From assembly GCA_042576705.1 (NCBI GenBank), contig JBHPEY010000001.1, positions 72,980 through 136,979 of the forward strand: a DNA stretch of 64,000 bases, read 5' to 3'. How positions within the stretch are numbered: position 1 is the first letter of the stretch; each line of letters starts with the position of its first letter. The notes under the pieces were generated by a model. The model saw only the letters and a list, made by a program, of their open reading frames with translations. It was not told the origin of the DNA and ran no database searches. Both the position numbers and the translations under genes were made by a program. Shown here piece by piece: positions 1 through 64,000 of this stretch. Origin of the DNA: Nanobdellota archaeon. Lineage in GTDB: Archaea > Nanobdellota > Nanobdellia > Woesearchaeales > UBA11576.

Positions 1-722
1 TGGTCCAGAAGCTCAAGCAATAATTTATCTTTTTCCTTCTGGTCAACAAAGAAGAGATATTGTTGGATCATTTCAACCGTGGTTGCCTGAGGTGCAACCG
101 CGACATGGACTGGATCTTTGAGAAGAGTCTTTGCGAGTTCATTTATCTGCGGAGACATTGTCGCTGAGAAGAACAGAGATTGTCGTTTAATCGGTAGTTT
201 TGATATTATCTTCTTGATATCATTTATGAATCCCATGTCCAGCATCCTGTCCGCCTCATCCAGAACAAAAAACTCAATGTGTTTTAGCGAGATGTATCCC
301 TGTTCCATCAGGTCCAGCAGCCTGCCAGGTGTCGCAACAAGGACGTCCACGCCGGATTTCAATGCCTGGACCTGCTTTCCCTGACCTACCCCGCCAAAGA
401 TGACAGTGTGCTTGAACTTAAGAAACGCGCCGTATTCTGTGAAACTTTCTCCTATCTGCGCTGCAAGCTCTCTGGTAGGGGCAATCACCAATGTCTTTAT
501 CTTTCTTGGGTATTGCTCCTCCATCCTGTGCAGGATCGGCAATACAAATGCAGCAGTCTTGCCAGTGCCTGTCTGTGCTATGCCTATCAGGTCTCTGCCC
601 AGTAGCAGGCTCGGGATTGATTTTGATTGAATCGGGGTGGGTGTTGTGTAACCCTGTCTATCCACTGCTTTTTCGAGCTGCGGGTCCAGATCCAGGTCTT
701 TGAAGGATATTTCGTCGGTCAT
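1..722 (-). CDS. DEAD-box RNA helicase, bacterial RhlE/DeaD-like (5' part only; runs off the window start)
   Basis: Hand translation from ATG at 722: MTDEISFKDLDL...TPTPIQ (Q motif), AQTGTGKT (motif I), APTRELA (Ia), VATPGRL (Ib), LDEADRMLDMGF (II), FSATM (III). Absent from the ORF track because it is open at the window edge. Confidence 0.95.
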   Translation of the reverse strand, partial: MTDEISFKDLDLDPQLEKAVDRQGYTTPTPIQSKSIPSLLLGRDLIGIAQTGTGKTAAFVLPILHRMEEQYPRKIKTLVIAPTRELAAQIGESFTEYGAFLKFKHTVIFGGVGQGKQVQALKSGVDVLVATPGRLLDLMEQGYISLKHIEFFVLDEADRMLDMGFINDIKKIISKLPIKRQSLFFSATMSPQINELAKTLLKDPVHVAVAPQATTVEMIQQYLFFVDQKEKDKLLLELLD

Positions 723-968
723 GAGGGTTTAAAAAAAGTGCTTGGTTATAAAGGTGAGGGTATTTTGGGTGTGGGTGACGCGGGGAGTCAGGGAAGCAGC
801 GATCAAAAACCCAACCGCAGCAAGCTGCAGGGCGGCGACAAAACAGCGTTTTGTGAGGTTGCAAACAAGTCTGCAACTATGGGCCCAAAATCAACAATAA
901 AGACATCGAATAAAGGGACTTTGGCATGTAACGAAATTGTCCGAAGGACTAGGGGGTCACGTTCAATA

Positions 969-1862
969 TCATTTAACAAGAGAAATAATCTTTATTTTCT
1001 TTGGAAGTATTTTTACTGTTGCTGGCGTAGTGCCTATTGGATCGCCATCAATATCCATATCAGTGCGTGGCGTACTCACAATCTTTATCTTTTTTGTTCT
1101 AAAAAACCTAACGCCAGGTATTGCAGTAACCTTACCTTTAGGAAGTTTAGGAAACTCTTTGAAAAAGCAGTTAAATTTAGACTTAAAAGGAACTATTGTG
1201 ACAGTCATCATGCCGTCAGTCGGTTTCGCACCCGGACCAAGCATCATACTGCCACCAGATGTTTTTTCAACATTAGCTACGATAACAAAAGTTGTTCTGT
1301 CCTTGTACTTTCCTCCATCCCATTTTATGGTCATATTCCATGGCTTGAATAATATAAGCTCTAAGAAAGTTGCCAAGTAGTATCCCATTGCAGCCCCTAG
1401 ATACTTTTTCATCCAAGGTCTGACCCTGTGATTAGCGCTCATTCCAAAACCTATGCAAAGAAAAGAATATTTCTTTACCTTACCATATTCAACCTCCAAA
1501 ATATCATATTTTTTTGGTTTACTTTTTTTAAGTGCTTCAACTGCATGATTGAGGGACTTAATCCCAACATTTCTTCCAATATCATTTCCAGTCCCTGCAG
1601 GTAAAAGTGCAAGGGCTGGTTTTTCTGGATTATTAAGTGTGCCTGTCATCACTTCATTTACAGTTCCATCACCCCCTACAGCAACTATTATATCATATCC
1701 TTTCGCATCCTTTGCTATCTCTGTCGCATGACCTGGGTATTTTGTCATAAAAACATCTTTTTCGTCAATTGGTCCTGTCCAAAGTTCCTTGAACTGTCCC
1801 CAAATTCTAGGTCCTGCGCCACCGTTGCCGGCAGGATTTATTATGTAGAGTGTTTTTGACAT
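969..1862 (-). CDS. Diacylglycerol/lipid kinase family protein (YegS/DagK-like)
   Basis: IINPAGNGG, VAVGGDGTVNEV, LPAGTGND and DIDGD motifs of the DAGK catalytic family; AT-rich. Confidence 0.9.
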   Translation of the reverse strand: MSKTLYIINPAGNGGAGPRIWGQFKELWTGPIDEKDVFMTKYPGHATEIAKDAKGYDIIVAVGGDGTVNEVMTGTLNNPEKPALALLPAGTGNDIGRNVGIKSLNHAVEALKKSKPKKYDILEVEYGKVKKYSFLCIGFGMSANHRVRPWMKKYLGAAMGYYLATFLELILFKPWNMTIKWDGGKYKDRTTFVIVANVEKTSGGSMMLGPGAKPTDGMMTVTIVPFKSKFNCFFKEFPKLPKGKVTAIPGVRFFRTKKIKIVSTPRTDMDIDGDPIGTTPATVKILPKKIKIISLVK

Positions 1863-2069
1863 CAGTACTATTTTGTTGTCTAGAATTTATAAATCTTTCT
1901 TACAAAGAATCAAAATAGACTAGGAACCCCCTATTTCTAAAAAAGGAACTCAAATCTTATTGGACTTAATCGGCGTTATGTTTCCTAATTTATTAAGTCG
2001 AGGCGTAGCCGAGAAGTTAGTGGGCGGGATTACATAAGTTTTATATATGATCTTTTCTTCTTATGTTAT

Positions 2070-2309
2070 ATGGGAGATTTACCTGATATATCTGATTTAT
2101 TGGAAGCTGAAAAGTGTTTATTTAGTTCTCAACAAAAGTTAAGCGAGGAAGTTAAAAGATTAGAAGAAGGAAGAAAAAAGTTAAGAGAAGGAATTGTAAC
2201 AGTTTACAAAACAGCACAAGTCACTCCTGAAGAATGTGATCATCCAGTAATTGAATATCAAGGGATGGGGATGAGTTATTGTGGTTGTTGTGATAAACCT
2301 CTTTCTTAA
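2070..2309 (+). CDS. Small hypothetical protein: coiled coil plus C-terminal Cys/His cluster (possible Zn ribbon)
   Basis: 79 aa ORF ending ECDH-x11-YCGCCDKP; preceded by a TTTTATATA box near 2039-2047. Confidence 0.6.
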   Translation: MGDLPDISDLLEAEKCLFSSQQKLSEEVKRLEEGRKKLREGIVTVYKTAQVTPEECDHPVIEYQGMGMSYCGCCDKPLS

Positions 2310-2340
2310 ATATCCCACTCACTAATTAAACATAATTCCT

Positions 2341-2421
2341 GTTAAATACCCCGAGCCGAAGGCGAGAGTGCAACGTGGTCGAGCGGAACGAAGTGAAGCG
2401 AAGAAGTTGAAAAAGTGCGCC
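2341..2421 (-). mobile_element. attC-like/palindromic cassette boundary (inverse core ATTTAAC at 2347-2341 on the minus strand)
   Basis: Lies 3' of the YdeI gene. Contains TTGAAAAAGTGCGCC (2407-2421), a perfect inverted copy of 3038-3052, and RYYYAAC complementary to GTTAAAT at 3063-3057. Confidence 0.4.
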
Positions 2422-2433
2422 GTAATACATTTA

Positions 2434-2997
2434 TTATTGTATCATCCCATATTTTTTATTTTTTGCAGTCATCTTAAGAAAATATCTTAGTCTCTTTTTA
2501 AAAAGTTCCGGGCGAGTTCTGGCTCCTTCTATCCACTTAATCCGAATACGTTTGTATGATTCTGAAAATTTCTGAAAGTATCCCCAAGTTTTTTCGTCTT
2601 TCTTCAAGGATTTGAGAATATCAGATGCGATTTTTAGTTTTGTATTCTTTGTAGGATCAAAAGAAACGTGTTGTATTGCAGTGAGACCAACAGATTTCAT
2701 CTTTTTTTGTTTTACAAGTAAGCGAATACGTTCTTTATTCATTTCTGAAAGATTACTTTTGGATGTTCTGGGGGTAAATCTTTGGGCAAATTTTTCTTCA
2801 TCTATTCCTTTTAGAATACTATCTATCCACCCATAACAAAGTGCTTCTTCAACTGCATCATTGTATGGGATTCTTTTTTTGCCAGATGATTTTCTGTAAT
2901 AAATGAGCCAGATATCCTTTTTTTTATTGTGATTTTTAGCGAGCCATGAACGCCATTTTTTTCTATCAATCACATAAAGTGTTTTTCCTAAATTCAT
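2434..2997 (-). CDS. YdeI/OmpD-associated (bacteriocin-protection) family protein
   Basis: WRSWL..NH...IWL.YYRK, Y.DAVEEALCYGWIDS, FTPR..S..S..NKER motifs; C-terminal R..RL..F tail. Confidence 0.9.
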   Translation of the reverse strand: MNLGKTLYVIDRKKWRSWLAKNHNKKKDIWLIYYRKSSGKKRIPYNDAVEEALCYGWIDSILKGIDEEKFAQRFTPRTSKSNLSEMNKERIRLLVKQKKMKSVGLTAIQHVSFDPTKNTKLKIASDILKSLKKDEKTWGYFQKFSESYKRIRIKWIEGARTRPELFKKRLRYFLKMTAKNKKYGMIQ

Positions 2998-3037
2998 ATT
3001 TTCTTAAGATGCTATTAGATATATAAAACATTCTATA

Positions 3038-3100
3038 GGCGCACTTTTTCAATTGCATTTAACAGTTCATATGCGAATCCGTCGGATATGAACTGTTATG
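3038..3100 (-). mobile_element. attC-like hairpin site upstream of the YdeI gene
   Basis: Perfect 13-bp arms TAACAGTTCATAT (3060-3072) / ATATGAACTGTTA (3086-3098). On the minus strand it reads GCATAAC...GTTAAAT (GTTRRRY core). Confidence 0.45.
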
Positions 3101-3249
3101 CGCTTTGAGGGGGTGGGTTTTGGGATTTTGATTCTGTTTTTTTGATTCTATTGTGCAGTGATTAGTATTTTCTCGTCGGAAAAGTTCCGATTGTTGTAGA
3201 ATTCTTGCTCTGGGAAAAATAAATTTAAAAAATTAAATAATGGATGTTC

Positions 3250-3498
3250 TCACTGACCGAGGAATCTGAACAGTTCAAATACCATAAACGCAGGCCAGAC
3301 CAGGGCCTTGATGACGCCCCATACGCCGTTCCAGAAACCGGTTGTTGTTGAGATGTTATACGCTGCAGCTCCTAAGAAACCCAGGCAGTAGCCAGCACCT
3401 TTGCAACAATGCGCGTGCATTCCGTGTTTTTTCTTATCCATGCAGCATTCATCCTTCTTTTTATTCATGGTTCTCTTGATAGCTTTCTTCTTTGCCAT
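3250..3498 (-). CDS. Small membrane protein with Lys/Cys/His-rich N-terminus
   Basis: GGTGA RBS before ATG 3498; two hydrophobic segments (GAGYCLGFLGAAAY, GVWGVIKALVWPAFMVFELFRFLG). Confidence 0.75.
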   Translation of the reverse strand: MAKKKAIKRTMNKKKDECCMDKKKHGMHAHCCKGAGYCLGFLGAAAYNISTTTGFWNGVWGVIKALVWPAFMVFELFRFLGQ

Positions 3499-3556
3499 TT
3501 TATCACCTTGTTCATATGATCTATACAATCCAAATAATCAAATAAAAAAATCAAAA

Positions 3557-5398
3557 TCAATAATTGACTAACACCTCAACATCCTTGCCGAAGATATCCT
3601 TCAGCTTCTCGAAGATCACTTCCTTGATGAAGACCTTCGGCGGTATCGAGTACTTTGCAAGGTGCTTCTCCAGCTCCTCGAGACTGGATTTGGTTATTGC
3701 GCCCAGGCTGCCGTCTTTCTGGATGGGTGCCTGGGTGATCTCCTTGTCCTCTGCGTCGATGTCGTGGATGATAAAGGCCATGTCTTCCAGGAGGAGGACC
3801 TCACCGTACCTGTCGCCGTGCTTAACGCGGATCCTGGCTCGATCGAGCTCTTTTCCTCGCTTCCTCTGCATGTACTCCACGAGGAACTTGACGATTTCTC
3901 TGCTCTCCTTCTTGACATTCTCTATGTCTGCCTTGGTGAGCTTCTTCTCGTCGAAATCCTTCTTGGCCTTCACCACGTGGTTCAGCATCCTGAGATGCTT
4001 CTCAGGGATCTTGCCGCGGTGCACGAGCTCTGACTCGAAGTATTTTATGACCTCGATGTCCTTGACACGCTCCACACCCTCCAGCACGAGGACGTCACGG
4101 ATTATGGTTATGACTGTGTCGTAGACGTGCAGGACAGACTCTTCCTCTTTCATCTTCTCTATCTGGGTGAACAGTCTCTTCAGACGCTTCAGGTACTTGT
4201 CTGCCTTGTCCAGAAGCTCGTCGACCTCCTTTCCTGAGACTTCCTTTATATCGCCATGCTCTATGCCCTTGTAATAATCCCTTATCTCCTGCAGGGTCTT
4301 GATGTACTTCTCCTCCAGGAGCTTCTCCTTCTTCACAAAGATATCCTCTACGAGCTTTATGGTCTCGTTGGGAGTAGGTGGCGGTATGCCGTACAACATG
4401 AGCGCTGCTTGTGTCGGCGTCAGCGTGCTCCAGTACATCTCCGTCTCTACTATCTGCTTGAGCTTGCTTTTGACGCGAGATACCATCTGCTCTCCTGAGG
4501 CCATGAACATGTCGATCGCCTCTGCGCTGGGCTTGATCTTTCCCATCTTGAGCAGCTGCTTCCAGGGCATGAATATGCCGCGGTCGTACAGCGGAACGCC
4601 GTCCCTGAGGATCGTGAATATCACCGGGTTGGCTTCCTTCACTGAATCCCAGAAATCAGTCAGTATGTATACCTGGATATTGAGCTTGTTCTTGATGCCT
4701 GTCATGTCACCTGCGTCGAGGCCCATGCCGACTATGATCGCTCTTAGCTTATCCTTCAGCTCTGCGCGAGTCATCTTCTTGACATCTGTGTCGTCAACGA
4801 TTATCGCGACGTCAATATCAGATTTATCTGTTGCCTGTCCTCTTGTGAGAGAGCCGAACAGGACATATGAGACTATGTACTTCTCGAACTTCTTGAGGAC
4901 CATCTCCTTGTGGATCCCGCCAATCTTGAGCGCGGATGCCATTCCAGTGTCATAGACCGGAGCAGCCATCGCAAAGAGCTGCAGAAGGTCAGTCTTACCA
5001 TCATAGCATGACTGCCAGACCTCGCTGAGGATGATTGTCTGCGGAGTGAGGCGCTTGTCTATCTCCTGCGCCATCTTGGCCATTATCGCGCCAAGCTTCT
5101 CTTTCAGCTCCTGCTTTGTCATGCGCTGTGAATCAGAATCATCAATAAGGATGAGGATGTTGATCTTGTCCTTGTCCACCTTCTCTCCCTGCTTGCTTGG
5201 CGGGAGCAGGCATATGCCCATGATGTAATGCTCAAACTTCTTCAGGATATCTCCCTGGAACTTGTCGAGCTTTACCTTGATCTCCTTGAGCTTCTCCTGC
5301 ACCTCTGGCGGGAGTTTCTTCATCGCCTCATCATCCTGTGCTGCTTTTTCCTGTGATTTTTCCTGTTTCTTGGACTTTTTTTCCTGTTTCTTTGCCAT
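3557..5398 (-). CDS. Nucleotidyltransferase (pol-beta/MNT) protein with duplicated NTase domain and HEPN-like helical region
   Basis: VLFGSLTRG...SDIDVAIIVDD in the second domain. Internal repeat DDSDSQRMTKQELKEKL vs DDTDVKKMTRAELKDKL. Start moved to ATG 5398, with GGGGTG as RBS. Confidence 0.8.
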   Translation of the reverse strand: MAKKQEKKSKKQEKSQEKAAQDDEAMKKLPPEVQEKLKEIKVKLDKFQGDILKKFEHYIMGICLLPPSKQGEKVDKDKINILILIDDSDSQRMTKQELKEKLGAIMAKMAQEIDKRLTPQTIILSEVWQSCYDGKTDLLQLFAMAAPVYDTGMASALKIGGIHKEMVLKKFEKYIVSYVLFGSLTRGQATDKSDIDVAIIVDDTDVKKMTRAELKDKLRAIIVGMGLDAGDMTGIKNKLNIQVYILTDFWDSVKEANPVIFTILRDGVPLYDRGIFMPWKQLLKMGKIKPSAEAIDMFMASGEQMVSRVKSKLKQIVETEMYWSTLTPTQAALMLYGIPPPTPNETIKLVEDIFVKKEKLLEEKYIKTLQEIRDYYKGIEHGDIKEVSGKEVDELLDKADKYLKRLKRLFTQIEKMKEEESVLHVYDTVITIIRDVLVLEGVERVKDIEVIKYFESELVHRGKIPEKHLRMLNHVVKAKKDFDEKKLTKADIENVKKESREIVKFLVEYMQRKRGKELDRARIRVKHGDRYGEVLLLEDMAFIIHDIDAEDKEITQAPIQKDGSLGAITKSSLEELEKHLAKYSIPPKVFIKEVIFEKLKDIFGKDVEVLVNY

Positions 5399-5448
5399 TA
5401 TGGTTTGCACCCCTGTTGTTTAATCATCGATTGTCTGAAATACATCTG

Positions 5449-5545
5449 AGTGTGTTATACTCGGAGCGGGAATACTCCCGGTTCCTGGTGGAGATGAAAC
5501 GCTCCGGTCGACCAACTCCCAAGGAGTGGGTCATTCTCAACACTG
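5449..5545. ncRNA. Candidate structured RNA or 5' leader upstream of the NTase gene
   Basis: Stems GTGTT(5452-56)/AACAC(5539-43), CGGAGCG(5462-68)/CGCTCCG(5500-06), GACCAACTCC/GGAGTGGGTC (5510-5532), GGGA-ATAC-TCCC. TTTATAAA box 23 nt away at 5568-5575. Confidence 0.3.
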
Positions 5546-5567
5546 TATATCTAATAGGCAGGCATGC

Positions 5568-5575
5568 TTTATAAA
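5568..5575 (-). promoter_or_regulatory. Archaeal TATA box (TTTATAAA), within the 8-bp inverted repeat CTTTATAA-ATAC-TTATAAAG
   Basis: Consensus match in a divergent intergenic region. Confidence 0.4.
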
Positions 5576-5719
5576 TACTTATAAAGCCCAGAGGTGGGGA
5601 GTGTGACAAAAAGGTCATACTGGTGGTCAGCCATAAAGGCCATCGAAAGCTTTATAAGTTGTAAGAATTATGTTTAAGGCGTTCAAACCACTTAAAACGC
5701 TAATATTGAAGGTGATCAA

Positions 5720-6412
5720 ATGACCAAGAAAAAGAGCGGAACCCCACTATACGACTCACACAAGAAGGTACATGACCTGGTAGGCAAACTCCAGGACTTG
5801 AACGAAGATGAGCATTCTACAGGACTCGCAAGCGCGATACACGAGGTCGCTTCAGAGTATCTCCATAAGAACAAGGATAGTGACGGAAAGGTCAACTGGG
5901 AAGCCAAGGGTGGTGACAAGGAGCACAAGAAATTCACAGACAACCTGTGGAGCACTGCTGCTGACAGGATTGCAACAGATTATCTCAAGCTGAGCGATGA
6001 AGCCATAAAAGAGCTTAAAGGCAAGAAGACCCCTGAAGGGGAGAGCGCATGGGAGACATTCATCGCGAATTACATGGGCGGTCTTGACAAGGAGACATTC
6101 TTTGACAAGGTAAAGAATGAGAATGAGCTGACCATAGAGAATATACTGAGGAGCTATACCAACAAGCTGGCAGGAGAACACGTCCAGTACAGGCACGGCG
6201 CACTGCTGAGGAAGAACATAGAGACTCCTGAAGACAGCGACATGGTGGCGTCATACCTGGGGAAAGCGAAGAAACACAACAAGAAATCGCTCAAACCGCT
6301 CAAGACTCCAAAGAGGTTCAAGAGCATCCATGAGGCGATGAACACGCTTTCTACAGCATCCCAGTATGTTCCAAAGGGCTACCATCCAGACAAGAAAGAC
6401 ACATACAATTAA
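5720..6412 (+). CDS. Hypothetical soluble protein
   Basis: 230 aa ORF with GGTGA RBS and genome-typical codon usage, followed by a T-rich tract; no family recognised. Confidence 0.75.
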   Translation: MTKKKSGTPLYDSHKKVHDLVGKLQDLNEDEHSTGLASAIHEVASEYLHKNKDSDGKVNWEAKGGDKEHKKFTDNLWSTAADRIATDYLKLSDEAIKELKGKKTPEGESAWETFIANYMGGLDKETFFDKVKNENELTIENILRSYTNKLAGEHVQYRHGALLRKNIETPEDSDMVASYLGKAKKHNKKSLKPLKTPKRFKSIHEAMNTLSTASQYVPKGYHPDKKDTYN

Positions 6413-6500
6413 ATCTTCTTTTCATGTTTTTTAAGCTTTATTCACTCAAATAATTTCAAAAATCTTTTTAAATAACACCGATTTTGGGTAGGCAGGAATA

Positions 6501-8381
6501 ATGCCAGTCTTTGAATTGCTAAAAGGGGTTGCAGCAGGGCATCTGATGGAGATATCAGGGCTATGGGCACTGCTAAGTCTCATCCCTCTCATCCTTGTCT
6601 ATCTCATCCGACCTCGGCCGAAGAAGAAGACCATACCCGCACTCATGTTCCTCCTGAAAGACAATGCGCGTTCTGACAAGAAAAGCTTCCTCAGGCGGTT
6701 CGTCCGGGATCCTCTGTTCCTTTTCCAGATACTGCTCTTCATCGCGTTCGCGCTGGCAATCGCAAAGCCATTCATGACAGTGACCGAAGACGTGTTTGTC
6801 GAGAAGACCGCAATCGTGGTCGACGGGTCTGCATCATCACAGGTAGAGGTCAATGGAAAGTCAAGGTTCGAGATAGCGATCGATGCTGCGAAGGACAACC
6901 TCGGGACTAAGAACACAGTCATCGTGGCCAGCTCTGTGCCTGAACTCATCGCGGATGACGTGGATTCCTCAAAGGCAAAGAACGAGCTGTCACACCTCAA
7001 GCCAAGGGACACACCCACAAACATATTCGACTCAATCATCTTCGCAGGCAACTATGTCAAGGAAAAAGACAAGGTCATAGTGGTGTCTGACTTCATAGAG
7101 ACCACATCGCAGAAGGACTTCACAGCAGCAAAGAACATACTCGAGTCAAAGGGCATGATAGTGGATTTCGTGAATGTCCGCGACTATGAGGAAAGGAAAG
7201 CCAAGAACATCGGCATCATCGATCTGGATGTCAACGAGCAGGAGACATCTGTCCAGATAAAGAACTACAACGATGAGAACGAGACAGTGGGCCTTGAGAT
7301 AGAGGGCGCGAACCTCACACAGAAAGACGTGCTCATAGAGCCCAAAGCAGTCGAGGTCGTCAGCTTCCCTACGCCATCAGGACTCTCCAAATTCTCCATC
7401 AAGCCATGGAACGGCCACGATGATCTTACGCTGGACAATACGGCATACATATCATCCCCGTCAAAGATAGCAGCACCATTGCTGCTGATATCCAACAGCG
7501 TGACAAAGTATCTATCCACCGCGCTCGAGGTGCTGGACAATGTCGCAGTCGACAAGGGGACGCCGCCAAAGGTCCCCACGGTGAATCACCAGATAATCAT
7601 GATGAGCAATGTCAACAAGGACCTCATCCTCCCAGGGACCATGAAGAGCATAAGGAAGAAGGTCGATGACGGGGCTGCGTTGATAGTCATCGCCCAGAAA
7701 GACATCCTAGGGATCGACTTCGAAGGCATGCTCCCTGTGGAGCGTACCGACAAGGGATCGCCGGTCTTCATAGAGCACGAGGTCTTTGTCTCCTCCACGC
7801 AGGAGACCACCCTGACAGAGGACATAAACTTCGGAAGGGTCGACAAGTACCTCAAGGTAAAGCCGCGCGACGGATCGATAGTCCTTGCCTCGACCACCAA
7901 CAATGTCTCCATGATAGTCATGAAGAGCCACGGCAAAGGGATCGTGGTGTATTTCGGATTCATGGACGACTACTCCACATTCAAGGAAGACATATACTAC
8001 CCTGTGTTCTGGAAGAGGCTCTTCGACATGGCCATAAATAAACAGGATCTTTCGGAACTCAACTTCCGCACTGGCAGGCTGATAAACCTTCTCGAGAAGC
8101 AGAAGATAGAGGCGCCGTTCGGCAAGGTGAAGGCAGACACCATCCTGCTCACACACCAGGGGATATACACCACAGAAGAGAAGAAGTTTGTCGCGAACCT
8201 GGTGAATGACAAGGAATCGAACGTGAACGGTGAGGAGATGGGAGACAAGCTGGGCGTGTACGATGAAGCGATCAAGACCCGGGAGGAAGTCCCCTTTGAG
8301 CTGACAAGATACTTCATCATCGGCCTTATACTGCTCGTGTTCCTTGAACTGTTATGGATAAAATTCAGAGGTGACCTCTAA
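6501..8381 (+). CDS. BatA-like N-terminal membrane domain + VWA domain + GATase-like domain membrane protein
   Basis: LIPLILVYLIRPRPKKKTIPALMFL (BatA N-terminus), DGSAS MIDAS, VSDF, C-terminal TM helix ending LLWIKFRGDL. Confidence 0.85.
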   Translation: MPVFELLKGVAAGHLMEISGLWALLSLIPLILVYLIRPRPKKKTIPALMFLLKDNARSDKKSFLRRFVRDPLFLFQILLFIAFALAIAKPFMTVTEDVFVEKTAIVVDGSASSQVEVNGKSRFEIAIDAAKDNLGTKNTVIVASSVPELIADDVDSSKAKNELSHLKPRDTPTNIFDSIIFAGNYVKEKDKVIVVSDFIETTSQKDFTAAKNILESKGMIVDFVNVRDYEERKAKNIGIIDLDVNEQETSVQIKNYNDENETVGLEIEGANLTQKDVLIEPKAVEVVSFPTPSGLSKFSIKPWNGHDDLTLDNTAYISSPSKIAAPLLLISNSVTKYLSTALEVLDNVAVDKGTPPKVPTVNHQIIMMSNVNKDLILPGTMKSIRKKVDDGAALIVIAQKDILGIDFEGMLPVERTDKGSPVFIEHEVFVSSTQETTLTEDINFGRVDKYLKVKPRDGSIVLASTTNNVSMIVMKSHGKGIVVYFGFMDDYSTFKEDIYYPVFWKRLFDMAINKQDLSELNFRTGRLINLLEKQKIEAPFGKVKADTILLTHQGIYTTEEKKFVANLVNDKESNVNGEEMGDKLGVYDEAIKTREEVPFELTRYFIIGLILLVFLELLWIKFRGDL

Positions 8382-8383
8382 TC

Positions 8384-10846
8384 GTGGACATGTCTATAGT
8401 GACGGACATCGCAAACTCGATCAGCACAGGCAGCTTTGCGTTCAACAACCAGCAGACGCTGCTCCTCATAATACCTACAGTCATAATACTGATGCTCGTG
8501 CTGGTGAAGAGCTTTGTCGCGATAGACAAGAAAAGGCTGCATGACAAGGCATGGATACTGTCAAGAAGGATATACCGGATAGCGATGTTCATAAGCAGGA
8601 CATTGATATTCGCCGTGCTCTTCATCGCCCTCGCAGACCCGTATGGCGAGGTCAAGAAAGACATACCTGGCGACCTGACAGTCACTCTCCTGATAGACAA
8701 CTCCAGCTCGATGGAACTGTTCGACACATCATTCGTGCCAACACTCAAGGCAGAGCTCGAAAAGAGGATACCTGTCAAGCTCAGCTACATATCATCACCC
8801 ATGGAATCCAATATCGGCGACGGGGTGCTCAACAACCTCGAGAAGGACAAGAACATACTCCTTGTGACAGACGGCCAGGCAACATCAGGCACAAAGCTCC
8901 TTGACGTCCTGATATTCGCCTCAAGCCTGAACAGCTCGATAAGCGCGATACGGCTCGACCAGACAAATGGAGACACGGGCGTGACCATCAAGGGCCCCTC
9001 TAAGACCATAGCAGAGGTCGAGAACTTCTACAAGGTCAGTATAAACAACAAGTACCCTGAAGGGTCAGGGGCAGGAGGGATGCGCCTGCTTGTCGGGGTC
9101 GATGACGAGATCATAGTCGACGAGACGATAACAAAGGACGAGTACACGTTCAGCAGGAATTTCAGTGACGGGTACCACAAGGTCGTCGCGCGCATCGTGC
9201 CGACCGGAGAGGACCATTTTTCAGAGAACAATGTATACTACAAGACAACACACATCATACCCAAACCAAAGGTCCTGTTCGTGACAGCAGCCGAGTCTGC
9301 GCTCAAGACAGTCCTTGACGAGCTCTACGAGGTGACACGGGTCAGGGACCTGCCCAAGGACCGGAAGGAGCTGGAAAAATACTATGCAGTGATACTGAAC
9401 GACCTGCCAATCGAGGCCCTCAGTGACATAGAGGCGCTCAGCGACTTCGTGATAGAAGGCAATGGCATGCTTGTCGTCGGAGGATACAACTCATTCGACA
9501 ATGGCGGCTACAAAGGGAGCGCTTTTGAATCTCTGCTTCCCGTGCAGGTAGGCACCGGCGAGAGGAAGAAAGGGGACTCCAACATCGTGATAATCATCGA
9601 CATATCAGGATCATTCACAGAGCAGGGTGTCACGACAACTGCGCTGAGCACATCAAAAGCGCTCGCGTACCATGTGATAGACACGATAAACGAGAAGAAT
9701 TCAGTAGGGGTTGTCGCGTTCGACCAATGGCCTTACCTTGTGGCAGGTCTTGAGCCGCTCTATGTCAGCAAGGCAATGACCATGGACAAGATCGCCAGGC
9801 TGCAGGGAAAGGGCGGCCAGACAGAGTTCGCAGCAGGGCTCAAGGGAGCGTTCAACCTGCTGAGAGGAAGGACAGGGAGCAAGAACGCGATATTCATATC
9901 TGATGGGTTCACCTGGAACGACCTCCTGCGACAGGAAGCATCCGATGTCGCAAGAGCGATGAAGAACTACGGTATCAAGCTCTATGTGATAGGGACAGGC
10001 AGGAACCTCGACGAGAAATTCCTGAAGCAGCTGACAAATAACGGCGGCGGGATATACTTCACAGCAGACACCTCCAACAGGCTGAGCATACTGTTCGGAG
10101 AGCCTGAGAAAAAGGAGCTTGGAAGCGCATTTTCTCTCTTTGTCATCGACCCTTATCATTTCATCACAGAAGACCTGGAGCTTTCGGCAGTCCTGTACGG
10201 CTACAACCAGGTCATACCCAAGGCAAATGCACATCTTCTCGCGACAACAGACTCGGGAGAGCCAGCAGTGGTCGCATGGAGACACGGGATCGGAAGGGCT
10301 GCGACACTCACGGTGTTCTCATCAGGCAACAATCTTGGAGAACTGCTCGACAAGAAGAACTCAAGGCTGATAACAAGGATGGTCAACTGGATCATCGCAG
10401 ACCCTGAGCGGAAGAACGACTTCTTTGTCGATGTAAAGGATGCGCGCGTGAACAAGACAGCAGAGATTGTCGTGCGTACCAAACGATTCCCAAAGGTCAA
10501 GGGGCTTGAGTTCTCCAAGATAGGGAAGAACACATACAAATCATATTATGTCAATCCCAATACAGGATTCAAATCAGTGCTCGGAGCGGTATACGGCGTG
10601 AATTATGACAGGGAATACCAATACACAGGGTTCAGCGAGGACCTTGGGACCCTGATAGCAGCCACGAACGGCAAGCTGTTCGAGCCAGCCCAGGTCGATG
10701 AGATAGTCAAGCATGTGAAATCAGTCTCCCAGAGGACCATTGTCGAAAGGATATCATTCCAGACAGCATTCGTAGTGCTTGCGTTGATCCTGCTGGTGCT
10801 AGAGATTGTGGCAAGGAGGGTCAGGGAGACCTGGTTCAAAAAATAG
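8384..10846 (+). CDS. Double-VWA membrane protein with GATase-like (DUF1355-type) middle domain
   Basis: DNSSS...VTDG and DISGS...ISDG MIDAS sets; LSDFVIEGNGMLVVGG..SF..GGY..S.FE.LLPV; N- and C-terminal TM helices. Confidence 0.85.
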   Translation: MDMSIVTDIANSISTGSFAFNNQQTLLLIIPTVIILMLVLVKSFVAIDKKRLHDKAWILSRRIYRIAMFISRTLIFAVLFIALADPYGEVKKDIPGDLTVTLLIDNSSSMELFDTSFVPTLKAELEKRIPVKLSYISSPMESNIGDGVLNNLEKDKNILLVTDGQATSGTKLLDVLIFASSLNSSISAIRLDQTNGDTGVTIKGPSKTIAEVENFYKVSINNKYPEGSGAGGMRLLVGVDDEIIVDETITKDEYTFSRNFSDGYHKVVARIVPTGEDHFSENNVYYKTTHIIPKPKVLFVTAAESALKTVLDELYEVTRVRDLPKDRKELEKYYAVILNDLPIEALSDIEALSDFVIEGNGMLVVGGYNSFDNGGYKGSAFESLLPVQVGTGERKKGDSNIVIIIDISGSFTEQGVTTTALSTSKALAYHVIDTINEKNSVGVVAFDQWPYLVAGLEPLYVSKAMTMDKIARLQGKGGQTEFAAGLKGAFNLLRGRTGSKNAIFISDGFTWNDLLRQEASDVARAMKNYGIKLYVIGTGRNLDEKFLKQLTNNGGGIYFTADTSNRLSILFGEPEKKELGSAFSLFVIDPYHFITEDLELSAVLYGYNQVIPKANAHLLATTDSGEPAVVAWRHGIGRAATLTVFSSGNNLGELLDKKNSRLITRMVNWIIADPERKNDFFVDVKDARVNKTAEIVVRTKRFPKVKGLEFSKIGKNTYKSYYVNPNTGFKSVLGAVYGVNYDREYQYTGFSEDLGTLIAATNGKLFEPAQVDEIVKHVKSVSQRTIVERISFQTAFVVLALILLVLEIVARRVRETWFKK

Positions 10847-10956
10847 ATACAATTTATAAATGAAAAAAGATAGATATAGGATAATATCATGATAAGATGA
10901 CATACAAGGAGCTGAATGAAAAAAGCGCAATAATCCGCTGAAAAGAGGTGCATCAC

Positions 10957-11532
10957 ATGGGTTTCATGCAGAAAAACGTCAATCTCTTCCTTTTGCTAGT
11001 AGTCCTGCTCGTAGCCAGCGCGCTGGCAGGCACTTCTGTCTATTACCAGAAGAACTTTGACCAGATTACAGACAACTATGACCGGACTGCAGAGAACCTG
11101 AGCCAGTGCACAGCAGATGTCCAGATGTACCTGTTCAACCTCAACAAGACAATGAGGTCACTGAACACGACCACGCAGGACATACGGAGATACGATGAGC
11201 TGTACACCACAAAGGACACTGAGCTGAAGAGCACGCAGAGCAACCTGTCACAGACACAGACAAACCTGAAACAGACACAGATATCCCTCCAGGAAGAGGC
11301 TGCGCTGAAGAAGAAATACAAGAATGACTGGCAGGATGAGCTCTCGCAGAGGAAGGACCTGCAAGAGCAGAATTCCGTGCTGACATCACAGAAAGCGTCG
11401 CTGGAGAGCAGCATCATAAGCTACAGGGCAAAGATAGACATCTCAGAGGACTGCATCGACGAGTTCCTCTCAGACTATGACGCAGGGCTGACCCAGGCCA
11501 TGAAGGATGATGCAGGTGACTGCAAGCCCTAG
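10957..11532 (+). CDS. Membrane-anchored coiled-coil protein
   Basis: GAGGTG RBS before ATG 10957; N-terminal hydrophobic helix, then heptad-rich Q/T/L repeats. Confidence 0.8.
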   Translation: MGFMQKNVNLFLLLVVLLVASALAGTSVYYQKNFDQITDNYDRTAENLSQCTADVQMYLFNLNKTMRSLNTTTQDIRRYDELYTTKDTELKSTQSNLSQTQTNLKQTQISLQEEAALKKKYKNDWQDELSQRKDLQEQNSVLTSQKASLESSIISYRAKIDISEDCIDEFLSDYDAGLTQAMKDDAGDCKP

Positions 11533-11538
11533 ACAAAA

Positions 11539-12318
11539 ATGGCAGAAGTAAGAAGACTGTTCGTGGAACTGTATTATGAAGTGTTCAAGATAAGCCTGCT
11601 TCACGCGTTCACAGACAGCATAATCTTCTTCATGGTCGCGCTGAACATGACCACGCTGCTTGACATGTCATTCTACTTCGCCTTGGCAGTGTCGTTGCTC
11701 TTCATGCTCGGGGACGTCATAGTCAGGATGAAACACACCACGCTCAAGGCTGTCGAGAAGAGGAACCCGCAGATACAGGACATACTGCGCACTGCGCGGG
11801 ACAATGTCGACGGCAAGGACTTCATGATACTCGCGATGTTCGAGGACCTGATACAGAAGATGAAGAGCGTGTCTGCAGGATCGCTGCTGAACCAGCGTGA
11901 CCTGCTGATCAAGGTGGCGGTCGTCTGCATGCTGAGCTTCTCTGTCATAGCCGTCTCTGCGAATGACATACATATACCCAAATCAGTGTTCGACCCTGAC
12001 ACCTACTACAAATGGTTCGCAAAGCAGGGCACTGACCGGCTTGAATTCTACACCATCGAGTTCAATGAGAGCGACGATCTCCTATACGGGAATTCTGAGC
12101 TCGCAGACCTCGGCAACAGGACCATCCAGCTCAACATTAACCCTTCCATCAACGAGATGAGCTTCCAGACGATAAAGGAGCCTGAGGAGAAGGAGTTCGA
12201 GAGAGGGACATTCCCGTCGGAGATTGCGGCAGTGTCTGACGCGTCGAGCGAGGAGAAGCTGCCGAAGGAATCAAAGATCGCTATCGCTTATAATCTTAGG
12301 CTCAAGGAGAAAGGATAA
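11539..12318 (+). CDS. Hypothetical membrane protein (about 3 TM plus acidic C-terminal domain)
   Basis: Tightly spaced in the operon; hydrophobic segments IIFFMVAL, FALAVSLLFML, VAVVCMLSFSVIAV. Confidence 0.8.
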   Translation: MAEVRRLFVELYYEVFKISLLHAFTDSIIFFMVALNMTTLLDMSFYFALAVSLLFMLGDVIVRMKHTTLKAVEKRNPQIQDILRTARDNVDGKDFMILAMFEDLIQKMKSVSAGSLLNQRDLLIKVAVVCMLSFSVIAVSANDIHIPKSVFDPDTYYKWFAKQGTDRLEFYTIEFNESDDLLYGNSELADLGNRTIQLNINPSINEMSFQTIKEPEEKEFERGTFPSEIAAVSDASSEEKLPKESKIAIAYNLRLKEKG

Positions 12319-12355
12319 GAAACATAATTAATGATATGAAACGGAGGTAGGAAAA

Positions 12356-13315
12356 ATGCCAGCAGTACATCTACAACAGGTGCAGAACATCAAGACCATG
12401 TTCAGCAATCTCAGGACCGAGATAGGGAAGGTCATAGTAGGACAGGATGAGGTCATCAACCAGATCATCGTCGCGATAATGTGCGACTCCAATGCCCTTC
12501 TGGAATCGTATCCAGGACTGGGAAAGACCCTGCTAGTCAAGACACTCTCAGAGATAATGGACCTCAAGTTCGCGAGGATCCAGTCCACACCAGACCTCAT
12601 GCCCTCAGATATCACAGGGACATACATCCTTGAGGAGAAGAAGGGTGGCGAGAAGGCGTTCAGGTTCCAGCAGGGACCGCTTTTCGCGAACATCGTGCTC
12701 GCGGACGAGATCAACAGGGCGACACCGAAGACACAGGCAGCATTGCTGGAAGCGATGCAGGAGAAACAGGTGACTGTGGGAAACAGCACGTTCAAGCTCG
12801 ACCCGCCGTTCTTCGTGCTCGCGACACAGAACCCTATCGACCAGGAGGGGACATACCCGCTGCCGGAGGCGCAGACAGACAGGTTCCTGCTCAAGATAAA
12901 GGTAGACTACCCTGGCGAGAAGGAGGAGCTCGAGATAATCGAGCGGTTCGCGACAAGGGTAAAGCCCGCCGGCGTGAGGAAATTCATGGCAAAGGACTCG
13001 CTCATGAACCTCCAGAAGTACTGCAGACAGGTGCCGATATCCGATGACCTGAAGAAGAAGGTCGTGACTCTCGTGAACAAGACCCGCTCGAACAAGGACC
13101 TGATCGAGTATGGCGCGTCACCAAGAGCGTCCATCGGACTCGTGCTTGCAGCAAAAGCTCATGCTTTGATCAATGGGAGGACATTTGTCTCTATGGACGA
13201 CGTGAAGAAGATGGCATACCCTGTGCTCCGCCACCGGATAATACTCAGCTTCAAGGCAGAGCGGGAAGGAAGGACGCCAGATGACGCAATAACAAACCTG
13301 CTCACAAAGCTCTGA
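12356..13315 (+). CDS. moxR: MoxR family AAA+ ATPase
   Basis: VIVGQ, ESYPGLGKT (Walker A), RIQSTPDLMPSDITG, LADEINRA (Walker B), ATQNP.EQEGTYPLPEAQ.DRF, GASPRA. Confidence 0.95.
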   Translation: MPAVHLQQVQNIKTMFSNLRTEIGKVIVGQDEVINQIIVAIMCDSNALLESYPGLGKTLLVKTLSEIMDLKFARIQSTPDLMPSDITGTYILEEKKGGEKAFRFQQGPLFANIVLADEINRATPKTQAALLEAMQEKQVTVGNSTFKLDPPFFVLATQNPIDQEGTYPLPEAQTDRFLLKIKVDYPGEKEELEIIERFATRVKPAGVRKFMAKDSLMNLQKYCRQVPISDDLKKKVVTLVNKTRSNKDLIEYGASPRASIGLVLAAKAHALINGRTFVSMDDVKKMAYPVLRHRIILSFKAEREGRTPDDAITNLLTKL

Positions 13316-13336
13316 AGAGAGGATGCATGACCTAAG

Positions 13337-14209
13337 ATGGTAATAGACCTAACTTTCCTGAAACAGCTGGACCGGTTCGACGTAGTGCTCAAGAAGAGGG
13401 TGCTCTCCAACTATGCAGGTTCGAGGCAGTCAAAGAATTTTGGCACAGGGCTGGTGTTCTACGACTACAAGGACTATGTGCTCGGGGATGATTTCAGGGC
13501 AATAGACTGGAAGATCTACGCGCGGACAGGTGATTTCTACATCCGCCGCTACGAGGAAGAGAGGAACATGCGCATCCACGTCGTGATAGACGCGTCAGCC
13601 TCGATGAACTTCGGGACAAAGTTCAAGAAGTTTGAGTACGCGTCGATGATCGGTCTCGGTTTCTGCTACATGGCGCTGCGGAACAACGAAAGTTTCGAGG
13701 TGAGCACGTTCGCAGAGAATCTTGAGATATTCCGGGCAAAGAAAGGGATGAACAAGCTCATCGGCACGATGGACAGCCTCAACAAGGCACCGCTGAAGGG
13801 ACGGTCGAAATTCAGGGACAGCATAGAGCAGTACAGGTCAGCGATCCGGACAAAATCGATGGTGATAATAATATCTGACCTGCTTTTTGACCCTGAGGAG
13901 CTTAAGCACGCCCTCTACAGGTTCAAGAAGAGCGAGGTCATGGTGATACAGGTGCTTGACTCGTCTGAGAGGGAGCTGTCGCTTGAGGGCGATGTGATAC
14001 TGTCTGATTCCGAGTCCCATGACAGTATGAGGACATACGTGAGCAACAGGGTGATCGAGAACTATTCAGACAGGTTATTGGACCATATATACAGCATCAA
14101 GAAGGTGTGCGACTCCATGAACATGAAATTCCTTTCTGTGTCGACGGAGACACCGATATTCGAGGCTTTCTATACATTGCTGGGGAATAACGATACAGTG
14201 ATAATGTAA
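13337..14209 (+). CDS. DUF58 family protein (VWA-like MoxR partner)
   Basis: G..F.DY..Y..GDDFR.IDWK.YAR, YEEER, DASASM, ISD motifs. Confidence 0.92.
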   Translation: MVIDLTFLKQLDRFDVVLKKRVLSNYAGSRQSKNFGTGLVFYDYKDYVLGDDFRAIDWKIYARTGDFYIRRYEEERNMRIHVVIDASASMNFGTKFKKFEYASMIGLGFCYMALRNNESFEVSTFAENLEIFRAKKGMNKLIGTMDSLNKAPLKGRSKFRDSIEQYRSAIRTKSMVIIISDLLFDPEELKHALYRFKKSEVMVIQVLDSSERELSLEGDVILSDSESHDSMRTYVSNRVIENYSDRLLDHIYSIKKVCDSMNMKFLSVSTETPIFEAFYTLLGNNDTVIM

Positions 14210-14223
14210 TCATGTGGTTTTGG

Positions 14224-14715
14224 CTAGTCAATGCTTATGGCCATGCCGAAGACAAACTTTCCCAGAGATACTATCTCACCCATGTGTTCCTTCTCGTCCG
14301 CTGCGAGCTTCAGAAGGAGCTTCTTGACAAAAGGATTCCCCTCATCTTTTGCCTGTCTCAGGTAGAACTCTATGCCTTCCTTCTCAAAACCTGCTGCTGT
14401 GTTGAACATGTCCCGCAGTGTCGTGTCGTCGCCGGTGACCTTTTCCAATGAACGCTCCTCGAACAAGGGGAGCTTGATGTTCAGGGCCATGAAATCCTCC
14501 ACGCTTTTCTGCATCATGGCTTCATCACCTTTTGTGACCGCGTCCATGAGCTCCTCAAGCACTTTCTTATGGCCTTTCTCCACCTTGATCAGGAACTCAA
14601 AAAGCTCCATGCCTCTCGGGTGCTTTGTGCTGCTGAGGCTTTCCTTGTAGAACTTCAGGCCTTTCTCCTCCAGACCTATCGCAAATCTTATCCATGCAAG
14701 CATCCTGTCTGTCAT
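14224..14715 (-). CDS. Ferritin-like/rubrerythrin diiron protein
   Basis: AI..E..G..FY...E..H and E..G..FY...E..H repeats; GAGGTGA RBS before ATG 14715. Confidence 0.85.
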   Translation of the reverse strand: MTDRMLAWIRFAIGLEEKGLKFYKESLSSTKHPRGMELFEFLIKVEKGHKKVLEELMDAVTKGDEAMMQKSVEDFMALNIKLPLFEERSLEKVTGDDTTLRDMFNTAAGFEKEGIEFYLRQAKDEGNPFVKKLLLKLAADEKEHMGEIVSLGKFVFGMAISID

Positions 14716-14725
14716 CCATCTCACC

Positions 14726-15565
14726 TCAAAGGTCCTCGTCAGGCGCGTTCTCACCTTTTATGATGAACATGCCTTCCATGCCTGCGTTGCCGCCGGAGCA
14801 GGGCACGTTGGAGAAGTACTTGAACTCGCCGGCAGTGTCTGCCTTGAACTCCACCTTCACTTCCTTTCCGATCCCGATGTATTCGTCTATCATGAAATTC
14901 ACCATGCGGAAACCTGCAGGGCAGTTCACGCTCTTGATAGTGAGGAGGACCGTCTCATCCTTGTTCACAATGACCTTTTTCGGCTCGAAATTGCAGTCCT
15001 TGATCTCTATTGTAACAGGGTGCTCTATCCTCTCCTGGGAAGCAAGCTCCTTCTCGATGGCTTCATCGCTTTCAAGCTCTTCCTCAGTCTCCATGCCCAT
15101 CAGGGACATGCTGACATTGACTATCTTCTGCCTGTGCACGACCTCCTGCTTTGCAAGGTCATGGAAGAACGCCTTGAGCTCAGGATCCTCCTGCTGGGAC
15201 TCGAGGTCCATGTAGAGGTCTATGCCCTTCTTCTCCTGCTCTGCGCACATGTTGAACATCTCCATGAGAGATGTGTTCCTGTCGATCACCTTGTCAAGGT
15301 CCTCTTTTGTGAAGAGAGGTGAGTCGACGCCGAGCTCATTGAACTTCTTGATGCTCTCATCGACCTTTTTTTGGTCTCCGCCGGACTTCTTGTCGCGGAT
15401 CTCTGCGAGGCTTTTCTCATGCTTTATCTCCTCGTCCACGAGCCACTTGAAGAGTTCCTTGGCGCGCTGGTCAGTACCGCGCTCCAGGCAGAGCTTGTAG
15501 AATTCATAGCCGTTCTTCTCGACGTTTATGGCGAACTGGAGCCATGCTAGCATTATGTCAGACAT
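14726..15565 (-). CDS. Ferritin-like diiron domain fused to a cupredoxin-like domain
   Basis: EEIKH and QEVVH diiron motifs; C-terminal FEPKKVIVNKDETVLL...EFKADTAGEFKYFSNVPCSGGNAGMEG. Confidence 0.8.
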   Translation of the reverse strand: MSDIMLAWLQFAINVEKNGYEFYKLCLERGTDQRAKELFKWLVDEEIKHEKSLAEIRDKKSGGDQKKVDESIKKFNELGVDSPLFTKEDLDKVIDRNTSLMEMFNMCAEQEKKGIDLYMDLESQQEDPELKAFFHDLAKQEVVHRQKIVNVSMSLMGMETEEELESDEAIEKELASQERIEHPVTIEIKDCNFEPKKVIVNKDETVLLTIKSVNCPAGFRMVNFMIDEYIGIGKEVKVEFKADTAGEFKYFSNVPCSGGNAGMEGMFIIKGENAPDEDL

Positions 15566-15664
15566 TGTATCACCTTTTTGGTTCTTATGATGAGTTGTTG
15601 GGGTGTTTTGTTATATATGTTTTTGGGTTTGGGAAGGGTAATGGTTGAAGAGTGGGGGTTGTTT

Positions 15665-15940
15665 TTGATTGATAATGCAGCTTTGGTTGTAGGTGCAGAT
15701 GGGTTTATGACTGTAGTTTCAGAATGAGCACCAAAGCTGCTCTATCTTTTGGAGTATTGGATGGACCAAGCCTGGTTACTGATGTTGCGGCTTTATCTGA
15801 TTTTGTAGTGGCCGCAGCTTTAGTAATCAGGTTTGCGCATGGTGGCACTTCAAGAACTCTTCCCAAATTCGGAACTGATTCTGTTTCTATAGGGCATCGC
15901 ATTCAGTTTCTTAGGTCCGAATTTGTTTATTTATCAAAAA
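15665..15940 (+). repeat. Dispersed six-box intergenic element, copy A
   Basis: GCAGCTTTGGT(15677-87)-N42-ACCAAAGCTGC(15730-40); CAAGCCTGGT(15767)...ATCAGGTTTG(15835); CAAATTCGGA(15864-73)-N42-TCCGAATTTG(15916-25). Confidence 0.9.
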
Positions 15941-15965
15941 AAGAAGTCTGGTCTTCTGTTGGGGA

Positions 15966-16904
15966 TTATTTCTTCTTTGCTGCAGGTGCTGCTTTTCTTT
16001 CCCAATACTCCTGTGCTGTCCTGTACATCAGGATCCTTGAGAATACCAGGGCCGGCACGAATATCAGCGTGCCGAATACCATCAGCAGGAAAGGGTCGCC
16101 CCTTATGAAAGGGAGGCGCAGGAAGAGGTCTATAATCACGAAAAGCACTGCTATGAAGGCGAAGCTCTTCAGCGTCTTCGTGAACCTCTTTGTGCCGTAG
16201 ATGAAGCCCTGCTTGAAGTTCTGGAATGCGTAGCGGCTGGTCAGGGTGTAGCATAGCACGCCGAAATACCAGGTCACCAGTATGAAAAATATGAACAGGA
16301 AGTTTATGGTGCCTTCTCCTATTATCGGCGCTATGCTCATCTTCATTGCCAATGTGATGCGGACTGATATGAATATCCAGAATATGCTCAGGAAGTAGAA
16401 CGGCAGGGACTCCAATGCGAAGTTCTTCCAGAATACCAGGAATGGCAGCCTCTTTTTCTTCTCTGTCGCCATGCGGTATGCTATGTACCAGCTCAACCCC
16501 TGGAAGATTATCCAGAACAGGAAGGAGCACAGTATCAGCACGCCCAGGTACTTGAATATCACGTTGAGATGGTATGCGAAATCCGCGCTCTGGGTGACTG
16601 TGTTCATCCCTGCAGTCACTGTAGATGTCTGGTTGTAGATATTCATCAGGCCGCCGGTGGCCTCGCCGGTCATCTTCATAAGGGCTTCCAGATGCTCGAA
16701 CAGGGTGAACTGTATAAGTGTTATGACCGTGGATGTCGCTATCACGAACAGCAGGTCAGTGAGGATAGAGAGGAGCACCTGCGGCCAGTTTGTGTACCAT
16801 GATTTGAATGAGGTGCTGACCAGGTTGAATAGGTTGGATGTGCGTATGTCTGAGAGTATGGATGATGTGATTCTCTTTCCTGCTGATACCTTCTTTCGTG
16901 GCAT
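15966..16904 (-). CDS. Multi-pass membrane protein, last gene of the giant-protein operon
   Basis: About 6 TM segments; start moved to ATG 16904 behind AGGTGA; topology similar to 29444-30316. Confidence 0.8.
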   Translation of the reverse strand: MPRKKVSAGKRITSSILSDIRTSNLFNLVSTSFKSWYTNWPQVLLSILTDLLFVIATSTVITLIQFTLFEHLEALMKMTGEATGGLMNIYNQTSTVTAGMNTVTQSADFAYHLNVIFKYLGVLILCSFLFWIIFQGLSWYIAYRMATEKKKRLPFLVFWKNFALESLPFYFLSIFWIFISVRITLAMKMSIAPIIGEGTINFLFIFFILVTWYFGVLCYTLTSRYAFQNFKQGFIYGTKRFTKTLKSFAFIAVLFVIIDLFLRLPFIRGDPFLLMVFGTLIFVPALVFSRILMYRTAQEYWERKAAPAAKKK

Positions 16905-16918
16905 GACGTTCACCTATA

Positions 16919-17677
16919 TCAATATACGTCCATCTTCTGGTAAAACTCTTCTTCAGTGATGCCGAACTCGGCATAGCATGCGTCGAGCGACCTTTCACCT
17001 GACTCCTCAGCTATGAAACCGCAGAGCCCTGCATTTCTCGTCCCTACAGCAATGTCATAGAAGCAATCATCCTGGGAGAAATCACCTGAGATCATGGTCA
17101 TGTTGAAACACAGCTCCACATCACCGCCTTTTTTCGCAATCTCCATGAAGCAGGTGTCCTGCGAAAACTCGCCGCTCTGCTCACCAAGGCCATAGCATAA
17201 TGACGGCATATCATCCTTGATCGCTATGACAGCTATACACCAATCCCTTGACCTGGAACCTTCGACAGCCTTTATCATGTCACAATATTCCACCACAGAT
17301 GTCTTCCTTGCGAGCTGCCTGTAGCAATCCTCTTTGATGCTGCTTTCAGCGATCCTGTCACAGAAGCCAGGATCCTCGTTCGCCAAAGCCTGTGCAACAA
17401 GATCTGCACTGTCCGGGCCGGACGTTGCCCGAGACCTGCTTACAGCAGATATCTCTGCTTCCTCTTTTGCTGCATCCTCGACGAGAAAAGAGAATATAAA
17501 AAGTATAATGCCTGCCACAACGATGACACCGACAGCGATCAGTATCATCTTCTTGTCCAGTATCCCTTTCTGAGGTTCCTGCATAGTTGGTTGCTGCTGA
17601 GGATATTGCTGCTGAGGTTGCTGGGGATACTGCTGGGCAGGTCTCTGCACCCCTTGATTGTAATCAGATTCAGGCAT
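16919..17677 (-). CDS. Membrane-anchored protein with Q/P-rich N-terminus and Cys-paired repeats
   Basis: MPESDYNQ start at 17677, adjacent to the giant gene stop; QQYPQQ repeats, TM helix, about four C-x-I-x(5-9)-D-x-C-[YF]-x3-A repeats. Confidence 0.8.
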   Translation of the reverse strand: MPESDYNQGVQRPAQQYPQQPQQQYPQQQPTMQEPQKGILDKKMILIAVGVIVVAGIILFIFSFLVEDAAKEEAEISAVSRSRATSGPDSADLVAQALANEDPGFCDRIAESSIKEDCYRQLARKTSVVEYCDMIKAVEGSRSRDWCIAVIAIKDDMPSLCYGLGEQSGEFSQDTCFMEIAKKGGDVELCFNMTMISGDFSQDDCFYDIAVGTRNAGLCGFIAEESGERSLDACYAEFGITEEEFYQKMDVY

Positions 17678-17678
17678 T

Positions 17679-20600
17679 TTATGCACTCGTACATTTACAG
17701 GTCTGTGCTTTGGTCGGGCAAGCGCTGAGAAGCAGCGAGCAGACCTTCTGATTATCACCCTTATTGCAGTCATGGATGTTATTGATCCCGTCGCAGACCA
17801 GTTTCTTGAACTCAGCAGAAGTCTTGCTGGTGCAGAACTTCCTGTTATCCCTTGAAGACCAGACATAACACTCACCATCTTCAAGGCCATACACAGGATA
17901 GTAAAGCCCCTGCTCACCACAACTGCCCTTCAGTCTAACATCCACTCTATGGTAGACTGTGACACCATAATCATTCAATATATCGCTCGCAGGCGACCCC
18001 AGATACTCTCCCCTAAAACAACCAAGTGGAAGAGCTAAACCGCTCCAGCCGATACTAATCTTGCCTGACTTGAAGCATTCCTGCACCAATGCCTTGAATT
18101 CCCCGTTTGAAATACATCCAAACACACATTTGGACCCCACAACCTTATTGCAATAATACTTTTTCATCTCATAAGATGACAACGGTTTACAATCACTGGT
18201 ATCTGTTGTCAAACCGGGAACGCAATATCTGTTGCTTGGACATGGCTCAAGGATGGGCGTGCCTGTGGGAGATTTTTTCTGGACAGACTTATACAAGGTA
18301 GTCCCTCCCTTAAATACGCCAGAGGGTATGCTCGTAACCCCCGCACCACAATTGCCTGTAATCACTTCATCAGGCTTCCCCGGAATACAGCAGACATCAT
18401 TGATCGCCTTGCATGGCCTGAAAAAGTCGTCCTTAGCAGACTCTTGAAATACATCCAAAACAGTACCCTGGGCACATTCATTAGTATCTGAAACGCATCT
18501 GTACATAGTCTGTAGAGGCGGTCCGCAAGAATCAACAGGCGTCCTGGGAGTACAGCAGGCCAGGTAGGATTCCTTGCAGGGTATGAAATCGCCACCAGGG
18601 TATTGTGATGGATTCTTAACTGAATTCTCTGTACAATCATCAATATCTGCTACGCAACTGAGTTGCTCGTGCATGAGTCCGCAAGGTGCTCCAACACCTG
18701 TCGCGGTTCCTCCGCCACCAGGACTGGCACCGGGCGGTCCACCGACACCCGCGGGCTTGGGCGGGGGCTTTGGCTTTCCTGATCCGTCGATGCAGCACTG
18801 ATTTCCTGTTGGGCAGAGACCTGCGGGTTCTTTGGTAAACGCTGTTGTCGAACCCTTGCACGTGCCTCCTGTCCCAACGCAGAATGTGTCCTCATTAGGA
18901 GGCAGTTTTACGCTATTTCCATTGGCGTTCTCTGCCATCACATGTTTCAGGCTGCACTTGCTGAAGCAGTACATGCCTGTGTCTGCCTGGCCTGCCTTGT
19001 AGCACTCGCCCTCGGTGTTCTTGACTATCGTGCATCTTGCTCCTGCTGCCTTGCCGGCGCACGCCTTTGAAGCAGCCACCGTTGTATCAAGCTTGCTTAT
19101 CTGGAGCAGTGTGCTCTGCATCGCAGGAAGCTTGAAGATGATGCTGTCACCTCCCAACAAGACAAGACAGCCTGTGGGCGATGCAGGACACTGGAGAAAT
19201 GCTCCTGCTACTCCGCTCAGCTGTATTGCAGTGTCGGACTTTGTCCTGACCCCCATCGGCAGGACATCAACCTTCAACTCGACCATCTCTCCTGCTGCCT
19301 GGCCTGTCACCTCGACATAGAAATTGATTGATGAGCTACCCATTGTAGCATCTATACCTGTGATGGTCACTTTGGCATCGCTGCTCAGCCCGGACGCAGT
19401 CACGCCATACAATGAGGGCTGGCTTGCAGAGAGTATTATCGTCTTGCCTTTGGCATCTCCAAGGCCGGATACAGCATAGGCTGCAGTGGCTGTCAGTCCA
19501 TATACATGGATCTTCTTGGCATCTTCTGAACCGAGCGTCTTTATTATGAGAATGTTCGCATCAGGGATGTGCACATAACATTCCCTCTTTGTCGGGTGGT
19601 AATTGCCTTTCACAGTCGGTCCTGCTGACTTGGTGGTTTTCTGAGGCGTGGCTCCAGTTCCTGTCGGGACGACTGTCGAGGCACCCGGCGGGCAGCAAAG
19701 GACGTATTTAGAATCGTCCTCATTACACAGCTCCTTCTTGCATCCCTTTGCAGAAGAGCATTTATCCAGGTCCTGTCCTGTGCATGCAGCAGTCATGTCC
19801 TGGCATGTGTTTCCCGTCGTATTAGCATCACACTCCTTGCCGTCAGACTTTATCTGTATCGCCATGCCTGTTATCTTCGGAATCTGAGGCTCTGCTTTAC
19901 CAGATGCTGGAAGGTATCTTGACTCTGAGTGGATGTCTGTCACGGCTTTCCCAAATATCCCTGTCGCGCCAAGGCATTCGTCCATCCCTACGTCGTCTAC
20001 ACTTATCCCGGAAGGCTTGCCTGAAAAGCCCAGACCGGACAGGTTGAATCCTATAGTGACGCCAGGCTCAAGGAATGAACCGGGATCTGTGGAAAACTCT
20101 ATATCGAAACCGTCCTCGTTCTGAACATAATTATTCAGGACAACCTTCTTGAGTGGTGTCGGATCGCCGGGTATCGGGTTGTGCAGGCGTATCTGACCAC
20201 TGCTGCCGACAGGACTGTCATATGTAAGCTGCAGACCCCCTACAGGCATTGCAGCGACACCTGTCGCGCTGTCGAAACCTGAGAAGGTGAAGACAGGGTC
20301 CTGCCTGTTCAGCTTCAGCCTTATCACGCGTTCGTTGATGCTTGCGTAAGGCGTGGTGATGCATGGAGGCACGCCGCAGGTCGGCATATCCTCTCCATTC
20401 TTCTTTATCGTGAACTGGGAGTCAGGTATGAGACCGATCTTGTCCAGGCCTATGTTGAGTATACCATAGTCTGCTTCAGGGTTTATTGTTATCTTGAATC
20501 CATTGGACCTGTCATTCGGGTCTATCCAGGCGAAGTCAGTCACACTTATCTTATCTTCAGGACCAAGGCTGTTCGCGTCTGCCCAGAGGCCGAAGGTCTT

Positions 20601-23600
20601 GTTGTACCCGTCATTCTCCTGCCTAACTACCGCTGTCCTGTATGTCAGTTCTTCTATCGATCCTTCCGACGCTGCCTTTGTCCCTGATGCGCCGCATATC
20701 ACCTTGAACTTTATCTCCTTCTTCTGCAGCTGGTTGGTATCATAATCCACAAGAGGCCCTGATGCCATCTGGTAGTAGCCAGCGACTGAATCTGCGTCGC
20801 GCAGTTCAAGGTTCATGATCCAGGTCTCAGGGTCTTTGGCGCAGTTTGACGAACTCATCGTCGAGGTCGGCGGCTTGTATTGCATACCCACGACCTGCTT
20901 CTTTTCCACTGCCTTTCCAGGGCTTCCGCCGGCGGTCGTGACCCTGCCCTTGTTCTTGATAAAATCCTTGAGCACAGTGAACTTTATGCCGTAACAGGTC
21001 ACCTGCTGGTCCATTGCAGGCTCAGCAACCGGCTGTTTTTCGCAATTTGTGAATGACTTGCCGGTAAAGACGTATTTCCCATCCTTATCAGGCACTGCTT
21101 TCTCATAGGAGAAGAATGGCTTGGCTGACGTGCCGTCTGCCGTAGGATCAAAATATATACGTATCTGGAAAACAGATGACGAACCGACCTCTGCGCAGTT
21201 AAACTGAGGACGCGAGACGACGACCTGGCCAGGTATCGACTCAACACCAGGAACCCCCTCTGGAGTGCATGAGCCAGGTGCCTGCTTGCCGAAATGCTCT
21301 GACTTTATCTCAAACTCACCATTCTCCTTGACATGCTGCGGGAAGCTGTTGACATCGAACACACTGAAGTCATGGATCGTGTCCTGGTTCAGCCGCTCAC
21401 CGACAGTCTTCTTGCCTGCCGGCGGGTATATGACAGCGCTCTGGCCGTTCTTTATCGATGTTATCACAAGATATTTCGTGAATTCACAATCAGTGGTGCA
21501 GGAAGCCGCGTCCTTTGGCAGCAGCTGCTGCACCTTCACGTTGACTATATTATTATCACCAATGCCGAACGGCTGGTTCTCAGGCTTGGTAAGCTTTTCT
21601 GAAAGGAAAGCCGCGCTTCCTGTCGGTGGTATCTCCACACCACACTTGAAAGAGAGTGAGGGAATCTGGAACTCGCAAAGGCCCATAGGTGGTCCGCCAA
21701 TCTCGCGCACAGTGCCTTCACCCCTGCCCTGCAGGGATGTTGCAGTCGCCATGGTCCCGCCGAAGCCTGCTGTGTTTGTGGTGCCTGATGTACCTCCGGC
21801 ACTTTGGCTCACAGAACCTCCATAGCCACTAGTACCTGTCTGAGTAAGAGGCCTGTACTCCACGACAGCCTTGTCATACCTGAGCGGACCCTGTACTCCT
21901 TCGACGACAAAAAGCACCTCGTCAGTGCAGAACTGTCCCTGCCTTATGTCACCACTCTCAGGGCAGTTGCCGCTCTGGTGGCGCATTATCGGAAGCTGGA
22001 CCTGCCTGTTCCGTGAAGTGTAGTCTGCAAAAGTGCCATGGGCGCAGTCGCACTTTCCATCCTTTCCTCCTGGACAGATGCCGTTCGAGCATTCAAGCTT
22101 CAGGTCGAAATGCATGTCAGACCCTGCGAACACGCTGTAACCCACCCTGTAGACATGCCTTGCAAAGCCTGTCTGGGGATCATATGCCTGCCATCTCCTT
22201 GTGACCGGGGAGACAAATATCGTGCTGTTGACAGGCAGGTATGCTGCTGTCTCAAACAGCTGGCTAAAGTCAGTCGGCCATTCACCAGTAAACATGAATA
22301 TGCACGCGTCATGCAAAAGGTTCTCTGCAGCGAACGCTGTCGCGAAAAGGTTCCGGTCGCCGTATCTTGACTGCGCCTCTGTTGTTATGCTTGCGCTCGC
22401 GTCGGCGACAGCAGAGAAGACTCCGCTTATACCACCTATACCTATCCTCGCAGCAGACTTGCCTCCAAGCCTCTGCGTTATGCAGCTTATCGCCTCCTTT
22501 ATCAGGTCGCATATGTACTGGCTTATCAGCGCCTGGCACTGGCCTGCGCTTCCGTCGCCGGTGACGAGGATCGTCTGGAAGCACTGCTGCAACAGCGTGA
22601 GCATGTTACGCAGCTGCACAACCCAGCTCAGTATGCCTGAAAGGCAGAGCGTGACCACTGATTGTATGAAGCTACCTGCAGGCTGAGCAAGGTACTGACG
22701 GCCAGGCTCTCCGAGAAGTCCGGTTATCTGACGATACCAGTGCTCGAAATTCGTGGGCGTGGGTTTCCTCTTGGTCTTGCCGACCCGCATCTCTATCTTG
22801 CCTTCAGCAATCTGCTTCTCTATATCCTTCCTGAACTCCTTGAGATTGGAATCAAACTCTTTTTTCGCATCAGCACCTTCTTTCTCCTGGCTGATGTCTG
22901 CATTGTTCAGGACAGGAAACCATTCATTAAGGTTTTTTGACTGCGGGATGAAATACGCTCCTGTATTGATCTCCACCCTCCCGTCAGCCTGCACCTGGCC
23001 GAGATTCTTGACTTCGATCTTGGAATAGTATCCCCTGAAGACAGTCTTGGGACTTCCCTTCTCGTCTATATCGACGACATAGACAACATCATCACCTATC
23101 ATCTGCTCTGCAGACTTCGGATAGCCCTTGACCCATTTCAGGTTGTCAAGCACCACTGGCTGCGCCTTGGGCTTTGCACCCTTGGGCTGGCAGATCCCTG
23201 TGACGCCGCGCAGTATCGTCTGGCCTGCGCCGCACTTGCTCTTGTCCTCGGGATTCGCGAGGCAATAAGACATCTTGAGCTCATTGCTCCACATCATACC
23301 CCAGCCCCACTCCTGCATGTACTCGAACGGGCAGCAGGCAGGCTGCGGAACATGGCCTTCTGCACATACTTCCTTTGCCCGAGCATTGGTCTCGTAGGTA
23401 TTGTACATCTCCCTGACAGGTCCACTGCCGAGCTCTACGAACGCGCAGTCAGACTTTGCGTTCTTGTAGGGGGGTTTTTTCCAGATATTTTTCTCATAAT
23501 TGACAACATTACTGTAGTCTATCCTGGATGACGTGGTTGCAGCAGGCTTTGCACTTGAACTCTTGGTGGCTGCTGCCAATCCTGTTATCAGGGGAACCGT

Positions 23601-26600
23601 GTCTGTTCCAGGACCTGGTTGAGGAAGGGATGATGATTCTGAGTTGATGTCTGTTATTGCTTTGCCTGTAGGGCTGACACGCATAGGCAGGCATTCACCG
23701 AACTCGGTATCACAGTACTGACCTACGGTGCAGACATTGTTGCCACAGGTGCATTTCCCCTCTGTCAACTTCTTGTCCATTGAATCATGCGCGTTCTTGC
23801 AATTCCCGCCCGACTGCTCACACCCGGTGCCTCCGCACACCCATACTGCTGTATTTGTCGATGCCTCACAGGTCTGACTCCCGCACTTGCAGGCCTCGTT
23901 TATCTTCTGGTTCTGCACAGACCCTTTAGTATCGAACACAGGGCATATATTTGTCTTACCAGCAGCTCCCTCGCTCTCGCTCTCGCCAGGCCCTCGCCAG
24001 GGAGTCTTCTTGCCACTTGCCCAGTTGGACTTTATGTAATGCTGGAATGAAGGGACGCTCGGGCACATCACCCTGTCGCAGAACAGGTGCCACTTGTCTG
24101 TAATTGTCCGCTCCTTCTCAATCCATCTTGCGCAGTCCTTGCAGGCGCGGTTTGCAGCTTCCATGCCCTCCTGATTCTTAGGGTCCTTCGGGTCATCCTT
24201 AGGGAATTCAACATCACAGGCTCCACCTGCCTGGCCATTGTCCATCCCTGCGACCTTCTCTATCATGCCGTTACTTATCTCCTTAGCCATATTCACAATT
24301 CCCTTGAAAAGTCCTCCTGAAGTGAGCTTCGACAGCGCGCCGCTCCACTTGCAGTTGTATCCCTTCATGAAGCCGGCAATGTATTTCGCGAGGTAAGTGA
24401 TAAGACATATCCCCAGGGTAACCTGCGTCACATACTTGAGAGGGGTCTCAATCATGTCAAGGAAAGCCAATGTCGCGTTTATGACCTCCAGCGACGCCTC
24501 AAGAAGGCTCTTCACGAACGCGCTGCTCGCGAAATCAACCCTCTCGTCGAGCATTATATTGACATTCAGGCACTGCTTCTGGATCTGGACAGGCTGGGTC
24601 GTGCCCGGCGCCTGGCTGCTGTACTGCGCCATGAAAGGGCCAGGGTCAGAAACTATCTGCATCTCAAGCAGCAGGTGGATGCAGCCTGCAAGAGGGTAGC
24701 ATTCCCCTTTCCTGTGGTTGCTGAGGTTCTTCTCCTTCTCAAGATAGGTCGTGCCGTTGGCATCAGCAGTCATGGGAATGAAGTTTATCATGACAAAGCC
24801 CTTGGTGCAGTTGCCTTTCTTGCACATCACACGAGGCTCGCCGGCGAGCCAGTCAAAATCATAATTCTCACGCTCTTTTGCCCCTACAGTCGCCTTGACG
24901 ACGCGGACATCCTGCGCCTTTGCCTTGGATGCGTCACCACCACCGACCCATGTGAGATCAAAACCGAATCCATACGCAGCGATGCCTTCCAAGAGCTCAC
25001 GCGTGTTTATCTGGCTGCCACCTTCCTTGAGCTGGACAGTCCAGTAGGACGTGGTCCCGCAAGGGGTGTATGATAAAGAACCCTCGACAGGAGTTGACTG
25101 CCTGCCATATACGTCGACAAAGACCAGCTTCACCTTGGTCGGGGTGCTTCCTGTGCCGCCTGTGGTGCTTATGCCAGATACAGAGGCTGACGTCTCTGCT
25201 GTCGTGGTCCCTGCGCCGCCGCTCATGGCAGAGCTGATCGCTGCGACCACGCTCGTCGCAAGGTCCACCTCTATCTCAAACGTGCCGTTCTCACCTATAT
25301 TGATCTTCTCATCAGGCTCGCCTGCAGCTGCAGTGGTCGCGGTGCCCAGCTCGCCCGCGCTTATGCTGGCTGCGCTCTGATCCACCCAAACCCATATCTC
25401 GCCGGCATTCTTGTTCACCTGGCCTGAGATCAGGATCGAACTGGTATAGGAAGGTGAATAAAAAGAGACAAGCTCGGCAGAACTCGGGCTGATGATCTGC
25501 GGGTCCACGCTGTCATACTGCATGGTCAAGGTCTCCTCGAACTTGTTGCCTGCCTCGTCCACAAACTCCAGCCGGACATTGTTCGACCCGTTGAACAGGC
25601 CTGTAACAGTCTCTGTGAACTCTATGGTATGGTTCGCAGTCGTCGTGTAGGTCTTTGTCAGCACAAGACCAGGATAAGGAGGGGTTATCTTCGAGATTGC
25701 AGGCGCGGTCACATTGCCTGCGCCTGTGGTCACTGAGAATGGCGATGATTTCGCGCCTTCATTCCCTGCGTCATCGATGGCACTGACCGTGTATGTATAC
25801 GTCGTCTGGCTGCTCACGTTCTGGTCTTCGTAGTCCGTGACTGTTGACTCTGCGTATGCTATCGGGCCGTCAGGCACGTCAGACCTGTATACCAGATACT
25901 TGTATATCTCAGTCTCGTTCGCAGGGGCAACCCAGGATATCTTTATCGAACTGTCTGTCACGCTTGTGTTCATGACTTCAGTAGGGGCGACCGGGCCGGT
26001 GGTATCGTCGACAGACTGCAGATATATATAGAGCGTAACTTTCGTGTCATCAGTCACGTTCCCCTTGATCTGGATCGACTGCTCGGTCGAGACAGTCAGG
26101 TTCAGCGTCTCGTTATCGAAATGAACTTCAGGAGAGTGATAGTCAAGAAGGAGCCTGTCCTCACAGACGATGTCAGCAGATACCTTGTCTGACGCCACGA
26201 TCCTGATCGAGTTCTCGCTATGCTGGGCGTCCAGGTCCATCCCTGTAAAACTGAACTCACCTGAAGACGTGATGCGCTTGTAGCGCACCCTCTCGCCGTT
26301 TATATAGGCAGTCACATCAGCCCCAGGTGATGATGTCCCCATGGCATCATACCTGTTGCTGTTCGCATAGTCTGCTGTCGATGCGCTGCAGTCCAGGCCA
26401 TCCACGTTCAGGAAAAGGTCCACCTTCTGCGAGGTCTGGACTGTCGTGACAGATGAGTTCCCGCAGTTGCCGGTCAGGTCGCAGGACTCTGCCATCAATG
26501 TATAATTATAATTCTCATCAAGCCCTGTCAGGGTGATGTTGTGCTGGGTGACATCCTCAGCAACCTCTTTCTTCAGGTCAAGCAGCAGCGGGTTCTTCCC

Positions 26601-27398
26601 GTACTTGACCCTTGTCTGGCTCGCGATATTCGTCGTCCATGTCACATAGATGTTCGTGCCGATGGACTCTGCCTCGAAATTGCCGACTGCAATCGGCTGG
26701 TAGTCAGCTGACTGCGTGTTTGCCTGCACAGAGGTGTTCCCCCCCATGTTTCCAGAGGTGTCGACAGCACTGACTTTCAATGTGTATTCAGTAGAGTTAT
26801 CCAGACCTGAAAACACATATGATGTCTGCTTGACACTGCCAGAGACAAGCGCACCATCCTTGAAGACCATATAATAGTCAAGGTCATCGTCAGAAGGCGC
26901 GATCCAGCTTATGGTAATGGAATCCTGGGTTATCGTCGGCGCAGCAAGACCTGTCACAACACCCGGAGCAGCGTGGTCATACGGAGCGTCTGTAGTGAAT
27001 GAGTGAAAATTCCCGATGTCAATAGGATCCCTCACAGTTCCTAAGTCACCCGACGCAGATATATAGAAATTGAACAATGCGCTTGAAGCGATCGTCGTGA
27101 TCGTGATCGAGTGGCTCGTGCCGCTCACCCCGCTTGACTCCTGCTCATCCACATCATCTACAGCACCATAGAATACCCTGCCTGTAGACTCCTCATCAGT
27201 CGTCCATTGTATAGTCGCAGAATTGTCTGTGACAGTGACGTCGGTTGCTGGATCGAACGTGACCACCATTGCATTCGCTGAGTAGACCGGCATGAGGACT
27301 ATGAGCCATATCATGAAAAAAGCGATTCTGCACAGTTTAGGGCTATTCTTGCTCGGTTCCATATCAGATAACTTCCTCATCCTCTCCTGTATACTCAT
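17679..27398 (-). CDS. Giant (about 3230 aa) secreted protein: FN3/Ig-like repeats, Cys-patterned helical domain, beta-rich region, C-terminal Cys-rich repeats
   Basis: 9.7 kb open frame; signal peptide ...FFMIWLIVLMPVYSANA; FN3 motifs (SITISW...Y.V.KDG...LDNSTEY..KVSAVD.SGN; SIKISW...YLVYRS...YTYTVSAID.AGN). True start may be 27380 or 27362 (the latter directly after the upstream TGA). Confidence 0.92.
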   Translation of the reverse strand: MSIQERMRKLSDMEPSKNSPKLCRIAFFMIWLIVLMPVYSANAMVVTFDPATDVTVTDNSATIQWTTDEESTGRVFYGAVDDVDEQESSGVSGTSHSITITTIASSALFNFYISASGDLGTVRDPIDIGNFHSFTTDAPYDHAAPGVVTGLAAPTITQDSITISWIAPSDDDLDYYMVFKDGALVSGSVKQTSYVFSGLDNSTEYTLKVSAVDTSGNMGGNTSVQANTQSADYQPIAVGNFEAESIGTNIYVTWTTNIASQTRVKYGKNPLLLDLKKEVAEDVTQHNITLTGLDENYNYTLMAESCDLTGNCGNSSVTTVQTSQKVDLFLNVDGLDCSASTADYANSNRYDAMGTSSPGADVTAYINGERVRYKRITSSGEFSFTGMDLDAQHSENSIRIVASDKVSADIVCEDRLLLDYHSPEVHFDNETLNLTVSTEQSIQIKGNVTDDTKVTLYIYLQSVDDTTGPVAPTEVMNTSVTDSSIKISWVAPANETEIYKYLVYRSDVPDGPIAYAESTVTDYEDQNVSSQTTYTYTVSAIDDAGNEGAKSSPFSVTTGAGNVTAPAISKITPPYPGLVLTKTYTTTANHTIEFTETVTGLFNGSNNVRLEFVDEAGNKFEETLTMQYDSVDPQIISPSSAELVSFYSPSYTSSILISGQVNKNAGEIWVWVDQSAASISAGELGTATTAAAGEPDEKINIGENGTFEIEVDLATSVVAAISSAMSGGAGTTTAETSASVSGISTTGGTGSTPTKVKLVFVDVYGRQSTPVEGSLSYTPCGTTSYWTVQLKEGGSQINTRELLEGIAAYGFGFDLTWVGGGDASKAKAQDVRVVKATVGAKERENYDFDWLAGEPRVMCKKGNCTKGFVMINFIPMTADANGTTYLEKEKNLSNHRKGECYPLAGCIHLLLEMQIVSDPGPFMAQYSSQAPGTTQPVQIQKQCLNVNIMLDERVDFASSAFVKSLLEASLEVINATLAFLDMIETPLKYVTQVTLGICLITYLAKYIAGFMKGYNCKWSGALSKLTSGGLFKGIVNMAKEISNGMIEKVAGMDNGQAGGACDVEFPKDDPKDPKNQEGMEAANRACKDCARWIEKERTITDKWHLFCDRVMCPSVPSFQHYIKSNWASGKKTPWRGPGESESEGAAGKTNICPVFDTKGSVQNQKINEACKCGSQTCEASTNTAVWVCGGTGCEQSGGNCKNAHDSMDKKLTEGKCTCGNNVCTVGQYCDTEFGECLPMRVSPTGKAITDINSESSSLPQPGPGTDTVPLITGLAAATKSSSAKPAATTSSRIDYSNVVNYEKNIWKKPPYKNAKSDCAFVELGSGPVREMYNTYETNARAKEVCAEGHVPQPACCPFEYMQEWGWGMMWSNELKMSYCLANPEDKSKCGAGQTILRGVTGICQPKGAKPKAQPVVLDNLKWVKGYPKSAEQMIGDDVVYVVDIDEKGSPKTVFRGYYSKIEVKNLGQVQADGRVEINTGAYFIPQSKNLNEWFPVLNNADISQEKEGADAKKEFDSNLKEFRKDIEKQIAEGKIEMRVGKTKRKPTPTNFEHWYRQITGLLGEPGRQYLAQPAGSFIQSVVTLCLSGILSWVVQLRNMLTLLQQCFQTILVTGDGSAGQCQALISQYICDLIKEAISCITQRLGGKSAARIGIGGISGVFSAVADASASITTEAQSRYGDRNLFATAFAAENLLHDACIFMFTGEWPTDFSQLFETAAYLPVNSTIFVSPVTRRWQAYDPQTGFARHVYRVGYSVFAGSDMHFDLKLECSNGICPGGKDGKCDCAHGTFADYTSRNRQVQLPIMRHQSGNCPESGDIRQGQFCTDEVLFVVEGVQGPLRYDKAVVEYRPLTQTGTSGYGGSVSQSAGGTSGTTNTAGFGGTMATATSLQGRGEGTVREIGGPPMGLCEFQIPSLSFKCGVEIPPTGSAAFLSEKLTKPENQPFGIGDNNIVNVKVQQLLPKDAASCTTDCEFTKYLVITSIKNGQSAVIYPPAGKKTVGERLNQDTIHDFSVFDVNSFPQHVKENGEFEIKSEHFGKQAPGSCTPEGVPGVESIPGQVVVSRPQFNCAEVGSSSVFQIRIYFDPTADGTSAKPFFSYEKAVPDKDGKYVFTGKSFTNCEKQPVAEPAMDQQVTCYGIKFTVLKDFIKNKGRVTTAGGSPGKAVEKKQVVGMQYKPPTSTMSSSNCAKDPETWIMNLELRDADSVAGYYQMASGPLVDYDTNQLQKKEIKFKVICGASGTKAASEGSIEELTYRTAVVRQENDGYNKTFGLWADANSLGPEDKISVTDFAWIDPNDRSNGFKITINPEADYGILNIGLDKIGLIPDSQFTIKKNGEDMPTCGVPPCITTPYASINERVIRLKLNRQDPVFTFSGFDSATGVAAMPVGGLQLTYDSPVGSSGQIRLHNPIPGDPTPLKKVVLNNYVQNEDGFDIEFSTDPGSFLEPGVTIGFNLSGLGFSGKPSGISVDDVGMDECLGATGIFGKAVTDIHSESRYLPASGKAEPQIPKITGMAIQIKSDGKECDANTTGNTCQDMTAACTGQDLDKCSSAKGCKKELCNEDDSKYVLCCPPGASTVVPTGTGATPQKTTKSAGPTVKGNYHPTKRECYVHIPDANILIIKTLGSEDAKKIHVYGLTATAAYAVSGLGDAKGKTIILSASQPSLYGVTASGLSSDAKVTITGIDATMGSSSINFYVEVTGQAAGEMVELKVDVLPMGVRTKSDTAIQLSGVAGAFLQCPASPTGCLVLLGGDSIIFKLPAMQSTLLQISKLDTTVAASKACAGKAAGARCTIVKNTEGECYKAGQADTGMYCFSKCSLKHVMAENANGNSVKLPPNEDTFCVGTGGTCKGSTTAFTKEPAGLCPTGNQCCIDGSGKPKPPPKPAGVGGPPGASPGGGGTATGVGAPCGLMHEQLSCVADIDDCTENSVKNPSQYPGGDFIPCKESYLACCTPRTPVDSCGPPLQTMYRCVSDTNECAQGTVLDVFQESAKDDFFRPCKAINDVCCIPGKPDEVITGNCGAGVTSIPSGVFKGGTTLYKSVQKKSPTGTPILEPCPSNRYCVPGLTTDTSDCKPLSSYEMKKYYCNKVVGSKCVFGCISNGEFKALVQECFKSGKISIGWSGLALPLGCFRGEYLGSPASDILNDYGVTVYHRVDVRLKGSCGEQGLYYPVYGLEDGECYVWSSRDNRKFCTSKTSAEFKKLVCDGINNIHDCNKGDNQKVCSLLLSACPTKAQTCKCTSA

Positions 27399-29442
27399 CA
27401 GAGCGTATAAGCTCAGGTACAGCCTCAGGCATGATCGACCTGTTGACCATCAGCTCATAGACAGCCATTATCTCTTCTTGGGTCTTTGGCGGGGGGTATT
27501 TCTGCGGGACATGGAAGACGACCTTTTCCGCGTCGAGCATGTCCTCCATCTTGACAGACCACTCACCCATCCATCCACCTATCATAACATCATCCTCTGC
27601 GCCTTTCTGGAGCAGCATTATGTTCAGGTCGTAGGTCGCGTCTGCCCTGAGCAGCTCGAACTCCTGCGTGTTGTTGAACATCTCGCTCCTGTCGAACACG
27701 TCGAACACAGCCAGAGGAGGATCCCTGCTCTCGAGCTGTATTATCGCATACATGTCCTTCTCAAGCATCCTGTAAGAGCCAGGCGCGTTCTGCGGATGGC
27801 GCTTGACATCGAACTTGACAGACTGCGTCGGGAACATGTCTATGAAGAACGGGTCATCGATCCCGTAATGCTGCTTCTCTGTCTCGAGATAGCCGGGCTT
27901 GTCCGCGATGATGATAGGCCCCACGCAGCCATCAGGGAATTTCCCAGACCACTGCAGATGGCGGTTGTTCGACCTTGTGCTGCCCAGGTGACATGACTCC
28001 CTCAGACAGCGGAATGTAATGTTCACCCTTGTAAGCTCAGCGTTCGTGACAGCATCCCTCGCTATTATCGTGTGATCATCTCCGGATGTAAATTCGCAGA
28101 AGTCCATCTCGAACTCAGCGGGCTCGATTATCACCGTCGGCATGAGGCTGCGGTCAGGCTCGTTATGAAAGATCTGCACAGGGAATGCGTAGCGGAAGAC
28201 AAAGCCTGTCCTGTGGAACGCCTCGGGGTCGTTGATGTTCATCATGACAGGGTATGTGAGGTCATAGACGAAGTGGTAGGTCTTCAGGCAGAGGAAAGAG
28301 AGTATCTTCGATTTCAGGTCCTGCACACCAGCCTTCAGCACGCCGTGCTGGTTAGGCGTCGCGAGGAGACGCATGCCCCACTCAGTCTTGTAGGTCGACA
28401 TGACCTTCAGGTCCTTGTAGTCCTCGTCAGTGAACCGGAAATAATACTGGAACCAATCATAGGAATCATCAGGTATGTTCTTGGGAAGGTTCATCGGCGG
28501 CAGTGATGTTATCTTACCGTCCTTGTTCTTCTTCGCCACGATCGTGTTGACGCTCTTGGACTGCTCAACAGCTCTGTGAATTGCTTCGTACACATCATCC
28601 TTCTCCTTGAAAGGCGGGTGGTCTGTGTTCTGGAACCTTGTCGCCGCGACAGCAGATGGCAAAGCCCTGTTCAGCTTCTTCTTGATGTCTGAAAGCAGCC
28701 AGATCTTCTTCTCGCAGTCGAGCGAGAGTCCTGTGAAAGGGATATCATCTGAGGGGTGCGAGGCCATGAGGTTGAGGGTCATGTTCTCATAGAACGTCCG
28801 CTGGTTCTCTGCCTCAAGGATCTCTTTCGCCAGCTCCCACATGCGCTTGAACTTGACGTCAAGCTTGACGACAAACTCTTCCCTGCTCGTGACCTCACCG
28901 CTGCCTTTCGGCTGGATGTCTATCCTGTACTTCAGCTTTATCAGGGTGTCCTTGTCAGCGAACATGACATCTGTCGTGTAATTGCTCAGCTCTGTGATGT
29001 CATATTCATCACGCATCTCAGCGAAGTCGTTGAGGCAGTACGCCAGGTTGATGTTGACATACTCCTGGACCTGGTGCTCTATATATTCTATGCTCGGTAT
29101 GCGGGTCTTTCCCTCATAATACCAGAAAGGGACCTTTGGCGAGAACTCCCCGCCGACACCAGGAGCCAATGCGAGATGCCTTGTGGGGTTGAATGCCAGC
29201 TCCGGCGGGACAGATATGTAACCGCCCTGATCACCCATGGCGCGTATCGCCTCGGTGGCTGTCTTGTCTATGCACGCATCGATGAACTGCACCACAGGAG
29301 GCGCCTTTGGCTGGAGCATCTTGGCGGGCGAGACGCCCTGCGACCTCACGTAACTGTAGATGCCCACAGAGAAGATTATTATTATACCTATGATTATGAA
29401 TATCGTGATCTGCGCTTTCCGGTTGTTTGGAAATAGATCCAT
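27364..29442 (-). CDS. Large prepilin-like (class III signal peptide) protein, paralog 2
   Basis: MDLFPNNRKA/QITIFIIIGIIIIF; start moved to ATG 29442; colinear similarity to 35258-37450. Confidence 0.85.
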   Translation of the reverse strand: MDLFPNNRKAQITIFIIIGIIIIFSVGIYSYVRSQGVSPAKMLQPKAPPVVQFIDACIDKTATEAIRAMGDQGGYISVPPELAFNPTRHLALAPGVGGEFSPKVPFWYYEGKTRIPSIEYIEHQVQEYVNINLAYCLNDFAEMRDEYDITELSNYTTDVMFADKDTLIKLKYRIDIQPKGSGEVTSREEFVVKLDVKFKRMWELAKEILEAENQRTFYENMTLNLMASHPSDDIPFTGLSLDCEKKIWLLSDIKKKLNRALPSAVAATRFQNTDHPPFKEKDDVYEAIHRAVEQSKSVNTIVAKKNKDGKITSLPPMNLPKNIPDDSYDWFQYYFRFTDEDYKDLKVMSTYKTEWGMRLLATPNQHGVLKAGVQDLKSKILSFLCLKTYHFVYDLTYPVMMNINDPEAFHRTGFVFRYAFPVQIFHNEPDRSLMPTVIIEPAEFEMDFCEFTSGDDHTIIARDAVTNAELTRVNITFRCLRESCHLGSTRSNNRHLQWSGKFPDGCVGPIIIADKPGYLETEKQHYGIDDPFFIDMFPTQSVKFDVKRHPQNAPGSYRMLEKDMYAIIQLESRDPPLAVFDVFDRSEMFNNTQEFELLRADATYDLNIMLLQKGAEDDVMIGGWMGEWSVKMEDMLDAEKVVFHVPQKYPPPKTQEEIMAVYELMVNRSIMPEAVPELIRSDEYTGEDEEVI

Positions 29443-29443
29443 G

Positions 29444-30316
29444 TTACCTCTTTTTATTTGATGTCTTCTTGTTCCTGCCCTTGATTGTCCCTGTTCCATC
29501 CTTTGCCATCGTCGCGATCAACCTCAGGTAATAGAACCTGAGCCATGAAAAATAACCGACCAGCAGGATGGTCGAGATTATCGTGAAGACAACCATGTTC
29601 CCTGCCAACAGGAAGATGAACTGGATGAGATTTATGATCACAAGGATGATGATAGAGAACAGCAATGGGATGAGAAACCTTCCGAAACCCCTGATGCCTG
29701 TCTGGTACAGTCCCTTCACAGCGCCGCGCAGGGTCTTCCTCCTGACAAGGTGCGTGAAGATATTTATCGAGAACCAAAACAGCGCAAAGAAAACTACTGC
29801 AAGGATGACGATGCTAAGCACCCCGCTCACAGCACTCACATCCATATTCCTGCCGAAAGTCAGGAACGTGATGAACTGCAGGACCATGAAGATGATGAAC
29901 GACACGATGCCCCACAATATCGACATGACGACAAACCTCCAATACACTCCCCAGGCAAACCCTGTCTTCAATAATGTGTCGTATATCCTGTTCTTGATGA
30001 ATGTCCACACTGCAATGATGAAAAGTATCAGCAGCACAGTCGAGAAAAAGAACGTGCCCAGCACCTTGGCCATGACCTGATCACTTATGGGCGTGCCGAA
30101 TGACGACGCGTAATCCCCGAAGCTCTCCATCTGTGTCCTCAGCCCGCTGATATCATCGTCAAGCGACATGATGCTCCTGTTCCATGTGAAACCGCCTATC
30201 ACGAGCAGGGCTATGAGCAGGAACTCAAGCAGCACGACGTAAAGCAGTCTCCGGTCTATCCTGATGAAGGACTCCTTCAAAAGTCTCCAGTGTCCAGAAA
30301 CAATAGCTAAACACAT
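29444..30316 (-). CDS. Multi-pass membrane protein with basic C-terminal tail
   Basis: About 6 hydrophobic segments; stop 1 nt before the next ATG. Confidence 0.8.
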   Translation of the reverse strand: MCLAIVSGHWRLLKESFIRIDRRLLYVVLLEFLLIALLVIGGFTWNRSIMSLDDDISGLRTQMESFGDYASSFGTPISDQVMAKVLGTFFFSTVLLILFIIAVWTFIKNRIYDTLLKTGFAWGVYWRFVVMSILWGIVSFIIFMVLQFITFLTFGRNMDVSAVSGVLSIVILAVVFFALFWFSINIFTHLVRRKTLRGAVKGLYQTGIRGFGRFLIPLLFSIIILVIINLIQFIFLLAGNMVVFTIISTILLVGYFSWLRFYYLRLIATMAKDGTGTIKGRNKKTSNKKR

Positions 30317-30338
30317 TTTGCGTCAATCCATATATCCT

Positions 30339-31796
30339 TCAAGGCGAAAGCCCTGGTGTCGTTGTTGCAGCGCCTGGAGCGCCTGTTGTCGCACCCGGCG
30401 CCGTGATTATAGGTGTAGGAACGATAGGAGCAGTCGGAAGCAAAGAAGGCCCATCCTCATCCGCAAACTGCTGGTACTCGCGCTCGTAACCAGCGACTAT
30501 CGTCTGACAGATAGGATTGTCCTCTTCGTCAAACATGCCGCCGAATACAGCGTGGACCTGGTCAAAGTTGAGGAACTTGATACAGATGGTATCATACACC
30601 TGCGGGGTCTCAAAATAAAACATGTTCGCTCCTGCAAGGCTCAGCTTCTCACCTGCCTCCAGCTCTATCTCACCATACGTACCGTAGATGTTATAGATCT
30701 CCTCATCAAGGTATATGATGAACTCCATAGGACCCTCACCGGCGCTTATCTCTCCGGATATCTTGTAAGCATAATATGGGTCACAGCTCGCGTTCTCGTA
30801 TCTTCCCAGGACACTCAGACAAGGGTCTATATACACACGCTCGCCTTCCATGTGCGCGAAGCTCCTTCCTGAAGGGGATGTTATGAAACCCCTTGACCCT
30901 GCGAGGTTAGGATCATAGAGATGCCTGTCATCACAGTAATCCTCAGCCCACCTGTTTATCGTCAGGTCCATGCCGAAATCAGACGTGCTGTCAGCACCTT
31001 CACCGAACCATGACGATCCCAGTGTATAGAAACTGCTCGAGAAAGCGCCTCCAAAGATGAAATTGAACCAGCCACCTGAAGCATAGACCTGGTTGGCTAT
31101 GTTAGGCCAGTTAAAACCGCTCTTGAACTCGGCTGCTTTTGGGTCCACAGGTGTTGTCTTTTTGCCACCTGTTTCGCTCTTCTGGGTACGAACAGATTCC
31201 TCGGCAGCTTTAGCATCTGCAGGTCCAGCTTTAGTTTGCGCATCTCTGATATTTTGTGCAAACTCTGCGTCAACCTTGCTTGACTCTCCATTAGTTGGAG
31301 TGAGAAAAACCCCTTCATCACCCCTATCGTCGACTGTCCACGTCACCCCGCCCCGCTTGTATTCGCCCGGGCCTGTGCGTGTGTAGATGTCACCATCCAA
31401 ACTGAAACTGATGGGTTTAGCAGGGGCGGTGGGAGCAGCGGGAGCAGCAGTGGAACCAGGAGCAGCAGAAGAACCCTCTTTTTTCTGTTTTGGATTATTA
31501 GTATCAGCGGGAGCAGCACCAGCTGAAGAATCTGGCGAAGAACCTGCCGCGGCAGGTTGTTGAGGGGAAGTTTGCTCAGCTTGCTTGGTCAGTTCAGAAC
31601 TCAGAGAAGAATCAGTCACTTCACTATCGTAAATACCTTGGCGCCACCACTTTCCATTTTTATATATATAATTATCCAACTCACGCCCTTCCGCAATCTC
31701 AGCATCTACAATATAAGACTGCTGCAAAGTTAGGAACATGCAAATGACTATGCAACTGATAATCTTCAGGATCGTGTCTTGATTCTTCTTATCCAT
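30339..31796 (-). CDS. Secreted or anchored protein with P/A/S-rich linker, internal aromatic-Gly hydrophobic segment and P/T-rich tail
   Basis: N-terminal ILKIISCIVICMFLTL; PAAPTAPAKP linker; GGWFNFIFGGAFSSSFYTLGSSWFG segment. Confidence 0.8.
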   Translation of the reverse strand: MDKKNQDTILKIISCIVICMFLTLQQSYIVDAEIAEGRELDNYIYKNGKWWRQGIYDSEVTDSSLSSELTKQAEQTSPQQPAAAGSSPDSSAGAAPADTNNPKQKKEGSSAAPGSTAAPAAPTAPAKPISFSLDGDIYTRTGPGEYKRGGVTWTVDDRGDEGVFLTPTNGESSKVDAEFAQNIRDAQTKAGPADAKAAEESVRTQKSETGGKKTTPVDPKAAEFKSGFNWPNIANQVYASGGWFNFIFGGAFSSSFYTLGSSWFGEGADSTSDFGMDLTINRWAEDYCDDRHLYDPNLAGSRGFITSPSGRSFAHMEGERVYIDPCLSVLGRYENASCDPYYAYKISGEISAGEGPMEFIIYLDEEIYNIYGTYGEIELEAGEKLSLAGANMFYFETPQVYDTICIKFLNFDQVHAVFGGMFDEEDNPICQTIVAGYEREYQQFADEDGPSLLPTAPIVPTPIITAPGATTGAPGAATTTPGLSP

Positions 31797-31820
31797 CTTA
31801 AATCATCTATCTCAATATAA

Positions 31821-34800
31821 TCATGTCGTAGGTGTTTCGGGAGTCGTCTCTGTTGTGGTCGCGCTTGCGGCCTCTGATTCTGCTTCTGTCTCATCCATGT
31901 CTGTCGCGAATCCCAGGTTCGCGTAGCTCGGGTCATCCTTCAGTGCCTCTTCGCAATAATCGAATGAGATGTCCTTGAACCTGTCAGCAGTGTTCTCCAC
32001 GAGATCAGTGACCAGCGCCGCCAGTGACAGCGCATACATGGCAACCATGCATGCCTTGCAGCCCCAGAAAGCAGGGTTGCCGCATATGCCGAGCGTACAG
32101 CCCTTGTCCATGACAAGCCCCAATACAAACGACGCAGGCTGTTTCACAATCCGGTTAAGGACCAGGCCTATCTGCTCGATATACTGCGTTATGGGAAGCG
32201 CAGCGAATATCTGGCCGGTAGCCCAGGTGCACATCTCATAATCATACTGCTTATCGCACTGCCATTTCGGCCTTCCCTGTGCGGCATCTATCTTCAGGCA
32301 GAGCAGTTTCTTGCACTTGATCTGCCTGTACTTCTCAATGTTCATCAATATACCTGGAAGACATGCTGAACCTGCGCTGGTTATGATACTCCTCGTAGGG
32401 TCAAAATCATCCACTGAGAAGATGGTCAATCCTTCTGTCACGTCCTCCATCCCTTTCCTTTCTTCCACAGTGACGGTCATACCCAGCGACTTGGACAAGG
32501 CCCTATTTGCAGCAGCAAGATTAATATACTCAGCCCAGAAACCATTCCACTTCGCCCACGTCTTCTTGACAGTGCACCAGCCGGTCTTCTTAGGGCAGTT
32601 CGCTACCATGGCCTTCTTCGCGTTCTTTGTCAGCCTGCAGGATATGAAAAGGCCGCACATGAAATACAGCTCACCCATCATGTCCTTAGTAGCGTCTGCA
32701 AGCGCTGCTGTTGTCTGGCCTGCAGTCTGGGAGGCCTTGCAGCCACCAGGCCCAACCACTTTTGCGTTGCACACAGTGGTGAATATCTCCTTGAGGCCTG
32801 CCCACATGGTCATCAGAGACATATACATCTCGATGAAACGGCACATCTCACGGGCGTAAGCCAGTATCATATTGGTATAATGCACAACATCGTCTATCGT
32901 CTGATCCACATCCTTCTCAAGCTGCGCTATCTCATCATTTATGTTGCCTATGTTCTGGCCAAGAGGATTGTTGTAGACAGGTATCGGGAATGAGACATTG
33001 ACCCCTTCAGGCAGTGTCAAAGCCTTTCCTGTGGTTGAGGTCACGATTGACTGCATATAGAATGTGCAGTTCACATAGACCTCATCGACAGAGACATTGC
33101 CCCCTGATCCATCTATCATGTAATATTCAGGCACAGAGCCTGGGTTCAGTGCTATCACAAAGATATCCTGGGTCGATCCGGATCTGAAGTCGCCGAAGCC
33201 CATCAGCCCAACCTCAAACTCGCTGGTGACAGTGTCCTGGTTCACCCAGTCAAGACCTACGCAATCCATCGGATCAAGATTAATCGAAGTGACGCCCAGC
33301 ACACCGCCATATGAATACATGTTGAGCCTGTAATACATCCTGTGGTTGCCGATGCCCCAGCTCAACCGGTCGATGCCGCTCGAAGGGGAAAAGCTGTCCA
33401 CAGCAATCATCCATCTCGTGGCTGAGACATTCTCCTTCTCGAGGATCTCTATGTTGCTCCATGTATATGTATAAGAATGATTTGTGTAATCATAGAATGT
33501 GAAAGGTATCTTCAGTCCGCTCAGGTATCCCCTCATCAACGGCTCACTGGGAGACCACTTGCACTCGAAGATGCGCTGATCCATCTCAGCAGGGTCGATA
33601 TGATTCTCCGTGCAGACTCCTTCTTCAGCCCACTCACCGTTCTCTATGACATGTGACAGGTTCGCGACAGCCTTTGATATGCCTGAATGGTCCTTGACAA
33701 ACAACGTGATCTCCAGCATATCACCTGAGCTCAGGTTTGTCATCTGTCCAGACTCGCCGAGGCCAGTCATGTTGGAATGCGCAAGAAGCGCCGCATCTAT
33801 CTCAGGGGGATCGCGGTCAACCTTGAAATTGCCGTGAGGGACAGGGACTGCGAACAGGTTCTTGGCATCATCCATCGAGCCTGCCATCGGCCTCAGGTAA
33901 AGGGACGTCCCGCTGCTCTTGTCAGTGCCGACCCAATCCCAGAAACAGTTCCAGTCTGGCACGCAGCTGTTGGGATGCATGACTCCGGCGACAGACCCTC
34001 CCTCGATCGGCTGGGCACCGAATGACGCGAAGTCAAGGAACAGCTTACGGTACGCCATGCCTGAATCAGCCTCTACAATACTGGCGGTTATCCTGTTGTT
34101 CTCTTCAGCAACCCAGTAATTGCCCTTATCATCGACGTAACTTGAGTATATCTTGGTGACCACAGGCCGGGTGCTGTCAAAGGTCATCGGGACAGGTGTG
34201 ATCTCATCCAACCTGTTGCCATTGTCATCCTTTGCATAGATCCTCGCAGAGATCGTCTTGGGAGAGCTCATCACCACGAATATCGGGCCGACAGTGCAGA
34301 TGTAGGGTGTGCTGCCTGTGCATTGCGCTGTCATGTTACCAAAGATGGGCTCATGCTCAGGACGCTCACTGAGCCCTGACGCGTTCACGAAGACATCCAG
34401 CAAGTCACCGTCCTCTGAGATATTGAACTCGAGCAGGACATTGCCTATTGTCTCGCCGTTGGTGTATATGACATTTTTTCCGGTCAGGTCAACAATACGG
34501 ATACCAGAGACCACAGGAGGCCTGGCATCTACATTGACATCCGTGCATTCAGTGCTGCTCTGGCCGAGCAGGTCAGTCATCTCGATACAAACCCTCTTTG
34601 ACTCAACCTCTCCTGCGACGACAAGGCCTGTGAGGTTGACCTCCCCATCGAACTCGCATCCTGAAGGGAAGCTATTATTCTGCCCCACGGGCAATCCTGC
34701 CACTGTGAACCTGATGCTCGACATGCCCACGCAGATGTTGTTGCACGCAGACTTATCACATGATTCATCCTTGATATCAAACGCAGCAGTCACGACACCA

Positions 34801-35270
34801 TTCTCATGCGCGGTGTAGTCCACAGGACTCATCAGCTTGGGAGGCAGGTTATCGACAACCACAGATCCACTCTTCGGCGCTGCCAGCGGTGCCTGCGCAT
34901 CACTGAAGAGCCGCACAGTAAAACTGAATATGCCTCCTTTTGAAAGGGAGACCTCAGGATATTCCTTTATGCACTCGAACCTGCCAGCTATCTCTTCGGA
35001 AGGTGTGCAGTTGAAGGTAGCGCCAGGGTCCTCCACAAGACGGACCTGCGTCGGTTCCAGTATCGGGTCATCAGGCACCGTGGCTGTCACGTTTATCACT
35101 GTCGTGTCGGTCTGGCCGCGGAAGTGAGGGATGCCCTGGCCTCCCTGGACCACGACAGAATCGATGGACGCAGCCATGGCGTCAGCCGAATAGATCGGGA
35201 GAGTGACTACTAGGAATATCATGAACATTGCAATGTTTATCAGGTAGGTGTTTCTCCTCATTTTATCCAC
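31821..35270 (-). CDS. Large (1149 aa) secreted protein with Ig-like domains and C-terminal Cys-patterned helical domain
   Basis: Signal peptide ...IFLVVTLPIYSADAMAA; VDN.PP / VDARPP / FDSTRP / VDRDPP Ig junction motifs; C-terminal P..S.I.S....CL.GIL motif shared with the giant protein. Confidence 0.88.
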   Translation of the reverse strand: MDKMRRNTYLINIAMFMIFLVVTLPIYSADAMAASIDSVVVQGGQGIPHFRGQTDTTVINVTATVPDDPILEPTQVRLVEDPGATFNCTPSEEIAGRFECIKEYPEVSLSKGGIFSFTVRLFSDAQAPLAAPKSGSVVVDNLPPKLMSPVDYTAHENGVVTAAFDIKDESCDKSACNNICVGMSSIRFTVAGLPVGQNNSFPSGCEFDGEVNLTGLVVAGEVESKRVCIEMTDLLGQSSTECTDVNVDARPPVVSGIRIVDLTGKNVIYTNGETIGNVLLEFNISEDGDLLDVFVNASGLSERPEHEPIFGNMTAQCTGSTPYICTVGPIFVVMSSPKTISARIYAKDDNGNRLDEITPVPMTFDSTRPVVTKIYSSYVDDKGNYWVAEENNRITASIVEADSGMAYRKLFLDFASFGAQPIEGGSVAGVMHPNSCVPDWNCFWDWVGTDKSSGTSLYLRPMAGSMDDAKNLFAVPVPHGNFKVDRDPPEIDAALLAHSNMTGLGESGQMTNLSSGDMLEITLFVKDHSGISKAVANLSHVIENGEWAEEGVCTENHIDPAEMDQRIFECKWSPSEPLMRGYLSGLKIPFTFYDYTNHSYTYTWSNIEILEKENVSATRWMIAVDSFSPSSGIDRLSWGIGNHRMYYRLNMYSYGGVLGVTSINLDPMDCVGLDWVNQDTVTSEFEVGLMGFGDFRSGSTQDIFVIALNPGSVPEYYMIDGSGGNVSVDEVYVNCTFYMQSIVTSTTGKALTLPEGVNVSFPIPVYNNPLGQNIGNINDEIAQLEKDVDQTIDDVVHYTNMILAYAREMCRFIEMYMSLMTMWAGLKEIFTTVCNAKVVGPGGCKASQTAGQTTAALADATKDMMGELYFMCGLFISCRLTKNAKKAMVANCPKKTGWCTVKKTWAKWNGFWAEYINLAAANRALSKSLGMTVTVEERKGMEDVTEGLTIFSVDDFDPTRSIITSAGSACLPGILMNIEKYRQIKCKKLLCLKIDAAQGRPKWQCDKQYDYEMCTWATGQIFAALPITQYIEQIGLVLNRIVKQPASFVLGLVMDKGCTLGICGNPAFWGCKACMVAMYALSLAALVTDLVENTADRFKDISFDYCEEALKDDPSYANLGFATDMDETEAESEAASATTTETTPETPTT

Positions 35271-37450
35271 TCTGGCTCGAGCTCTGTCCTGTAGATGCTC
35301 GAGTATTTCCTCACCTCGCCTACCTGCTCAAGGCCAGGCATGTTCCTGAGCTGTGTGGTATGGGTAGCCGGCAGCGGGAACCTCAACACAAACAGGTTCA
35401 GCTTCTTGCTGCTGAAAAGCTCGTCTTCAGGCACGTGGAAGTATCCGCTCTCATTATCCAGGGATACCCCTCCTTCCTGCCACCTGTCCATCAAAGTCTC
35501 GTTCAGCTCTATAGGTACATCGTCACCGAATATCCCGCCATCATATACCTTTGTCTCCTTAGGTATCCTCACTGTGTCATTGTAGATCAGGTATCCTTTC
35601 ACCTCGTATGTGCCAGGCATCATCTTCATGGTAGACATCTTTCCCTGACCATAACCAAAGGTATAGGCCCTGTACCCCTTGAGCGGATCCTCATCCACAC
35701 GCTCGAAAAGGAACAGGTACATCTCCTTCCTTGAAAGTGAACTCACAGGCGCAGCAGGAGGCAAGATATAGTTGTAATCCTGATAAGCAAGAGGTCTCGC
35801 GAACACGCTCACGTTTATCATCTTGAAAGGCATCAGCTCGACCGTAAGGTTCTTCTCCCTTGTCGGCGAGGCATAGAACCTGTCCACATGTTCAATATAG
35901 TTAATATGAGTCACCCTGATATCTCCAAGGCCGATCGGGAGCGAGGTCTCGATCACCGACCTGTTCTCAGAGTCGATCTCTGTCAGACCGACATGACAAC
36001 CTTCAACTCCGAACTCCAGCGACACAATCGCATCAGTTATACCTCTGCCTGTGATCCTGTCCTTGACCTCGATCGTCACCGGTGCGCTCTGCTTCTGGTT
36101 CTGACTGCAGATGAGCGTGCCCTGTTCCTCCCTGAAGACCGTCCCATTGCTCATGTTGATCGGCTGATTATACCGCAGGTTCTGCTCCAAAGCGAACCTG
36201 AAGTCAAAGCCTTCCCCTGCAAAAGCAGTATTGTCATTAAGATCTACCATGACAGGATAAGCGACGCTGTAAAGGAATACATATTGCTTGAAACCCAACC
36301 AGCTGATGATAGGTATCGAAATAGTGGTCGGCATGAGCACCTCCCTGTCATTTATGTTAAGATATATAGGCCACCAGTCAAGATAGGTGAACCTCGCCCT
36401 GATGTTCGGGTATGACTTGCCGACACTGATCACTGTATTGTCCATCACACCAGTCCCTGTCCCATCATAGATAAGCTCCCCTGCCCTGTTGTCCTTGAAC
36501 ATCACCACCCGCTTGAAATCCCTTGAACCATTCAGCTGTAGCGATGCTATGCCCGAAGTAAGCATGTTCTGCTCCATCTTCTCCTTTGTCCTGGTCCTTG
36601 TCCAGAAAAGGAACTCTGTGGGATCAAGACTGAACGCGGCGATAGGTGGAAGCTTATTCATGGAGACCGGCTGCGAATACATGGATATCAGGTTCATGGT
36701 GTGGGTCTCAAGGAACTGCATCTCAGCCTCTTTCATTGCCAGCTTTGAGGCAACATCATATATGTCCTTGAAGCGGACGTCCAGCTTTGTGAAGAACGCG
36801 GATATTTCTGTCTTCTTGCCTTCCCTGGAAATCTGGAGCGGATAATCCACAAGTATGGCTATCTCGCGCTCTGCCACCTTTGCGTCTGTCGTGATCCTGC
36901 CAAGCTCGGTTATATCAAAGCCCTGCTCCTGGAACGCCTTGAAACCGTCCACGCATTTCACAAGCTCCCTGTTGATGTAAGCATCAAGCTGTCCCTCTAT
37001 GGAGTAAAGGCTCTCTGTCTTCCTGAGTGGAGGCATGAAACTATCAAACTCGCATGTTCCAGAACACTTGTTGTGCGACTTCAGATACCACCAATACGGT
37101 ATAAAGCCAGACTTGTCGAACAGCATTATACCATCTGATTCTGTGGGCTCCATACCTGTAAGGAATATCGTGCCGCTGATGCTCATGTTGTCTGGATCGA
37201 CATAGCCGCCGTGCAGGCCTATCTTCTCTATGGCTTCCCTGCCGATCTTCTTCACGCAATCTTCCACGAATATCTTTACCGGCTGCGCCTCCAATGACAC
37301 CTCCTCGATCGAGGGTATCAGCTCACCCGACAGTCCTGTCGTGATCTGCCCCCTTATGTAGAAGAGAAGGGCAGACGAGAATAGCAGGATCACTCCGATT
37401 ATCATGAACACTGTGATCTGCGCTTTCCGGTTGTTATGGAATCGTGTCAT
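35258..37450 (-). CDS. Large prepilin-like (class III signal peptide) protein, paralog 1
   Basis: MTRFHNNRKA/QITVFMIIGVILLF; ATG 37450 overlaps the upstream TGA (ATGA). Confidence 0.85.
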   Translation of the reverse strand: MTRFHNNRKAQITVFMIIGVILLFSSALLFYIRGQITTGLSGELIPSIEEVSLEAQPVKIFVEDCVKKIGREAIEKIGLHGGYVDPDNMSISGTIFLTGMEPTESDGIMLFDKSGFIPYWWYLKSHNKCSGTCEFDSFMPPLRKTESLYSIEGQLDAYINRELVKCVDGFKAFQEQGFDITELGRITTDAKVAEREIAILVDYPLQISREGKKTEISAFFTKLDVRFKDIYDVASKLAMKEAEMQFLETHTMNLISMYSQPVSMNKLPPIAAFSLDPTEFLFWTRTRTKEKMEQNMLTSGIASLQLNGSRDFKRVVMFKDNRAGELIYDGTGTGVMDNTVISVGKSYPNIRARFTYLDWWPIYLNINDREVLMPTTISIPIISWLGFKQYVFLYSVAYPVMVDLNDNTAFAGEGFDFRFALEQNLRYNQPINMSNGTVFREEQGTLICSQNQKQSAPVTIEVKDRITGRGITDAIVSLEFGVEGCHVGLTEIDSENRSVIETSLPIGLGDIRVTHINYIEHVDRFYASPTREKNLTVELMPFKMINVSVFARPLAYQDYNYILPPAAPVSSLSRKEMYLFLFERVDEDPLKGYRAYTFGYGQGKMSTMKMMPGTYEVKGYLIYNDTVRIPKETKVYDGGIFGDDVPIELNETLMDRWQEGGVSLDNESGYFHVPEDELFSSKKLNLFVLRFPLPATHTTQLRNMPGLEQVGEVRKYSSIYRTELEPEWIK

Positions 37451-38448
37451 GATATCGACCTCATGCACGTGAACTGGTAAAAGTCAGACTGGATGTCATT
37501 GCAGATAGCCTCAAGCTCATATCTCGGGCGCTGATGCGTACTCAGGGCCGTGGCGATGACAAGCTCACAGATATCCTTTTCAGGGCCTTCCTTCTCCTCG
37601 CAGATGAGGATGCCGTGATAGTAGTCGCCGCCCAGCTCCTGCAGGGTGTTGTCTATTATCCTTGTGGTGTCCTTGTAGAACTGGTATCCCATTGTGCCCC
37701 CTATCATGAGAGTGAGGACCCAGAACGTAATTATCACGTACAGGAATACCTTGTCCTTGTGATGCAGCGGACGGTCCTTGAACCTCTCAGCGTAGAAATA
37801 CTTCCTCTCGTTGAGGATGTACCAGATGATGATCGAGTTCATCACGACCAGCGAGATAAAAGAAAGTATCAGGAGATTCCTGAACATGGGATGCTCTACA
37901 GAGTCGAAGAGGATGAGTGAGATTATTGAATTCAGCGCAGTGAAAGCAAAGAAGCCTACCGACAGGTCGAAGGTATATGCCTTGCGCCTCCAGAATCCGA
38001 AAACCATCGCGAAGATGATTGCGAGAAGGACTGCGTTGATTATCAGTGCGCGTGTGCCTTCTATCATCTTTCCGAAAAGGATCGTTGTCGGGAAAGTGAT
38101 GCCATAGATGAATGAGATGAGATAAAGGAATGAGAGGAATGTAAGATAACCTATGAGAAACTTTATGCCCAGGGGGATGAGGTACTTGCCGCGATGTATC
38201 GGTGATGGGACAAAGAACTCTTCCTCAAGCTCGTGAGGGACTCTCTGAATCTTCTCTTCCAGGAGCTTTGGTTTCGGGATGATCTTCAAGAACTTCTTCC
38301 GCTTTGTGCGGGTCTTTGGTCTTGATTTGGCTTTCTTTTTGGCTTTGGCTTGAGGTCTAGATGGTGTTTTCTTCTTAGAACTAGAGCCAGAGGTCTTTCT
38401 GCTCGTTTTACTAGTCTTCTGTGTACTCTTACCCCTTTTTTTTACCAC
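37447..38448 (-). CDS. Membrane protein with Lys/Ser-rich N-terminus and C-terminal Cys-paired repeat; first gene of the operon
   Basis: About 5 TM segments; CEEKEGPEKDICEL...CNDIQSDFYQFTC resembles the repeats in 16919-17677. Confidence 0.8.
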   Translation of the reverse strand: MVKKRGKSTQKTSKTSRKTSGSSSKKKTPSRPQAKAKKKAKSRPKTRTKRKKFLKIIPKPKLLEEKIQRVPHELEEEFFVPSPIHRGKYLIPLGIKFLIGYLTFLSFLYLISFIYGITFPTTILFGKMIEGTRALIINAVLLAIIFAMVFGFWRRKAYTFDLSVGFFAFTALNSIISLILFDSVEHPMFRNLLILSFISLVVMNSIIIWYILNERKYFYAERFKDRPLHHKDKVFLYVIITFWVLTLMIGGTMGYQFYKDTTRIIDNTLQELGGDYYHGILICEEKEGPEKDICELVIATALSTHQRPRYELEAICNDIQSDFYQFTCMRSIS

Positions 38449-38472
38449 AATGATTACCTACTCTACGTTATA

Positions 38473-38484
38473 GCTGTATACAGC
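38473..38484. promoter_or_regulatory. Perfect 12-bp palindrome GCTGTATACAGC upstream of the giant-protein operon (possible operator)
   Basis: Lies between a TTTATAAA box (38544-38551) and the start codon at 38448. Confidence 0.3.
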
Positions 38485-38702
38485 AGTCCCGAACTTTTTA
38501 CTGTCTACAAACCCCCTGTAGGGTACATCCGAAATATTATGTGTTTATAAAGATTTGGTTTTGTTTATAAATAAAGGTGTGTGTTATAATATAAAAGTGT
38601 TTGTTTATTTACCGACGAGAAACTACTGTGTAGTGGTTAGGGATTGCGGTTGATGGGGGATGGTGGAGAGGGGTGGCAGGGGGAGAATAAGATGTTGTAG
38701 GA

Positions 38703-39050
38703 GCAGTTTTTTTGATTGATGATTCAGCTTTGGTGTTAGGTGCGGAAGGTGTTGTGAGAGATGGCGCAGTTTCTTTGATTGATGATTCAGCTTTGGTGTT
38801 GGGTGCATATGGTTGTGTGGCAATAGATGCTGTAGGAGTACCAAAGCTGATCCATCGTTTTGTAGTATTGGATGGAACAAGCCTGGTTACGGATGCTGCG
38901 GCCACATCAAATTTGAATAAAGCCGCAACATCTCACACCAGGCTTGCGTAAGGCCGCGCCTAAAGAATTCTTCCCAGCTTTCGAACTAATGTAGTCACTA
39001 CTGCGCATCGCATTAATTAACTCATGTCGAAAGCTGTTTATTTATCAAAA
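38703..39050 (+). repeat. Dispersed six-box intergenic element, copy B (with a 63-bp tandem duplication of its 5' end)
   Basis: TCAGCTTTGGT(38787-97)-N42-ACCAAAGCTGA(38840-50); CAAGCCTGGT(38878-87)-N49-ACCAGGCTTG(38937-46); CAGCTTTCGA(38975-84)-N42-TCGAAAGCTG(39027-36). Confidence 0.92.
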
Positions 39051-39130
39051 GAAAAAGTTGTTCTTATTGATGTTTCTTGTGCTGCTTCTGTTGTTGTGCT
39101 TATTGTTCTTGTTGTCCTTGCTGCTAATGC

Positions 39131-41332
39131 TCATCTTATCTTGGCGCCTGGTGCAATTCCCTTTGCTGTCACGTATTCTGTCGGGGTCTTGAGAAGTTTG
39201 TTTACGTTCCTGCAGATTATCTTTCCCTCTTCGTCAACTTCTAACTTTATCTTTGCGAAATCTTCTATCGACAGTTCTTGGAAGTCTTTCACGTCGGGGA
39301 TTCCTTCTGCGCGCACCTCGTCTCCAGGATCCGAGTCCGGCGCTTCGAGCAGGACTACCTTGTTCTTCTCCTCTGCAGCGAGGATCATGCCCTGGCTCTC
39401 TATTCCGCGCAGCTTTGCTGGCTTCAGGTTCGCCACCACTATGACATGCTTATTGATTATGTTCTCTCTTGGTATGTATGCCTTGAGTCCAGCGACGATC
39501 TGCCTTGTCTCTTTTCCCAGGTTTACCTTGAGCACGTACAGCTTTCCGGCGTCGGGGTGGTCGTCTACTGACTCTACCTTTCCTACCCTCAGATCCAGGG
39601 GGAACTCCTCGAACTTCTCTGCAGCATCCTGCTTCTTCTTGTCCTGCTTCTTCTTTCCGCCGAACTTCTTCCTGAACTCCTTGATCTCCTTGTCCTCAAG
39701 CTTGCGGAACAATGGCGACGGGTTCCCTATGGCGTGGCCTGGCTCTATGTCGAGGCTCATCTTGTATTCTATATTCCCGTCCTTGCTTTCCATGTCCATC
39801 TGCTTCAGTATCTCTGTCGACGTGAAAGGCAGGAACGGCTCTACGATATTTGCCAGTGTCCTGACGAGGTTGCAGCAGAGGTTTATCACAGTGCCGCAGC
39901 GCTTCTTGCCTTCTTCCCCTGCTTCTTCCTTGACGAGGGTCCACGGTTCGTTGTCCTGGAAGTACTGGTTGCCCAGTCTGGAGAGCTGCATGATCTCGTG
40001 CAGTGCCTCTCTTTCGTTGACGCATTCCATCAGGTCAATTATCATCTTCAGCTTGTCGTTCACGTCGGAGATGAACTTGTCGTCCTTCTCTTCCAGGTGC
40101 GCGCCAGGGACCTTGCTGTCGAAATACTTCTGGGTGAATGTCAGTGTGCGGTTGATGAAGTTACCGAGGTTCGCGAGGAGCTCGTTGTTGTTCCTGTCCC
40201 TGAACTCTTCCCAGTTGAACAATGAATCAGAGCCTTCAGGCCGGTTCGATAGGAGATAGTAACGCCAGACGTCCGGCGGTATGCCTGTGTCTTTCGCGTC
40301 GCTGCCGAACACACCTGTGCCCGCGCTCTTCGAGAACTTTCCGCCCTCGTAGTTGAGGTACTCTGTGCTGTCTATGTGATACAGCAGGTTCCAGCCGTCT
40401 TTCGCCGCAATGAGTGTCGACGGGAATATTATCGTGTGGAACGGGATGTTGTCCTTTGCCATGAACTGGTAGAGCTTCACGTCGTCACCTTTCCACCACT
40501 GCTCCCATGTGTCCGGGAAGGCGTGCTTTGTTATCGAGATGTAGCCTATCGGCGCGTCGAACCAGACATAGAACACCTTGTCCTCGTATCCCTCGAGCGG
40601 GATGTTGATGCCCCACTTCAGGTCCCTTGACACGCAGCGCTGCTTCAGGCCTTCCTTGAACCACGCTTCCGTCGCTGTCTTTGCGTTCTGTGTCCAGAAG
40701 CCCTCGACAGATCTTGTCTCGCTCCACTTCTGGAGCTCAGGGCCCAGCTTGGGAAGGTCCAGGAAAAGATGATCGCTCGTCTTCACGACGGGTTTTGTGC
40801 TGCAGATCTTGCATCGTGAGTTGAGGAGCTCGACAGGATTGAGGAGCTTGCTGCAGCTCTCGCACTGGTCGCCTCTTGCATCCTCATAACCGCAGTGAGG
40901 ACAGGTCCCCTCGACAAAACGGTCTGCAAGGAACTTGTCGCACTTCGGACAATAGGTCTGCTCCAGGACGTCCTTCTTGATGAAGCCATTGTCATAGACC
41001 TGTTTGAATATGGATTGGGTGACCTCAGTATGGGTATCGGTGCTGGTGCGGCCGAACGCATCGAAGGAGCAGCCGAACCACTCGTAGATATCCTTGTGTA
41101 TCCTGAAATACTTGTCGCAGATCTGCTTAGGGGTGAGGCCTTCCTCCAGGGCCTTTGTCTCTGTAGCAGTGCCATGCTCATCTGTGCCGCAGATGTACAA
41201 TGTCTCATAGCCTCTTGCCCTGCAGTACCTTGCGAAGACATCGGCGGACAGCACGCAGCCTATTATGTTCCCCAGGTGGGGGACGTTATTCACGTACGGC
41301 AGTGCGCTTGTAATCAGTATCTTGCGTGTCAT
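39131..41332 (-). CDS. metG: Methionine--tRNA ligase with C-terminal tRNA-binding (EMAP/Trbp) domain
   Basis: ITSALPYVNNVPHLGN (HIGH-like), two CxxC knuckles, KFSKS, LDLRVGKV...NLKPAKLRGIESQGM. Confidence 0.97.
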   Translation of the reverse strand: MTRKILITSALPYVNNVPHLGNIIGCVLSADVFARYCRARGYETLYICGTDEHGTATETKALEEGLTPKQICDKYFRIHKDIYEWFGCSFDAFGRTSTDTHTEVTQSIFKQVYDNGFIKKDVLEQTYCPKCDKFLADRFVEGTCPHCGYEDARGDQCESCSKLLNPVELLNSRCKICSTKPVVKTSDHLFLDLPKLGPELQKWSETRSVEGFWTQNAKTATEAWFKEGLKQRCVSRDLKWGINIPLEGYEDKVFYVWFDAPIGYISITKHAFPDTWEQWWKGDDVKLYQFMAKDNIPFHTIIFPSTLIAAKDGWNLLYHIDSTEYLNYEGGKFSKSAGTGVFGSDAKDTGIPPDVWRYYLLSNRPEGSDSLFNWEEFRDRNNNELLANLGNFINRTLTFTQKYFDSKVPGAHLEEKDDKFISDVNDKLKMIIDLMECVNEREALHEIMQLSRLGNQYFQDNEPWTLVKEEAGEEGKKRCGTVINLCCNLVRTLANIVEPFLPFTSTEILKQMDMESKDGNIEYKMSLDIEPGHAIGNPSPLFRKLEDKEIKEFRKKFGGKKKQDKKKQDAAEKFEEFPLDLRVGKVESVDDHPDAGKLYVLKVNLGKETRQIVAGLKAYIPRENIINKHVIVVANLKPAKLRGIESQGMILAAEEKNKVVLLEAPDSDPGDEVRAEGIPDVKDFQELSIEDFAKIKLEVDEEGKIICRNVNKLLKTPTEYVTAKGIAPGAKIR

Positions 41333-41458
41333 GATGGTGTTCGAAATACTGTCATTATTTAAATACTTTCCAGTTAAGTTTAAATACGCTGCTTAAATAG
41401 GCCATAAACAGCAAATCTTTGATAATATCAGATATATACACTAGGGGGTGTGGGCGAT

Positions 41459-42241
41459 ATGAAAAGGATATTAGTAATGATGCTTGTTCTCCTGATTGCC
41501 ATAGGGCTGTCAGGATGCGGCGGTGATGATTCCTCTGACTCAGGGGAATCGAAAAAATCTGCCTCTTCACAGGTTGTCAAGAAGACCTCTTCGGACAAGA
41601 AGAAGAGCGATGACTTCAGGGAGATGATAGCAAAGAAATCCGACCTCAGGTTCTCAGTGGATTATACAATAGACGTGGACTCACAGGGACAGTCGATGAC
41701 ATACAAGATGTCGCAGTATCTCGGCGGGCCTGACCAGATGAGGACTGACATGACGATGCAGGATCCCGGGACAGGTGAGGACGTCAAGACAAGGTCATAC
41801 TTCCTCTCTGATGGGATGTATTCATGCAATGACCGGCAGGGAGAATGGGGCTGCATGAAGCTTGCCCATGGTGAGGACATGGGAGAGCAGGACTATACCA
41901 AGGACTTCGAGGCTGTGGAAGAGAATCCTGATGACTATGACATCACGTATGCAGGGACGAAATCAGTGGCAGGGACGACTGCGCAGTGCTGGGGGATCAG
42001 CTTTGCAGGGCAGACCATGAAGGAGTGCTTCAGCAAGGAAGGTGTCCCGCTGTACATGGAGATGGGCGGAGTCGGCATGGAGTATGTGATGAAGGCCACG
42101 CGGTACAGCACAAAGGTGTCGTCGAGTGATTTCGAGCTTCCGGCAGAGGCAACAGATATGGATCAGATGGCAAATGACATGCTGAAGCAGATGGAAGAGA
42201 GCATGGGTGAGATGCCAGAGGGTATGGGGGATTATGAGTAA
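41459..42241 (+). CDS. Lipoprotein-like secreted protein (lipobox LSGC), beta-rich LolA/LppX-like appearance
   Basis: MKRILVMMLVLLIAIGLSG/C, Ser/Lys linker, YAGTK.VAG..AQCW...CFS.EGVPL. Confidence 0.75.
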   Translation: MKRILVMMLVLLIAIGLSGCGGDDSSDSGESKKSASSQVVKKTSSDKKKSDDFREMIAKKSDLRFSVDYTIDVDSQGQSMTYKMSQYLGGPDQMRTDMTMQDPGTGEDVKTRSYFLSDGMYSCNDRQGEWGCMKLAHGEDMGEQDYTKDFEAVEENPDDYDITYAGTKSVAGTTAQCWGISFAGQTMKECFSKEGVPLYMEMGGVGMEYVMKATRYSTKVSSSDFELPAEATDMDQMANDMLKQMEESMGEMPEGMGDYE

Positions 42242-42249
42242 GTAGAATT

Positions 42250-42290
42250 GAGTTATTTTTTGTTTTTTCTTTTTTGTTTTCTTTTTTTAA
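42250..42290 (+). terminator. T-rich archaeal-type terminator
   Basis: Long oligo-T tract directly after the stop at 42241. Confidence 0.55.
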
Positions 42291-42625
42291 TTCTTAATTC
42301 AGCTTTGATGGTGCGGGCAGGTGTAGCTGGAGAAGGAGCAGTTTTTCTGATAGATAATTCAGCTTTGGTTTTGGTTGCAGATGTCGTTATGAAGACCGGA
42401 ACAGCATGAGCACCAAAGCGGATGTTTCGTTGGGCAGTATTGGATGGAGCAAGCCTGATTGGGAAATACGCAGCTGTTTTATGTGTATTCGGTTAGGCAG
42501 CAGCGTCAGTAACAGAAATGATATAGAGAAAAAGGCCTTCGGCAACAACGATAGTCAAGTCAGTCTTAGACTTAGAATTCGTGGTTGCAGCGGCAGGGGG
42601 CTTGGTTTTTGCTCGTCTGGTTCGT
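42290..42625 (+). repeat. Dispersed element, copy C (alternative 3' module; 60-bp 5' duplication)
   Basis: TCAGCTTTGGT(42359-69)-N42-ACCAAAGCGG(42412-21)-N28-CAAGCCTGAT(42450); 3' part shares GGCCTTCGGC..CGATAGTCAA..CAGTCTTAGA with copy D. Confidence 0.88.
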
Positions 42626-42827
42626 GGTGTTGCTCTCCTTGCTCCTACCGCAAATTACTTAAACAACCCTGTAACTTTTCTTCCTCGCTGGACAGGACCA
42701 TTGATCCTTGTGAAGAAAACTTATCTTTCGGAGCTCACGCGATGATGACTGATGGGCGGGCTGAGGGATCTTTGGTCCGCCTTTTTTCTATGATACCAGA
42801 ATAAGTGTAAAAAAAAGGATAAAAAAA

Positions 42828-43343
42828 TCAAGGAGCTGCAGCAGCCCCTGCAAAGACGGCTCTTGTGATCCCTGCGAACATCCCTAGCCAGAAGAACAGG
42901 CCGAAGAATGTCAGGATGCCTCCTATCACTACCGCTATTATCGCCATTGTCTTTCCACCCATGCCCGGATTCTTGCCTATCTTCACAAGAGATACAATCC
43001 CCAGTATCAGGCCGACCAGAGAGAAGAACGGGAGGAAGAAAAGACAGCTGAATATCAAAGCTACCAGGGGCATCTTTGATTTTTTCTGTGTGCTGCCGGG
43101 CTGAGCTGCAGGTGCGACTTGTTGAGGAGCACCTTGCGAAGGGACCTGCTGAGGAGCAGCAGTGCCTTGCGGAGGAGCACTTTGTGGAGGGACCTGTTGA
43201 GGAGCGGTTCCCAGGGACTGCGCAGTCTGCTGAGCAGGAGGAGCACTTTGTGGAGGCGCCTGCTGAGGAGCAGGTGTGCCTTGCGGAGGTACCTGTGGCG
43301 CCGCTGTTGCGGCTGCCCGACTTGGATCATTCATGTCTTGCAT
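42828..43343 (-). CDS. DUF4190-like membrane protein with Q/P/A low-complexity N-terminus
   Basis: QQVPPQSAPP repeats; ALIFSCLF...GLILGIVSL.KI.......GK.MAIIAVVIG. Confidence 0.8.
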   Translation of the reverse strand: MQDMNDPSRAAATAAPQVPPQGTPAPQQAPPQSAPPAQQTAQSLGTAPQQVPPQSAPPQGTAAPQQVPSQGAPQQVAPAAQPGSTQKKSKMPLVALIFSCLFFLPFFSLVGLILGIVSLVKIGKNPGMGGKTMAIIAVVIGGILTFFGLFFWLGMFAGITRAVFAGAAAAP

Positions 43344-43346
43344 TTA

Positions 43347-44636
43347 TCACACCCCATACATCAGCCAGATATATCCTGCGCTGATCAATACTGAAAATAC
43401 CGTGAACGGGAGGCCAATCCTCACGAACTGCCAGAAGCTTGTCTCATAACCCTTGTTCTTCAGCAGGCCCACGCCAACTATGTTCGCTGCAGCACCTACC
43501 GGGGTTATGTTGCCACCCACGCTCGCCCCTATCAAGAGGCCGAAGTATAATACGAATGGAGAGATCGCGGACTGCTCTGCGATTAGCTGCGTCACAGGAA
43601 GCATCGCGACGATGTATGGCACATTGTCGACGAATGCTGAGAAGAGCATGCTCAGGCCTACGAGAACTACGAATGTGAACAGGACATTCGTTCCTGTTAT
43701 GTTGTGGATTAACTTGGCGACCTCACCTATGACTCCTGTGCGCGCCAGGGAGTTCACCATGACGAACACCGCAATTATGAAGAACGCGGTTGCCCAGTCC
43801 ATGCGGAATATCCTGCCCATTGTCTTGCTGTGCCTGAGCTCGTCGTGCTTGTACAGCCAGAGGATGCAGGCGATGCCGAAGAGCATGCATATCAGCCCTG
43901 CAGAATAGGAACTGTTGCTGTTCTTGATAGAGCTGAGGGCCAGGGCAATTATCATCGCGGCGAGCATTATCGCAGGGAACTTGCTCTTTATCCTGACCTG
44001 CTTGAACTTATGGATCTTATGGTCATAACGCCTGAAGTAGAAGTAAAGGACTACGAGTGAAGCGAGCATGCCCAGCTGGACAGCGAAGAACAGGTTCGGC
44101 TTGCCCTGGAAGATGAAGAAATCATTGAATGTGAGCCCTGCATGGCCTGCGAGAAGCATGCTCGGGGGGTCGCCGATCAGGGTCGCGACACCCTGGAGGT
44201 TCGATGATATCGCGCAGCCTATTATCATAGGTATCGGCGAGACACGGATGCGCTTTGCGATGGCGAACGCGATGGGCGCCACGATCAGGACGCAGGCGAC
44301 GTTCTCTATGACTATCGAGAGGAGGCCTGTCAGTGCGCAGACAAAGAGCATCGCAGACCAGACCCTTGTGGTGTGGTTCGTGAACCATATCGCCAGGTAG
44401 TCAGGCATCTTGGATGCTATAAGAGCCTCTGCTATGAACAGCATGCCCACGTAGATTCCTATCACGTTCCAGTTTATGCTGCCCCATGCTGAACTGAATG
44501 TGACTGCGCCGATCAAGAATGTGAGAAGAACTCCGCCCCATATCACCCATACCTTTTTCCTGTAGAACCTCACAATGAATGCGTAAGTGATTACGAACGC
44601 TGCAGCGGTCAGTATCTTTAATGTAGTTGGGTCCAT
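43347..44636 (-). CDS. ArsB/NhaD (ion transporter superfamily) permease
   Basis: SIVIENVACVL, SSNLQGVATLIGDPPS, SAFVDNVPY, GGNITPVGAAAN. Confidence 0.9.
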   Translation of the reverse strand: MDPTTLKILTAAAFVITYAFIVRFYRKKVWVIWGGVLLTFLIGAVTFSSAWGSINWNVIGIYVGMLFIAEALIASKMPDYLAIWFTNHTTRVWSAMLFVCALTGLLSIVIENVACVLIVAPIAFAIAKRIRVSPIPMIIGCAISSNLQGVATLIGDPPSMLLAGHAGLTFNDFFIFQGKPNLFFAVQLGMLASLVVLYFYFRRYDHKIHKFKQVRIKSKFPAIMLAAMIIALALSSIKNSNSSYSAGLICMLFGIACILWLYKHDELRHSKTMGRIFRMDWATAFFIIAVFVMVNSLARTGVIGEVAKLIHNITGTNVLFTFVVLVGLSMLFSAFVDNVPYIVAMLPVTQLIAEQSAISPFVLYFGLLIGASVGGNITPVGAAANIVGVGLLKNKGYETSFWQFVRIGLPFTVFSVLISAGYIWLMYGV

Positions 44637-44716
44637 GGTGCCTCTTTTTGGGTGGAATAAGGGGGATGGTTTTATAAATTTATTGGGCTATATAGTATTG
44701 AGCATATCTGATAAGA

Positions 44717-45448
44717 ATGAAGCCGCACGAAATCCTCAAGGGAATAGAGATTGTTGACCTGGCACTCTATCTTAGTTCGGAGAAGGTGCTTGTCATCACT
44801 GACCTGCACATCGGTTATGAGGATGCGCTTGTCAAGCAGGGGGTGCTCGTTCCCAAGTTCCACTTCAGGGACCTTGTGAAGAGGGTCGAAGGGATATTCG
44901 AGAAGCTTGCAAAGGCGAAGAAAGAGGTTGACGTTGTGGTGATAAATGGCGACCTCAAGCATGAGTTCGGCAGGATAAGCGAGGAGGAGTGGCGCAATAC
45001 ATTGAAGATGATCGACTATCTTTCGCGGAGGTGTGAAAGGATACTGCTTGTGCGGGGGAACCATGACAAGGTGCTTGGGCCGATCGCTGAGAAGAGGAAG
45101 GTGCTTCTTGTGGATGAGTTTGTTGTGGGTGATGTTCTTGTGTGCCATGGGGACAGGATTCCTGAGATTCCTGCGTCTGTGAAGACTGTTGTGATCGGTC
45201 ATGAACATCCTGCTGTCAGTCTTGATGAGGACCTTCGGAGAGAGACGTACAAATGTTTTCTTGTGGGGAAGCATAAGAGGAAGAATCTTGTTGTGCTGCC
45301 TTCATTGCATCCGCTTGCTGAGGGGAGTGATGTCAAGAGAGAGAAGATGTTGAGTCCTTTTCTTAAGAAGGATATCGGTGGTTTTGATGTGTATATCGTC
45401 GCTGATAAAGTTTATGAGTTTGGTAAATTGAGGAAGATAGCGGGGTAG
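44717..45448 (+). CDS. Calcineurin-like metallophosphoesterase (archaeal ICC-like)
   Basis: DLHIG, GDLKH, GNHD, HGD, GHEHP motifs. Confidence 0.92.
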   Translation: MKPHEILKGIEIVDLALYLSSEKVLVITDLHIGYEDALVKQGVLVPKFHFRDLVKRVEGIFEKLAKAKKEVDVVVINGDLKHEFGRISEEEWRNTLKMIDYLSRRCERILLVRGNHDKVLGPIAEKRKVLLVDEFVVGDVLVCHGDRIPEIPASVKTVVIGHEHPAVSLDEDLRRETYKCFLVGKHKRKNLVVLPSLHPLAEGSDVKREKMLSPFLKKDIGGFDVYIVADKVYEFGKLRKIAG

Positions 45449-45720
45449 GGTCTGCTGCTGCCACCACGAGCCTGGTCGCTGATACCACGATGTCAAGTTC
45501 TAAGACTGTTTGACTATCGTTCTGGCCGAAGGCCATTTTCTTTATATCGTTTATTTTACCTGATGTTGCTGCCTCAACAAATTCACATAAAGCAGCTGCG
45601 TCTTCCCTAATCAGGCTTGTTCCATCCAATACTCCCGACGATAGATCAGCTTTGGTGCTAATCCAGTATCGATTGTCAGACCAACAGCCACCACCAAAAC
45701 CAAAGCTGAATTAAGAATTC
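45449..45720 (-). repeat. Dispersed element, copy D (reverse orientation; alternative 3' module)
   Basis: On the + strand: TCAGCTTTGGT(45646-56)-N42-ACCAAAGCTGA(45699-709); ATCAGGCTTG ending 45619; GAGCCTGGTC near 45468. Confidence 0.9.
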
Positions 45721-45764
45721 AAACAAACAAAAAAAGAAAACAAAAAAAACAAAAACAAAAAAAC
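45721..45764 (-). terminator. T-rich terminator of apt
   Basis: Oligo-A tract on the + strand just beyond the apt stop. Confidence 0.55.
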
Positions 45765-45776
45765 CTCTCTCTTACC

Positions 45777-46307
45777 TTATTCTCCCTCGAACTCACACAA
45801 TGTAAACATCTTATACCCTTTTTCCTTGAGTTTCTTCTGGCCGCCTACTTCTGGGAGGTCTACTATGAAGCACATCTCCACTATGTCGCCGCCTAGCTTC
45901 TCTACCAGGGCTGCTGCTGCCAGGGCTGTTCCGCCTGTTGCCAGGAGGTCGTCGACAATCAATACCTTGTCGCCTTTCTCTATGGCGTCGCAGTGCACCT
46001 CTATCTTATCTGTGCCGTATTCCAGTTCGTACTCGTGGCACTCTGTCTTTCCCGGGAGCTTTCCTGCTTTCCTTATGGGAACAAAGCCTTTGCCCAGCTG
46101 GTGGGAGAGTGCGCCGCCGAGGATGAAACCTCTTGCTTCAAGACCTACTATCACGTCTATGTCTGTTCCTGTGTATCTCTGAACAAGCTCGTCGATTACC
46201 TTGCGGAAACCTTGTGCGTCTCTCAATAGGGTCGTTATGTCCCTGAACATGATTCCCTCTTTTGGGAAGTGTGGTATTGTCCTTATCTTTGATTTTATTG
46301 AGTCCAT
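45777..46307 (-). CDS. apt: Adenine phosphoribosyltransferase
   Basis: [51 protein letters not shown]. Confidence 0.96.
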
Positions 46308-46345
46308 CTTTTTATCCTCCTTGTTTCTTCTTGCCTTATTCTCGC

Positions 46346-47095
46346 TTATTTGACTTTGGGGATTGTCTTTATCAGAAGATCCGTGACCTTCGCAACATTC
46401 TTCTTGAAGACTGCCAGTATGTCATCCCATGTCACCGGTGCTTCGTCGTCCTTCCAGCAGTCGTAGTCTGTGGACATCGCAACTGCCGCGTATGGAATCC
46501 CTGCTTCGTTTGCCAGGATCGCTTCCGGCGCTATGGACATGTTGATTATGTCTGCACCCCATGCGCGGAACATGTGTGACTCGGCTTTTGTGGAGAATCT
46601 TGGGCCCTCTATCGTCACCACTGTGCCTTTTGCGTGGTGCTTCAGTGCCAGCTCCTGGCAGGAGTCTATGAGACTTGTGCGGAGTTCGCTGTTGAACGGC
46701 TCTGCCATGGGTGTGTGGATCGGCTTGTTGGGCTCGAACTTTTCGTGGAAAGTGAGTTTTCTTAGCCTGGTGAAGTCTATGAACTGGTCTATTATCACAA
46801 AGTCGCCTCTTCCTATCTCCTGCTTCAGGCTGCCTACTGCAGTTGTTGCCAGAATGTGGGTGCAGCCCTCTGCTTTCAGCGCGTGGATGTTCGCCCTGTA
46901 GTTGACCTGGGTCGGAGGGATCGTGTGTTCCCTGCCGTGCCTTGCGAGGATCGCCACGTCTACGCCTTCAATCTTTCCAAGCTTGAGCTGTGAGCTCGGT
47001 TCGCCAAACGGCGTTGTTACTGTCTTGTCCTGCGCGTCTTTCAGGATATCAGGATTGTCCAATCCAGAACCGCCAATGATGCCGATCTTTACCAA
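46346..47095 (-). CDS. mtnP: S-methyl-5'-thioadenosine phosphorylase
   Basis: [46 protein letters not shown]; likely TTG start at 47095. Confidence 0.93.
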
Positions 47096-47236
47096 TATTA
47101 CCACCCCGGTTTTTGTTATATTGGCTGGCTACAGTCTTCATTTAAATAATTTTCACTTTTGGGGGCTTTTCGTCACCAGGTCGTTACTAGAGTATGTTTA
47201 AATATAATATATACCAGATAAAGTGTAAGGGCATAT

Positions 47237-47746
47237 TTGGAGAGTGTTTCTTTGAAAAGAAGACGGGGCAAGATTGAACGGCAATTGTATACGCTTCTGA
47301 ACAGGCTACAGGCTTATGTTCCGAACGCAGATGAACTAGGTGCGCTCGTAGGGTACTGCATAATAGAAAGCCTCCATGATTTCGATACAAATACAGGTTC
47401 TACGGAACAGGTCGAGTTTGAAGAGATCAAGGCAGTGTATAATGGTCTGGAGCAAGTCATCGAGTCAAGCAAAGAAAATGACGGTTATACGACACTGTGC
47501 GAGCTTAAGATGACTGCAGATCCCTGGATAATAGAATCACTCGAACCTGAGGCAGGGTATCAAAGAAAAAGCACTCTTGTCCAGATTGCGATGAACTACC
47601 TGCAAAGTTCCGGGAGAGATTTCCAGGACAAGCTCCGAAGGAAAGGGAAGCAGATAGTGTCAGATGTCACATCTCGCGGTCCGGTCACAGGAGCCAAGAA
47701 CAGCCTCTCTCGCGATTACAATCTAGTGAACATGATACTGAAATGA
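47237..47746 (+). CDS. Hypothetical helical protein
   Basis: 169 aa ORF, 14 nt upstream of the PhoH-like gene; start uncertain (TTG). Confidence 0.65.
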   Translation: MESVSLKRRRGKIERQLYTLLNRLQAYVPNADELGALVGYCIIESLHDFDTNTGSTEQVEFEEIKAVYNGLEQVIESSKENDGYTTLCELKMTADPWIIESLEPEAGYQRKSTLVQIAMNYLQSSGRDFQDKLRRKGKQIVSDVTSRGPVTGAKNSLSRDYNLVNMILK

Positions 47747-47760
47747 AAGGTGAAAGATAG

Positions 47761-49329
47761 TTGACTGAAGAATACAGACACATATTCATCCCACTGACTG
47801 ATGTGTACGAACTTGGGGGCACAGAAGCGTTCAAACATCTAGAGAGATCTCCTGAGAAAGGGGGGAAGAACCTGATGGTCGTCCCTATGACTTTTGTCAG
47901 CAATCTTGATGACATAATAACAAGGGAGTACAGCGAAGGTGCAGAAGCTGCGCTTAAAGTCCTGAAGGATCTTGACCAGACACCTCTAGATGACCATGAA
48001 GGTGTCAGGGTAAGCGAACTAACTCAGGGTCTTGACCTTGCTTTCATCGACAAACCCGCTCTGGATAAAGATCACTTCTCAATCACCAATCTTGTGAAGA
48101 AAATCCAGGAAGTATGGAAACAGGACACGCATAAACCTGAATTGATATCAAGCAGAGACAAGTACCATATCAAATTCAAAGGAAGAGGAATAAAAGTCCG
48201 CGATCCGCAATTCCTGCAAGTGACCGCAGATATCGTGAACGAAGGACTCATTGATGGTAACCCTTCACTGTTAGCAGAACTTCGGCAAAATAATCTAAGA
48301 GTCCCTCTGGAACAGGCAATACAGATAATGGGACGTGAACTCTACCCTAATCAGTTCTTAAGATTCGCAGGTAAAAAGTCAGGTTACGAATACGCAAGAG
48401 TCGCTTTCGAGCGCGAAATAAACCCTAAGACCAAAAGGGTGACAGGAATGATCAATGCTCGATTGGAATTACTCCGCGATTCAGAACATGGAAGACAAAT
48501 AAGTGTGGGAAAACAAATCAGAGATAACGTGCTAGGGATAGGACCTCTGGACATGGAACAATACCTTGCCATGCAGTACGGTCTTCTCAATCCTAATGTC
48601 GACCTGTTCTTCCTCTGCGGTTCAAAAGGTTCAGGAAAGACTCTCATGACCTACGCGTGCGTACTGGACCTTCTTCTGCATTATGATAAAGGACTCAGAC
48701 AAAAAAGAGGGATGAAAGGTGATGGAAAAGGAGGTTTCTTCAAACAGACAGTCCTCCTGAAACCAAACAGTCTCATGGGTGGAAAAGACAGAGACGTTGG
48801 CGCATTACCTGGCGACCTATACAAAAAACTTAAACCATTCCTCAACTCATACATTGACGCACACACAATGACAGTACTAGGAGATATATTCCCGTTTGAC
48901 GACCTGTTAAGACATCCAAAATACGATACTGATTTTGGTGCGCCAAGAAGTGAATTTTCAAAAAATAAGATACAAGACAGCGCTTACCTGCCTAACAACC
49001 GAGAGGTCATGGAGATGACATACTCAGGATTCATGAGAGGTAGGTCATTCTCAGATACACTCATAATACTCGACGAGACGCAGAGTTGGACGCCATACGA
49101 AGTCAAGACAATACTTGACAGAGCAGGATTGGGCTGCAAAGCACTTGTCCTTGGAGATCCTGCGCAGATAGACAACCCTGAGTGTACACCTGCGATGAAC
49201 GGACTCACCCATGCAATAAACCATTATGTCGGCAATCACTACGTCGCACTCATCAACCTGACACGCAACTACCGACATCCGATGTCTGAGGATTCAGAAG
49301 GATGGAACGCGCCAAGGAGAGGAAGGTAA
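47761..49329 (+). CDS. PhoH family ATPase with degenerate N-terminal PIN-like domain
   Basis: EQYLAMQ..LL, GSKGSGKT, GALPGDL..KL.P, FMRGRSF....IILDETQ..TPYEVKTIL.RAG...K...LGDP.QID. Confidence 0.88.
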   Translation: MTEEYRHIFIPLTDVYELGGTEAFKHLERSPEKGGKNLMVVPMTFVSNLDDIITREYSEGAEAALKVLKDLDQTPLDDHEGVRVSELTQGLDLAFIDKPALDKDHFSITNLVKKIQEVWKQDTHKPELISSRDKYHIKFKGRGIKVRDPQFLQVTADIVNEGLIDGNPSLLAELRQNNLRVPLEQAIQIMGRELYPNQFLRFAGKKSGYEYARVAFEREINPKTKRVTGMINARLELLRDSEHGRQISVGKQIRDNVLGIGPLDMEQYLAMQYGLLNPNVDLFFLCGSKGSGKTLMTYACVLDLLLHYDKGLRQKRGMKGDGKGGFFKQTVLLKPNSLMGGKDRDVGALPGDLYKKLKPFLNSYIDAHTMTVLGDIFPFDDLLRHPKYDTDFGAPRSEFSKNKIQDSAYLPNNREVMEMTYSGFMRGRSFSDTLIILDETQSWTPYEVKTILDRAGLGCKALVLGDPAQIDNPECTPAMNGLTHAINHYVGNHYVALINLTRNYRHPMSEDSEGWNAPRRGR

Positions 49330-49347
49330 ATAGTTATTGTTTTTTTT

Positions 49348-49625
49348 AATTCTTGATTCAGCTTTGGGAGCCGGACGGTTTTTTTAATTCTTAATTCAGC
49401 TTTGGTTATTGATTGATTTACAGGTATGACAATAGAGACAGTAGTAGCACCAAAGCTGAGGTAAAATTTGTTAGTATTGGATGGCGCAAGCCTGATTACG
49501 AGAGACGCAGCTGCTTTATGTGGATTTGTTTAGGCAGTTGCATTCGTAGCGTAAATTATATGCGGGGTAAGGCCTGCGGCCGGCATTTTAGTCAAACAGT
49601 TTGCAGCGACCTGGTGCTTGGTTAA
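49348..49625 (+). repeat. Dispersed element, copy E (38-bp partial 5' duplication)
   Basis: TCAGCTTTGGT(49396-406)-N42-ACCAAAGCTGA(49449-59); CAAGCCTGAT starts at 49487, 28 nt after the 10-bp box. Confidence 0.9.
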
Positions 49626-49661
49626 AATCATCTACACGAATGAGAAAAAGATAAAAAAATA

Positions 49662-52283
49662 TTACTTCTTGTCTTTCAAGGCTGCCTGTGCTGCTGCGAG
49701 TCTCGCTATCGGTACGCGGAACGGGGAACAGCTTACATAATCCAATCCTACTCTGTGGCAGAACTCTACGCTGCTGGGTTCGCCACCGTGCTCGCCGCAG
49801 ATGCCCAGCTTTATGTCTGGCCGGGCCTGCTTTCCTTTCTCTACTGCGGTTATGACGAGCTGGCCTACGCCTGTCTGGTCGAGGACCTGGAAGGGATCCT
49901 TCTCCAGTATGCCGTGCTCTATGTAGATGTTGACGAACTTGCCTACGTCGTCTCTTGAGAAACCCAGGGTCATCTGGGTCAGGTCGTTGGTGCCGAATGA
50001 AAAGAACTCTGCCTCCTTGGCTATCTCGTCGGCAGTCAGGGCTCCTCTTGGGACCTCAATCATCGTGCCTACAAGGTACTTGACTTTCTGGCTTGTCTCT
50101 TCCATGACTTTCTCTGCGGTCTTTATGACAACCTCTTTCTGGTGCCTGAACTCTGTTATGTTCCCTACGAGCGGTATCATCACTTCAGGGACTATGTCTT
50201 CTCCTTGTTTTGCTATGGCGCACGCTGCTTCGAAGATCGCTCTTGACTGCATCTCTGTGATTTCTGGATATGTTATTCCAAGTCGGCATCCTCGGTGGCC
50301 TAACATAGGATTGAGCTCGTGGAGCTCCTCTATCTTGTGCTTCAGCGTTTCAGGTGTTACTCCCAGCTCTTCTGCTATGCTCTTTATCTCTGCCTCGTCG
50401 GTCGGGAGGAACTCGTGCAGCGGGGGGTCCAGGAGGCGTATTGTTACCGGCAGTCCTTTCATGGCCTCGAAAAGTCCCTGGAAGTCTGCGCGCTGCAGGG
50501 GAAGGAGTTTTGCCAGGGCTTTCTCTCTTCCTGTCTTGTCCTTGGAAAGGATCATCTCACGCATAGCCCTTATCCTGTCGCCTTCGAAGAACATGTGCTC
50601 TGTCCTACAGAGGCCTATGCCCTGCGCGCCGAACTCTCTTGCTTTCCTTGAATCGTGAGGGGTGTCTGCATTGGTGCGGACCTTCATTGTCCTGAACTCG
50701 TCAGCCCATTCCATTATCTTTGCGAAGTCACCGCTCATCTCAGGGTCCTTTAGCGGAAGTTCGCCCTGATAGACTACACCTAGGGAACCGTCAAGGGTTA
50801 TGATGTCTCCTTTCTTTATTATGATGTCAGCGACAGTCATCGTCCCTGCTTTCTCTTCGATCCTGAGGTCGCTGCATCCTGCTACGCAGCACTTGCCCAT
50901 GCCTCTCGCGACTACTGCGGCGTGTGATGTCATGCCACCTCTTGCAGTGAGTATGCCTTGAGCTGCGTTCATGCCGATAAGGTCTTCCGGGCTGGTCTCT
51001 ATCCTTACGAGGATGACCTTTCTTCCTTCTGTTGCGAGGCGGTCTGCTTCTTCTGCGTCAAAGACTACCTCTCCTACTGCAGCGCCCGGGCTTGCTGGAA
51101 GTCCTTTGGCTATCTCTGTTGCTTTTGTCCTTGCGATGTCATCTATCTGCTTGTGAAGCAAGTGTTCTAGCTGGTTCGGGTCGACTCTTAGGATGGCTTC
51201 AGGTTTTGTGATGAGTCCTTCTTTCACCATCTCTACTGCGATTCTTACGGAAGACTCTGCGGTGCGTTTTCCTGTGCGGGTCTGGAGCATGAAGAGTTTG
51301 CCTTGCTGGACTGTGAACTCTACATCCTGCATCTCCTTGTAATGCTGTTCGAGCTTTGTACGGATATCGAGAAGTTCCTTGTAGCAGTCAGGCAGGACAT
51401 CGCCTAGCTTCTCTATCGTATTCGGGGTCCTTATTCCTGCCACTACATCCTCTCCCTGCGCGTTTACGAGAAATTCACCATAGAAGCGGTTCTCTCCTGT
51501 CGCTGGGTTCCTTGTGAAACAGACGCCAGTGGCTGAGGTATCTCCCATGTTGCCGAAGACCATGGTCTGGACATTGACTGCGGTGCCTTTGAGTCCGTTT
51601 ATGTCGTTGAGCTTTCTATATAGTGTCGCTCTTGGGTTGTTCCATGAGCCGAAGACAGCATCGACTGACATCTGAAGCTGCTTTCTTGGGTCGCTTGGGA
51701 AGGATTCTCCTTTTTCGGTCTGGACAACCTGCTTGAATCTTGCTACGACGTCTTTCAGGTCTGCTGCTTCTAGTTCAGAATCGTATTCAACACCTTTAGT
51801 CTCCTTGACTCTTTCTAATTGTGCTTCGAATTTGCTGCCTTCAATACCCATGACAACATTGCCGAACATCTGGATGAATCTTCTGTATGCGTCCCAGGCG
51901 AATCTTTCATTGCCTGACTTTGCTGCAAGGCCTGCCACTGACAGGTCATTCATACCCAGATTCAGTACAGTGTCCATCATGCCAGGCATTGATATCGCTG
52001 CGCCAGATCTTACTGATACAAGAAGCGGGTCTTCCGGGTCTCCCAGCTTCTTCCCGGTCTTGGTCTCCAGCTCCCTGAGCTTTGTCTCCATCTCTGCGAG
52101 GATCTCTGGAGTGTGCGCCTTGTTGTTCTTATAATAAAGGTCACAGACCTCTGTCGTGATCGTGAAACCTGGCGGGACAGGGATGCCTATGGAACTCATC
52201 TCAGCAAGGTTTGCACCCTTGCCTCCGAGCGTGTCTTTCATATCCTTGTTCCCTTCATCGAAACTGTATACATATTTGGCCAT
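49662..52283 (-). CDS. ppdK: Pyruvate, phosphate dikinase
   Basis: [28 protein letters not shown] (phospho-His), [24 protein letters not shown]. Confidence 0.98.
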
Positions 52284-52508
52284 CTCAATCTCCTCTTTGA
52301 CATATCACATTGGATAGAATCATCATATCTAATCTGATGCCTCTTCATATCACTTTAAGACAAGGTTGAAGCCAGGGTTTTCTTATAAAAAGGTTTTGGT
52401 GTGTTGTGGTCTGCAGGTTTAAAAAAAGGAAATATTCTTAAATAACCTGGTCCCATTTCCTTGAGAAAAGGGTGAATTCTAGTATATCCAGTACAAGAGG
52501 CGTAAGAC

Positions 52509-54068
52509 ATGATAGGACCGAAGAGACTTACAGAAGAAGATAAAGCCAGAATTTCCAAAGAATGCTCCAGCCTGGAGGCTGAGCTGGAGCTGCTTGATGC
52601 AGAGGCCCATAGACGTTACTTTAAACTCCTCAAGATGACACAAAGGTTCGACTCTGAGCTTACTGATCTCCTCAAGGAGCACGGCACTGAAGACACCATA
52701 GGGATAACAAAGCAGAGCGTGACATTCAACACATTCATCGCAGACGGCAGGTCCAGTTTCGGGGAACGCGAGTGCAGGTGGATCCATTATGCAGGCGCGA
52801 CAGAAACAAAACACTTCAAGGCAATGCTTAAGAGAAAGGAAGAAGGCGGGCTTCCTGAAGACTACCAGGAAAGGCTGGATGCGCTCTGCCTGAACTATGC
52901 CCGGTCCTGGATACCATATGTCCAGGGGACATCAGAGGCAGAGGATGCAGGGCTCAGGGAGATCCCCATCATACCTCTTCAACTCAGGCACCAACTAGCT
53001 GTCGACAGGCTGCTTGGCCTCACTGTTGTCGAAGACACCTGCGGACAGGACAGGAAGGATACTGCACTGCTCTGCATCACAGACCCGAAGCTCAATGCCG
53101 TGTCCATCGTTGAAGCCAACATCGACCGAAGGCTCAGGATATCATCCCTAGGGATATACTACCCCCACTACGAACTGAGGGCCAAACCTGAAGAGCCCAC
53201 CATAACAACAATCATGAGACAGCCGGAAGTCGCTGCGTTCCTCTACCTATTCTCTCACAAGAACAATGCTAATGTCTATGTTGTGCATCACCCTTCAACC
53301 AGGTTCTTTGTCGATGCTATCGGCGACCATGTCTGCAGCAAGATGATGGGATTCTACAGTGCCCCGCGAAGGCTAGACACACCCAAAGATGCCCTGGGAG
53401 CACGCCTTGGTGAAGAGCTGCTGGAGATGCTCCGCGGAAGCGGGCTTGCAGAGAGACTCCAGGATGCAGAACCTGTGTTCAGCCCTTCAATCTACAGGCA
53501 GGAACCTTCAACAGTAGAGCCCACTGAAGAAGAGAAGGCCAGCATGGCACAGCAGGTGGAACAGCTCAGGGAAGTATTGGTGGCAGTCAACACAGAAGCG
53601 AAGAGAAAGAGCGAGTATGTCAATCGGAAGACAGCAGAGTATCAGAAAACCTATCGCAAGACCCTCACAGAAGGCTTCAAGAAAGTGGACGGGAATCCTG
53701 CCCCTGAAAGAAAGGTGCACTTCAACCCATCCGGCATCATGAACCTCCCATTCGATGACTGCGTATGCAAGTACGAGATCGGCTATACCTGGTGGGACAG
53801 GACACACTCATTCTCAGACATAATAGCCAAATGGCAATTAGAGGATCCTGAACTGCCTGCAGAATTATTTGAGGATGTAAACCCAGGATTCGGCAATATA
53901 TGGATGCAATACGTGAATGATGTCAGGAAATACGTGTTCGGAAAGACAGATGGTGATGATGTCTCAGAGATGGGTGTCCAGCAGCTGTCCTCAAAGGCTG
54001 GCGAGCTCAAGAGAAAGATTGAGGCTTACGAATCTGGCGAACTTGCTGCAGCCATAAGCAAGAACTGA
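52509..54068 (+). CDS. Large orphan hypothetical protein
   Basis: 519 aa open frame, coiled-coil-like at both ends; no family recognised. Confidence 0.75.
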   Translation: MIGPKRLTEEDKARISKECSSLEAELELLDAEAHRRYFKLLKMTQRFDSELTDLLKEHGTEDTIGITKQSVTFNTFIADGRSSFGERECRWIHYAGATETKHFKAMLKRKEEGGLPEDYQERLDALCLNYARSWIPYVQGTSEAEDAGLREIPIIPLQLRHQLAVDRLLGLTVVEDTCGQDRKDTALLCITDPKLNAVSIVEANIDRRLRISSLGIYYPHYELRAKPEEPTITTIMRQPEVAAFLYLFSHKNNANVYVVHHPSTRFFVDAIGDHVCSKMMGFYSAPRRLDTPKDALGARLGEELLEMLRGSGLAERLQDAEPVFSPSIYRQEPSTVEPTEEEKASMAQQVEQLREVLVAVNTEAKRKSEYVNRKTAEYQKTYRKTLTEGFKKVDGNPAPERKVHFNPSGIMNLPFDDCVCKYEIGYTWWDRTHSFSDIIAKWQLEDPELPAELFEDVNPGFGNIWMQYVNDVRKYVFGKTDGDDVSEMGVQQLSSKAGELKRKIEAYESGELAAAISKN

Positions 54069-54132
54069 GAGAAAATATCTCTTTCCATATGTGCCAGAAA
54101 GCCTTAAATAATTCTATGCGTTGAAAATCTGC

Positions 54133-54753
54133 ATGAAACGGGTAGCATTCCACGGGACCAGAAACCTCAGCGAGATCATACATAATGAGGCTATAGTATG
54201 TCCCAGCCTCCAGACAGGAGAGGCTCTGTTTGAGAGGCATTCTGAGATATACAACAGGCTTGTCAGGGAGTTCGCTGAAAAGATAAAGGACAAGCTCAGG
54301 GAGCAGGGCAAGAGCCTGGAAAACGAGCCGTACTATGCCGCGTCAAACCGCACAGATTACATACTCGCAGATATAGTGATGCAGAACTATCATTTCTTTG
54401 GTGTGTCAGGTGATGCTGCCAGCAGATTCAAGGAGATGCGCAGGGGCGTGAACGTGTTCCTGTCCAATTATCTTGTCGCGGCGAATTATGCGCAAGGTCT
54501 GGAAAAGGGAGTGCTTGAATGCGTGATCGATTACACAAAGGTGACTAGCCAGCTGGACAATGGGTGGACGCTGTTCCCAGGCAGGGTAGGTCTTGATGAT
54601 GTGCGGTGTGTCTATGTTGAACCGTTCAATTCAAGAAGAGTGCGCACAGAACTAAGAAAGAAAGGATATGATACGCCTGTGAGAGATATCAACAGGAGGG
54701 TAGAAGTCAGTTTTAATGAAGTCAGTACTTTGCCTTCACAGCCTTATCGCTGA
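54133..54753 (+). CDS. Putative ADP-ribosyltransferase-fold protein
   Basis: AFHGT near the N-terminus, then GVNVFLS....AANYA.....VLECVID; start moved to ATG 54133; 3' end overlaps ZPR1 convergently. Confidence 0.6.
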   Translation: MKRVAFHGTRNLSEIIHNEAIVCPSLQTGEALFERHSEIYNRLVREFAEKIKDKLREQGKSLENEPYYAASNRTDYILADIVMQNYHFFGVSGDAASRFKEMRRGVNVFLSNYLVAANYAQGLEKGVLECVIDYTKVTSQLDNGWTLFPGRVGLDDVRCVYVEPFNSRRVRTELRKKGYDTPVRDINRRVEVSFNEVSTLPSQPYR

Positions 54754-55243
54754 TTATTGCAGAATTTCCAGTGCGGTCTTCTATAATGAGCTTGAGGGAT
54801 TCCTGGCCCCACATGACCCTGCCCAGTTTCTTTAGCATGTTCTTTGCCTTCTTCTTTTCAGAGTCGTCTTCTGCTTCGTCCTTGAGTTTTTCGATGACAT
54901 CCTTGAACCTTGTCAGGACGCCTTCTACATTCGATATGAAGCCTTCAGCATTGGCGCCAGGTTCCAGCGTGCCTATCCTTGGGATCTTTATCACGCCTTC
55001 GCTGGAACGTACTACCCGTATCTTCATGTCTTCTTCAGACTTGATGTCTAATGTGAACCTGGCTCCTGGTTTCTGTTCTGCGCATTCTATGTCTGACTTG
55101 TTGTATTTACAGTTGGAGCAGTTCATGCCGAAAAGAAATACTTTTCCGAAGTACGGGATCTCTACTTCCTCCTCGCTTAGAGTCAGGTTCGGGGTGTGGC
55201 AGAAGGGACACATTTCACCTGCCAGTGTTTCTGGGTCTCCCAT
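54722..55243 (-). CDS. ZPR1 zinc-finger domain protein
   Basis: CPFC...EIPYFG......C.NC.Y...D, VVRSS, IEPG...GFISNVEGVL.RF, D..GNSAI. Confidence 0.93.
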   Translation of the reverse strand: MGDPETLAGEMCPFCHTPNLTLSEEEVEIPYFGKVFLFGMNCSNCKYNKSDIECAEQKPGARFTLDIKSEEDMKIRVVRSSEGVIKIPRIGTLEPGANAEGFISNVEGVLTRFKDVIEKLKDEAEDDSEKKKAKNMLKKLGRVMWGQESLKLIIEDRTGNSAIISDKAVKAKY

Positions 55244-55400
55244 GTTTGTGCAGTAAGGGAGAAAAATTTATAAACGTTTTGATTGTGTTTTAAAGAAGGA
55301 TATTTCTCGTCGAAGGTTCGGATTTTGTGATTATTTTTTCGATTTGGGTCCGAATTGTCAGGTTGGATGTTGTTGGGTGGCGTTCAGTCACATAATCGAT

Positions 55401-55560
55401 ATGGCCTTTCGTGGAAAGGCACTGCGATGAGTTTAGCATAGACATTCAAGAATTGGGCGCGGTTTTTGCGACTCTGACAGCTCAGTCTTTGCTAGTATAA
55501 GGGGGGTGCTTCAGGCTCTGCCTGACGGCTTGCCGAATCTTCGATTCGGGAAGAGGCCAT
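55401..55560. ncRNA. Candidate GC-rich multibranch structured element
   Basis: ATGGCC(55401)/GGCCAT(55555) encloses GCCTTTC-GTG-GAAAGGC, TCAGGC-TCT-GCCTGA and CCGAATC-TTC-GATTCGG hairpins. Confidence 0.25.
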
Positions 55561-55745
55561 TTCGGTTTCCAGGGCGGGGGGCGGGAGAGCTACGAAACTT
55601 GTATAATTTACAATACTTAATTTTCTCAAAATACACTATTCGCAACAGAATCCGCCAAAACATAAAATCCAATGCAACAAATCAACACAGCTCTAACTCT
55701 ACAGCACCATCTTCAAGAAAAAGAAATCGTTAAAAAACAAAATAA

Positions 55746-56165
55746 TTACAGATCGTCTGCTGGTGCGTCGAAGTCGTGCGGTATCTCTGTTGACTCCCTG
55801 AATATCTGCGCGAAGCTTGGTGTCAGGGCTATCCAGTCATCACCGAATCCGGCAATGTCGCCTTCCACTGCTTCACAGGTCTTCTTCAGCTTGTTGATCG
55901 CCCGCTTCAGCTCTACCAGGTCCTTGTCCTTTAATGGCCTGATGTTAACCAGGCTGATCGTATATCCTTCCCTCAGCGCATCAAGAATCGGCTTGATATC
56001 ACCGAACTCCTCAATCACAAAAGGCCTCACAGTGATCCTTTCTTTTGATGGAGCAGAAACACCTTCAGGAGGAATCTCGACATAACCCTCTTCGCTTTCG
56101 CCAGGAAGCTGGAAATCATCAGAACGGGAAAACCTGCTCTTAATCTTGCCTATAAGCCTCTTCAT
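55746..56165 (-). CDS. sepF: Cell division protein SepF
   Basis: F.DIK.ILD.LREG..I.LVNI.PL......LKRAINKLK......GDIAG......TP. Confidence 0.88.
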   Translation of the reverse strand: MKRLIGKIKSRFSRSDDFQLPGESEEGYVEIPPEGVSAPSKERITVRPFVIEEFGDIKPILDALREGYTISLVNIRPLKDKDLVELKRAINKLKKTCEAVEGDIAGFGDDWIALTPSFAQIFRESTEIPHDFDAPADDL

Positions 56166-56495
56166 GGTCGTGCCTCCTATTTTTGTGAAACATGAAACGT
56201 TCCAAAACCCCTTCTTACGAGAAATACCCTGTTAATGAAATATTTAAACCTTTCGTTTTATCTGAGATTTGTTAGTATTTTAGAATAGGTAATTTTCTCG
56301 GGCTAAACACGGGAGAAGATGTGTTACGAAGGGAACACGAAATCAGGCTTTAGAAGCGTTTTAGAGGCTTTTTTCGGTTCTTTCTTGCCCGGGTTTATCT
56401 GCCATACATGCAAACAAAACCTTTTTATATCACTGCCAATTCAGGATTGCTAATTGAAACAGATTTAACTACATTATGTTATAAAGGTGCTTATT

Positions 56496-56786
56496 ATGAC
56501 GACAAGAATTGGGGGTATGCGAAGAAAGACTCGCAGTAAGCTCAAGAAAGACATTAGAGATAAGGGCAAGATCAGCCTGAGAAACTTCCTTCAGAAGCTG
56601 GAGGAAGGGGACCAGGTAAGGCTGCAGGCAGAACCCGCATACCAGAAAGGGATGTACTACCCGAGATTCCACGGAAAGGTCGGGGTAGTCAAAAGAAAGC
56701 AGGGAGACTGCTACAGCGTAACGATCAAAGACCACAACAAGGAAAAGCTTCTTGTTGTGCATCCAGTGCACCTGAGGAAGGTATAA
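56496..56786 (+). CDS. rpl21e: 50S ribosomal protein L21e
   Basis: RRKTR.KL.K..R.KG, G.Y..RFHGKVG.V....G..Y.V.I.D....K.L.VHPVHL. Confidence 0.95.
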   Translation: MTTRIGGMRRKTRSKLKKDIRDKGKISLRNFLQKLEEGDQVRLQAEPAYQKGMYYPRFHGKVGVVKRKQGDCYSVTIKDHNKEKLLVVHPVHLRKV

Positions 56787-57139
56787 TGACAAAGCCAGTA
56801 ATCGAGACCGAGACGCCAATCACGATGTCTGAATTGAAGGACGAGCTCAAGAAGATCAAGAAAAGGGATGAAGAGCTAAACTTCAGGGCAGAGAAGACAG
56901 AGGAATACCTGTCACAGTTTGTCGATCTCAAGGATAAAGAGGCGAAAGCACTCATCAAGAAGCTTGAAGCGCTGGACGTACCCAGGCTCAGGCCTGAACA
57001 CATAGTCAAACTTGTGGATATACTGCCCGCGACCATAGATGAGGTGAAGCTAGTCCTACAGGGCTACACAATAACAGTAACTAAAGAGAACTTGAAAAGG
57101 ATTGCAGATGCCATCAAAGATTCGATTGTCAAAGAGTAA
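56786..57139 (+). CDS. rpoF: RNA polymerase subunit F (Rpo4)
   Basis: EL...K....EL.F....T.EYL..F, KLVDILP.T.DE.K.VL; conserved position after rpl21e. Confidence 0.85.
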   Translation: MTKPVIETETPITMSELKDELKKIKKRDEELNFRAEKTEEYLSQFVDLKDKEAKALIKKLEALDVPRLRPEHIVKLVDILPATIDEVKLVLQGYTITVTKENLKRIADAIKDSIVKE

Positions 57140-57157
57140 ATACGGAAATATTGGAAA

Positions 57158-57724
57158 ATGGAACAGCCAATGCAGAGAGAGAAGGAAGAAGAAGCTATCG
57201 TGCTGGACTTCCTTCCGAACGGGTATCCATTCGACAGTAGGCCGAGCCATCTGAAGACTCCGATAGTGCAGGCTATCGGAAAAAAGCGTTTCACACTTCT
57301 TGAATTATGTCCTAAGAAAGGCGTGTTCTTACAACCCAACCAAGAGGTCTATATAGGGGAAGGTAAACGGGAGCAGATACATCACATCCTGGGTAAATTG
57401 CAGTATGATAAGCTGACCAATACTGGAATAAGCACTCTTGAGTTCGTGATCAAGGACATGGTGAAGGCCCGTGAGAAGAATCTTGTGGAGTTCTTCAACA
57501 AGGCACAGCCGATCACTATCCGTATGCATCAGCTGGAGCTTTTGCCAGGATTAGGCAAGAAGCATATGAATGCTATAATTGAGGCCCGGGAGGATAAGGA
57601 TTTTGATAGTTTTGAGGATCTTAAGAGCAGGGTGAAACTGATACCCGACCCTGAGAAGACCATCACGCGCAGGATATTGTTGGAGATGGAAGGGAAGGAG
57701 AAGTGGCATCTGTTTACTGATTAG
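57158..57724 (+). CDS. DUF655 family putative RNA-binding protein
   Basis: A.VLDFL..G, QAIG...FTLLE, VYIG.GKR, FFN.A.PIT.RMHQLELLPGLGKK. Confidence 0.92.
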   Translation: MEQPMQREKEEEAIVLDFLPNGYPFDSRPSHLKTPIVQAIGKKRFTLLELCPKKGVFLQPNQEVYIGEGKREQIHHILGKLQYDKLTNTGISTLEFVIKDMVKAREKNLVEFFNKAQPITIRMHQLELLPGLGKKHMNAIIEAREDKDFDSFEDLKSRVKLIPDPEKTITRRILLEMEGKEKWHLFTD

Positions 57725-57741
57725 TTCTGTTTTAATATACA

Positions 57742-59295
57742 GTGGATAAGTTTAAATATCAGTCTATGGTCTATAGTTCAACGGCGATGAATGCTAATAA
57801 TAATGAGGTGAGCCGTTTGAGTTCTAGAGATGATGTGCTATCCAGTTCCAGTTCTCCTAAGCATTATGATGTTGCGATAGTGGGTGCAGGTCCTGCAGGG
57901 CTTTTTGCTGCCTACGAGCTTGTGCAGCATAACATGAAAAGCACGGGTAGGAAGATTTCGGTGCTGTTGATCGACAAGGGCAAGGCTATCGAGACCCGCA
58001 AGAAATCAGAGGTGATGTGCGGGGTCGGTGGGGCTGGCACGTTCTCTGATGGGAAGCTGCATTTCACTCCTGTGCTCTCGCATGAAAAGATGCTGCACCT
58101 GTTCTCTGTGTCTGAGTACCAGACGTTCATCGATTATGTGGATGAGGTGCTGACTGAGTTCGGGGTCGATGCGCCTTACTATCCTAAAAGTGATTCTGGT
58201 GCGCAGGACCTTGTGGATGAGTGCAAGAAGCACGGGATACAGCTGTTCATCCGGAAGGCGCGGCACGTGGGAAGCGATAACCTGCCAGGGATCATAAAGG
58301 ACTTCCAGGACTTCATCGTGAAGAATGATGTCGAGTTGATGACAGAGACAGAGGTCGGGGATGTCCTTATCGAGGATGGGAGATGTGTCGGGGTTGTGTT
58401 GTCTGATGGGAGACGGGTGAAAGCTGATTTTACTCTGCTCGCGCCAGGGCGTGTCAATGCGCGATGGATGCAGGAGCTCTGCAAGGAGCATGGCATTGAT
58501 TTCGCCTATGAGAAGGTTGAGGTCGGGGTGCGGGTCGAGTTCCCGAGCGTGATAATGAAGAAGCACGCTGACATGATGTATGAGACAATATTCAGATTGT
58601 ATACACCTACGTTTGATGATCCTATCCGGACATTCTGTCCATGCCCAAATGGGATGGTGGCTGTTGAGGAGTATGATGGGTTCGTGTGCGTGAATGGGCA
58701 TAGTAATTCTGACCATAAGAGCGAGAACAGCAATTTCGCGTTTGTTACTGAGATCAACCTGACTGAGCCTGTTGAGAATACCACGCTGTACGGGAAATCG
58801 ATCGCTCTGCTTGCTACTACTATCGGTGGCGGGAAACCGATTGTCCAGAGGTTGACTGATCTGAAGGCTGGGCGGCGGAGCACCAAGGCTCGGTTCGAGA
58901 AGAGCTTCATGGAAAGGACTCTGATGGAGGCTGTGCCAGGGGATATCTCGATGGCGCTGCCGCATCGTGTGGTCACCAATATAATCGAGGGGCTTGAGAA
59001 ACTGGACAAGGTGATGCCGGGAATCAATTCTGATAATACATTCCTTTATGCACCTGAGATCAAGCTGCGTGGGAGCAAGATCGAGACCAGTAAATACCTT
59101 GAGACAGCTGCTGTTGAGAACCTGTTTGTCGCAGGGGATGGTGCAGGTGTTGCAGGGAATATTGTTGGGGCTGCTGCTACAGGGGTGATCGCTGTTAAGG
59201 GGATATTGGGAAAGGTGGTTGCAGGAAGAGCAGCAGAACCTGAGAAAGGCGATGTCCGTCTTTATGCGACAACAAAGACAGATATTCGTGAATGA
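57742..59295 (+). CDS. FAD-dependent oxidoreductase (uncharacterised FAD-dependent dehydrogenase family)
   Basis: VAIVGAGPAG, GVGGAGTFSDGKL, VEVGVRVE, RTFCPCP.G.V, VNGHS, GDGAG; true start probably downstream of 57742. Confidence 0.9.
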   Translation: MDKFKYQSMVYSSTAMNANNNEVSRLSSRDDVLSSSSSPKHYDVAIVGAGPAGLFAAYELVQHNMKSTGRKISVLLIDKGKAIETRKKSEVMCGVGGAGTFSDGKLHFTPVLSHEKMLHLFSVSEYQTFIDYVDEVLTEFGVDAPYYPKSDSGAQDLVDECKKHGIQLFIRKARHVGSDNLPGIIKDFQDFIVKNDVELMTETEVGDVLIEDGRCVGVVLSDGRRVKADFTLLAPGRVNARWMQELCKEHGIDFAYEKVEVGVRVEFPSVIMKKHADMMYETIFRLYTPTFDDPIRTFCPCPNGMVAVEEYDGFVCVNGHSNSDHKSENSNFAFVTEINLTEPVENTTLYGKSIALLATTIGGGKPIVQRLTDLKAGRRSTKARFEKSFMERTLMEAVPGDISMALPHRVVTNIIEGLEKLDKVMPGINSDNTFLYAPEIKLRGSKIETSKYLETAAVENLFVAGDGAGVAGNIVGAAATGVIAVKGILGKVVAGRAAEPEKGDVRLYATTKTDIRE

Positions 59296-59299
59296 GTGT

Positions 59300-59575
59300 T
59301 TTTTGATAAATAAACAGCTTTCGATATAAGCCAATGAATGCGATGCGCAGTAGTGGCTACAGGGGTTCGAAAGCTGGGTATTGTTCTTTCAGCGCGGCCT
59401 TGCACAAGCCTGGTCACTTATTCTGCTGCATTAAGAAAATTTGGTAGAGCAGCTGCGTTTTCAGTAATCAGGCTTGTGTCTGTCAAATCTCCAGAACGAT
59501 GGATCAGCTTTGGTGCTAATCCTGTATCTATTGTCATAACCACATCTGCCTCTAAAACCCAAGCTGAATTATTTA
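59300..59575 (-). repeat. Dispersed six-box intergenic element, copy F (reverse orientation)
   Basis: On the + strand: CAGCTTTCGA(59315-24)-N42-TCGAAAGCTG(59367-76)-N28-CAAGCCTGGT(59405)...ATCAGGCTTG(59476)-N28-CAGCTTTGGT(59505-14)-N42-ACCCAAGCTG(59557-66). Confidence 0.92.
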
Positions 59576-59647
59576 TTTAAAAAACAAATCATGCTTCTAT
59601 TATCTGAACGGAAACATTTATATCAAACTCCAATTTCCCTGCTTGGC

Positions 59648-60301
59648 ATGGACAAGGAACAGATAATCTCAAAGACTGCCGAGTATGTCAAAGGATACTT
59701 CAAGGGTGAAAGCACCGGTCACGACTGGTGGCATACATATCGCGTGTGGAGAACATCACAGCATATCGGACAGCTCGAGCAAAAGGTAGATATGTTCATA
59801 GTAGAGATGGCTGCTCTGCTGCATGACGTTGATGACTTCAAGATAACAGGCGAGCACAGCGATGAGAAGAAGAATGCTATGGCCTGGATGACAGAATGCA
59901 GTGTGGATGCTGAGTATCAGAACAGTATAGTCGGAATCATCCAGAACATGTCATATACTGATAACATACACGGGCGGAAAGAGTTGTCTCTGGAAGGTCA
60001 GGTGGTGCAGGACGCTGACCGGCTTGACGCGCTGGGAGCTATCGGCATTGCGCGGTGCTTTGCTTATGGCGGGAAGAAAGGCAAACCTCTTCACGATCCT
60101 GATACAAAGCCTGATGAGGAGATGACTTCAGAGAAATACATCAGCAGTGTGGGGACTTCTGTAAATCATTTTTATGAGAAATTGCTGCTGCTTAAGGAGC
60201 TGATGAATACCGATGCCGGGCGCAAGGTCGCTGAGGGTCGGCATAAGTTCATGGAGCAGTATCTTGAGCAATTCTATAAAGAGTGGGAAGGCAAGGATTA
60301 A
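59648..60301 (+). CDS. HD-domain phosphohydrolase (YpgQ/YedJ-like)
   Basis: GHDWWH..RV, ALLHDVDD, QDADRLDALGAIGIAR.FAYGG, HFYEKLLLL; start moved to ATG 59648. Confidence 0.92.
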   Translation: MDKEQIISKTAEYVKGYFKGESTGHDWWHTYRVWRTSQHIGQLEQKVDMFIVEMAALLHDVDDFKITGEHSDEKKNAMAWMTECSVDAEYQNSIVGIIQNMSYTDNIHGRKELSLEGQVVQDADRLDALGAIGIARCFAYGGKKGKPLHDPDTKPDEEMTSEKYISSVGTSVNHFYEKLLLLKELMNTDAGRKVAEGRHKFMEQYLEQFYKEWEGKD

Positions 60302-60317
60302 GAAATCTATTTCTGAT

Positions 60318-61835
60318 CTATTCAGCGAAGACCTGTGCCTGGTAGACCTCTACCTTTGCTTTCTTCCAGCAGTCTGCGGGTGAGCCTTGTTTCTTGCAGA
60401 GCGACTCTAAGAATGTCTTCTTGTCAGTGATCTGTTCCCAGACCTGCGGCAGGTATGTGGAGGTGCGCCAGCCTGATCTGAGCACTACGCCATCTACATT
60501 TGGCCGGAGCTTGTTGAGAAGGTCGTCTGGTGATTCGTAGTCTATCTCCTGCGGCAGGGTGAGTACGCTTATGTCTATGTGGATGTCTGTCAGTTCATCT
60601 GTGGTGACTGGGGTGAATCGCATGTCTGCGCTGGCTGCGTTTATGGCGTTCTCTATCACGCACTCGTAGAGTGGTTTCTGCGGGATTATGTGGCCTATGC
60701 ATCCCCTTAGGTTCCCGTGCTTGTTGAGGGTGACAAAGCAGCCTCTTGTCTCTTTCATCTTGTCTGTGATCGGCAGGGTGTCTATGTTCGGCTGTTTCTT
60801 CTCTTTCACATACCCTTCAACAGTTGTCCTGGCCAGTTCAAGGAGGGCTTTCTGCTCGTTCGCATCGACTACCTCTGCCTTGAACTGCTCCTGCTCTGTG
60901 TAGAATGCGATGGAGCTGTAGCCTACAACACCTGACTTGTCGCCGCTTGTGTCTCCAGAGTTCTTGTAATCAAGTATCTTAGATTTCCAGCCGTACATGC
61001 CTGACAGCCTCAGGAGGATAAGGATTGATTCTTTTCCACAGGCCTCGCATGCTTCTGTGCCTGTGTAACTCTGGCTTTCCACCTGTTTTATGCATGCATT
61101 GTCGAGCTTTACTGCATCGTCGTATGGATGATAATGAGAGAGGTCTGAGGATATGATCACCATAGTGCTGTGGTCTATATACTTGCTTATCTCTTTTGCA
61201 GCGTCGTTTATGGTGTCCTGGTTGGCGCTGCCAACTATCATCGGGACAATCTCGAACTTGTCCCCAAGGATGCGCTGCAGGAACGGGAGTTCTACTTCCA
61301 GTATGTGTGCTGTATGTGCCTGTTGGTTGCTTGTGAAAGGCTTCTTTGCTGCGAGCTCTTCTGCTATGCTCGATATCTTTACTTTTCCCAATGGTGTCTT
61401 GTAATGGGTGTAGTTCGGGATTGATATCCCGTCGAAGTATGCGCCTTTTGCATGGTTGTTGCCTATGAGGAAGATAGTCTTTATCTCGCTCTTCTGTCTT
61501 TCGAGCTGCCTGAAGCCGTGGGCTGCTACCTGGCCGGAATACTTGTAGCCGGCGTGCGGGACTACGAGAGCTTTTATGTTGCCCAGCTGCCTGTCCTCTG
61601 TGTTTGAGATGAACGAGTCGACCATTATCTCCAGGCTGCCTTCTGCGTCCGGGTAGAATGTGCCTGCTACATATGCGCTTCTTGCTTTCTCCAGTCCCAG
61701 CTCTTCCAAGGGGTCTGAGCTTCCTGGTTTCAGGAAAGCTCCCTGGATGAATGCTAGGACGACGATGAAAGCGAAAAGAAGCCCTACTATTATGAAGAAC
61801 ATCTTGTCGGTCTTGTGTTTGTGCTCTTTTTTCAT
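60318..61835 (-). CDS. AmmeMemoRadiSam protein B (MEMO1) + protein A (AMMECR1) fusion with N-terminal TM anchor
   Basis: VAGTFYP, PHAGY.YSG, EVELPFLQ, SSDLSHY, then G.FVTL...G.LRGCIG, ISVLT, TYLPQVW; ATG 61835 overlaps the upstream TGA. Confidence 0.92.
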   Translation of the reverse strand: MKKEHKHKTDKMFFIIVGLLFAFIVVLAFIQGAFLKPGSSDPLEELGLEKARSAYVAGTFYPDAEGSLEIMVDSFISNTEDRQLGNIKALVVPHAGYKYSGQVAAHGFRQLERQKSEIKTIFLIGNNHAKGAYFDGISIPNYTHYKTPLGKVKISSIAEELAAKKPFTSNQQAHTAHILEVELPFLQRILGDKFEIVPMIVGSANQDTINDAAKEISKYIDHSTMVIISSDLSHYHPYDDAVKLDNACIKQVESQSYTGTEACEACGKESILILLRLSGMYGWKSKILDYKNSGDTSGDKSGVVGYSSIAFYTEQEQFKAEVVDANEQKALLELARTTVEGYVKEKKQPNIDTLPITDKMKETRGCFVTLNKHGNLRGCIGHIIPQKPLYECVIENAINAASADMRFTPVTTDELTDIHIDISVLTLPQEIDYESPDDLLNKLRPNVDGVVLRSGWRTSTYLPQVWEQITDKKTFLESLCKKQGSPADCWKKAKVEVYQAQVFAE

Positions 61836-63109
61836 TTCCAGACACCTTTTATGCTTTCGCCGCATGCCTTGCATGCGCCTGACTCGAAATTAGACATGTC
61901 GACAGAATACCCTCTTCTTTTTATAACTATCTTCCCGCAGCGTGGGCAGTGGGTGTGTTGAGCGGAATTGCCTGGTACGTTTCCTATGTATACATATTTC
62001 ATTCCAGCATCCATCGCAGTCTTTCTTGCTTTCTCCAGGGTCGCTACCGGCGTGCTCGGCAGGGAGGTCAGCTTGTGGAGCGGGTGGAATCTTGAGAAAT
62101 GAACAGGATAGTCAGGGCCTATGTTCTTGTAGAGCCATTCCATGCCGTCACGGATCGTGTCCAGGTTGTCTGTCCAGGTCGGGACTGCGAGCCAGGTCAG
62201 CTCTGTCCAGATATTCTTTTCGACTGCCAGCTTTATGGTGTTGAGGATCGGCTTCAGCCTTGCTCCATTGAGCTGCATGTAGATGCTGTTGTCGAAACCC
62301 TTCAGGTCGATATTTGCAGCGTCCATGTATTCGCTCAGTTGGGTGAGTGGCTCAGGGTTCATGTGGCCTGAGGTGACCCATACATTTCGCAGCCCTTTCT
62401 CATGCGCCAGTTTTGCAGTGTCGTACATGTACTCGTAGAATATTGATGGTTCTGAGTAGGTGTATGCGACTGACTTTGAACCTGTCTTGATCGCGTTCGC
62501 CACGACCTGCTCTGGGAACATCTCTGTGTTGTTGGTGTCTTCAGGCCTTGATTGAGATATCTGCCAGTTCTGGCAGTTCAGGCATCTCAGGTTGCAGCCT
62601 GCTGTGGCGATCGAGAAAATCCTTGTAGCAGGCAGGAAGTGGAAGAGCGGCTTTTTTTCCATCGGGTCTACATGGACTGCGCAGGGGTTGCCGTATACTA
62701 ATGAGTATAGCTTACCGTCTATGTTCACCCTTGCCCTGCATACTCCCCTGTCTCCAGGAGACAGGCGGCAGCCGTGCGGGCAGAGAAGGCAGTTGACGTC
62801 CTTGCCTGACTTCAGATAGTGGTATGCTTCCTTTGACCATTTCCAGGGTTCAGCTGGTGCAGAGTCCGGGAAGATGTGTGACTCTGCGCGGAGGGTGTGG
62901 CTTCCCTTGTTGAAGAGGAGTCGGTTGGCTGCATAGGCTGCTATGCCTATGCCTGCTGTGGCGATGGCTGCTCTCTTTATGAAGTCGCGTCTTGTGAGTC
63001 TCTTTTGGAGTGGGGATCCTGCGGGCTTGGCCTTATTCCTGCTCTTAGTCTTTGATTTAGAATGAGACTTGTGCTTAGTGCTCCTGCTGGAAGTTTTCTT
63101 ACCACCCAT
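61832..63109 (-). CDS. AmmeMemoRadiSam radical SAM enzyme with twin-arginine-like N-terminus
   Basis: CLLCPHGC...G.C.AR.N, DPMEKKPLFHF.P, GCNLRCLNCQNW (CxxxCxxC), YTYSEP, C-terminal CPRC; TRRDFIK followed by a hydrophobic stretch. Confidence 0.95.
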   Translation of the reverse strand: MGGKKTSSRSTKHKSHSKSKTKSRNKAKPAGSPLQKRLTRRDFIKRAAIATAGIGIAAYAANRLLFNKGSHTLRAESHIFPDSAPAEPWKWSKEAYHYLKSGKDVNCLLCPHGCRLSPGDRGVCRARVNIDGKLYSLVYGNPCAVHVDPMEKKPLFHFLPATRIFSIATAGCNLRCLNCQNWQISQSRPEDTNNTEMFPEQVVANAIKTGSKSVAYTYSEPSIFYEYMYDTAKLAHEKGLRNVWVTSGHMNPEPLTQLSEYMDAANIDLKGFDNSIYMQLNGARLKPILNTIKLAVEKNIWTELTWLAVPTWTDNLDTIRDGMEWLYKNIGPDYPVHFSRFHPLHKLTSLPSTPVATLEKARKTAMDAGMKYVYIGNVPGNSAQHTHCPRCGKIVIKRRGYSVDMSNFESGACKACGESIKGVWK

Positions 63110-63209
63110 CTTTCAGGGTGGAAGTCGGTCTAGAGGTATATAAAATCTTTCTCAACACCTGGATAAAAAGCACCCGCAGCGAGCTTCGAGGGCTGTTAGA
63201 GCAAGAGTC

Positions 63210-63332
63210 CCCTATAGCGAGGTTCTTGGTGTGGTCGGTTCCATCACGCGGCAGGCTGCAGGCACACCACCTAGATGAGTGTAATCGTAGAAGTCACTGC
63301 GTATCGCCTCGCTTTCCTAAATAGTAATAGGG
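63210..63332. ncRNA. Candidate structured small RNA
   Basis: CCCTAT(63210-15)/ATAGGG(63327-32), AGCGAGG(63216-22)/CCTCGCT(63307-13), TGGTGTG(63227-33)/CACACCA(63263-69), AGTG/CACT hairpin. Confidence 0.3.
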
Positions 63333-63524
63333 CAGAAGAATATTAATAATTCCGGGGTGAAGTGTATCACCTCAGTTGTTTAAAAGGGGGCTTTTAGAGG
63401 CCTCTCAGGGGCTTTAAATAATATATTAATGCGCAGGCAAAAGCTTATAATAAATATCATACTCACTTCTAACTGGTCAAGGCCGGAGCGATACAATAAA
63501 TAACCCTATTGAAGGTAGTCTCTA

Positions 63525-64000
63525 ATGTCAACAATCTTCGCTATGTATGCAAACCATGGAAAACCTGCTATAGTCCTTGCTGCAGATACACAGATGAGCA
63601 TGCATGATGAAGAGGACAAGCCCACCACAAAGAAACAATTCTCAAAAGTCCGGACAGCAAATAACCATGCTATCCTCTTCGCAGGCACATGGGACAACAA
63701 GCTTGAGGCATTCATATCCTACATCACAGGAGAACGGTCATACGACAGCTTTGTCAGATTCATAGCAGGCAGGAGCCCGAGAAAGGAATTCCCTGAGCTT
63801 GATACACTGCTGCATTACATGTCAAGGATAAAAGAACCTGCCCAACAGCGGATCAAAGCGGTCCTCACAGGGACTGCAGATAACATGAGCAGGATAGAAG
63901 AGGCAATATCCGAAGAGTGGAAGAATAGGGATGTATCAGAGGGCACGAAGACATGGACCGATGCAATACTTCTCGACGTGGCATACATGGCCACGCAGAC
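63525..64000 (+). CDS. Proteasome-beta/Ntn-hydrolase-like protein (5' part; runs off the window end)
   Basis: Hand translation: MSTIFAMYANHGKPAIVLAADTQMS...KKQFSKVRTANNHAILFAG, matching the T-x-[IV]...VLAAD...K......AG pattern; not in the ORF track. Confidence 0.6.
   Translation, partial: MSTIFAMYANHGKPAIVLAADTQMSMHDEEDKPTTKKQFSKVRTANNHAILFAGTWDNKLEAFISYITGERSYDSFVRFIAGRSPRKEFPELDTLLHYMSRIKEPAQQRIKAVLTGTADNMSRIEEAISEEWKNRDVSEGTKTWTDAILLDVAYMATQ

Follow-up and report, generated by a model that had tools for sequence, protein, structure and literature searches.

The ten-base boxes that recur in the window (the whole 64,000-nt stretch of DNA analysed) pair with one another as the arms of hairpins, and the hairpins belong to a non-coding repeat. 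As judged from sequence comparison, the repeat appears to be undescribed and confined to one genus of tiny DPANN archaea (Woesearchaeota). Its copies are old; the arms, their pairing and the lengths of loops and linkers have been kept while the loop sequence has drifted. We propose, with a probability of roughly 40%, that it works like the bacterial REP/BIME/REPIN or BOX repeats, that is, as a DNA repeat that once spread, whose hairpins would be read by a lineage-specific protein and whose copies would be held by selection.

A search of the window with the pattern CAGCTTKGGT-N(38-46)-ACCAAAGCKG returned exactly six loci (copies A to F), with N = 42 every time. The pattern was matched in 0 of 100 dinucleotide shuffles, and the expected number of CAGCTTKGGT-N42-ACCAAAGCKG occurrences by chance was 0. 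This bears out the original observation of six copies with a 42-nt box spacing, as well as their intergenic location, since every copy lies between ORF calls. Box positions were taken straight from the sequence and confirmed the rigid six-box geometry described for copies A (10-42-10-27-10-49-10-28-10-42-10), B (10-42-10-28-10-49-10-28-10-42-10) and F (as in B, with a middle spacer of 52 nt). Copies C, D and E match A, B and F in the first hairpin, linker and third box only, and carry different sequence beyond. Thus, the box arrays are real, but what had been described as one six-box element comprises two architectures within a larger modular repeat system that was missed at that stage.

The basic unit consists of an oligo-T run with a leader (~10 nt); hairpin H1, whose 11-bp stem encloses a loop of 42 nt; a ~28-nt linker; and a third box. 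In Type 1 (copies A, B and F), two units are joined head to head in inverted orientation and their inner boxes pair to form H2. The result is a quasi-palindromic foldback of ~290 nt with three hairpins and the ends TTTTTGAT...ATCAAAAA. In Type 2 (copies C, D and E), a single unit is joined to an 85-nt repeat of unrelated sequence, present in 85–87 copies in the genome, followed by a tail of 20-nt tandem repeats. The parts of the six copies are as follows (L1 and L2, linkers; H3, third hairpin).

15660..15948, + strand: copy A, Type 1 (three hairpins)
15678-15687 / 15730-15739, + strand: copy A, H1 arms, loop 42 nt
15740-15766, + strand: copy A, L1 (27 nt)
15767-15776 / 15826-15835, + strand: copy A, H2 arms, spacer 49 nt
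15836-15863, + strand: copy A, L2 (28 nt)
15864-15873 / 15916-15925, + strand: copy A, H3 arms, loop 42 nt; terminal GTTTATTTATCAAAAAAAG
38700..39053, + strand: copy B, Type 1
~38703-38770, + strand: copy B, extra partial repeat of leader and box 1
38788-38797 / 38840-38849, + strand: copy B, H1 arms
38850-38877, + strand: copy B, L1 (28 nt)
38878-38887 / 38937-38946, + strand: copy B, H2 arms
38947-38974, + strand: copy B, L2 (28 nt)
38975-38984 / 39027-39036, + strand: copy B, H3 arms, loop 42 nt
42262..42640, + strand: copy C, Type 2
~42290-42345, + strand: copy C, oligo-T run and partial leader/box repeat
42360-42421, + strand: copy C, H1, followed by L1, the third box and an inner hairpin
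42503-42585, + strand: copy C, 85-nt core repeat; the tail of 20-nt repeats ends at ~42640
45440..45765, - strand: copy D, Type 2
~45709-45765, - strand: copy D, oligo-T run and leader
45647-45708, - strand: copy D, H1, with an L1 of 27 nt
45484-45563, - strand: copy D, core repeat; the tail reaches ~45440
49335..49625, + strand: copy E, Type 2
49348-49372, + strand: copy E, partial leader/box repeat
49397-49458, + strand: copy E, H1
49544-49605, + strand: copy E, degenerate core repeat, then one tail unit
59296..59590, - strand: copy F, Type 1
59505-59566, - strand: copy F, H1
59315-59376, - strand: copy F, H3 (H2 spacer 52 nt)

At the copy F boundary, the place where a TATA box would be expected for the HD-domain gene starting at 59591 is occupied by the reverse complement of the copy F leader (AATTATTTATTTAAAAAA). 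The palindromic linker TCCATC...GATGGA, earlier regarded as a conserved feature, is present in copy B; however, it is not conserved among copies and is absent from the consensus fold. Pairing of the L1 linker (CTATCGTT) with the core box AACGATAG was also considered and rejected, with one compensatory case (copy E) and inconsistency elsewhere. In the 85-nt core itself, secondary structure is supported for a 4-bp hairpin only. A "UUCG tetraloop" in this hairpin was discarded as a strand marker: the hairpin is GGCC-NNN-GGCC, and its triloop reads UNC or GNA depending on the strand, which leaves the strand unsettled.

In the source genome (1.70 Mb, 89% complete), 35 units were found by covariance model, in line with the prediction of many more copies. 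Copies are concentrated in the window, where 44 kb contain 6 of them and 0.9 would be expected (Poisson, P = 3.5e-4). Spacing varied little genome-wide: among 11 alignable full three-hairpin copies, the H1 loop was 42 nt in eight and 43 nt in three, L1 was 25–28 nt and the H2 spacer 49–52 nt, while L2 (28 nt) and the H3 loop (42 nt) were the same in 11/11. Copies in congeners had H1 loops mostly of 41–43 nt and H3 loops of 39–42 nt. The freely varying spacers that would have spoken against a constrained geometry were therefore found neither in the source genome nor in its congeners. Whole copies are 72–89% identical to one another, and across 29 dispersed copies arm identity reached 95.8%, versus 55.7% for the loops. 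Arms are uniform inside one genome and differ in complementary fashion between species: CAGCTTTGGT in the source genome, GGCTTTTGKT in G002 and G007, mostly CAATTTAGGT in G006 and RAATTTTGGT in the others.

Compensatory changes, seen both in the source genome and among congeners, support base pairing of the arms. In the source genome, 97.5% of the cells scored were paired, compared with 89.7% in shuffles, and double-sided changes occurred in 34 cells, compared with 12.9 (0 of 500 shuffles reached either value); slid controls were 26–43% paired. H3 shows a stepwise series, CAGCTTTCGA > CAGATTTCGA > CAAATTTCGA > CAAATTCGGA, with the partner arm matching each time, and H1 shows double changes at 7 of 11 pairs across congeners. 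Among the roles first suggested for the boxes, a fold formed in single strands thus fits well.

Outside the source genome, the element was detected in 9 of 11 congeners at 1–8 copies each, and no copies were found outside the genus. The unit architecture is kept across species that share only ~75–83% protein identity. Several features agree with the predicted behaviour of a non-autonomous mobile element. Terminal inverted repeats are present (TTTTTGAT(TCTT/AAAT)AA..CAGCTTT, with the complement at the opposite end; TTTTTCAATAG...CTATTGGAAAAA in congeners), chimeras and nested inserts occur among the copies, including a 51-nt two-hairpin module inserted within several of them, and one species has undergone a burst in copy number. 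Presence also varies at orthologous sites: one orthologous site is empty in the source genome, and G001 carries the element at that same site in inverted orientation. At the copy F locus, relatives have a different downstream gene and lack the element, and no exact empty site was found; without such a site for comparison, no target-site duplication could be defined. There are no near-identical copies, so that no recent movement is evident.

Element orientation and the type of intergenic region appear unconstrained, orientation being random relative to neighbouring genes. For the 85-nt core, orientation is clustered by contig (77/87, P ~4e-4) and tracks local GC skew (62:25), itself an uncertain guide to replication direction in archaea, rather than gene strand (39:48). 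A link to tRNA genes was dismissed: they adjoin several congener copies, but only 1 of 29 units in the source genome lies near one. Species genomes, metagenomes and viral contigs, a set without the source genome, were scanned for the pattern and yielded only unrelated chance palindromes with scattered spacings. From these scans the model picked only two weak loci, L132 (27 bits) and a pattern-selected hairpin in L202, the latter sitting in phage coding sequence.

A co-occurring mobilising gene had been suggested, but profile searches of the 89%-complete assembly found none of six families (Y1/HUH, TnpB, DDE_Tnp_1, rve, IS110 and reverse transcriptase). PF01797 (Y1) gave 0 matches there while positive controls were detected, and the sole recombinase found was one Xer-like tyrosine recombinase. 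Rfam, whose models cover C/D and H/ACA sRNAs, HEARO/omega RNA and ribozymes among others, returned 0 matches at the gathering threshold across the whole window; at E up to 10, copies B and D gave noise only (at most 20 bits versus cut-offs of 50–104). The pattern had not been recognised as any named family, and no match to an IS end, a MITE end, an Rfam family or a pseudogene was found.

Under the REP- or BOX-like reading, the element would be a non-autonomous DNA repeat that spread in the past. Its hairpins would arise in DNA exposed as single strands at the replication fork, or in any read-through transcript. A lineage-specific protein would recognise them from the sequence of the arms and the length of the loop. 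Old copies with fixed arms, pairing and loop lengths, together with species-specific arms, point to such a trans-acting reader. Because no mobilising enzyme of the six families searched was found in the assembly, the copies are presumably now kept in place by selection and are not moving. It is rather unlikely that the hairpins serve as DNA (or RNA) substrate for a family of archaeal proteins so far unrecognised, either a new single-strand hairpin recombinase/transposase or a domesticated descendant that employs strand-oriented hairpins in replication or organisation of the chromosome. In that case the protein would read the arms and measure a loop of 42 nt, and the fixed 42/28/42 geometry would record the footprint that a defined nucleoprotein complex leaves on a pair of inverted units.

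The same hairpins could possibly belong to a structured RNA, although we consider this doubtful. They would be a small RNA family with its own promoter or part of neighbouring transcripts, serving as a protein platform, an exonuclease barrier or a processing signal. Covarying stems and length-constrained loops are typical of functional RNAs, and copies have been retained in a streamlined genome. Strand evidence is divided. Modules fused upstream of the 85-nt core favour one strand, both in wobble pairs (GU 15 vs AC 3) and in fold energies (-77 vs -71 and -84 vs -68 kcal/mol), and on that strand the H1 loop is strongly G+T-rich and C-poor (C 10%, G 31%), as expected of a coding or non-template strand. 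Type 1 stems, in contrast, contain 361 Watson-Crick pairs with only 5 GU (~1%) and 3 AC, wobbles being equally rare on either strand, and fold equally well on both (-46.0 and -47.7 kcal/mol); this symmetry fits pairing at the DNA level or on two strands better than a one-strand RNA. The absence of any Rfam match even at E = 10 also counts against an RNA, and random orientation relative to neighbouring genes against a UTR role. Archaeal small-RNA genes would show a promoter at a fixed upstream distance and oligo-T downstream, and neither was found. A TATA matrix derived from the genome gave a sharp motif peaking 31–32 nt before start codons, yet revealed no consistent inward-facing box at a fixed distance upstream of the element on either strand, and a promoter within the core was rejected on its negative score. 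An oligo-T run is the usual archaeal terminator; here it precedes the element instead of following it, and does so on both strands of Type 1.

That the repeat is a relic without function seems quite unlikely. It would be an extinct MITE-like family whose inverted repeats stay perfect through template switching in quasi-palindromes and not through selection. Template-switch correction of quasi-palindromes is known in bacteria, and the near-perfect Watson-Crick stems without wobble intermediates, the age of all copies and the lack of a transposase among the families searched would all agree with it. Template switching, however, keeps arms complementary, not identical in 29 dispersed copies, would not bar indels in L2 and the loops, and leaves the architecture shared by such distant species unaccounted for. 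The phased protein-binding array on duplex DNA that had been suggested, with a dimeric or multimeric protein contacting boxes on one helix face, fits poorly and is highly unlikely. Spacings are rigid, with box starts 52 bp apart (~5 turns) and hairpin centres 93.5 bp apart (~9 turns); the arm sequence is invariant in the genome, and half-sites of a homodimer would co-change between species. But complementary arm variants coexist in one genome (five in H3; TTT/AAA and TTC/GAA in H1); one protein could not read all of these, and base pairing accounts for them. Nor does the H2 spacing of 59 bp amount to a whole number of turns, and differences of 1–3 nt are tolerated in congeners.

Least credible, and largely refuted, is that the information lies in the loops or in an ORF, as a small protein or as guide-like 42-nt loops (CRISPR spacers, bridge or omega RNAs). 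In most copies H1 is spanned by an open frame, SFG-14 aa-TKA, and copy F has an ATG-to-stop frame of 80 aa, yet loop variability lacks three-base periodicity (1.12, 1.09 and 1.12 bits by phase) and upstream frames are stop-broken or shifted in most copies; the reverse strand read as a small protein (SFG...TKAELRIKK) was rejected on the same grounds, with no periodicity and broken frames. Variable loops of fixed length would suit guides or, in a CRISPR-like reading, the palindromic repeats with variable spacers that had been suggested. The loops, however, share homology among themselves, with 56% identity and the conserved core TTTGACAATAGA; elsewhere in the genome they match nothing longer than 14–16 nt and have no targets. 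Searches for TnpB and IS110 found neither.

The genomes of DPANN archaea are among the smallest of any cell, and because of this any non-coding DNA they keep needs explaining. Here ~35 hairpin units, 85–87 cores and further modules together account for a few per cent of the 1.7 Mb. Discovery of a reader for the REP- or BOX-like repeat could bring to light a new enzyme that recognises hairpins, or an archaeal system for organising the chromosome; were the elements RNA, they would form a new, DPANN-specific RNA class. With the covariance models and coordinates, annotators can mask these loci, at which ORF finders call spurious genes of 80–160 aa.

Among known systems, CRISPR arrays have identical repeats in tandem, parted by fixed-length spacers that are unrelated, whereas the element's copies are dispersed singly and its loops are homologous. 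Terminal inverted repeats are shared with MITEs, although no related IS transposase was found (DDE_Tnp_1, rve, IS110, TnpB and Y1 searched) and no target-site duplication is definable. Integron attC sites resemble the element in having single-strand hairpins that would be recognised by structure, a variable central loop and an orientation apparently tied to the replication strand; the element differs in its fully paired arms and single copies, with no cassette arrays, integron integrase or extrahelical-base signature. BOX (Streptococcus pneumoniae, boxA-boxB(n)-boxC), ERIC and Correia repeats are likewise modular, strongly folding and intergenic, without a transposase of their own. As in these families, varied 5' modules of the element join one 3' core, the number of tandem sub-repeats varies and small hairpin modules are nested. 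There is no sequence relation to them, and nothing in them corresponds to the element's rigid loop and linker lengths or to its three-hairpin symmetry. Transcript effects of Correia and BOX are supported by experiment. REP palindromes are short and imperfect, about 20–40 nt. Their loops are short, whereas the element's stems close 42-nt loops, and its unit (~120 nt) and doublet (~290 nt) exceed those of REP/REPIN (~35 and ~100 nt). The element also lacks a conserved GTAG-type 5' tetranucleotide, its host is archaeal, and no RAYT or Y1 gene, which in REP systems usually has REPs on its flanks, was found in the 89%-complete source genome. With bacterial REP, BIME and REPIN sequences it nevertheless shares palindromes scattered between genes in tens to hundreds of copies, strand-symmetric Watson-Crick pairing, a doublet formed by two inverted units, orientation independent of genes, and arms that are uniform per genome and differ between species, as REPs do together with their cognate enzyme.

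The pattern CAGCTTKGGT-N(38-46)-ACCAAAGCKG matched the window at exactly the six intergenic loci (copies A-F) of the original prediction, with the claimed gap of 42 nt at 6/6 loci, and gave 0 matches in 100 shuffles. The forward strand of the element is the plus strand for A, B, C and E and the minus strand for D and F. Positions read directly from the sequence confirmed the six-box geometry of A, B and F (10-42-10-27/28-10-49/52-10-28-10-42-10); C, D and E match these only in first hairpin, linker and third box. The expectation of many more copies genome-wide was borne out by a covariance model of the unit (oligo-T run with leader, hairpin, linker and third box), which found 35 in the source genome. 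The window (C1:72980-136979 of an assembly of 1.70 Mb in 77 contigs, 89% complete, 48% GC) is enriched, with 6 copies in 44 kb versus 0.9 expected (P = 3.5e-4). Genes adjoining the elements are unrelated housekeeping genes (MetRS, PPDK, rubrerythrin, PhoH, FAD enzyme, HD protein).

Two architectures were distinguished: Type 1 (A, B, F and about eight more copies) and Type 2 (C, D, E and about 15 more). Their parts, with hairpins H1-H3 and linkers L1 and L2, are listed below; unprefixed coordinates refer to the window, and C numbers to contigs of the source genome (G000).

Type 1, order: oligo-T run and leader (TTTTTGATTCTTAATT), H1, L1, H2, L2, H3, then GTTTATTTATCAAAA
Type 1, H1: stem of 11 bp, loop of 42 nt
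Type 1, H2: outer stem CAAGCCTGRT/AYCAGGCTTG and inner GCNGC stem
Type 1, H3: stem of 10 bp, loop of 42 nt
Type 2, order: one unit, inner hairpin, 85-nt core, one to six 20-nt tandem units (GCAGCGRCCTGGTGCKTGGT)
About 15620-15660 and about 38610-38700: G-run tract (e.g. GGGTGGTGGGGTAGGGG)
38703-38770 (B), 42290-42345 (C), 49348-49372 (E): partial tandem duplications
42503-42585; 45484-45563 (minus strand); 49544-49605: core
About 42586-42640 and 45440-45483: 20-nt tandem tails after the core; best example G000:C18, about 18700-18830
G000 C15:19650-19850, C7:26400-26650, C30:12150-12330: examples of further modules 5' of the core

Once reverse-complemented, the H3 half of Type 1 is similar to its H1 half (TTTTGATAAATAAACAGCTTTCGA-N42-TCGAAAGCTG-N28-CAAGCCTG), so Type 1 consists of two inverted units with paired inner boxes; loops and linkers of the halves are equal in length and unrelated in sequence. 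Before most H1 leaders genome-wide, a 30-90-nt tract rich in forward-strand G runs, homologous in part between copies, precedes the oligo-T run and could form G-quadruplexes. The partial duplications, which repeat the oligo-T run, leader and box 1 plus about 30 nt, immediately precede B, C and E; their period is about 69 nt at B.

The boxes are paired hairpin arms. The consensus fold of the 11 Type 1 copies in the source genome comprised 37 pairs, with 97.5% of cells paired and double-sided changes in 11 pairs (34 cells). Shuffles gave 89.7% paired and 12.9 double-change cells, and 0/500 reached the observed value for either measure; sliding the partners by 1-3 columns lowered pairing to 26-43%. 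The H3 arm variants form a stepwise series with a perfect partner for each, and addition of congener copies revealed double changes in 7 of the 11 H1 pairs.

Lengths were conserved as well. In the same 11 copies, the H1 loop was 42 nt in 8 and 43 nt in 3, L1 25-28 nt and the H2 spacer 49-52 nt; L2 was 28 nt and the H3 loop 42 nt in 11/11. Copies of the source genome were only 72-89% identical overall, and between copies identity was 95.8% in the H1 arms, 55.7% in the loops and 65.4% in L1; because of this divergence, the lack of indels in L2 and the loops does not reflect mere youth. Spacer lengths do not vary freely among congeners, the point on which the original prediction had staked itself: H1 loops, counted from conserved GGT to ACC, are mostly 41-43 nt (mode 42), apart from two 16-nt deletion variants, and H3 loops 39-42 nt. 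Loop length is therefore constrained, yet not absolute, across the genus. Arm sequence is typical of each genome: CAGCTTTGGT in the source genome, GGCTTTTGKT in G002 and G007, CAATTTAGGT in most copies of G006 and RAATTTTGGT in other genomes. Arms that are uniform within a genome, and changed in a complementary way from one genome to another, suggest that a reader acting in trans co-evolves with its site. Arms, pairing and lengths are all under constraint.

With divergent copies included in the model, the unit was found in 9 of the 11 congeneric species (1-8 copies each) and in none of six genomes from four other genera of the family; the first covariance model found none in 43 genomes of the order's other families. 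Scans for the exact pattern, run on species genomes, metagenomes and viral contigs with the source genome left out, returned chance palindromes only. Many congener copies have a short form (leader TTTTTCAATAGAA, H1, L1, mini-hairpin), and at least four congeners have the full three-hairpin form. The core shows the same range, with 85 copies in the source genome; 4 of 11 congeners have 1-6 weak matches, and outside the genus there was none.

The core (GCGCTTCAGGTAAAAGAAACGATATAG...GGCC-TNC-GGCC...AACGATAGTCAGACAGTCTTAGAAC, also given as GTAAAAGAAACGATATAG...GGCC-TNC-GGCC...AACGATAGTCAGACAGTCTTAGAAC) is, at 85-87 copies, the commonest repeat of the source genome; within it, only a 4-bp hairpin has structural support. 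Three other conserved modules of 150-250 nt, all strongly folding (13, 9 and 6 copies), are always found directly 5' of a core. Tail units end in ...CTTGGT or ...CCTGGT; this likeness to the H1 and H2 5' arms explains why the boxes had looked related in the original prediction. A two-hairpin module of about 50 nt (TTGCAACCGTTCGGTTGCAGGGTTGTCTGCGGCTGACGCCTTAGCCAAC) is inserted between H2 and the core in several Type 2 copies and inside H1 itself in one copy (C1:63871-64037); the copies in this window lack it. The build of the repeat is modular, and the repeat itself is real, non-coding and limited to one genus.

Across the whole genome (476 upstream regions), the promoter motif ATTTATAAAC has a sharp peak 31-32 nt ahead of start codons, which indicates mostly leaderless mRNAs and fits an archaeon of that kind. 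The TATA matrix from these regions found no consistent promoter directed into the element; an oligo-T run stands in front of Type 1 on both strands. At copy F (59567-59593), the leader in reverse complement (AATTATTTATTTAAAAAA) falls some 20-30 nt ahead of the ATG (59591) of the HD-domain gene, the TATA-box position for leaderless mRNAs in this genome, and this element end may supply a promoter for that gene. A TTTTTAAAT promoter with tRNA-like genes (GCCGCCGTGGCA...) behind it is found 30-90 nt downstream of several congener copies (L163, L167, L171, L180, L187; L094 is G000:C18:11686-14801). The tRNA-like genes are missed by ARAGORN, Rfam detects two only (L171, L094), and they are probably multi-intron tRNAs.

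Orientation relative to neighbouring genes is unconstrained, as is the type of region (convergent, tandem, divergent). The unit lies just 3' of the same membrane-protein gene in four congeners and is absent from the orthologous site of the source genome (C4, about 26300); just 3' of another shared gene, Type 1 copies of the source genome and G001 have opposite orientations. Of the mobile enzymes proposed as partners, a tyrosine recombinase was present, as a single Xer-like protein, and the Y1 transposase was not found; Y1, TnpB, DDE_Tnp_1, rve, IS110 and reverse transcriptase were all searched for without a match in the 89% complete assembly. We favour, at a probability of about 0.42, a REP/BIME/REPIN- or BOX-like element: its hairpins would form in single-stranded nucleic acid and be read by a lineage-specific protein, and it would once have spread as a non-autonomous element that is now retained. 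A functionless relic, its palindromes maintained by template switching, seems unlikely to us, and a binding array on duplex DNA more unlikely still.

The main rival is a role at the RNA level, which we consider possible and somewhat less probable than the single-strand reading. In Type 1, wobble pairs are nearly absent and symmetric (GU 5, AC 3, Watson-Crick 361), and neither strand folds better than the other (-46.0 and -47.7 kcal/mol). The forward strand is favoured by the 5' modules ahead of the core (GU 15, AC 3); two of the three show this in both G-U counts and fold energy. A 'UUCG tetraloop' was rejected as a strand argument, being in the wrong register: the core hairpin has 4 bp and a triloop that reads UNC on the forward strand and GNA on the reverse. 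GNA triloops are very stable DNA mini-hairpins, so the triloop points the opposite way. On the forward strand, the H1 loop is poor in C and rich in G+T. Core copies cluster in orientation by contig (majority orientation in 77/87, P about 4e-4); with elements masked, the core forward strand matches the locally G-rich strand 62:25, and it shows no such match to the strand of local genes (39:48). Type 1, a symmetric element, is oriented 6:6.

Coding or guide-like readings are very improbable. A small protein was considered, because the reverse strand has an open frame, SFG-14 aa-TKA, and was rejected: loop variability by codon phase (1.12, 1.09, 1.12 bits) has no three-base periodicity, and in most copies stops or shifts break the upstream frames. 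Rfam gave no match at gathering score, and only noise when E was relaxed to 10. The elements are overlapped by mechanical ORFs of 80-158 aa, artefacts of skewed composition that would become false gene calls:

15724-16200, plus strand: artefact ORF
38609-38905, minus strand: artefact ORF
42406-42804, plus strand: artefact ORF
45363-45629, minus strand: artefact ORF
59338-59580, plus strand: artefact ORF

Tests of defining features separate the element from REP/RAYT, strict-sense MITEs, CRISPR, attC and any Rfam family. It belongs to a known general kind, the dispersed palindromic intergenic repeats, as a family not described before. It is unusual in that constraint persists without a detectable mobilising enzyme, and in that two inverted units unrelated in sequence keep the same loop and linker lengths.

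What the first reader, a model, noticed from the sequence alone, without database searches (positions are those of the whole stretch)
15864..39036. Compensatory substitutions in the third inverted pair of the element
Seen: copy A has CAAATTCGGA(15864-73)/TCCGAATTTG(15916-25), whereas B has CAGCTTTCGA(38975-84)/TCGAAAGCTG(39027-36), and F matches B. Four positions differ in the left arm, and each is matched by the complementary change in the right arm across an unchanged 42-nt spacer. The second pair in A (CAAGCCTGGTTACT/AGTAATCAGGTTTG) and its inner GTTGCGGCT/GGCCGCAGC stem differ from perfect pairing only by G-T pairs in the + orientation. Inference: pairing or symmetry, not just sequence, is maintained, which favours a folded single strand (RNA or ssDNA) read in the G/T-rich orientation, or arm-to-arm gene conversion.
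Basis: partly seen in the sequence, partly recalled or inferred. Interest (0 to 1): 0.7.

Follow-up and report, generated by a model that had tools for sequence, protein, structure and literature searches.

The report
Palindromic mosaic repeats with covarying hairpins
The matched changes are real: they belong to a roughly 30-copy family of hairpin-rich, non-coding repeats between the genes of a tiny DPANN archaeon, which keeps its base-pairing through paired substitutions but behaves like a DNA palindrome, not like an RNA read from one strand.

Summary
The third hairpin is present in 13 of them, always with a 10-bp stem and a 42-nt loop. It occurs in five stem versions. All 130 stem cells are Watson-Crick and 6 of the 10 pairs show double changes (0 of 500 shuffles reach this).

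The strand-specific reading does not hold. Across the family G-T and A-C mismatches are equally common, and both strands fold equally well. Copy A's "G-T only" central stem appears in copy B as its reverse complement.

The segment between the second inverted pair is flipped between copies: A against B, F against C16, and C37 against C18 (94 of 107 identical only in reverse complement). The 275-nt form is an inverted dimer of one unit: T-run, then a 10-42-10 hairpin, then a 28-nt spacer.

All copies are intergenic and mostly lie at gene 3' ends. Relatives with the same geometry but other stem sequences occur in 5 of 11 congeners.

The best reading is a DNA-level mosaic palindromic repeat resembling REP, BIME, BOX and MITE elements, with no recognisable transposase in the assembly. 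This scan had already noted the family in this genome and look-alike families in other Woesearchaeota.

The parts
15661..15938 (+). Copy A, full 275-nt form (class I). T-run and GATTGATAAT; H1 arms 15677-15687 / 15730-15740; outer stem of pair 2 at 15767-15780 / 15822-15835; inner stem 15784-15792 / 15810-15818; H3 arms 15864-15873 / 15916-15925; end motif TTTATTTATCAAA 15926-15938.
38707..38770 (+). Extra partial 5' unit upstream of copy B: a T-run and the left arm TCAGCTTTGGT at 38724-38734, with no partner arm.
38771..39049 (+). Copy B, class I. H1 arms 38787-38797 / 38840-38850; outer stem of pair 2 at 38878-38890 / 38934-38946; H3 arms 38975-38984 / 39027-39036; end motif 39037-39049. The central segment 38891-38933 is inverted relative to copy A.
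42282..42620 (+). Copy C, long form (class II). Partial 5' unit 42282-42341; H1 arms 42359-42369 / 42412-42422; box 3 at 42450-42460; inner hairpin; conserved unstructured block with GCCTTCGGC at 42535-42543; box-4-like GCTTGGT tail at 42600-42606.
45470..45725 (-). Copy E, class II, on the minus strand. H1 arms 45709-45699 / 45656-45646; box 3 at 45619-45609; GCCTTCGGC at 45533-45525.
49341..49625 (+). Copy D, class II. Partial 5' unit 49341-49378; H1 arms 49396-49406 / 49449-49459; box 3 at 49487-49497; GCCTGCGGC at 49572-49580; tail GCTTGGT at 49616-49622.
59302..59584 (-). Copy F, class I, on the minus strand. H1 arms 59567-59557 / 59514-59504; box 3 at 59476-59466; box 4 at 59417-59405; H3 arms 59376-59367 / 59324-59315; end motif 59314-59302. 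Its central segment is inverted relative to copies C16, C26 and C37.

Best explanation
**What it is.** The element is a lineage-specific, non-coding, mosaic palindromic DNA repeat.

**Architecture (shown).**
- The basic unit is a T-run, a GAT..TAAT motif, a hairpin with a 10-11 bp stem and a 42-nt loop, a 28-nt spacer, and the box CAAGCCTGRTTAC.
- The 275-nt form (A, B, F) is two such units head to head around a small central hairpin. The 'second inverted pair' is simply the shared box of the two units. The 'third pair' is the hairpin of the right-hand unit.
- The longer form (C, D, E) keeps the left unit and carries a larger centre plus optional inserted GC-rich palindromes.

**How it works (inferred).** The arms pair within one DNA strand, as a hairpin in single-stranded DNA or as a cruciform. 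This pairing is what is recognised or preserved. Pairing would be kept either by selection at each locus or by copying one arm from the other (template switching or hairpin repair). Either route yields double changes without G-T intermediates. Recombination across the inverted boxes would flip the centre.

**What is not known.** How copies spread, and whether they serve the host, for example at the ends of convergent genes.
For: **Copy number, borders, location.**
- About 30 copies in 1.7 Mb, all intergenic. Similarity between copies stops at the element borders.
- Lengths are rigid: 274-278 nt in ten full copies, and 42-nt loops in 38 of 39 hairpins.

**Pairing.**
- H3 is 130 of 130 Watson-Crick, with 6 covarying pairs and no G-T at all.
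- H1 is 281 of 286 Watson-Crick, with one G-T.
- Each copy is 22-30% diverged from its nearest copy outside the stems, yet stems stay paired. Stem differences are 20 observed against 128 expected for H1 and 32 against 79 for H3, and all H3 differences are compensated.

**No strand polarity.** G-T and A-C mismatches are balanced and folding energies of the two strands are equal.

**Centre inverted between copies.**
- A against the reverse complement of B: 33 of 43 identical, versus 27 of 43 direct.
- F against the reverse complement of C16: 40 of 46, versus 28 of 46 direct.
- C37's centre plus inserted module against the reverse complement of C18-19016: 94 of 107, versus 62 of 107 direct.

**Inverted-dimer architecture.** The right half of class I copies matches the left-unit covariance model on the opposite strand, with E from 1e-6 to 2e-3.

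**Not an independent or coding unit.**
- No promoter space exists where the T-run directly follows an upstream stop codon.
- Indels are not multiples of three, and stops occur in all + frames (read).

**Comparative.**
- The same architecture with other stem sequences occurs in 5 of 11 congeners.
- The site downstream of MetRS lacks this family in congeners and often holds other hairpin repeats.
- A published census lists a Woesearchaea genome among the archaea densest in MITEs (PMC11602168).
Against: - No transposase of the Y1/HUH, TnpB, DDE_Tnp_1, IS110 or rve families was found. There is only one tyrosine recombinase, which I take to be the chromosome-resolving XerA type (not checked). The assembly is 89% complete.
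- No target-site duplication was seen.
- The closest pair of copies is only 88% identical, so there is no sign of recent spread.
- Stems are maintained in copies that are individually old. That points to selection or repair at each locus, which a purely selfish, decaying repeat would not show.
- Ends preferentially face gene 3' ends: 9 of 11 for the H3 end and 5 of 11 copies between convergent genes, against 18% of all gaps. This also fits a transcript-end role.
- Transcription could not be examined.
Confidence: 0.58

Rival explanations
1. Cis-acting transcript-end module. Each unit (T-run plus hairpin) marks or protects the 3' end of the gene that reads into it. The inverted dimer would serve convergent gene pairs from both sides, which would explain why only Watson-Crick pairs, valid on both strands, are tolerated.
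For: - The H3 end faces a gene 3' end in 9 of 11 class I copies.
- The H1 end faces a 3' end in 19 of 29 copies.
- Five of 11 class I copies lie between convergent genes, against 18% of all intergenic gaps.
- T-runs sit at both outer borders.
- Pairing is maintained locus by locus.
Against: - The T-run, which is the archaeal termination signal (established knowledge), comes before the hairpin for an incoming polymerase, so most transcripts should end before the stem.
- Class II units face only one direction, yet they also avoid G-U pairs.
- A flipped centre and nested palindromic inserts are DNA events with no RNA rationale.
- Two copies face gene 5' ends on both sides.
Confidence: 0.22
2. Free-standing structured small RNA gene family read in the G/T-rich orientation.
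For: Copy A's helices have only G-T departures on the + strand. Covariation is strong. The length is rigid.
Against: - There is no strand asymmetry across the family.
- Copy B has the opposite polarity because its centre is inverted.
- Several copies have no room for a promoter between the upstream stop codon and the T-run.
- Only 1 G-U pair occurs in 416 stem cells of H1 and H3, far fewer than I would expect in RNA helices.
- Rfam gives no match.
- The long form has a 75-nt conserved block with no conserved structure.
Confidence: 0.05
3. Arrays of double-stranded binding sites. Each pair of arms would be two inverted half-sites for a dimeric DNA-binding protein, so symmetry is kept without any intrastrand pairing.
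For: The H1 arm sequence is almost invariant in 26 copies. The spacing is rigid. The geometry is two-fold symmetric.
Against: Five different H3 arm sequences coexist in one genome, and every one is perfectly self-complementary. A protein tolerant of those positions would let the arms vary independently, and they never do.
Confidence: 0.08

Closest known systems
REP / BIME / REPIN elements of bacteria, with RAYT (Y1 HUH) transposases
   Same: High-copy, intergenic, palindromic, often at gene 3' ends. They occur as inverted doublets and in mosaic combinations, and pairing is kept by matched changes.
   Different: The units here are 62-nt hairpins with long 42-nt loops, not 20-40-nt stem-loops. 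There is no conserved GTAG-type head. No Y1 transposase is found in the assembly. The host is archaeal.
BOX elements of Streptococcus pneumoniae (boxA-boxB(n)-boxC)
   Same: Modular build with variable numbers of one module (extra 5' units in B, C and D; 1-6 tail repeats in class II), intergenic location, strong predicted folding, and no known mobilising enzyme.
   Different: No sequence relationship was looked for or expected. Here there is an inverted-dimer architecture with a centre that occurs in both orientations.
MITEs, including the high densities reported for DPANN and Woesearchaea genomes (PMC11602168)
   Same: Non-autonomous, a few hundred bases long, imperfect terminal inverted repeats (TTTTTTGAT..TAA..CAGC at both ends), species-specific families, absent from the orthologous site in congeners.
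   Different: No target-site duplication was seen. No parent element or transposase was found. The copies are all old (88% identity or less), yet they stay structurally intact.
Flip/flop hairpins of palindromic DNA ends (parvovirus terminal repeats, poxvirus telomeres)
   Same: An asymmetric segment enclosed by inverted repeats occurs in both orientations.
   Different: Those are replicative termini of linear genomes. Here the segment sits inside dispersed chromosomal repeats, and the flips are fixed differences between copies, not shown to be ongoing. This is a resemblance from my own knowledge, not a tested membership.

Membership tests
REP/REPIN (RAYT-mobilised) | Cognate Y1 (HUH) RAYT transposase gene in the genome | tested here: not met
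   PF01797 gives no match in the 89%-complete assembly, while the control genomes respond.
REP/REPIN (RAYT-mobilised) | Short imperfect palindrome of 20-40 nt with a conserved tetranucleotide head | tested here: not met
   Units are 10-11 bp stems around 42-nt loops, and no conserved GTAG-like head is present.
REP/REPIN (RAYT-mobilised) | Intergenic, high copy, inverted doublets | tested here: met
   About 30 copies, none inside a predicted gene. Class I is an inverted doublet of one unit.
MITE | Terminal inverted repeats | tested here: met
   The left end is TTTTTGATTCTTAAT-CAGC and the right end is GCTG-TTTATTTATCAAAAA. The right half matches the left-unit model on the opposite strand with E from 1e-6 to 2e-3.
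MITE | Target-site duplication flanking the element | tested here: inconclusive
   The flanks are a T-run on one side and an A-run on the other, which read as part of the inverted ends. No direct repeat was recognised by eye.
MITE | Related autonomous element or transposase | tested here: not met
   No match to Y1_Tnp, TnpB, DDE_Tnp_1, IS110 DEDD or rve. Genes between inverted copies C and E are ordinary cellular genes by my reading of their translations, with no family search run.
MITE | Presence/absence at orthologous sites | tested here: met
   Congeners with the same gene pair (MetRS plus the downstream gene) lack this family in that gap. The species are distant, with MetRS about 72% identical.
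Structured RNA family (Rfam) | Match to a curated covariance model | tested here: not met
   No match at gathering score in the window. Only chance-level sub-threshold hairpin matches appear.
Structured RNA gene | Strand-specific fold: G-U tolerated on the sense strand, and the sense strand folds better | tested here: not met
   G-T 7 against A-C 8 in the helices. Mean folding energy is about -83 against -80 kcal/mol on the two strands. One G-U pair in 416 H1 and H3 cells.
Structured RNA gene | Transcribed as a discrete RNA | not testable with these tools
Protein-coding gene | Conserved open frame with codon-like substitution pattern | tested here: not met
   Indels of 1-2 nt occur between copies. 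Stops occur in all three + frames of copy E. The candidate short frame in class II is broken in most copies (read).

The most novel reading that the evidence does not exclude
The element would be a host-maintained architectural DNA palindrome, not a decaying parasite. It is two-fold symmetric, has a flip-flop centre and is found across the genus. It would be kept intact at each locus in genomes that have no recognisable transposase. Candidate roles are a DNA-level signal at gene ends (for example an insulator between convergent transcription units or a replication-associated hairpin site), or the substrate of a still unknown structure-specific recombinase of DPANN archaea.
Probability: 0.2. 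Interest if true: 0.7.

Novelty: new variant of a known kind. Interest (0 to 1): 0.42.

Why it matters
Small DPANN genomes are thought to be streamlined, yet this one spends about 9 kb on a single family of precisely built palindromes and keeps their pairing intact over long divergence. Two things follow.

- The compensatory changes come with no strand polarity and with flipped centres. That warns against reading covariation alone as proof of a functional RNA.
- The finding points to an unidentified process that acts on hairpin DNA in these archaea, whether repair, recombination or a new mobilising enzyme.

Tried and rejected
**Coding.** Rejected. Frames are broken by indels and stops, and the ATG-led short frame in the class II block is not conserved.

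**Known RNA family.** No Rfam match, and no tRNA or tmRNA in the window.

**Global sequence palindrome.** The loop and spacer of the left half are only weakly similar to the reverse complement of the right half (z from 0 to 3). The relationship shows only with the covariance model.

**Class II 3' block as a structured domain.** RNAalifold finds only a 3-bp mini-hairpin.

**Searches elsewhere.**
- BLAST of 40 relatives found nothing.
- Exact-pattern scans of genome, metagenome and viral collections found nothing, or 17 unrelated palindromes that the model rejects.

**Autonomous parent element.** Six recombinase or transposase families were searched, and only one tyrosine recombinase was found.

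Full report
**1. The observation**

The stated sequences are at the stated coordinates. Copy A has CAAATTCGGA (15864-15873) and TCCGAATTTG (15916-15925). Copy B has CAGCTTTCGA (38975-38984) and TCGAAAGCTG (39027-39036). Copy F, on the minus strand, has the B-type arms at 59376-59367 and 59324-59315.

Four arm positions differ between A and B, and each is compensated. The 42-nt spacer is unchanged in length only: the two loops share 27 of 42 bases.

**2. The family**

The window holds six copies. The window lies in a 1.7-Mb, 77-contig, 89%-complete genome, which earlier notes of this scan describe as a Woesearchaeota-type DPANN archaeon.

A profile search finds 27 full 5' cores plus fragments, and a covariance model finds 39 matches. 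There are two architectures.

- *Class I* (A, B, F and eight more) is 274-278 nt long in every full copy. In order, it consists of:
  - a T-run;
  - the motif GAT..TAAT;
  - hairpin H1, with an 11-bp stem and a 42-nt loop;
  - a 28-nt spacer;
  - the box CAAGCCTGRTTAC;
  - a small central hairpin;
  - the reverse complement of the box;
  - a 28-nt spacer;
  - hairpin H3, with a 10-bp stem and a 42-nt loop;
  - the end motif TTTATTTATCAAAA.
- *Class II* (C, D, E and about 15 more) shares H1, the spacer and the box. It then has the central hairpin, optional GC-rich palindromic inserts, a 75-nt block conserved in sequence but without conserved structure, and one to six copies of a degenerate box-4-like GCGACCTGGTGCTTGGT.

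No copy overlaps a predicted gene. Similarity between copies starts at the T-run and stops at the right border, so these are discrete elements and not segmental duplications.

**3. Covariation**

For H3 in 13 copies:

| Measure | Result |
|---|---|
| Stem cells that are Watson-Crick | 130 of 130 |
| Pairs with changes on both sides | 6 of 10 |
| Doubly changed cells | 22 |
| One-sided changes | none |
| G-T pairs | none |
| Shuffles reaching the observed values | 0 of 500 |
| Pairing when the partner is slid by one column | 40-52% |

(All.)

Five stem versions coexist: CAGCTTTCGA, CAGATTTCGA, CAAATTTCGA, CAAATTCGGA (four copies) and CAAAACCCGA. Some of them differ from one another by a single compensated pair. 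Congeners carry CAAATTCTGA and CAGATTCTGA.

H1 is more conserved in sequence but also covaries. One pair is U-A in 20 copies and G-C in 6. One copy has CAGCTTCGGT paired with ACCGAAGCTG. Congeners have TTTGATTTTGT, CAGATTTTGT, AAATTTTGGT and GGCTTTTGT, each with its complement.

Each copy differs from its nearest relative by 22% (H1 unit) or 30% (H3 loop) outside the stems. At that rate 128 and 79 stem differences would be expected. Only 20 and 32 are seen, with 5 unpaired cells out of 286 in H1 and none out of 130 in H3. The closest pair of whole copies is 88% identical. Pairing has therefore been kept during substantial independent divergence.

**4. Strand polarity**

- In the helices of ten full copies there are 7 G-T and 8 A-C mismatches.
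- The two strands fold equally well, at about -83 and -80 kcal/mol on average and with similar z-scores.
- Copy B's inner stem has C-A mismatches on the + strand.

The reason for the last point is structural. B's central segment is the reverse complement of A's (33 of 43 identical in reverse complement, 27 of 43 direct). F's is the reverse complement of the centre in copies C16, C26 and C37 (40 of 46 against 28 of 46). The 103-nt centre of C37, including an inserted palindromic module, is 94 of 107 identical to the reverse complement of the centre of the class II copy C18-19016, and 62 of 107 direct.

The loops of H1 (26 copies) and H3 (13 copies) never flip. The segment enclosed by the second inverted pair therefore exists in both orientations. 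That is a DNA rearrangement, either inversion or orientation-ambiguous conversion across the inverted boxes. It is not something an RNA with a defined sense strand would show.

**5. Two-fold symmetry**

The covariance model of the left unit also hits the right half of class I copies on the opposite strand, with E from 1e-6 to 2e-3. The two ends read TTTTTGATTCTTAAT-CAGC and, in reverse complement, TTTTTTGATAAATAAA-CAGC.

Class I is therefore an inverted dimer of one unit. The 'second pair' is the box shared by the two units, and the 'third pair' is the right unit's hairpin. One isolated H3-type unit follows a tRNA gene on another contig.

**6. Context**

- The H3 end faces a gene 3' end in 9 of 11 class I copies.
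- Five of 11 class I copies lie between convergent genes, whereas 18% of all gaps are convergent.
- The H1 end faces a 3' end in 19 of 29 copies.
- In several copies the T-run follows the upstream stop codon directly, which leaves no room for a promoter.

**7. Distribution**

- BLAST finds nothing in 40 relatives. The covariance model finds elements of the same geometry in 5 of 11 genomes of the genus.
- One congener has at least seven copies of its own version.
- Two congeners carry a family member at the same site behind the same gene.
- Downstream of MetRS, where copy B sits, congeners with the same neighbouring gene lack this family. Several carry other hairpin repeats there.
- Pattern scans of public genome, metagenome and viral collections gave no true member.

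**8. Mobilising enzyme**

No Y1/HUH, TnpB, DDE_Tnp_1, IS110 or rve transposase is present in the assembly, and there is a single tyrosine recombinase. Absence in an 89%-complete assembly is not proof.

**9. Interpretation**

The evidence fits a DNA-level palindromic mosaic repeat best (confidence 0.58).

The hairpins are probably formed by single-stranded or supercoiled DNA. Strictly Watson-Crick compensation, with one G-T in 416 cells, fits either of two processes: selection for a DNA hairpin, in which G-T is destabilising, or arm-to-arm copying by template switching. These steps are inferred, not shown.

The main rival is a transcript-end module acting from both sides (0.22). Location favours it. 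The order T-run before hairpin, and the DNA rearrangements, count against it. A one-strand small RNA (0.05) and a duplex binding-site array (0.08) are less likely.

**10. Comparison and novelty**

The closest known kinds are REP/BIME/REPIN, BOX and MITEs. The defining features of REP (RAYT, short palindrome) were tested and not met. MITE features are partly met: inverted ends and presence/absence yes, duplication and parent element no.

A published census already reports very high MITE density in a Woesearchaea genome (PMC11602168). This scan had already noted the family in this genome (e1-2801725, e1-5276893) and comparable families in other Woesearchaeota.

Three points are new in this analysis:
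- the extent of the covariation;
- the inverted-dimer architecture;
- the flipped centre, which explains the misleading G-T pattern of copy A.

Verdict: a new variant of a known kind, of moderate interest.

Noticed in passing
G000 contig C1:63858-64038 (about 9 kb before the window); also contigs C18, C3, C35 and C1:42.4 kb: A separate 55-nt GC-rich double palindrome (ATTGCAACCGTTCGGTTGCAGGGTTGTCTGCGGCTGACGCCTTAGCCAAC) is inserted in one copy precisely inside the right arm of H1 (GCACC|insert|CAAAGCTG). In four other copies it sits after the central hairpin. Two further insert types also occur: GTTAACAATCCCTGCGGGATTCTTAAC with its flank, and CTCGCAGGTCTGCGAG followed by GTTCGAGGAAACCTCGAAC. 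These look like independently inserting mini-palindromes.
   Followed up: partly
window 38707-38770, 42282-42341, 49341-49378: Copies B, C and D are preceded by an extra, truncated 5' unit (T-run plus left arm of H1, without a partner arm). These are tandem partial duplications with periods of 63, 60 and 38 nt.
   Followed up: partly
L034:1135-1360, L032 and L040 (congeners G009, G011, G002): Downstream of the element in three congeners, behind a TTTTTAAATG promoter-like box, lies a roughly 230-nt sequence. It opens with GCCGTCGTSGCA and closes with GGGCGACGGCGC, and contains GGTTCAAAAG. It looks like an RNA gene, possibly a tRNA with a long intron. Rfam at gathering score did not name it.
   Followed up: partly
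G000 contigs C1, C18, C3, C42: Within contigs the copies are mostly co-oriented: 8 of 10 on C1, 3 of 3 on C18, 2 of 2 on C3 and 3 of 3 on C42. This could reflect replication direction, as it does for single-strand transposons. The numbers are too small for a firm test and the origin is unknown.
   Followed up: no
L051-L060 (downstream of MetRS in congeners): Almost every congener has some other hairpin-rich repeat directly behind the MetRS stop codon. One example is CAGGAACGTCAC...GTGACGTTCCTG in G003, and there are GC-rich palindromes in G002, G010 and G007. Gene 3' ends therefore seem to be general landing or retention sites for such repeats in this genus.
   Followed up: no
window 42828-43343 (minus strand): A 171-aa protein with a Pro/Gln-rich tandem-repeat N-terminal half (PQQ.PPQ motifs) and a C-terminal membrane segment lies between copies C and E.
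   Followed up: no

What the first reader, a model, noticed from the sequence alone, without database searches (positions are those of the whole stretch)
15966..38448. 22.5-kb coupled operon: duplicated [prepilin-like ~700 aa + large Ig/Cys-rich secreted protein] modules, a candidate uncharacterised DPANN surface/contact machine
Seen: nine co-directional genes with overlapping or near-abutting junctions (ATGA at 37447-50; overlap at 35258-70; stop 29444/ATG 29442; 27364/27362; 17679/17677). Order: Cys-repeat membrane protein, prepilin-like 1, 1149-aa secreted protein, 485-aa linker-rich protein, ~6-TM protein, prepilin-like 2, 3239-aa giant, Cys-repeat anchored protein, ~6-TM protein. Every product has a signal peptide or TM segment, and none shows an enzyme motif I recognise. 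No ATPase, prepilin peptidase or TadC-like gene is inside the operon. Established: DPANN symbionts use type-IV-pilin-like filaments and giant surface proteins for host contact. Inference: two paralogous tip or adhesin/effector assemblies built on pilin-like anchors, for host attachment, membrane penetration or cell-cell bridging.
Basis: partly seen in the sequence, partly recalled or inferred. Interest (0 to 1): 0.82.

Follow-up and report, generated by a model that had tools for sequence, protein, structure and literature searches.

The report
Conserved Woesearchaeota surface-protein operon, function unknown
Nine tightly packed genes of a tiny uncultivated archaeon (Woesearchaeota, DPANN) encode two related sets of membrane and cell-surface proteins that match no characterised family; the set sits beside the same housekeeping gene across this lineage, so it probably builds an undescribed membrane-anchored surface structure, perhaps for contact with other cells.

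Summary
Nine co-directional minus-strand genes (38448 to 15966) are joined by ATGA overlaps or gaps of 1 to 24 nt. All are exported or membrane proteins, and only Fn3 domains match Pfam, NCBIfam, PADLOC or PHROGs.

- The two ~700-aa class III-signal proteins are paralogs (27% identity, E 6e-36).
- The two polytopic membrane proteins are distant relatives (profile E 1e-8).
- The 1149-aa and 3239-aa proteins share only an unusually conserved signal peptide; homology is not shown.

A third module lies on another contig of the same genome.

About 35 loci from Woesearchaeota MAGs and metagenomes keep the order MetRS, G1, C3, BIG, (G4), POLY, C3, GIANT. The C3 family occurs in 287 of 301 sampled genomes, mostly from the window's own order, but in few other families of the class.

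AlphaFold models show generic adhesin-type beta-sandwich arrays plus novel domains. They resemble no S-layer or archaellum component.

Prepilin peptidase and type IV filament genes lie elsewhere in the genome and across the order.

Best reading: a membrane-anchored surface complex. Adhesion or host contact is plausible but untested.

This scan has already reported the same cluster on other genomes (e1-1222447, e1-5090763, e1-2625203) and this genome's third copy (e1-2888965).

The parts
37447..38448 (-). g1 (family G1): 333 aa; Lys-rich cytoplasmic N-terminus, about 5-6 TM segments, C-terminal 4-Cys domain. First gene after MetRS.
   Evidence: 12-member alignment with invariant C283, C294, C316 and C328. 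Only 215 cluster representatives in 1.84 billion proteins, and none of ten distant members scanned has a Pfam domain. It is the most conserved operon protein (66% identity where MetRS is 76%).
35258..37450 (-). g2 (family C3, copy 1): 730 aa from the ATG at 37450. Class III-type signal MTRFHNNRKA|QITVFMIIG, a novel alpha/beta domain (about residues 50-440), then C-terminal tandem CnaB/transthyretin-like beta-sandwiches.
   Evidence: AlphaFold2 pLDDT 84.5. Foldseek matches only the beta-sandwiches. Profile against PDB sequences: 0 hits. Residues 9-31 are the most conserved window of 708.
31821..35261 (-). g3 (family BIG): 1146 aa. Conserved Sec-type signal peptide (IAMFMIFLVVTLPIYSADA), about seven Ig-like domains (residues 30-765), then a Cys-rich all-helical C-terminal domain (769-1100) with the invariant motif C-LPG-x3-N-x2-K-x2-Q-I-x-C.
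   Evidence: AlphaFold2 pLDDT 75.7 overall, 85-90 in the Ig part and about 50-60 in the helical part. Foldseek gives generic Ig arrays only.
30339..31796 (-). g4 (family G4): 485 aa. N-terminal hydrophobic segment, Ala/Pro/Ser-rich linkers, C-terminal Cys-containing domain. Larger versions sit at the same position in relatives.
29444..30316 (-). g5 (family POLY, copy 1): 290 aa polytopic membrane protein with about 5 TM segments and no invariant residue.
   Evidence: The single weak 60KD_IMP match occurs in 1 of 15 family members only.
27364..29442 (-). g6 (family C3, copy 2): 692 aa from the ATG at 29442. Cassette MDLFPNNRKA|QITIFIIIG. Paralog of g2.
   Evidence: BLASTP 27% identity over 546 columns, E 6e-36. 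Orthologs precede the giant in L006 and L016-L019.
17679..27362 (-). g7 (family GIANT): about 3227 aa from the ATG at 27362. Same type of signal peptide as g3, Fn3/Ig array in the first ~630 aa, then about 2600 aa of orphan Cys-rich sequence. 19 of 23 N-glycosylation sequons lie in the first 900 aa.
16919..17677 (-). g8 (PQ/Cys-repeat family): 252 aa. Gln/Pro-rich cytoplasmic N-terminus, one TM segment, extracellular two-Cys repeat domain.
   Evidence: Profile built from proteins that follow BIG in L005, L015, L024 and L006 recovers g8. Paralogs on C5, C12, C18 and C28.
15966..16913 (-). g9 (family POLY, copy 2): 315 aa polytopic membrane protein, a distant relative of g5.
   Evidence: A g5-family HMM trained without g9 scores it at E 2e-5 (round 2) and 1.4e-8 (round 3) among 11,243 ORFs. 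The only other hits in this genome are on C5 (inside the third module) and C35.
38449..39130 (-). Upstream intergenic region with the likely promoter: 2.3 tandem copies of a 20-nt TATA-like unit at 38562-38608, 115-160 nt before g1.
   Evidence: The promoter role is inferred.
39131..41332 (-). Methionyl-tRNA synthetase, the conserved upstream neighbour. It is an anchor for synteny, not a functional part.
   Evidence: Pfam tRNA-synt_1g, E 4e-156. MetRS lies next to the cluster in 15 of the fetched loci, among them L005, L014, L015, L017, L019, L021 and L022.

Best explanation
The operon encodes the structural parts of a lineage-specific, membrane-anchored cell-surface complex of Woesearchaeota. 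It is built from two (in this genome three) copies of one module.

Each module contains:
- a ~700-aa C3 protein whose N-terminus looks like an archaeal class III (prepilin-type) signal;
- a large Sec-exported protein (BIG or GIANT) made of an Ig/Fn3 array followed by a Cys-rich domain, with no anchor of its own;
- a small polytopic membrane protein (POLY).

Single-copy membrane proteins (G1, G4, the PQ/Cys-repeat protein) accompany the modules.

Proposed mechanism (inferred):
1. The prepilin peptidase encoded elsewhere cuts C3 after [KR]KA.
2. The mature hydrophobic helix holds C3 in the membrane, or in a short pilus-like stalk, next to POLY and G1.
3. The beta-sandwich stalk of C3 holds the partner BIG or GIANT protein.
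4. The Ig/Fn3 arm of that partner projects tens of nanometres from the cell and binds a surface, most plausibly another cell.

Shown: gene content, paralogy, conservation, topology and fold classes. Inferred: processing, the C3-BIG pairing, and the adhesive or contact function.
For: - Tight coupling of nine exported or membrane proteins.
- C3 paralogy and POLY paralogy. A third module, BIG-sm-POLY-C3, lies on contig C5.
- In loci fetched with BIG as the query, every locus with enough flanking DNA also carries C3. Loci without C3 all end at a contig edge.
- The order MetRS-G1-C3-BIG-(G4)-POLY-C3-GIANT recurs in L005, L016-L019, L023, L030 and L039.
- The C3 family is present in 287 of 301 genomes of the phylum sample (mostly the window's own order), usually 3-5 matches per genome. 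It is present in only 8 of 37 genomes when the class is sampled evenly by family.
- Models: the C3 C-terminal half is CnaB/transthyretin-like beta-sandwiches, as in Gram-positive pilins and adhesins. BIG is about seven Ig domains that match arrays in GhpA, SbsB, PrgB and cadherins.
- The N-terminal hydrophobic segments are among the most conserved parts of both families: rank 1 of 708 windows in C3 and 17 of 1092 in BIG. This argues for specific recognition by a peptidase, an assembly system or a membrane partner.
- The same [KR]KA|Q cassette heads seven small pilin-like genes on contig C56.
- Peptidase A24 is found in 58 of 61 families of the order. T4F platform and ATPase genes are found in all genomes checked, in canonical or divergent form.
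- BIG and GIANT have no C-terminal TM segment or sorting signal, so a partner must retain them.
Against: - No component matches a characterised family, so the function rests on fold class and topology alone.
- Pfam pilin N-terminal models do not hit C3.
- The model puts a low-confidence linker after the N-terminal helix rather than a pilin fold.
- No assembly ATPase, platform or peptidase lies in cis in any of about 35 loci.
- The pairing of C3 with BIG/GIANT is inferred from adjacency only; no multimer prediction could be run.
- The operon proteins evolve faster than MetRS but are not hypervariable. That fits a core envelope part as well as it fits an adhesin.
Confidence: 0.6

Rival explanations
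1. Pilus-tip or priming complex. The C3 proteins are oversized minor pilins that the genome's type IV filament (T4F) machinery builds into a filament. Each carries its BIG or GIANT partner at the tip, as bacterial minor pilins carry PilY1.
For: Class III-type cassette shared with small pilin-like genes. Peptidase A24 and T4F ATPase/platform genes are near-universal in the order. Small proteins of 230-430 aa in relatives carry only the N-terminal module of C3, profile positions 1-85 and 140-250. A large Sec-exported partner with no anchor parallels PilY1 (from established knowledge).
Against: No T4F gene is linked to the cluster in any of about 35 loci. Pfam pilin models do not match. The model has a flexible linker between the N-terminal helix and the globular part. 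A dedicated polytopic membrane protein in every module fits a membrane-resident complex better. A 2026 survey reports T4F loci as rare in DPANN (PMC13705601).
Confidence: 0.2
2. Core envelope scaffold. BIG and GIANT form the S-layer or an S-layer-like canopy, with C3, POLY and G1 as their membrane stalks, as in the SlaA/SlaB pair of Sulfolobales. The role would be structural rather than host contact.
For: Near-universal presence in the order and a fixed position beside a housekeeping gene. Ig-domain arrays resemble S-layer proteins such as SbsB. Divergence is moderate rather than hypervariable.
Against: No match to S-layer families: PF05123 is absent from the genome and Pfam finds nothing in the operon. 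Sequon density is low (g3 1.3%, g7 0.7%), whereas at least 15 other large ORFs, several with evident signal peptides, carry 5-7% sequons and look more like a glycosylated coat. Having two or three non-identical modules per genome and a 3239-aa protein is unusual for a lattice subunit. Cys content is high for an S-layer protein.
Confidence: 0.15
3. Not one machine. The genes are an operon of independent surface proteins kept together only for co-regulation.
For: No interaction has been shown. G4 and the PQ protein vary in position and presence between loci.
Against: The C3/BIG/POLY triad recurs as a unit in two different gene orders and in three copies in this genome. Translational coupling is present at most junctions. 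The anchorless BIG and GIANT need a partner.
Confidence: 0.05

Closest known systems
Archaeal class III signal-peptide proteins that are not pilins: the Sulfolobus sugar-binding proteins assembled by the bindosome (BasEF), and the wider set described in PMC13705601
   Same: Large extracellular proteins with a short basic leader, a [KR][GA] cut site and a hydrophobic helix. They are encoded away from the T4F machinery, and the peptidase is encoded elsewhere.
   Different: There is no solute-binding domain and no adjacent ABC transporter. Each is instead paired with a large Ig-array protein and a polytopic membrane protein. Processing has not been tested. Pfam class III and pilin models do not match.
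Bacterial type IVa pilus tip complex (minor pilins FimU-PilVWX plus the PilY1 adhesin)
   Same: Pilin-type proteins are encoded next to a large Sec-exported, anchorless adhesin, and the assembly motor is encoded elsewhere.
   Different: No sequence or fold relationship was found. The C3 proteins are about 700 aa, whereas minor pilins are about 150-200 aa. A dedicated membrane protein accompanies each module. The organism is archaeal.
Sulfolobales two-component S-layer SlaA/SlaB (PMC10903991)
   Same: A large Ig-rich exported protein is held by a separately encoded membrane-anchored partner.
   Different: No homology. Glycosylation-site density is low. Several modules occur per genome. Cys-rich helical domains are present. 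The anchor candidate has an N-terminal class III-type helix rather than a C-terminal TM segment.
Module 98 of Castelle et al. 2021 (PMC8204110): 51 protein families specific to Woesearchaeota and Pacearchaeota, mostly of unknown function
   Same: Same taxonomic distribution and same lack of annotation. These families very likely belong to that catalogue (inference; family lists were not checked).
   Different: The paper lists families only. It gives no operon structure, paralogy, fold or function for them.

Membership tests
Archaeal class III signal peptide / type IV pilin-like proteins | Short basic leader, [KR][GA] at -2/-1, then about 20 uncharged hydrophobic residues | tested here: met
   g2 has MTRFHNNRKA|QITVFMIIGVILLFSSALLFYI and g6 has MDLFPNNRKA|QITIFIIIGIIIIF. 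Q, T, F, I and G after the proposed cut are at least 90% conserved in 40 sequences.
Archaeal class III signal peptide / type IV pilin-like proteins | Match to curated pilin N-terminal or class III signal models | tested here: not met
   Pfam and NCBIfam give no hit at E up to 0.1 for g2 or g6.
Archaeal class III signal peptide / type IV pilin-like proteins | Cleavage by a prepilin peptidase (PibD, FlaK or EppA) | not testable with these tools
   The peptidase gene is present (C26 and C5) and is found in 58 of 61 families of the order. Cleavage itself needs an experiment.
Archaeal class III signal peptide / type IV pilin-like proteins | Pilin fold: a long N-terminal helix packed on an antiparallel beta-sheet | tested here: inconclusive
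   The model has helix 8-37, a low-confidence linker at 37-45, then helix 53-79 and an alpha/beta domain. Whole-chain Foldseek returned only the C-terminal beta-sandwiches, and the N-terminal domain could not be searched alone.
Type IV filament gene cluster | ATPase and platform protein encoded with the pilins | tested here: not met
   None in the operon or in about 35 related loci. They are present elsewhere in the genome.
Archaeal S-layer proteins | Homology to a known S-layer family | tested here: not met
   No Pfam hit. PF05123 is absent from the genome. Foldseek similarity to SbsB is generic Ig-array similarity with TM-scores of 0.10-0.15.
Archaeal S-layer proteins | Dense N-glycosylation sites and very high abundance | tested here: inconclusive
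   Sequon density is 0.7-1.35%, against 5-7% in at least 15 other large ORFs of the genome.
YidC/Oxa1 insertases (60KD_IMP), considered for g5 | Family-wide match to PF02096 | tested here: not met
   Only 1 of 15 POLY members matches, at 19.8 bits against a cut-off of 35.

The most novel reading that the evidence does not exclude
The C3, BIG/GIANT, POLY and G1 proteins form a previously unseen kind of archaeal envelope machine, specific to Woesearchaeota and Pacearchaeota. A prepilin-peptidase-processed anchor and a dedicated membrane protein would deploy a giant disulfide-rich arm that makes the physical contact, and possibly the membrane contact, with a host cell. This would be the missing molecular basis of symbiosis in the largest uncultivated DPANN lineage.
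Probability: 0.25. Interest if true: 0.85.

Novelty: new variant of a known kind. Interest (0 to 1): 0.58.

Why it matters
Woesearchaeota and Pacearchaeota are among the most widespread uncultivated archaea. No gene has yet been tied to how they attach to, or live with, other cells.

This cluster is a concrete target for that question:
- It is nearly universal in the order and sits at a fixed chromosomal site.
- It is made only of surface and membrane proteins, none of which has a characterised relative.
- It yields antigens for labelling, proteins for cryo-ET assignment and proteomics, and a defined substrate set for the prepilin peptidase that these genomes keep.

It also shows that the class III signal is used in DPANN on very large non-pilin proteins paired with giant partners.

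Tried and rejected
- Homology between the 1149-aa and 3239-aa proteins. BLASTP, a family HMM and hhalign align only the signal peptide. I left it as not shown.
- g5 as a YidC-like insertase. The hit is in 1 of 15 family members and below the cut-off. Rejected.
- g1 as a known membrane enzyme. A profile search of 1.84 billion proteins finds 215 relatives, and ten distant ones scanned have no Pfam domain.
- Anti-phage defence or viral origin. PADLOC gives none and PHROGs only Fn3. Base composition is uniform. The cluster sits at a fixed site beside MetRS.
- Class II fusogen or fusexin-like fold. Foldseek against PDB and BFVD returns only Ig, CnaB or transthyretin-like arrays.
- 'C3 persists in genomes without T4F machinery.' Nine of 61 genomes lack a canonical T2SSF hit. 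Of the five I rechecked, all have a ~760-aa ATPase; three of them have a weak platform-like ~750-aa ORF next to it, one has such a hit on another contig, and one has none. The argument fails.
- Non-coding RNAs. No Rfam hit in the window.
- The second alignment-based homologous-protein search returned almost nothing new.
- Literature. Five searches found no paper describing this cluster.

Full report
**Observation**

The minus strand from 38448 to 15966 carries nine open frames with no sizeable competitor on either strand.

With the most plausible start codons, the junctions are as follows:
- ATGA overlaps at g1/g2 (37447-37450) and g2/g3 (35258-35261).
- 1-nt gaps at g5/g6, g6/g7 and g7/g8.
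- Gaps of 24, 22 and 14 nt at g3/g4, g4/g5 and g8/g9.

A hydropathy scan gives each product an N-terminal hydrophobic segment or several membrane spans. Pfam and NCBIfam find nothing above threshold except Fn3/Ig-type domains in the first ~630 residues of the 3239-aa protein. PADLOC finds nothing, and PHROGs finds only Fn3. Rfam finds no RNA in the window. The one correction is that g8 most likely begins at 17677 and is 252 aa long.

**Organism and setting**

- The window is part of a 1.70-Mb assembly of 77 contigs that is 89% complete.
- Every named homolog is from 'Candidatus Woesearchaeota' or 'Nanoarchaeia' MAGs.
- Upstream on the same strand lies methionyl-tRNA synthetase.
- Downstream lie a rubrerythrin-type gene and a MoxR/DUF58/VWA operon.
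- The 682-nt spacer before g1 holds 2.3 tandem copies of a 20-nt TATA-like unit, probably the promoter.

**What is duplicated**

*C3 proteins.* g2 and g6 are paralogs: 27% identity over 546 columns, E 6e-36, with near-identical N-termini NNRKAQIT[VI]F.

*POLY proteins.* g5 and g9 are not similar by BLASTP. However, an HMM of the g5 family trained without g9 scores g9 at E 2e-5 and then 1.4e-8 among 11,243 ORFs. The only other hits in this genome are on C5 (inside the third module) and C35.

*Large proteins.* g3 and g7 share only their signal peptide, 34% identity over 65 residues. The g3-family HMM does not hit g7. hhalign aligns only the signal peptide at probability 49%. The Cys-rich helical stretch that looks alike by eye scores probability 3.9%, E 0.011.

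The repeated unit is therefore [C3 protein + large exported protein + polytopic membrane protein]. The two large proteins are positional equivalents whose common descent is not shown.

*Third module.* A third module lies on contig C5 of the same genome, in the order BIG (1063 aa), a 177-aa secreted protein, POLY (263 aa), C3. A fourth protein, 1395 aa on C23, carries the same N-terminal cassette.

**Conservation**

The C3 profile hits 287 of 301 genomes in a sample of the phylum that is dominated by the window's own order, usually with 3-5 matches per genome. When the class is sampled evenly by family, only 8 of 37 genomes have it. The family is thus near-universal in one order and present in a few sister families. 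This fits the Woesearchaeota-plus-Pacearchaeota 'module 98' of unannotated families reported by Castelle et al. 2021 (PMC8204110). I did not check their family lists.

I annotated about 35 loci from MAGs and metagenomes with family HMMs:
- The order MetRS-G1-C3-BIG-(G4)-POLY-C3-GIANT recurs (L005, L016-L019, L023, L030, L039).
- A second arrangement, BIG-small-POLY-C3, also recurs (L022, L031, L038, L041, and C5 of this genome).
- Among loci fetched with BIG as the query, every locus that lacks a C3 gene stops at a contig end.
- g8 belongs to a family with a Gln/Pro-rich N-terminus and one TM segment that follows BIG in other genomes.

Relative divergence against L014 is MetRS 76%, g1 66%, g2 53% and g3 49% identity. 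Against L017 it is 69, 66, 46 and 42%, with g4 31, g5 28, g6 64 and g7 52%. The operon evolves faster than a housekeeping gene but is not hypervariable.

**Structures**

*g2.* With a 40-sequence alignment, g2 models at pLDDT 84.5. The model has a membrane helix (8-37), a low-confidence linker, an alpha/beta region to about residue 440, and then tandem beta-sandwiches. Foldseek against PDB and BFVD matches only the beta-sandwiches: CnaB, transthyretin-like and carboxypeptidase regulatory-like domains, Gram-positive pilins and phage baseplate proteins, all with low TM-scores. A sequence profile finds no PDB chain.

*g3.* With 24 sequences, g3 models at pLDDT 75.7. It has about seven Ig-like domains (residues 30-765, pLDDT 85-90) and an all-helical Cys-rich domain (769-1100, pLDDT about 50-60). 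Foldseek returns generic Ig arrays: a GhpA grappling-hook fragment, SbsB, PrgB, cadherins and alpha-2-macroglobulins, with TM-scores of 0.09-0.16.

Nothing assigns these proteins to an S-layer or archaellum family.

**The pilin question**

The cassette fits the archaeal class III pattern. Its first residues after the proposed cut are at least 90% conserved. Residues 9-31 are the most conserved 23-residue window of the whole family, rank 1 of 708.

The same [KR]KA|Q start heads seven consecutive small genes on contig C56. A T4F cluster with an ATPase, two platform genes and small pilins lies on C6.

Across the order, sampling one genome per family:
- Peptidase A24 is found in 58 of 61 genomes.
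- A canonical platform protein is found in 52 of 61.
- Of five genomes rechecked among those without a canonical platform hit, all have a ~760-aa ATPase. Three have a weak platform-like ~750-aa ORF beside it, one has such a hit on another contig, and one has none.

Processing and even filament assembly are therefore possible. But no motor gene is ever linked to the cluster, Pfam pilin models do not match, and the fold is unresolved.

Large non-pilin proteins with class III signals are known. Examples are the Sulfolobus sugar-binding proteins and the wider set in PMC13705601.

**The signal peptide of BIG and GIANT**

The motif FMI[FW]LIV-x-[LM]P[IV]YS occurs only in g3 and g7 in this genome. 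It ranks 17th of 1092 windows for conservation in the BIG family. Ordinary cleaved signal peptides are not conserved like this. I infer that a specific partner in the membrane recognises it, possibly POLY or G1. This step is speculative.

**The S-layer alternative**

g3 and g7 have 1.3% and 0.7% N-X-S/T sequons, against a genome median of 0.43%. At least 15 other large ORFs have 5-7%, for example C59:429-4253 with 93 sequons in 1275 aa. PF05123 is absent from the genome. Together with the multiple non-identical modules, this makes a lattice role less likely, though it is not excluded.

**Mechanism, with odds**

- I put about 0.6 on a membrane-anchored surface complex in which C3, POLY and G1 form the base and hold the anchorless BIG or GIANT arm. 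Adhesion or cell contact is the most plausible purpose.
- About 0.2 goes to the narrower reading that C3 proteins are oversized minor pilins carrying their partners on a filament.
- About 0.15 goes to an envelope scaffold.
- About 0.05 goes to unrelated co-regulated proteins.

Only gene content, paralogy, conservation, topology and fold class are shown. Cleavage, pairing and function are inferred.

**Novelty**

Five literature searches found no description of this cluster. Earlier reports of this scan describe the same cluster on other genomes (e1-1222447, e1-5090763, e1-2625203) and the C5 copy of this genome (e1-2888965). My independent tests agree with them. I class it as a new variant of a known kind, namely class III-signal surface proteins with Ig-array adhesins. 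There is a 0.25 chance that it is a truly new kind of envelope machine.

Noticed in passing
own genome, contigs C11:123-48626 (+) and C13:2-47122 (+): Two open frames of about 16,168 and 15,707 aa, plus several of 3,600-6,000 aa. This is an extreme load of giant genes for a 1.7-Mb genome.
   Followed up: no
own genome, e.g. C59:429-4253, C16:15574-19995, C27:2-8989: At least 15 large ORFs carry 5-7% N-X-S/T sequons, against a genome median of 0.43%; several have evident signal peptides. They are better candidates for a glycosylated coat or S-layer than the operon proteins.
   Followed up: partly
own genome, contig C56 (6.3 kb) and C6:27600-38300: C56 consists of seven consecutive small genes with [KR]KA|Q-type class III signals. 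C6 carries a T4F cluster with an ATPase, two platform genes and small pilins with AMEFLMTYGWAILV-type N-termini.
   Followed up: partly
window 38562-38608: 2.3 tandem copies of a 20-nt TATA-like unit lie 115-160 nt upstream of g1, probably a multiple promoter element. By eye, a ~60-nt direct repeat also lies at about 38700-38840, but the tandem-repeat finder did not report it.
   Followed up: partly
window 17679-27362 (g7): 19 of the 23 N-glycosylation sequons lie in the first 900 residues. The remaining ~2300 residues are almost free of them but rich in Cys.
   Followed up: no
L014 (CAZXTQ010000039.1) and L021 (CAYXZQ010000024.1): These contigs are labelled 'uncultured Methanosarcinales archaeon'. 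L014 carries the Woesearchaeota-type MetRS-G1-C3-BIG cluster; L021 shows MetRS plus a truncated BIG before the locus ends. The bins are probably mislabelled or mis-binned.
   Followed up: no
relatives G002, G025, G027, G085: Small proteins of 230-430 aa match only the N-terminal module of the C3 profile (positions 1-85 and 140-250). That module therefore also exists as a stand-alone, pilin-sized protein.
   Followed up: no
window 5720-14209: A MoxR (AAA_3), DUF58, double-VWA/BatA-type operon with DUF7406-7408 domains lies on the opposite strand, about 1.7 kb from the end of the surface operon.
   Followed up: no

Follow-up and report, generated by a model that had tools for sequence, protein, structure and literature searches.

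The window, that is, the whole 64,000-nucleotide stretch of DNA from the Nanobdellota archaeon analysed here, carries on its minus strand two large secreted proteins, the giant P0001 and the shorter P0002, each encoded beside a pilin-like partner. The features of the locus are listed below in the direction of transcription, in window coordinates.

37447-38448, minus strand: first gene of the operon, a 333-aa membrane protein with a basic N-tail, 5 TM and a Cys-containing C-end
35258-37468, minus strand: pilin-like protein of 736 aa with a class III signal; its gene is the cognate partner of B
31821-35270, minus strand: P0002, 1149 aa, B type, secreted
31941-32963, minus strand: B-type helical Cys domain, aa 770-1110 of P0002 (from the profile, AF2, Cys columns and sequons)
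32217-32402, minus strand: shared core in P0002, aa 957-1018 (from hhalign, HMM and shuffle control)
30339-31796, minus strand: X protein, 485 aa, next gene downstream of B
29444-30316, minus strand: multi-pass membrane protein, 290 aa, 5-6 TM
27364-29499, minus strand: pilin-like protein of 711 aa with a class III signal; its gene is the cognate partner of the giant's
17679-27398, minus strand: P0001, 3239 aa, A type, secreted (ORF and translation)
24024-24611, minus strand: N part of the A-type helical domain, aa 930-1125 (from alignments and AF2 model)
22722-24023, minus strand: insert in the A-type domain, aa 1126-1559, a Cys-knot-like linker plus an alpha/beta module
22497-22685, minus strand: shared core in P0001, aa 1572-1634 (from hhalign and shuffle control)
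22239-22496, minus strand: rest of the C part of the A-type helical domain, aa 1635-1720, helices and a Gly-rich loop
16919-17677, minus strand: single-TM protein, 252 aa, 10 Cys, downstream of the giant
15966-16913, minus strand: multi-pass membrane protein, 315 aa, downstream of the giant

P0002 starts within the 3' end of the 736-aa gene, and the giant likewise within the 3' end of the 711-aa gene. The 736-aa protein (730 aa if counted from the likely ATG) is a paralogue of the 711-aa gene product (1e-44). The 252-aa gene is read here as starting at M82 of the listed ORF, in which case its ATG lies 1 nt past the giant's stop codon.

P0001 and P0002 each have a Sec-type signal peptide, and neither contains a membrane anchor. 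In P0002, the signal is followed by a sequon-rich region of about 730 aa, which is probably Ig-like beta, then by a compact C-terminal helical Cys domain and an acidic/Thr tail; relatives of the protein give sub-threshold matches to Big_3_3 and Big_13. In P0001, the signal is followed by an fn3/Ig region, the helical Cys domain with large inserts, and a long Cys-rich C-terminal part; its nineteen homologues, found in Woesearchaeota, span 1965-3695 aa. The Pfam search of P0001 returned fn3 only, and neither protein has a Pfam or NCBIfam match beyond the fn3 type; this holds for the T4SS TraN/TraG families too, to which a distant kinship may still exist.

The helical Cys domain and its shared core

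The first-pass annotation had aligned a Cys-patterned segment of the giant with one of P0002, and the aligned strings are present in both proteins at the positions it gave. The P0001 core comprises a short helix, the helix bearing C-L-S-G-I-L, a loop with G-D-G-S and one more helix. It has 4 invariant Cys, and at 71-83% identity no other segment of the giant is as conserved. The P0002 core, C-L-P-G-I-L...K-Y-R-Q-I...C...C...C...C, is the most conserved segment of the B proteins (55-67% identity). The signature of the core is C-[LIV]-[STP]-G-[IV], a conserved R/K about 12 residues later, and then three further Cys.

Pairwise BLASTP gave 20.8 bits and an E value of 1.8, which is not significant by itself. 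When hhalign was used to compare the B profile, built on 12 or 86 sequences, with the A profile (18 sequences), the score was 48-54, with P values of 3e-7 to 9e-6 and a probability of 83-93%, and the significant region comprised exactly the 62 columns of the earlier alignment. As controls, the A alignment was reversed or its columns were shuffled locally (30 times); the score then reached at most 20.1, with P at least 0.17, against 54 for the real alignment. The A-core HMM matches 12 of 12 B members at the same spot (best match 30 bits at E 3e-10, the database comprising 12), and conversely the B HMM finds the core in every A member. Four genomes from other orders contain a stretch of about 60 residues that is matched by the A and the B profiles alike, the alignment being graded.

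Both segments are thus copies, related by descent, of a single undescribed domain that is all-alpha and disulfide-stapled; the sharing noted in the first-pass annotation is borne out by the profile-profile P values, the controls and the reciprocal HMM matches. A likeness between Cys-containing hydrophobic helices that arose by chance or from composition would be in keeping with the BLASTP result and with the confinement of significance to about 62 columns, whose flanks gave no significant profile signal in hhalign of A against B. Against this explanation, which is already disfavoured and hardly credible, stand the shuffle and reversal controls, the matches in every member and in other orders, and the parallel gene context with its co-diversified partners.

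Outside the core, the helices of the N and C parts and the upstream Cys motif give only weak, collinear HMM matches. For the C-x3-4-C motif said to lie upstream in both proteins, the B HMM aligns FC-x4-C in several A members (iE 0.017-0.37), and hhalign of the A and B N parts gave P values of 0.075-0.5. The hydrophobic stretches described downstream are present in both sequences but are aligned by no profile, and the giant's is rich in Gly, with pLDDT < 50 in the model.

AF2 models the B domain as 12 helices, without beta structure (pLDDT 83.3, pTM 0.77). The B family has 11 invariant or near-invariant Cys in this domain; the P0002 domain has 17, with all 13 conserved Cys columns present, and the variable Cys of the B domain are gained and lost as correlated pairs. 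The suggestion of a disulfide-stapled helical domain is upheld by the model, the invariant Cys, their paired gain and loss, and the Cys parity given below. The N part of the A-type domain consists of long helices with 8 invariant Cys, ends in an F-C-D-R-V-M-C-P motif, and is matched, weakly but in collinear order, by the N part of the B profile. The insert of about 430 residues that splits the giant's domain is absent from B and shorter in the relatives P0032 and P0033. The AF2 model of the A domain is too poor (pLDDT 59) for a superposition of the A and B folds.

P0002 770-1110 matches the B family profile over its full length (E 2e-132, own genome), and a profile search at E <= 1e-3 collected 1343 sequence clusters of the B family. 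Among 301 sampled genomes of the phylum, the B type is present in 187 and the A type in 119. Most of the order's sampled genomes have the domain, always inside one conserved gene module. The B domain matched neither a family in Pfam or NCBIfam nor a fold, solved or predicted, of described families; in the AFDB clusters, its model was matched solely by uncharacterised members of its own family, and no description of the domain was found in the literature searched.

Gene context, glycosylation sites and Cys parity

The gene for B adjoins or overlaps a class III-family gene in 20 of 20 sampled loci, and A is directly preceded by a class III-family gene of its own subfamily in 10 of 10. The same linkage of pilin-like and helical-domain genes is found in L001 and L002, a protein of about 313 aa occupying the place of the 333-aa membrane protein in L001, and a third module of this kind lies on contig C5 of the same genome. 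The module also has a conserved fourth component, a multi-pass membrane protein like the 290-aa one. The pilin-like family comprises 76 proteins with a near-invariant K-A-Q-I-T-x-F N-terminus, and its tree separates an A-linked from a B-linked clade, each with 100/100 support. Assembly ATPase and platform genes lie outside the operon, elsewhere in the genome.

The outer Ig/fn3 parts of both proteins are rich in N-glycosylation sites, and the helical domain is stripped of them. In the helical domain of 112 B proteins, 52 sequons were observed versus 213 expected from composition; in the N-terminal region, 859 were observed versus 773 expected. In 106 of the 112, sequons are less dense in the helical domain than in the N-terminal region, and the helical domain of P0002 contains none.

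In 107 of 110 B proteins the helical domain has an odd number of Cys (11 to 19 among the 86 aligned sequences); the N-region of B has an even number in 107 of 110, as do 70 of 73 class III proteins. The X protein, which has a signal peptide, an Ala/Pro/Ser linker and a conserved C-terminal domain, carries 5 Cys in that domain, and the count is odd in 13 of 13 X homologues. Three long B-type proteins from three families have 11 helical Cys plus 5, 5 or 9 tail Cys, with even totals of 30, 28 and 32. The tails of two of them, L036 and L037, are matched by the X profile and are B-X fusions; by its parity, L035 is probably another. The even totals in these natural fusions suggest an intermolecular B-X disulfide, the counts, made on related sequences, being silent on which Cys is free and on B-X versus B-B versus no linkage. 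Such a covalent link would be specific to B because the A helical domain has an even number of Cys (14). Such strict odd and even bookkeeping points, indirectly, to the formation of extracellular disulfides in these archaea.

Proposed docking at the cell surface and its alternatives

Taken together, the gene context, the depletion of glycosylation sites and the Cys parity point to protein-protein docking rather than a membrane role. The domain most likely serves to fasten both secreted surface proteins to the pilin-like and other partners encoded in the operon. We put at somewhat better than even the explanation that the homologous domain is a buried docking or assembly hub of a cell-surface complex, with a B-X disulfide in the B type. 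The hub would hold the glycosylated arm onto the class III-signal protein encoded beside it. The pair of pilin-like gene and helical-domain gene would probably have duplicated once, early in the order, each helical-domain type remaining with a pilin-like subfamily of its own thereafter. The hub of the B type would have exactly one unpaired Cys, which may form an intermolecular disulfide with the single unpaired Cys of X. The adjacency and co-duplication would also fit co-assembly lacking direct contact via this domain.

The first-pass annotation had instead envisaged membrane-inserting hairpins with a pore-forming, fusogenic or translocator-like role, in which the hydrophobic hairpins of the bundle would enter the membrane of the host or of the cell itself. 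An all-helical bundle with moderately hydrophobic helices, in a lineage thought to live on other cells, is compatible with this, and the highest 19-residue windows reach 1.94 in P0002 (1073-1091) and 1.78 in P0001 (1576-1594), so that peripheral membrane contact is possible. However, when averaged over the family, hydropathy in 19-residue windows of the B domain rises no higher than 1.37, compared to 2.2-3.25 for TM helices of the same operon, and only 11 of 86 B members reach 2.0 in any such window; the B family thus has no conserved TM-grade segment and, by these values, lacks the conserved buried hairpin of the colicin or Bcl-2 type. The hydrophobic helix is not the same one in A and B, the giant's one strongly hydrophobic core helix not being hydrophobic in B, and unfolding, which toxins of this kind require, would be impeded by the 11-14 cysteines that staple the domain. 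P0002 ends in its acidic/Thr tail and lacks the C-terminal TM anchor of class I-type fusion proteins. Structure searches against toxins, fusogens and T4SS parts in the PDB, BFVD and AlphaFold DB libraries returned no match: Foldseek of the B-domain model against the PDB gave a best E value of 0.42, VIA gave best Z values of 7.9 and 6.3, and the BFVD search for likeness to viral fusion proteins gave a best E value of 0.18, none above noise. The domain resembles the colicin pore domain, the Bcl-2 family and the diphtheria T domain in being a multi-helix bundle with some hydrophobic helices, and differs from them in its heavy disulfide stapling and in lacking a conserved TM-grade hairpin. It is unlikely to punch into membranes, and the proposed membrane activity as a whole now appears decidedly improbable.

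Two further explanations place the domain on the cell surface in other roles. Cys-stapled helical ectodomains serve as adhesins in other organisms, and this extracellular domain might itself bind a host ligand, as Plasmodium DBL domains or trypanosome VSG bundles do. We consider this very improbable: the domain is the most conserved part of the protein rather than the most variable, its sequon depletion is as expected of a buried part, it sits in B at the end opposite the free N-terminal arm, and it is internal in the giant and in the fusion proteins. Unlikely, yet deserving more weight, is the alternative that the B-type protein is a candidate major envelope (canopy) glycoprotein of Woesearchaeales, whose helical domain drives homo-oligomer or lattice contacts with the class III protein as a membrane stalk. 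The near-universal occurrence in the order at 1-3 copies per genome, the roughly uniform conservation along the whole B protein with no hypervariable arm, and the sequon-rich Ig-like region without a C-terminal TM agree with it, and the unpaired Cys could equally yield B-B dimers. According to a preprint (bioRxiv 10.1101/2023.10.27.564410), MJ1_0160 of Nanobdella aerobiophila is a putative S-layer protein; it is 1000 aa long, contains 5 Ig-like folds, lacks a TM helix at its C-terminus and is weakly similar to NEQ300 (N. equitans). Going by that description, B resembles MJ1_0160/NEQ300 as a Sec-secreted glycoprotein of about 1000 aa with Ig-like folds and no C-terminal TM, and differs in its Cys-rich helical end domain, of which the describing passages make no mention. 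The separate membrane-bound partner gene alongside recalls the two-component SlaA/SlaB S-layer; SlaB is built with a coiled coil and a TM at its C-terminus, whereas the partner here has a prepilin-type N-terminus. This near-invariant pilin-type N-terminus exceeds the needs of a simple stalk and suggests pilus-type assembly, and the even Cys totals of the B-X fusions favour a hetero-link over a homo-link, both of which speak against a lattice.

The docking hub has its closest functional counterparts in the complex of PilY1/PilC with minor pilins at the tip of bacterial type IV pili and in GspK-I-J of type II secretion, where a large Sec-secreted non-pilin is likewise encoded beside pilin-type genes. 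In these systems, as proposed here, a conserved domain would seat the outward-facing adhesive part on pilin-like subunits. The likeness is functional only, there being no homology to PilY1 in this archaeal system; the pilin-like partners here are 650-780 aa long, and the operon has no assembly ATPase or platform gene. The C-terminal beta-propeller docking domain of PilY1/PilC has no counterpart here, the present domain being all-alpha and disulfide-stapled. In the sugar-binding 'bindosome' proteins of Sulfolobales, which are class III-signal surface proteins but not pilins, as proposed here for the large globular 711-aa and 736-aa partners, a pilin-type N-terminal helix holds the protein at the surface; the 'bindosome' proteins, however, bind solutes, have no docked giant partner and contain nothing like the helical Cys domain.

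Woesearchaeota and their relatives are abundant, uncultured and thought to depend on other cells. The domain described here is without a Pfam or NCBIfam family or a structural relative, and is carried by most of the order's sampled genomes in one module. It offers specific hypotheses, namely a docking hub for oversized pilin-like proteins and a defined candidate intermolecular disulfide, the latter supported by the natural B-X fusion proteins. More tentatively, and with clearly less than even confidence, the domain may be the covalent hub of an undescribed cell-surface apparatus present throughout the order in these DPANN archaea, in which glycosylated Ig/fn3 arms would be mounted on oversized pilin-like subunits and, in the B type, the hub would be secured to X as a third subunit by one disulfide; the whole would be the organelle with which these tiny archaea contact other cells.

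Organization of the surface-protein operon

The Cys-rich helical domains examined here belong to P0001, a giant secreted protein (A type), and P0002, a shorter secreted protein (B type). Both are encoded in a surface-protein operon that spans 38448 -> 15966 on the minus strand, in a genome of 1.7 Mb that is 89% complete. The closest protein relatives of the window are labelled Candidatus Woesearchaeota.

Genes of the surface-protein operon, in operon order
Gene 1, minus strand: 333-aa membrane protein
Gene 2, minus strand: 736-aa protein whose N-terminus is class III (prepilin-type)
Gene 3, minus strand: P0002, 1149 aa
Gene 4, minus strand: X, 485-aa secreted protein
Gene 5, 29444-30316, minus strand: 290-aa multi-pass membrane protein
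Gene 6, minus strand: 711-aa class III protein
Gene 7, minus strand: giant P0001, 3239 aa
Gene 8, 16919-17677, minus strand: 252-aa single-TM Cys protein
Gene 9, minus strand: 315-aa multi-pass membrane protein

No meaningful Pfam or NCBIfam match was obtained for the operon proteins except fn3-type matches in P0001, and searches of PDB sequences with the helical domain and the operon proteins gave nothing relevant. The 290-aa protein matches Pfam 60KD_IMP (YidC/Oxa1-type insertase) weakly, its 19.8 bits (E 8.5e-4) falling short of the cut-off of 35. The 252-aa protein has a Gln/Pro-rich N-terminal tail, one TM helix and ten Cys in loose D-x-C-[YF/I] repeats, which resemble the Cys repeats of a 433-aa protein on another contig of the same genome (C5; L005 5534-6835). 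In P0001, residues 1232-1290 and 2470-2528 (23529-23705 and 19815-19991, minus strand) form an internal repeat (phmmer iE 1.9e-6), centred on a T-D-I-x-S-E-S...I-T-G-[LM]-A linker adjoining Cys-rich modules. On a related contig (L001), the multi-pass gene of the surface-protein cluster is separated from the second class III gene by two inserted genes (17172-18159), which encode a 125-aa protein and a nucleotidyltransferase (NTP_transf_2/Polbeta); another nucleotidyltransferase/HepT-like pair is found upstream of this cluster, at 3744-4369.

The N-terminal signal regions of P0001 and P0002 (27270-27350 and 35190-35260, minus strand) are alike (BLASTP 1e-5) and have a common P-[IV]-Y-S-A-[DN]-A-M end, which suggests a common route of export and cleavage for the two proteins.

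Homology and spread of the helical domain

The first-pass annotation had aligned a segment of P0001 (residues 1572-1634; 22497-22685) with one of P0002 (residues 957-1018; 32217-32402), and the quoted strings are located at these positions. In pairwise BLASTP, this core of about 62 aligned columns gave an insignificant E of 1.8, and only the signal peptides matched. Profiles were built from the collected families, consisting of 11 relatives of P0002 and 18 relatives of P0001. The hhalign alignment of the A and B profiles recovered exactly the columns first noticed, with P 9e-6 for the whole domains and 3e-7 for their C-terminal parts; the values with a deeper B profile of 86 sequences were 5e-6 and 3e-7. 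When the A alignment was reversed, or its columns were locally shuffled 30 times, the score did not exceed 20.1, compared to 54.0 for the real alignment. Each of the 12 B members is matched by the A-core HMM at one and the same position, and the B HMM in turn finds the core in every A member.

Homology between A and B is most strongly supported by four genomes that belong to other orders of the same class, where one stretch of about 60 residues in a giant ORF is matched independently by both profiles (E 3e-7 to 3e-6 for B, 9e-10 to 1.5e-6 for A). A joint alignment shows a gradation from A through these other-order sequences to B. The proposal of a shared core is thus borne out by the profile alignment, the shuffle controls, the reciprocal matches and the doubly matched sequences. 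As for the flanking similarities that had been proposed, the B HMM aligns several A members at the upstream F-C-x4-C motif, in collinear order but weakly (iE 0.017-0.37), and the downstream hydrophobic stretches of the two proteins are aligned by no profile or search. Conservation is highest in the core in both P0001 and P0002, and the A-type domain is split by an insert of about 430 residues. A and B are likely to be homologous over the whole domain.

A search of 1.84 billion representatives with the B profile gave 1343 clusters at E <= 1e-3, of which 544 reach E <= 1e-30. The matches listed are mostly proteins of about 1000-1100 aa with the helical domain at the C-terminus, and the names of the cluster members are uninformative. 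In a look for related loci on genome contigs, neither B-type profile (A1 and A2) yielded a sufficiently conserved stretch. Of the 301 genomes sampled from the phylum, 187 have the B domain and 119 the A domain, and almost all of them belong to the order of the window; other orders of the class gave weak, core-only matches in giants. In several genomes (e.g. G115, G145 and G264), one or two in-frame TGA, TAA or TAG codons occur inside otherwise full-length B-domain matches; misassembly, pseudogenes or recoding could explain them.

Predicted fold and hydropathy

The AlphaFold2 model of the B domain, calculated with 86 sequences, is all-alpha with 12 helices (pLDDT 83.3, pTM 0.77). The A-domain model was left out of the fold search and superposition because of its pLDDT of 59 and pTM of 0.46. 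With the B model, only noise was obtained from Foldseek against the PDB (best E 0.42) and from VIA with its 48,161 chains (Z up to 7.9, and up to 6.3 in a second look), and the sole matches in the AFDB clusters were four uncharacterised family members. Swiss-Prot models, BFVD and the ESM Atlas searched by shape returned noise or such family members, the top score in the ESM Atlas searched by features (0.80) was at chance level, and Pfam and NCBIfam searches with the domain gave nothing relevant.

Eleven Cys of the B domain are invariant or nearly so, and additional Cys are gained or lost in pairs that correlate (r 0.79-0.96), the pattern to be expected of disulfide bonding. The all-alpha model and these Cys agree with the initial description of a helical, disulfide-stapled domain. 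The membrane-inserting, pore-forming or fusogenic character attributed to it is not supported. The family-averaged 19-residue hydropathy of the B domain is at most 1.37, compared to 2.2-3.25 for the TM helices of the operon, and a 19-residue window of 2.0 occurs in only 11 of 86 B members. The hydrophobic core helix of the giant is polar in B, and there is no TM anchor downstream of the domain.

Cysteine parity, partner genes and a proposed docking hub

The number of Cys is even in the N-terminal region of B (107 of 110 proteins) and in the class III proteins (70 of 73). It is also even in the A helical domain, with 14 Cys in 16 of the 18 members and 18 Cys in the remaining pair. The B helical domain has an odd number in 107 of 110 proteins, even though the counts span 11 to 19. 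X, which is encoded directly after B and combines a signal peptide with a conserved domain at its C-terminus, has an odd mature Cys number in all 13 homologues detected, and five more genes at its position have an odd count after residue 35. B is about 300 aa longer in three genomes, which represent three families. The Cys of these three proteins, counted in the order N-terminal region/helical domain/extra C-terminal tail, number 14/11/5, 12/11/5 and 12/11/9, giving even totals. The X profile matches the tail in two of these three proteins (3.9e-16 at locus L036, 1e-27 at L037). The simplest reading is that B and X would be joined by one intermolecular disulfide, which would become intramolecular in the fusion forms; B-B dimers, X-X dimers or a free thiol may also account for the unpaired Cys. 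In B, this Cys may be the B-specific invariant one at residue 986 of P0002. About 12 A members were matched by the X profile 20-30 residues past the end of the helical domain, at a consistent position but with individually insignificant values (iE 0.1-10), including P0001 at residues ~1740-1775 (~22074-22181, minus strand). With hhalign, 21 columns of this region aligned at P 0.015, and an X-like module might be fused into the giant.

The B gene abuts or overlaps a class III-family gene in 20 of 20 regions, each taken from a different genome and together covering at least 12 families, and a second, shorter class III paralogue immediately precedes the A gene in all 10 cases in view. A third module of the same genome, on contig C5 (L005 6821-13777, minus strand), begins with a B paralogue of 1063 aa. 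This is followed by a 177-aa protein that has only one mature Cys, a multi-pass membrane protein of 263 aa and, last, a class III paralogue similar to the 736-aa protein (BLASTP 4e-68). The class III tree divides into two clades with 100/100 support, which separate all genes linked to A from all those linked to B. The likeliest history would be a single, early duplication of the helical-domain and class III gene pair, after which each type kept its own partner. Elsewhere in the genome, prepilin peptidase and T2SSE-type ATPase genes are present. The gene context, the partner tree and this processing machinery were counted in favour of a buried docking hub.

The distribution of N-glycosylation sequons was also counted in favour of such a hub. 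In the window, the parts enriched in sequons are the N-terminal region of P0002, which is probably Ig-like, the fn3/Ig region of P0001 and the class III ectodomain, and both helical domains have none. In 112 B proteins, the helical domain contains 52 sequons against 213 expected, and the N-terminal region 859 against 773.

The functionally closest picture is PilY1 with the minor pilins, where a Sec-secreted adhesin is seated on pilin-type subunits. There is no homology between the two systems, and the putative Woesearchaeal docking domain belongs to another fold class. A 2026 survey of archaeal T4F systems treats DPANN as poor in such loci (PMC13705601). A two-component S-layer is a less likely alternative reading of the module. 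The published description of a putative S-layer protein from Nanobdella aerobiophila gives it a comparable size and architecture (bioRxiv 10.1101/2023.10.27.564410). In the literature searched, no description of the helical domain or its module was found. The helical domain represents a family not described before and belongs to a surface module conserved in Woesearchaeota, where it would most likely serve as a buried hub for assembly or docking.
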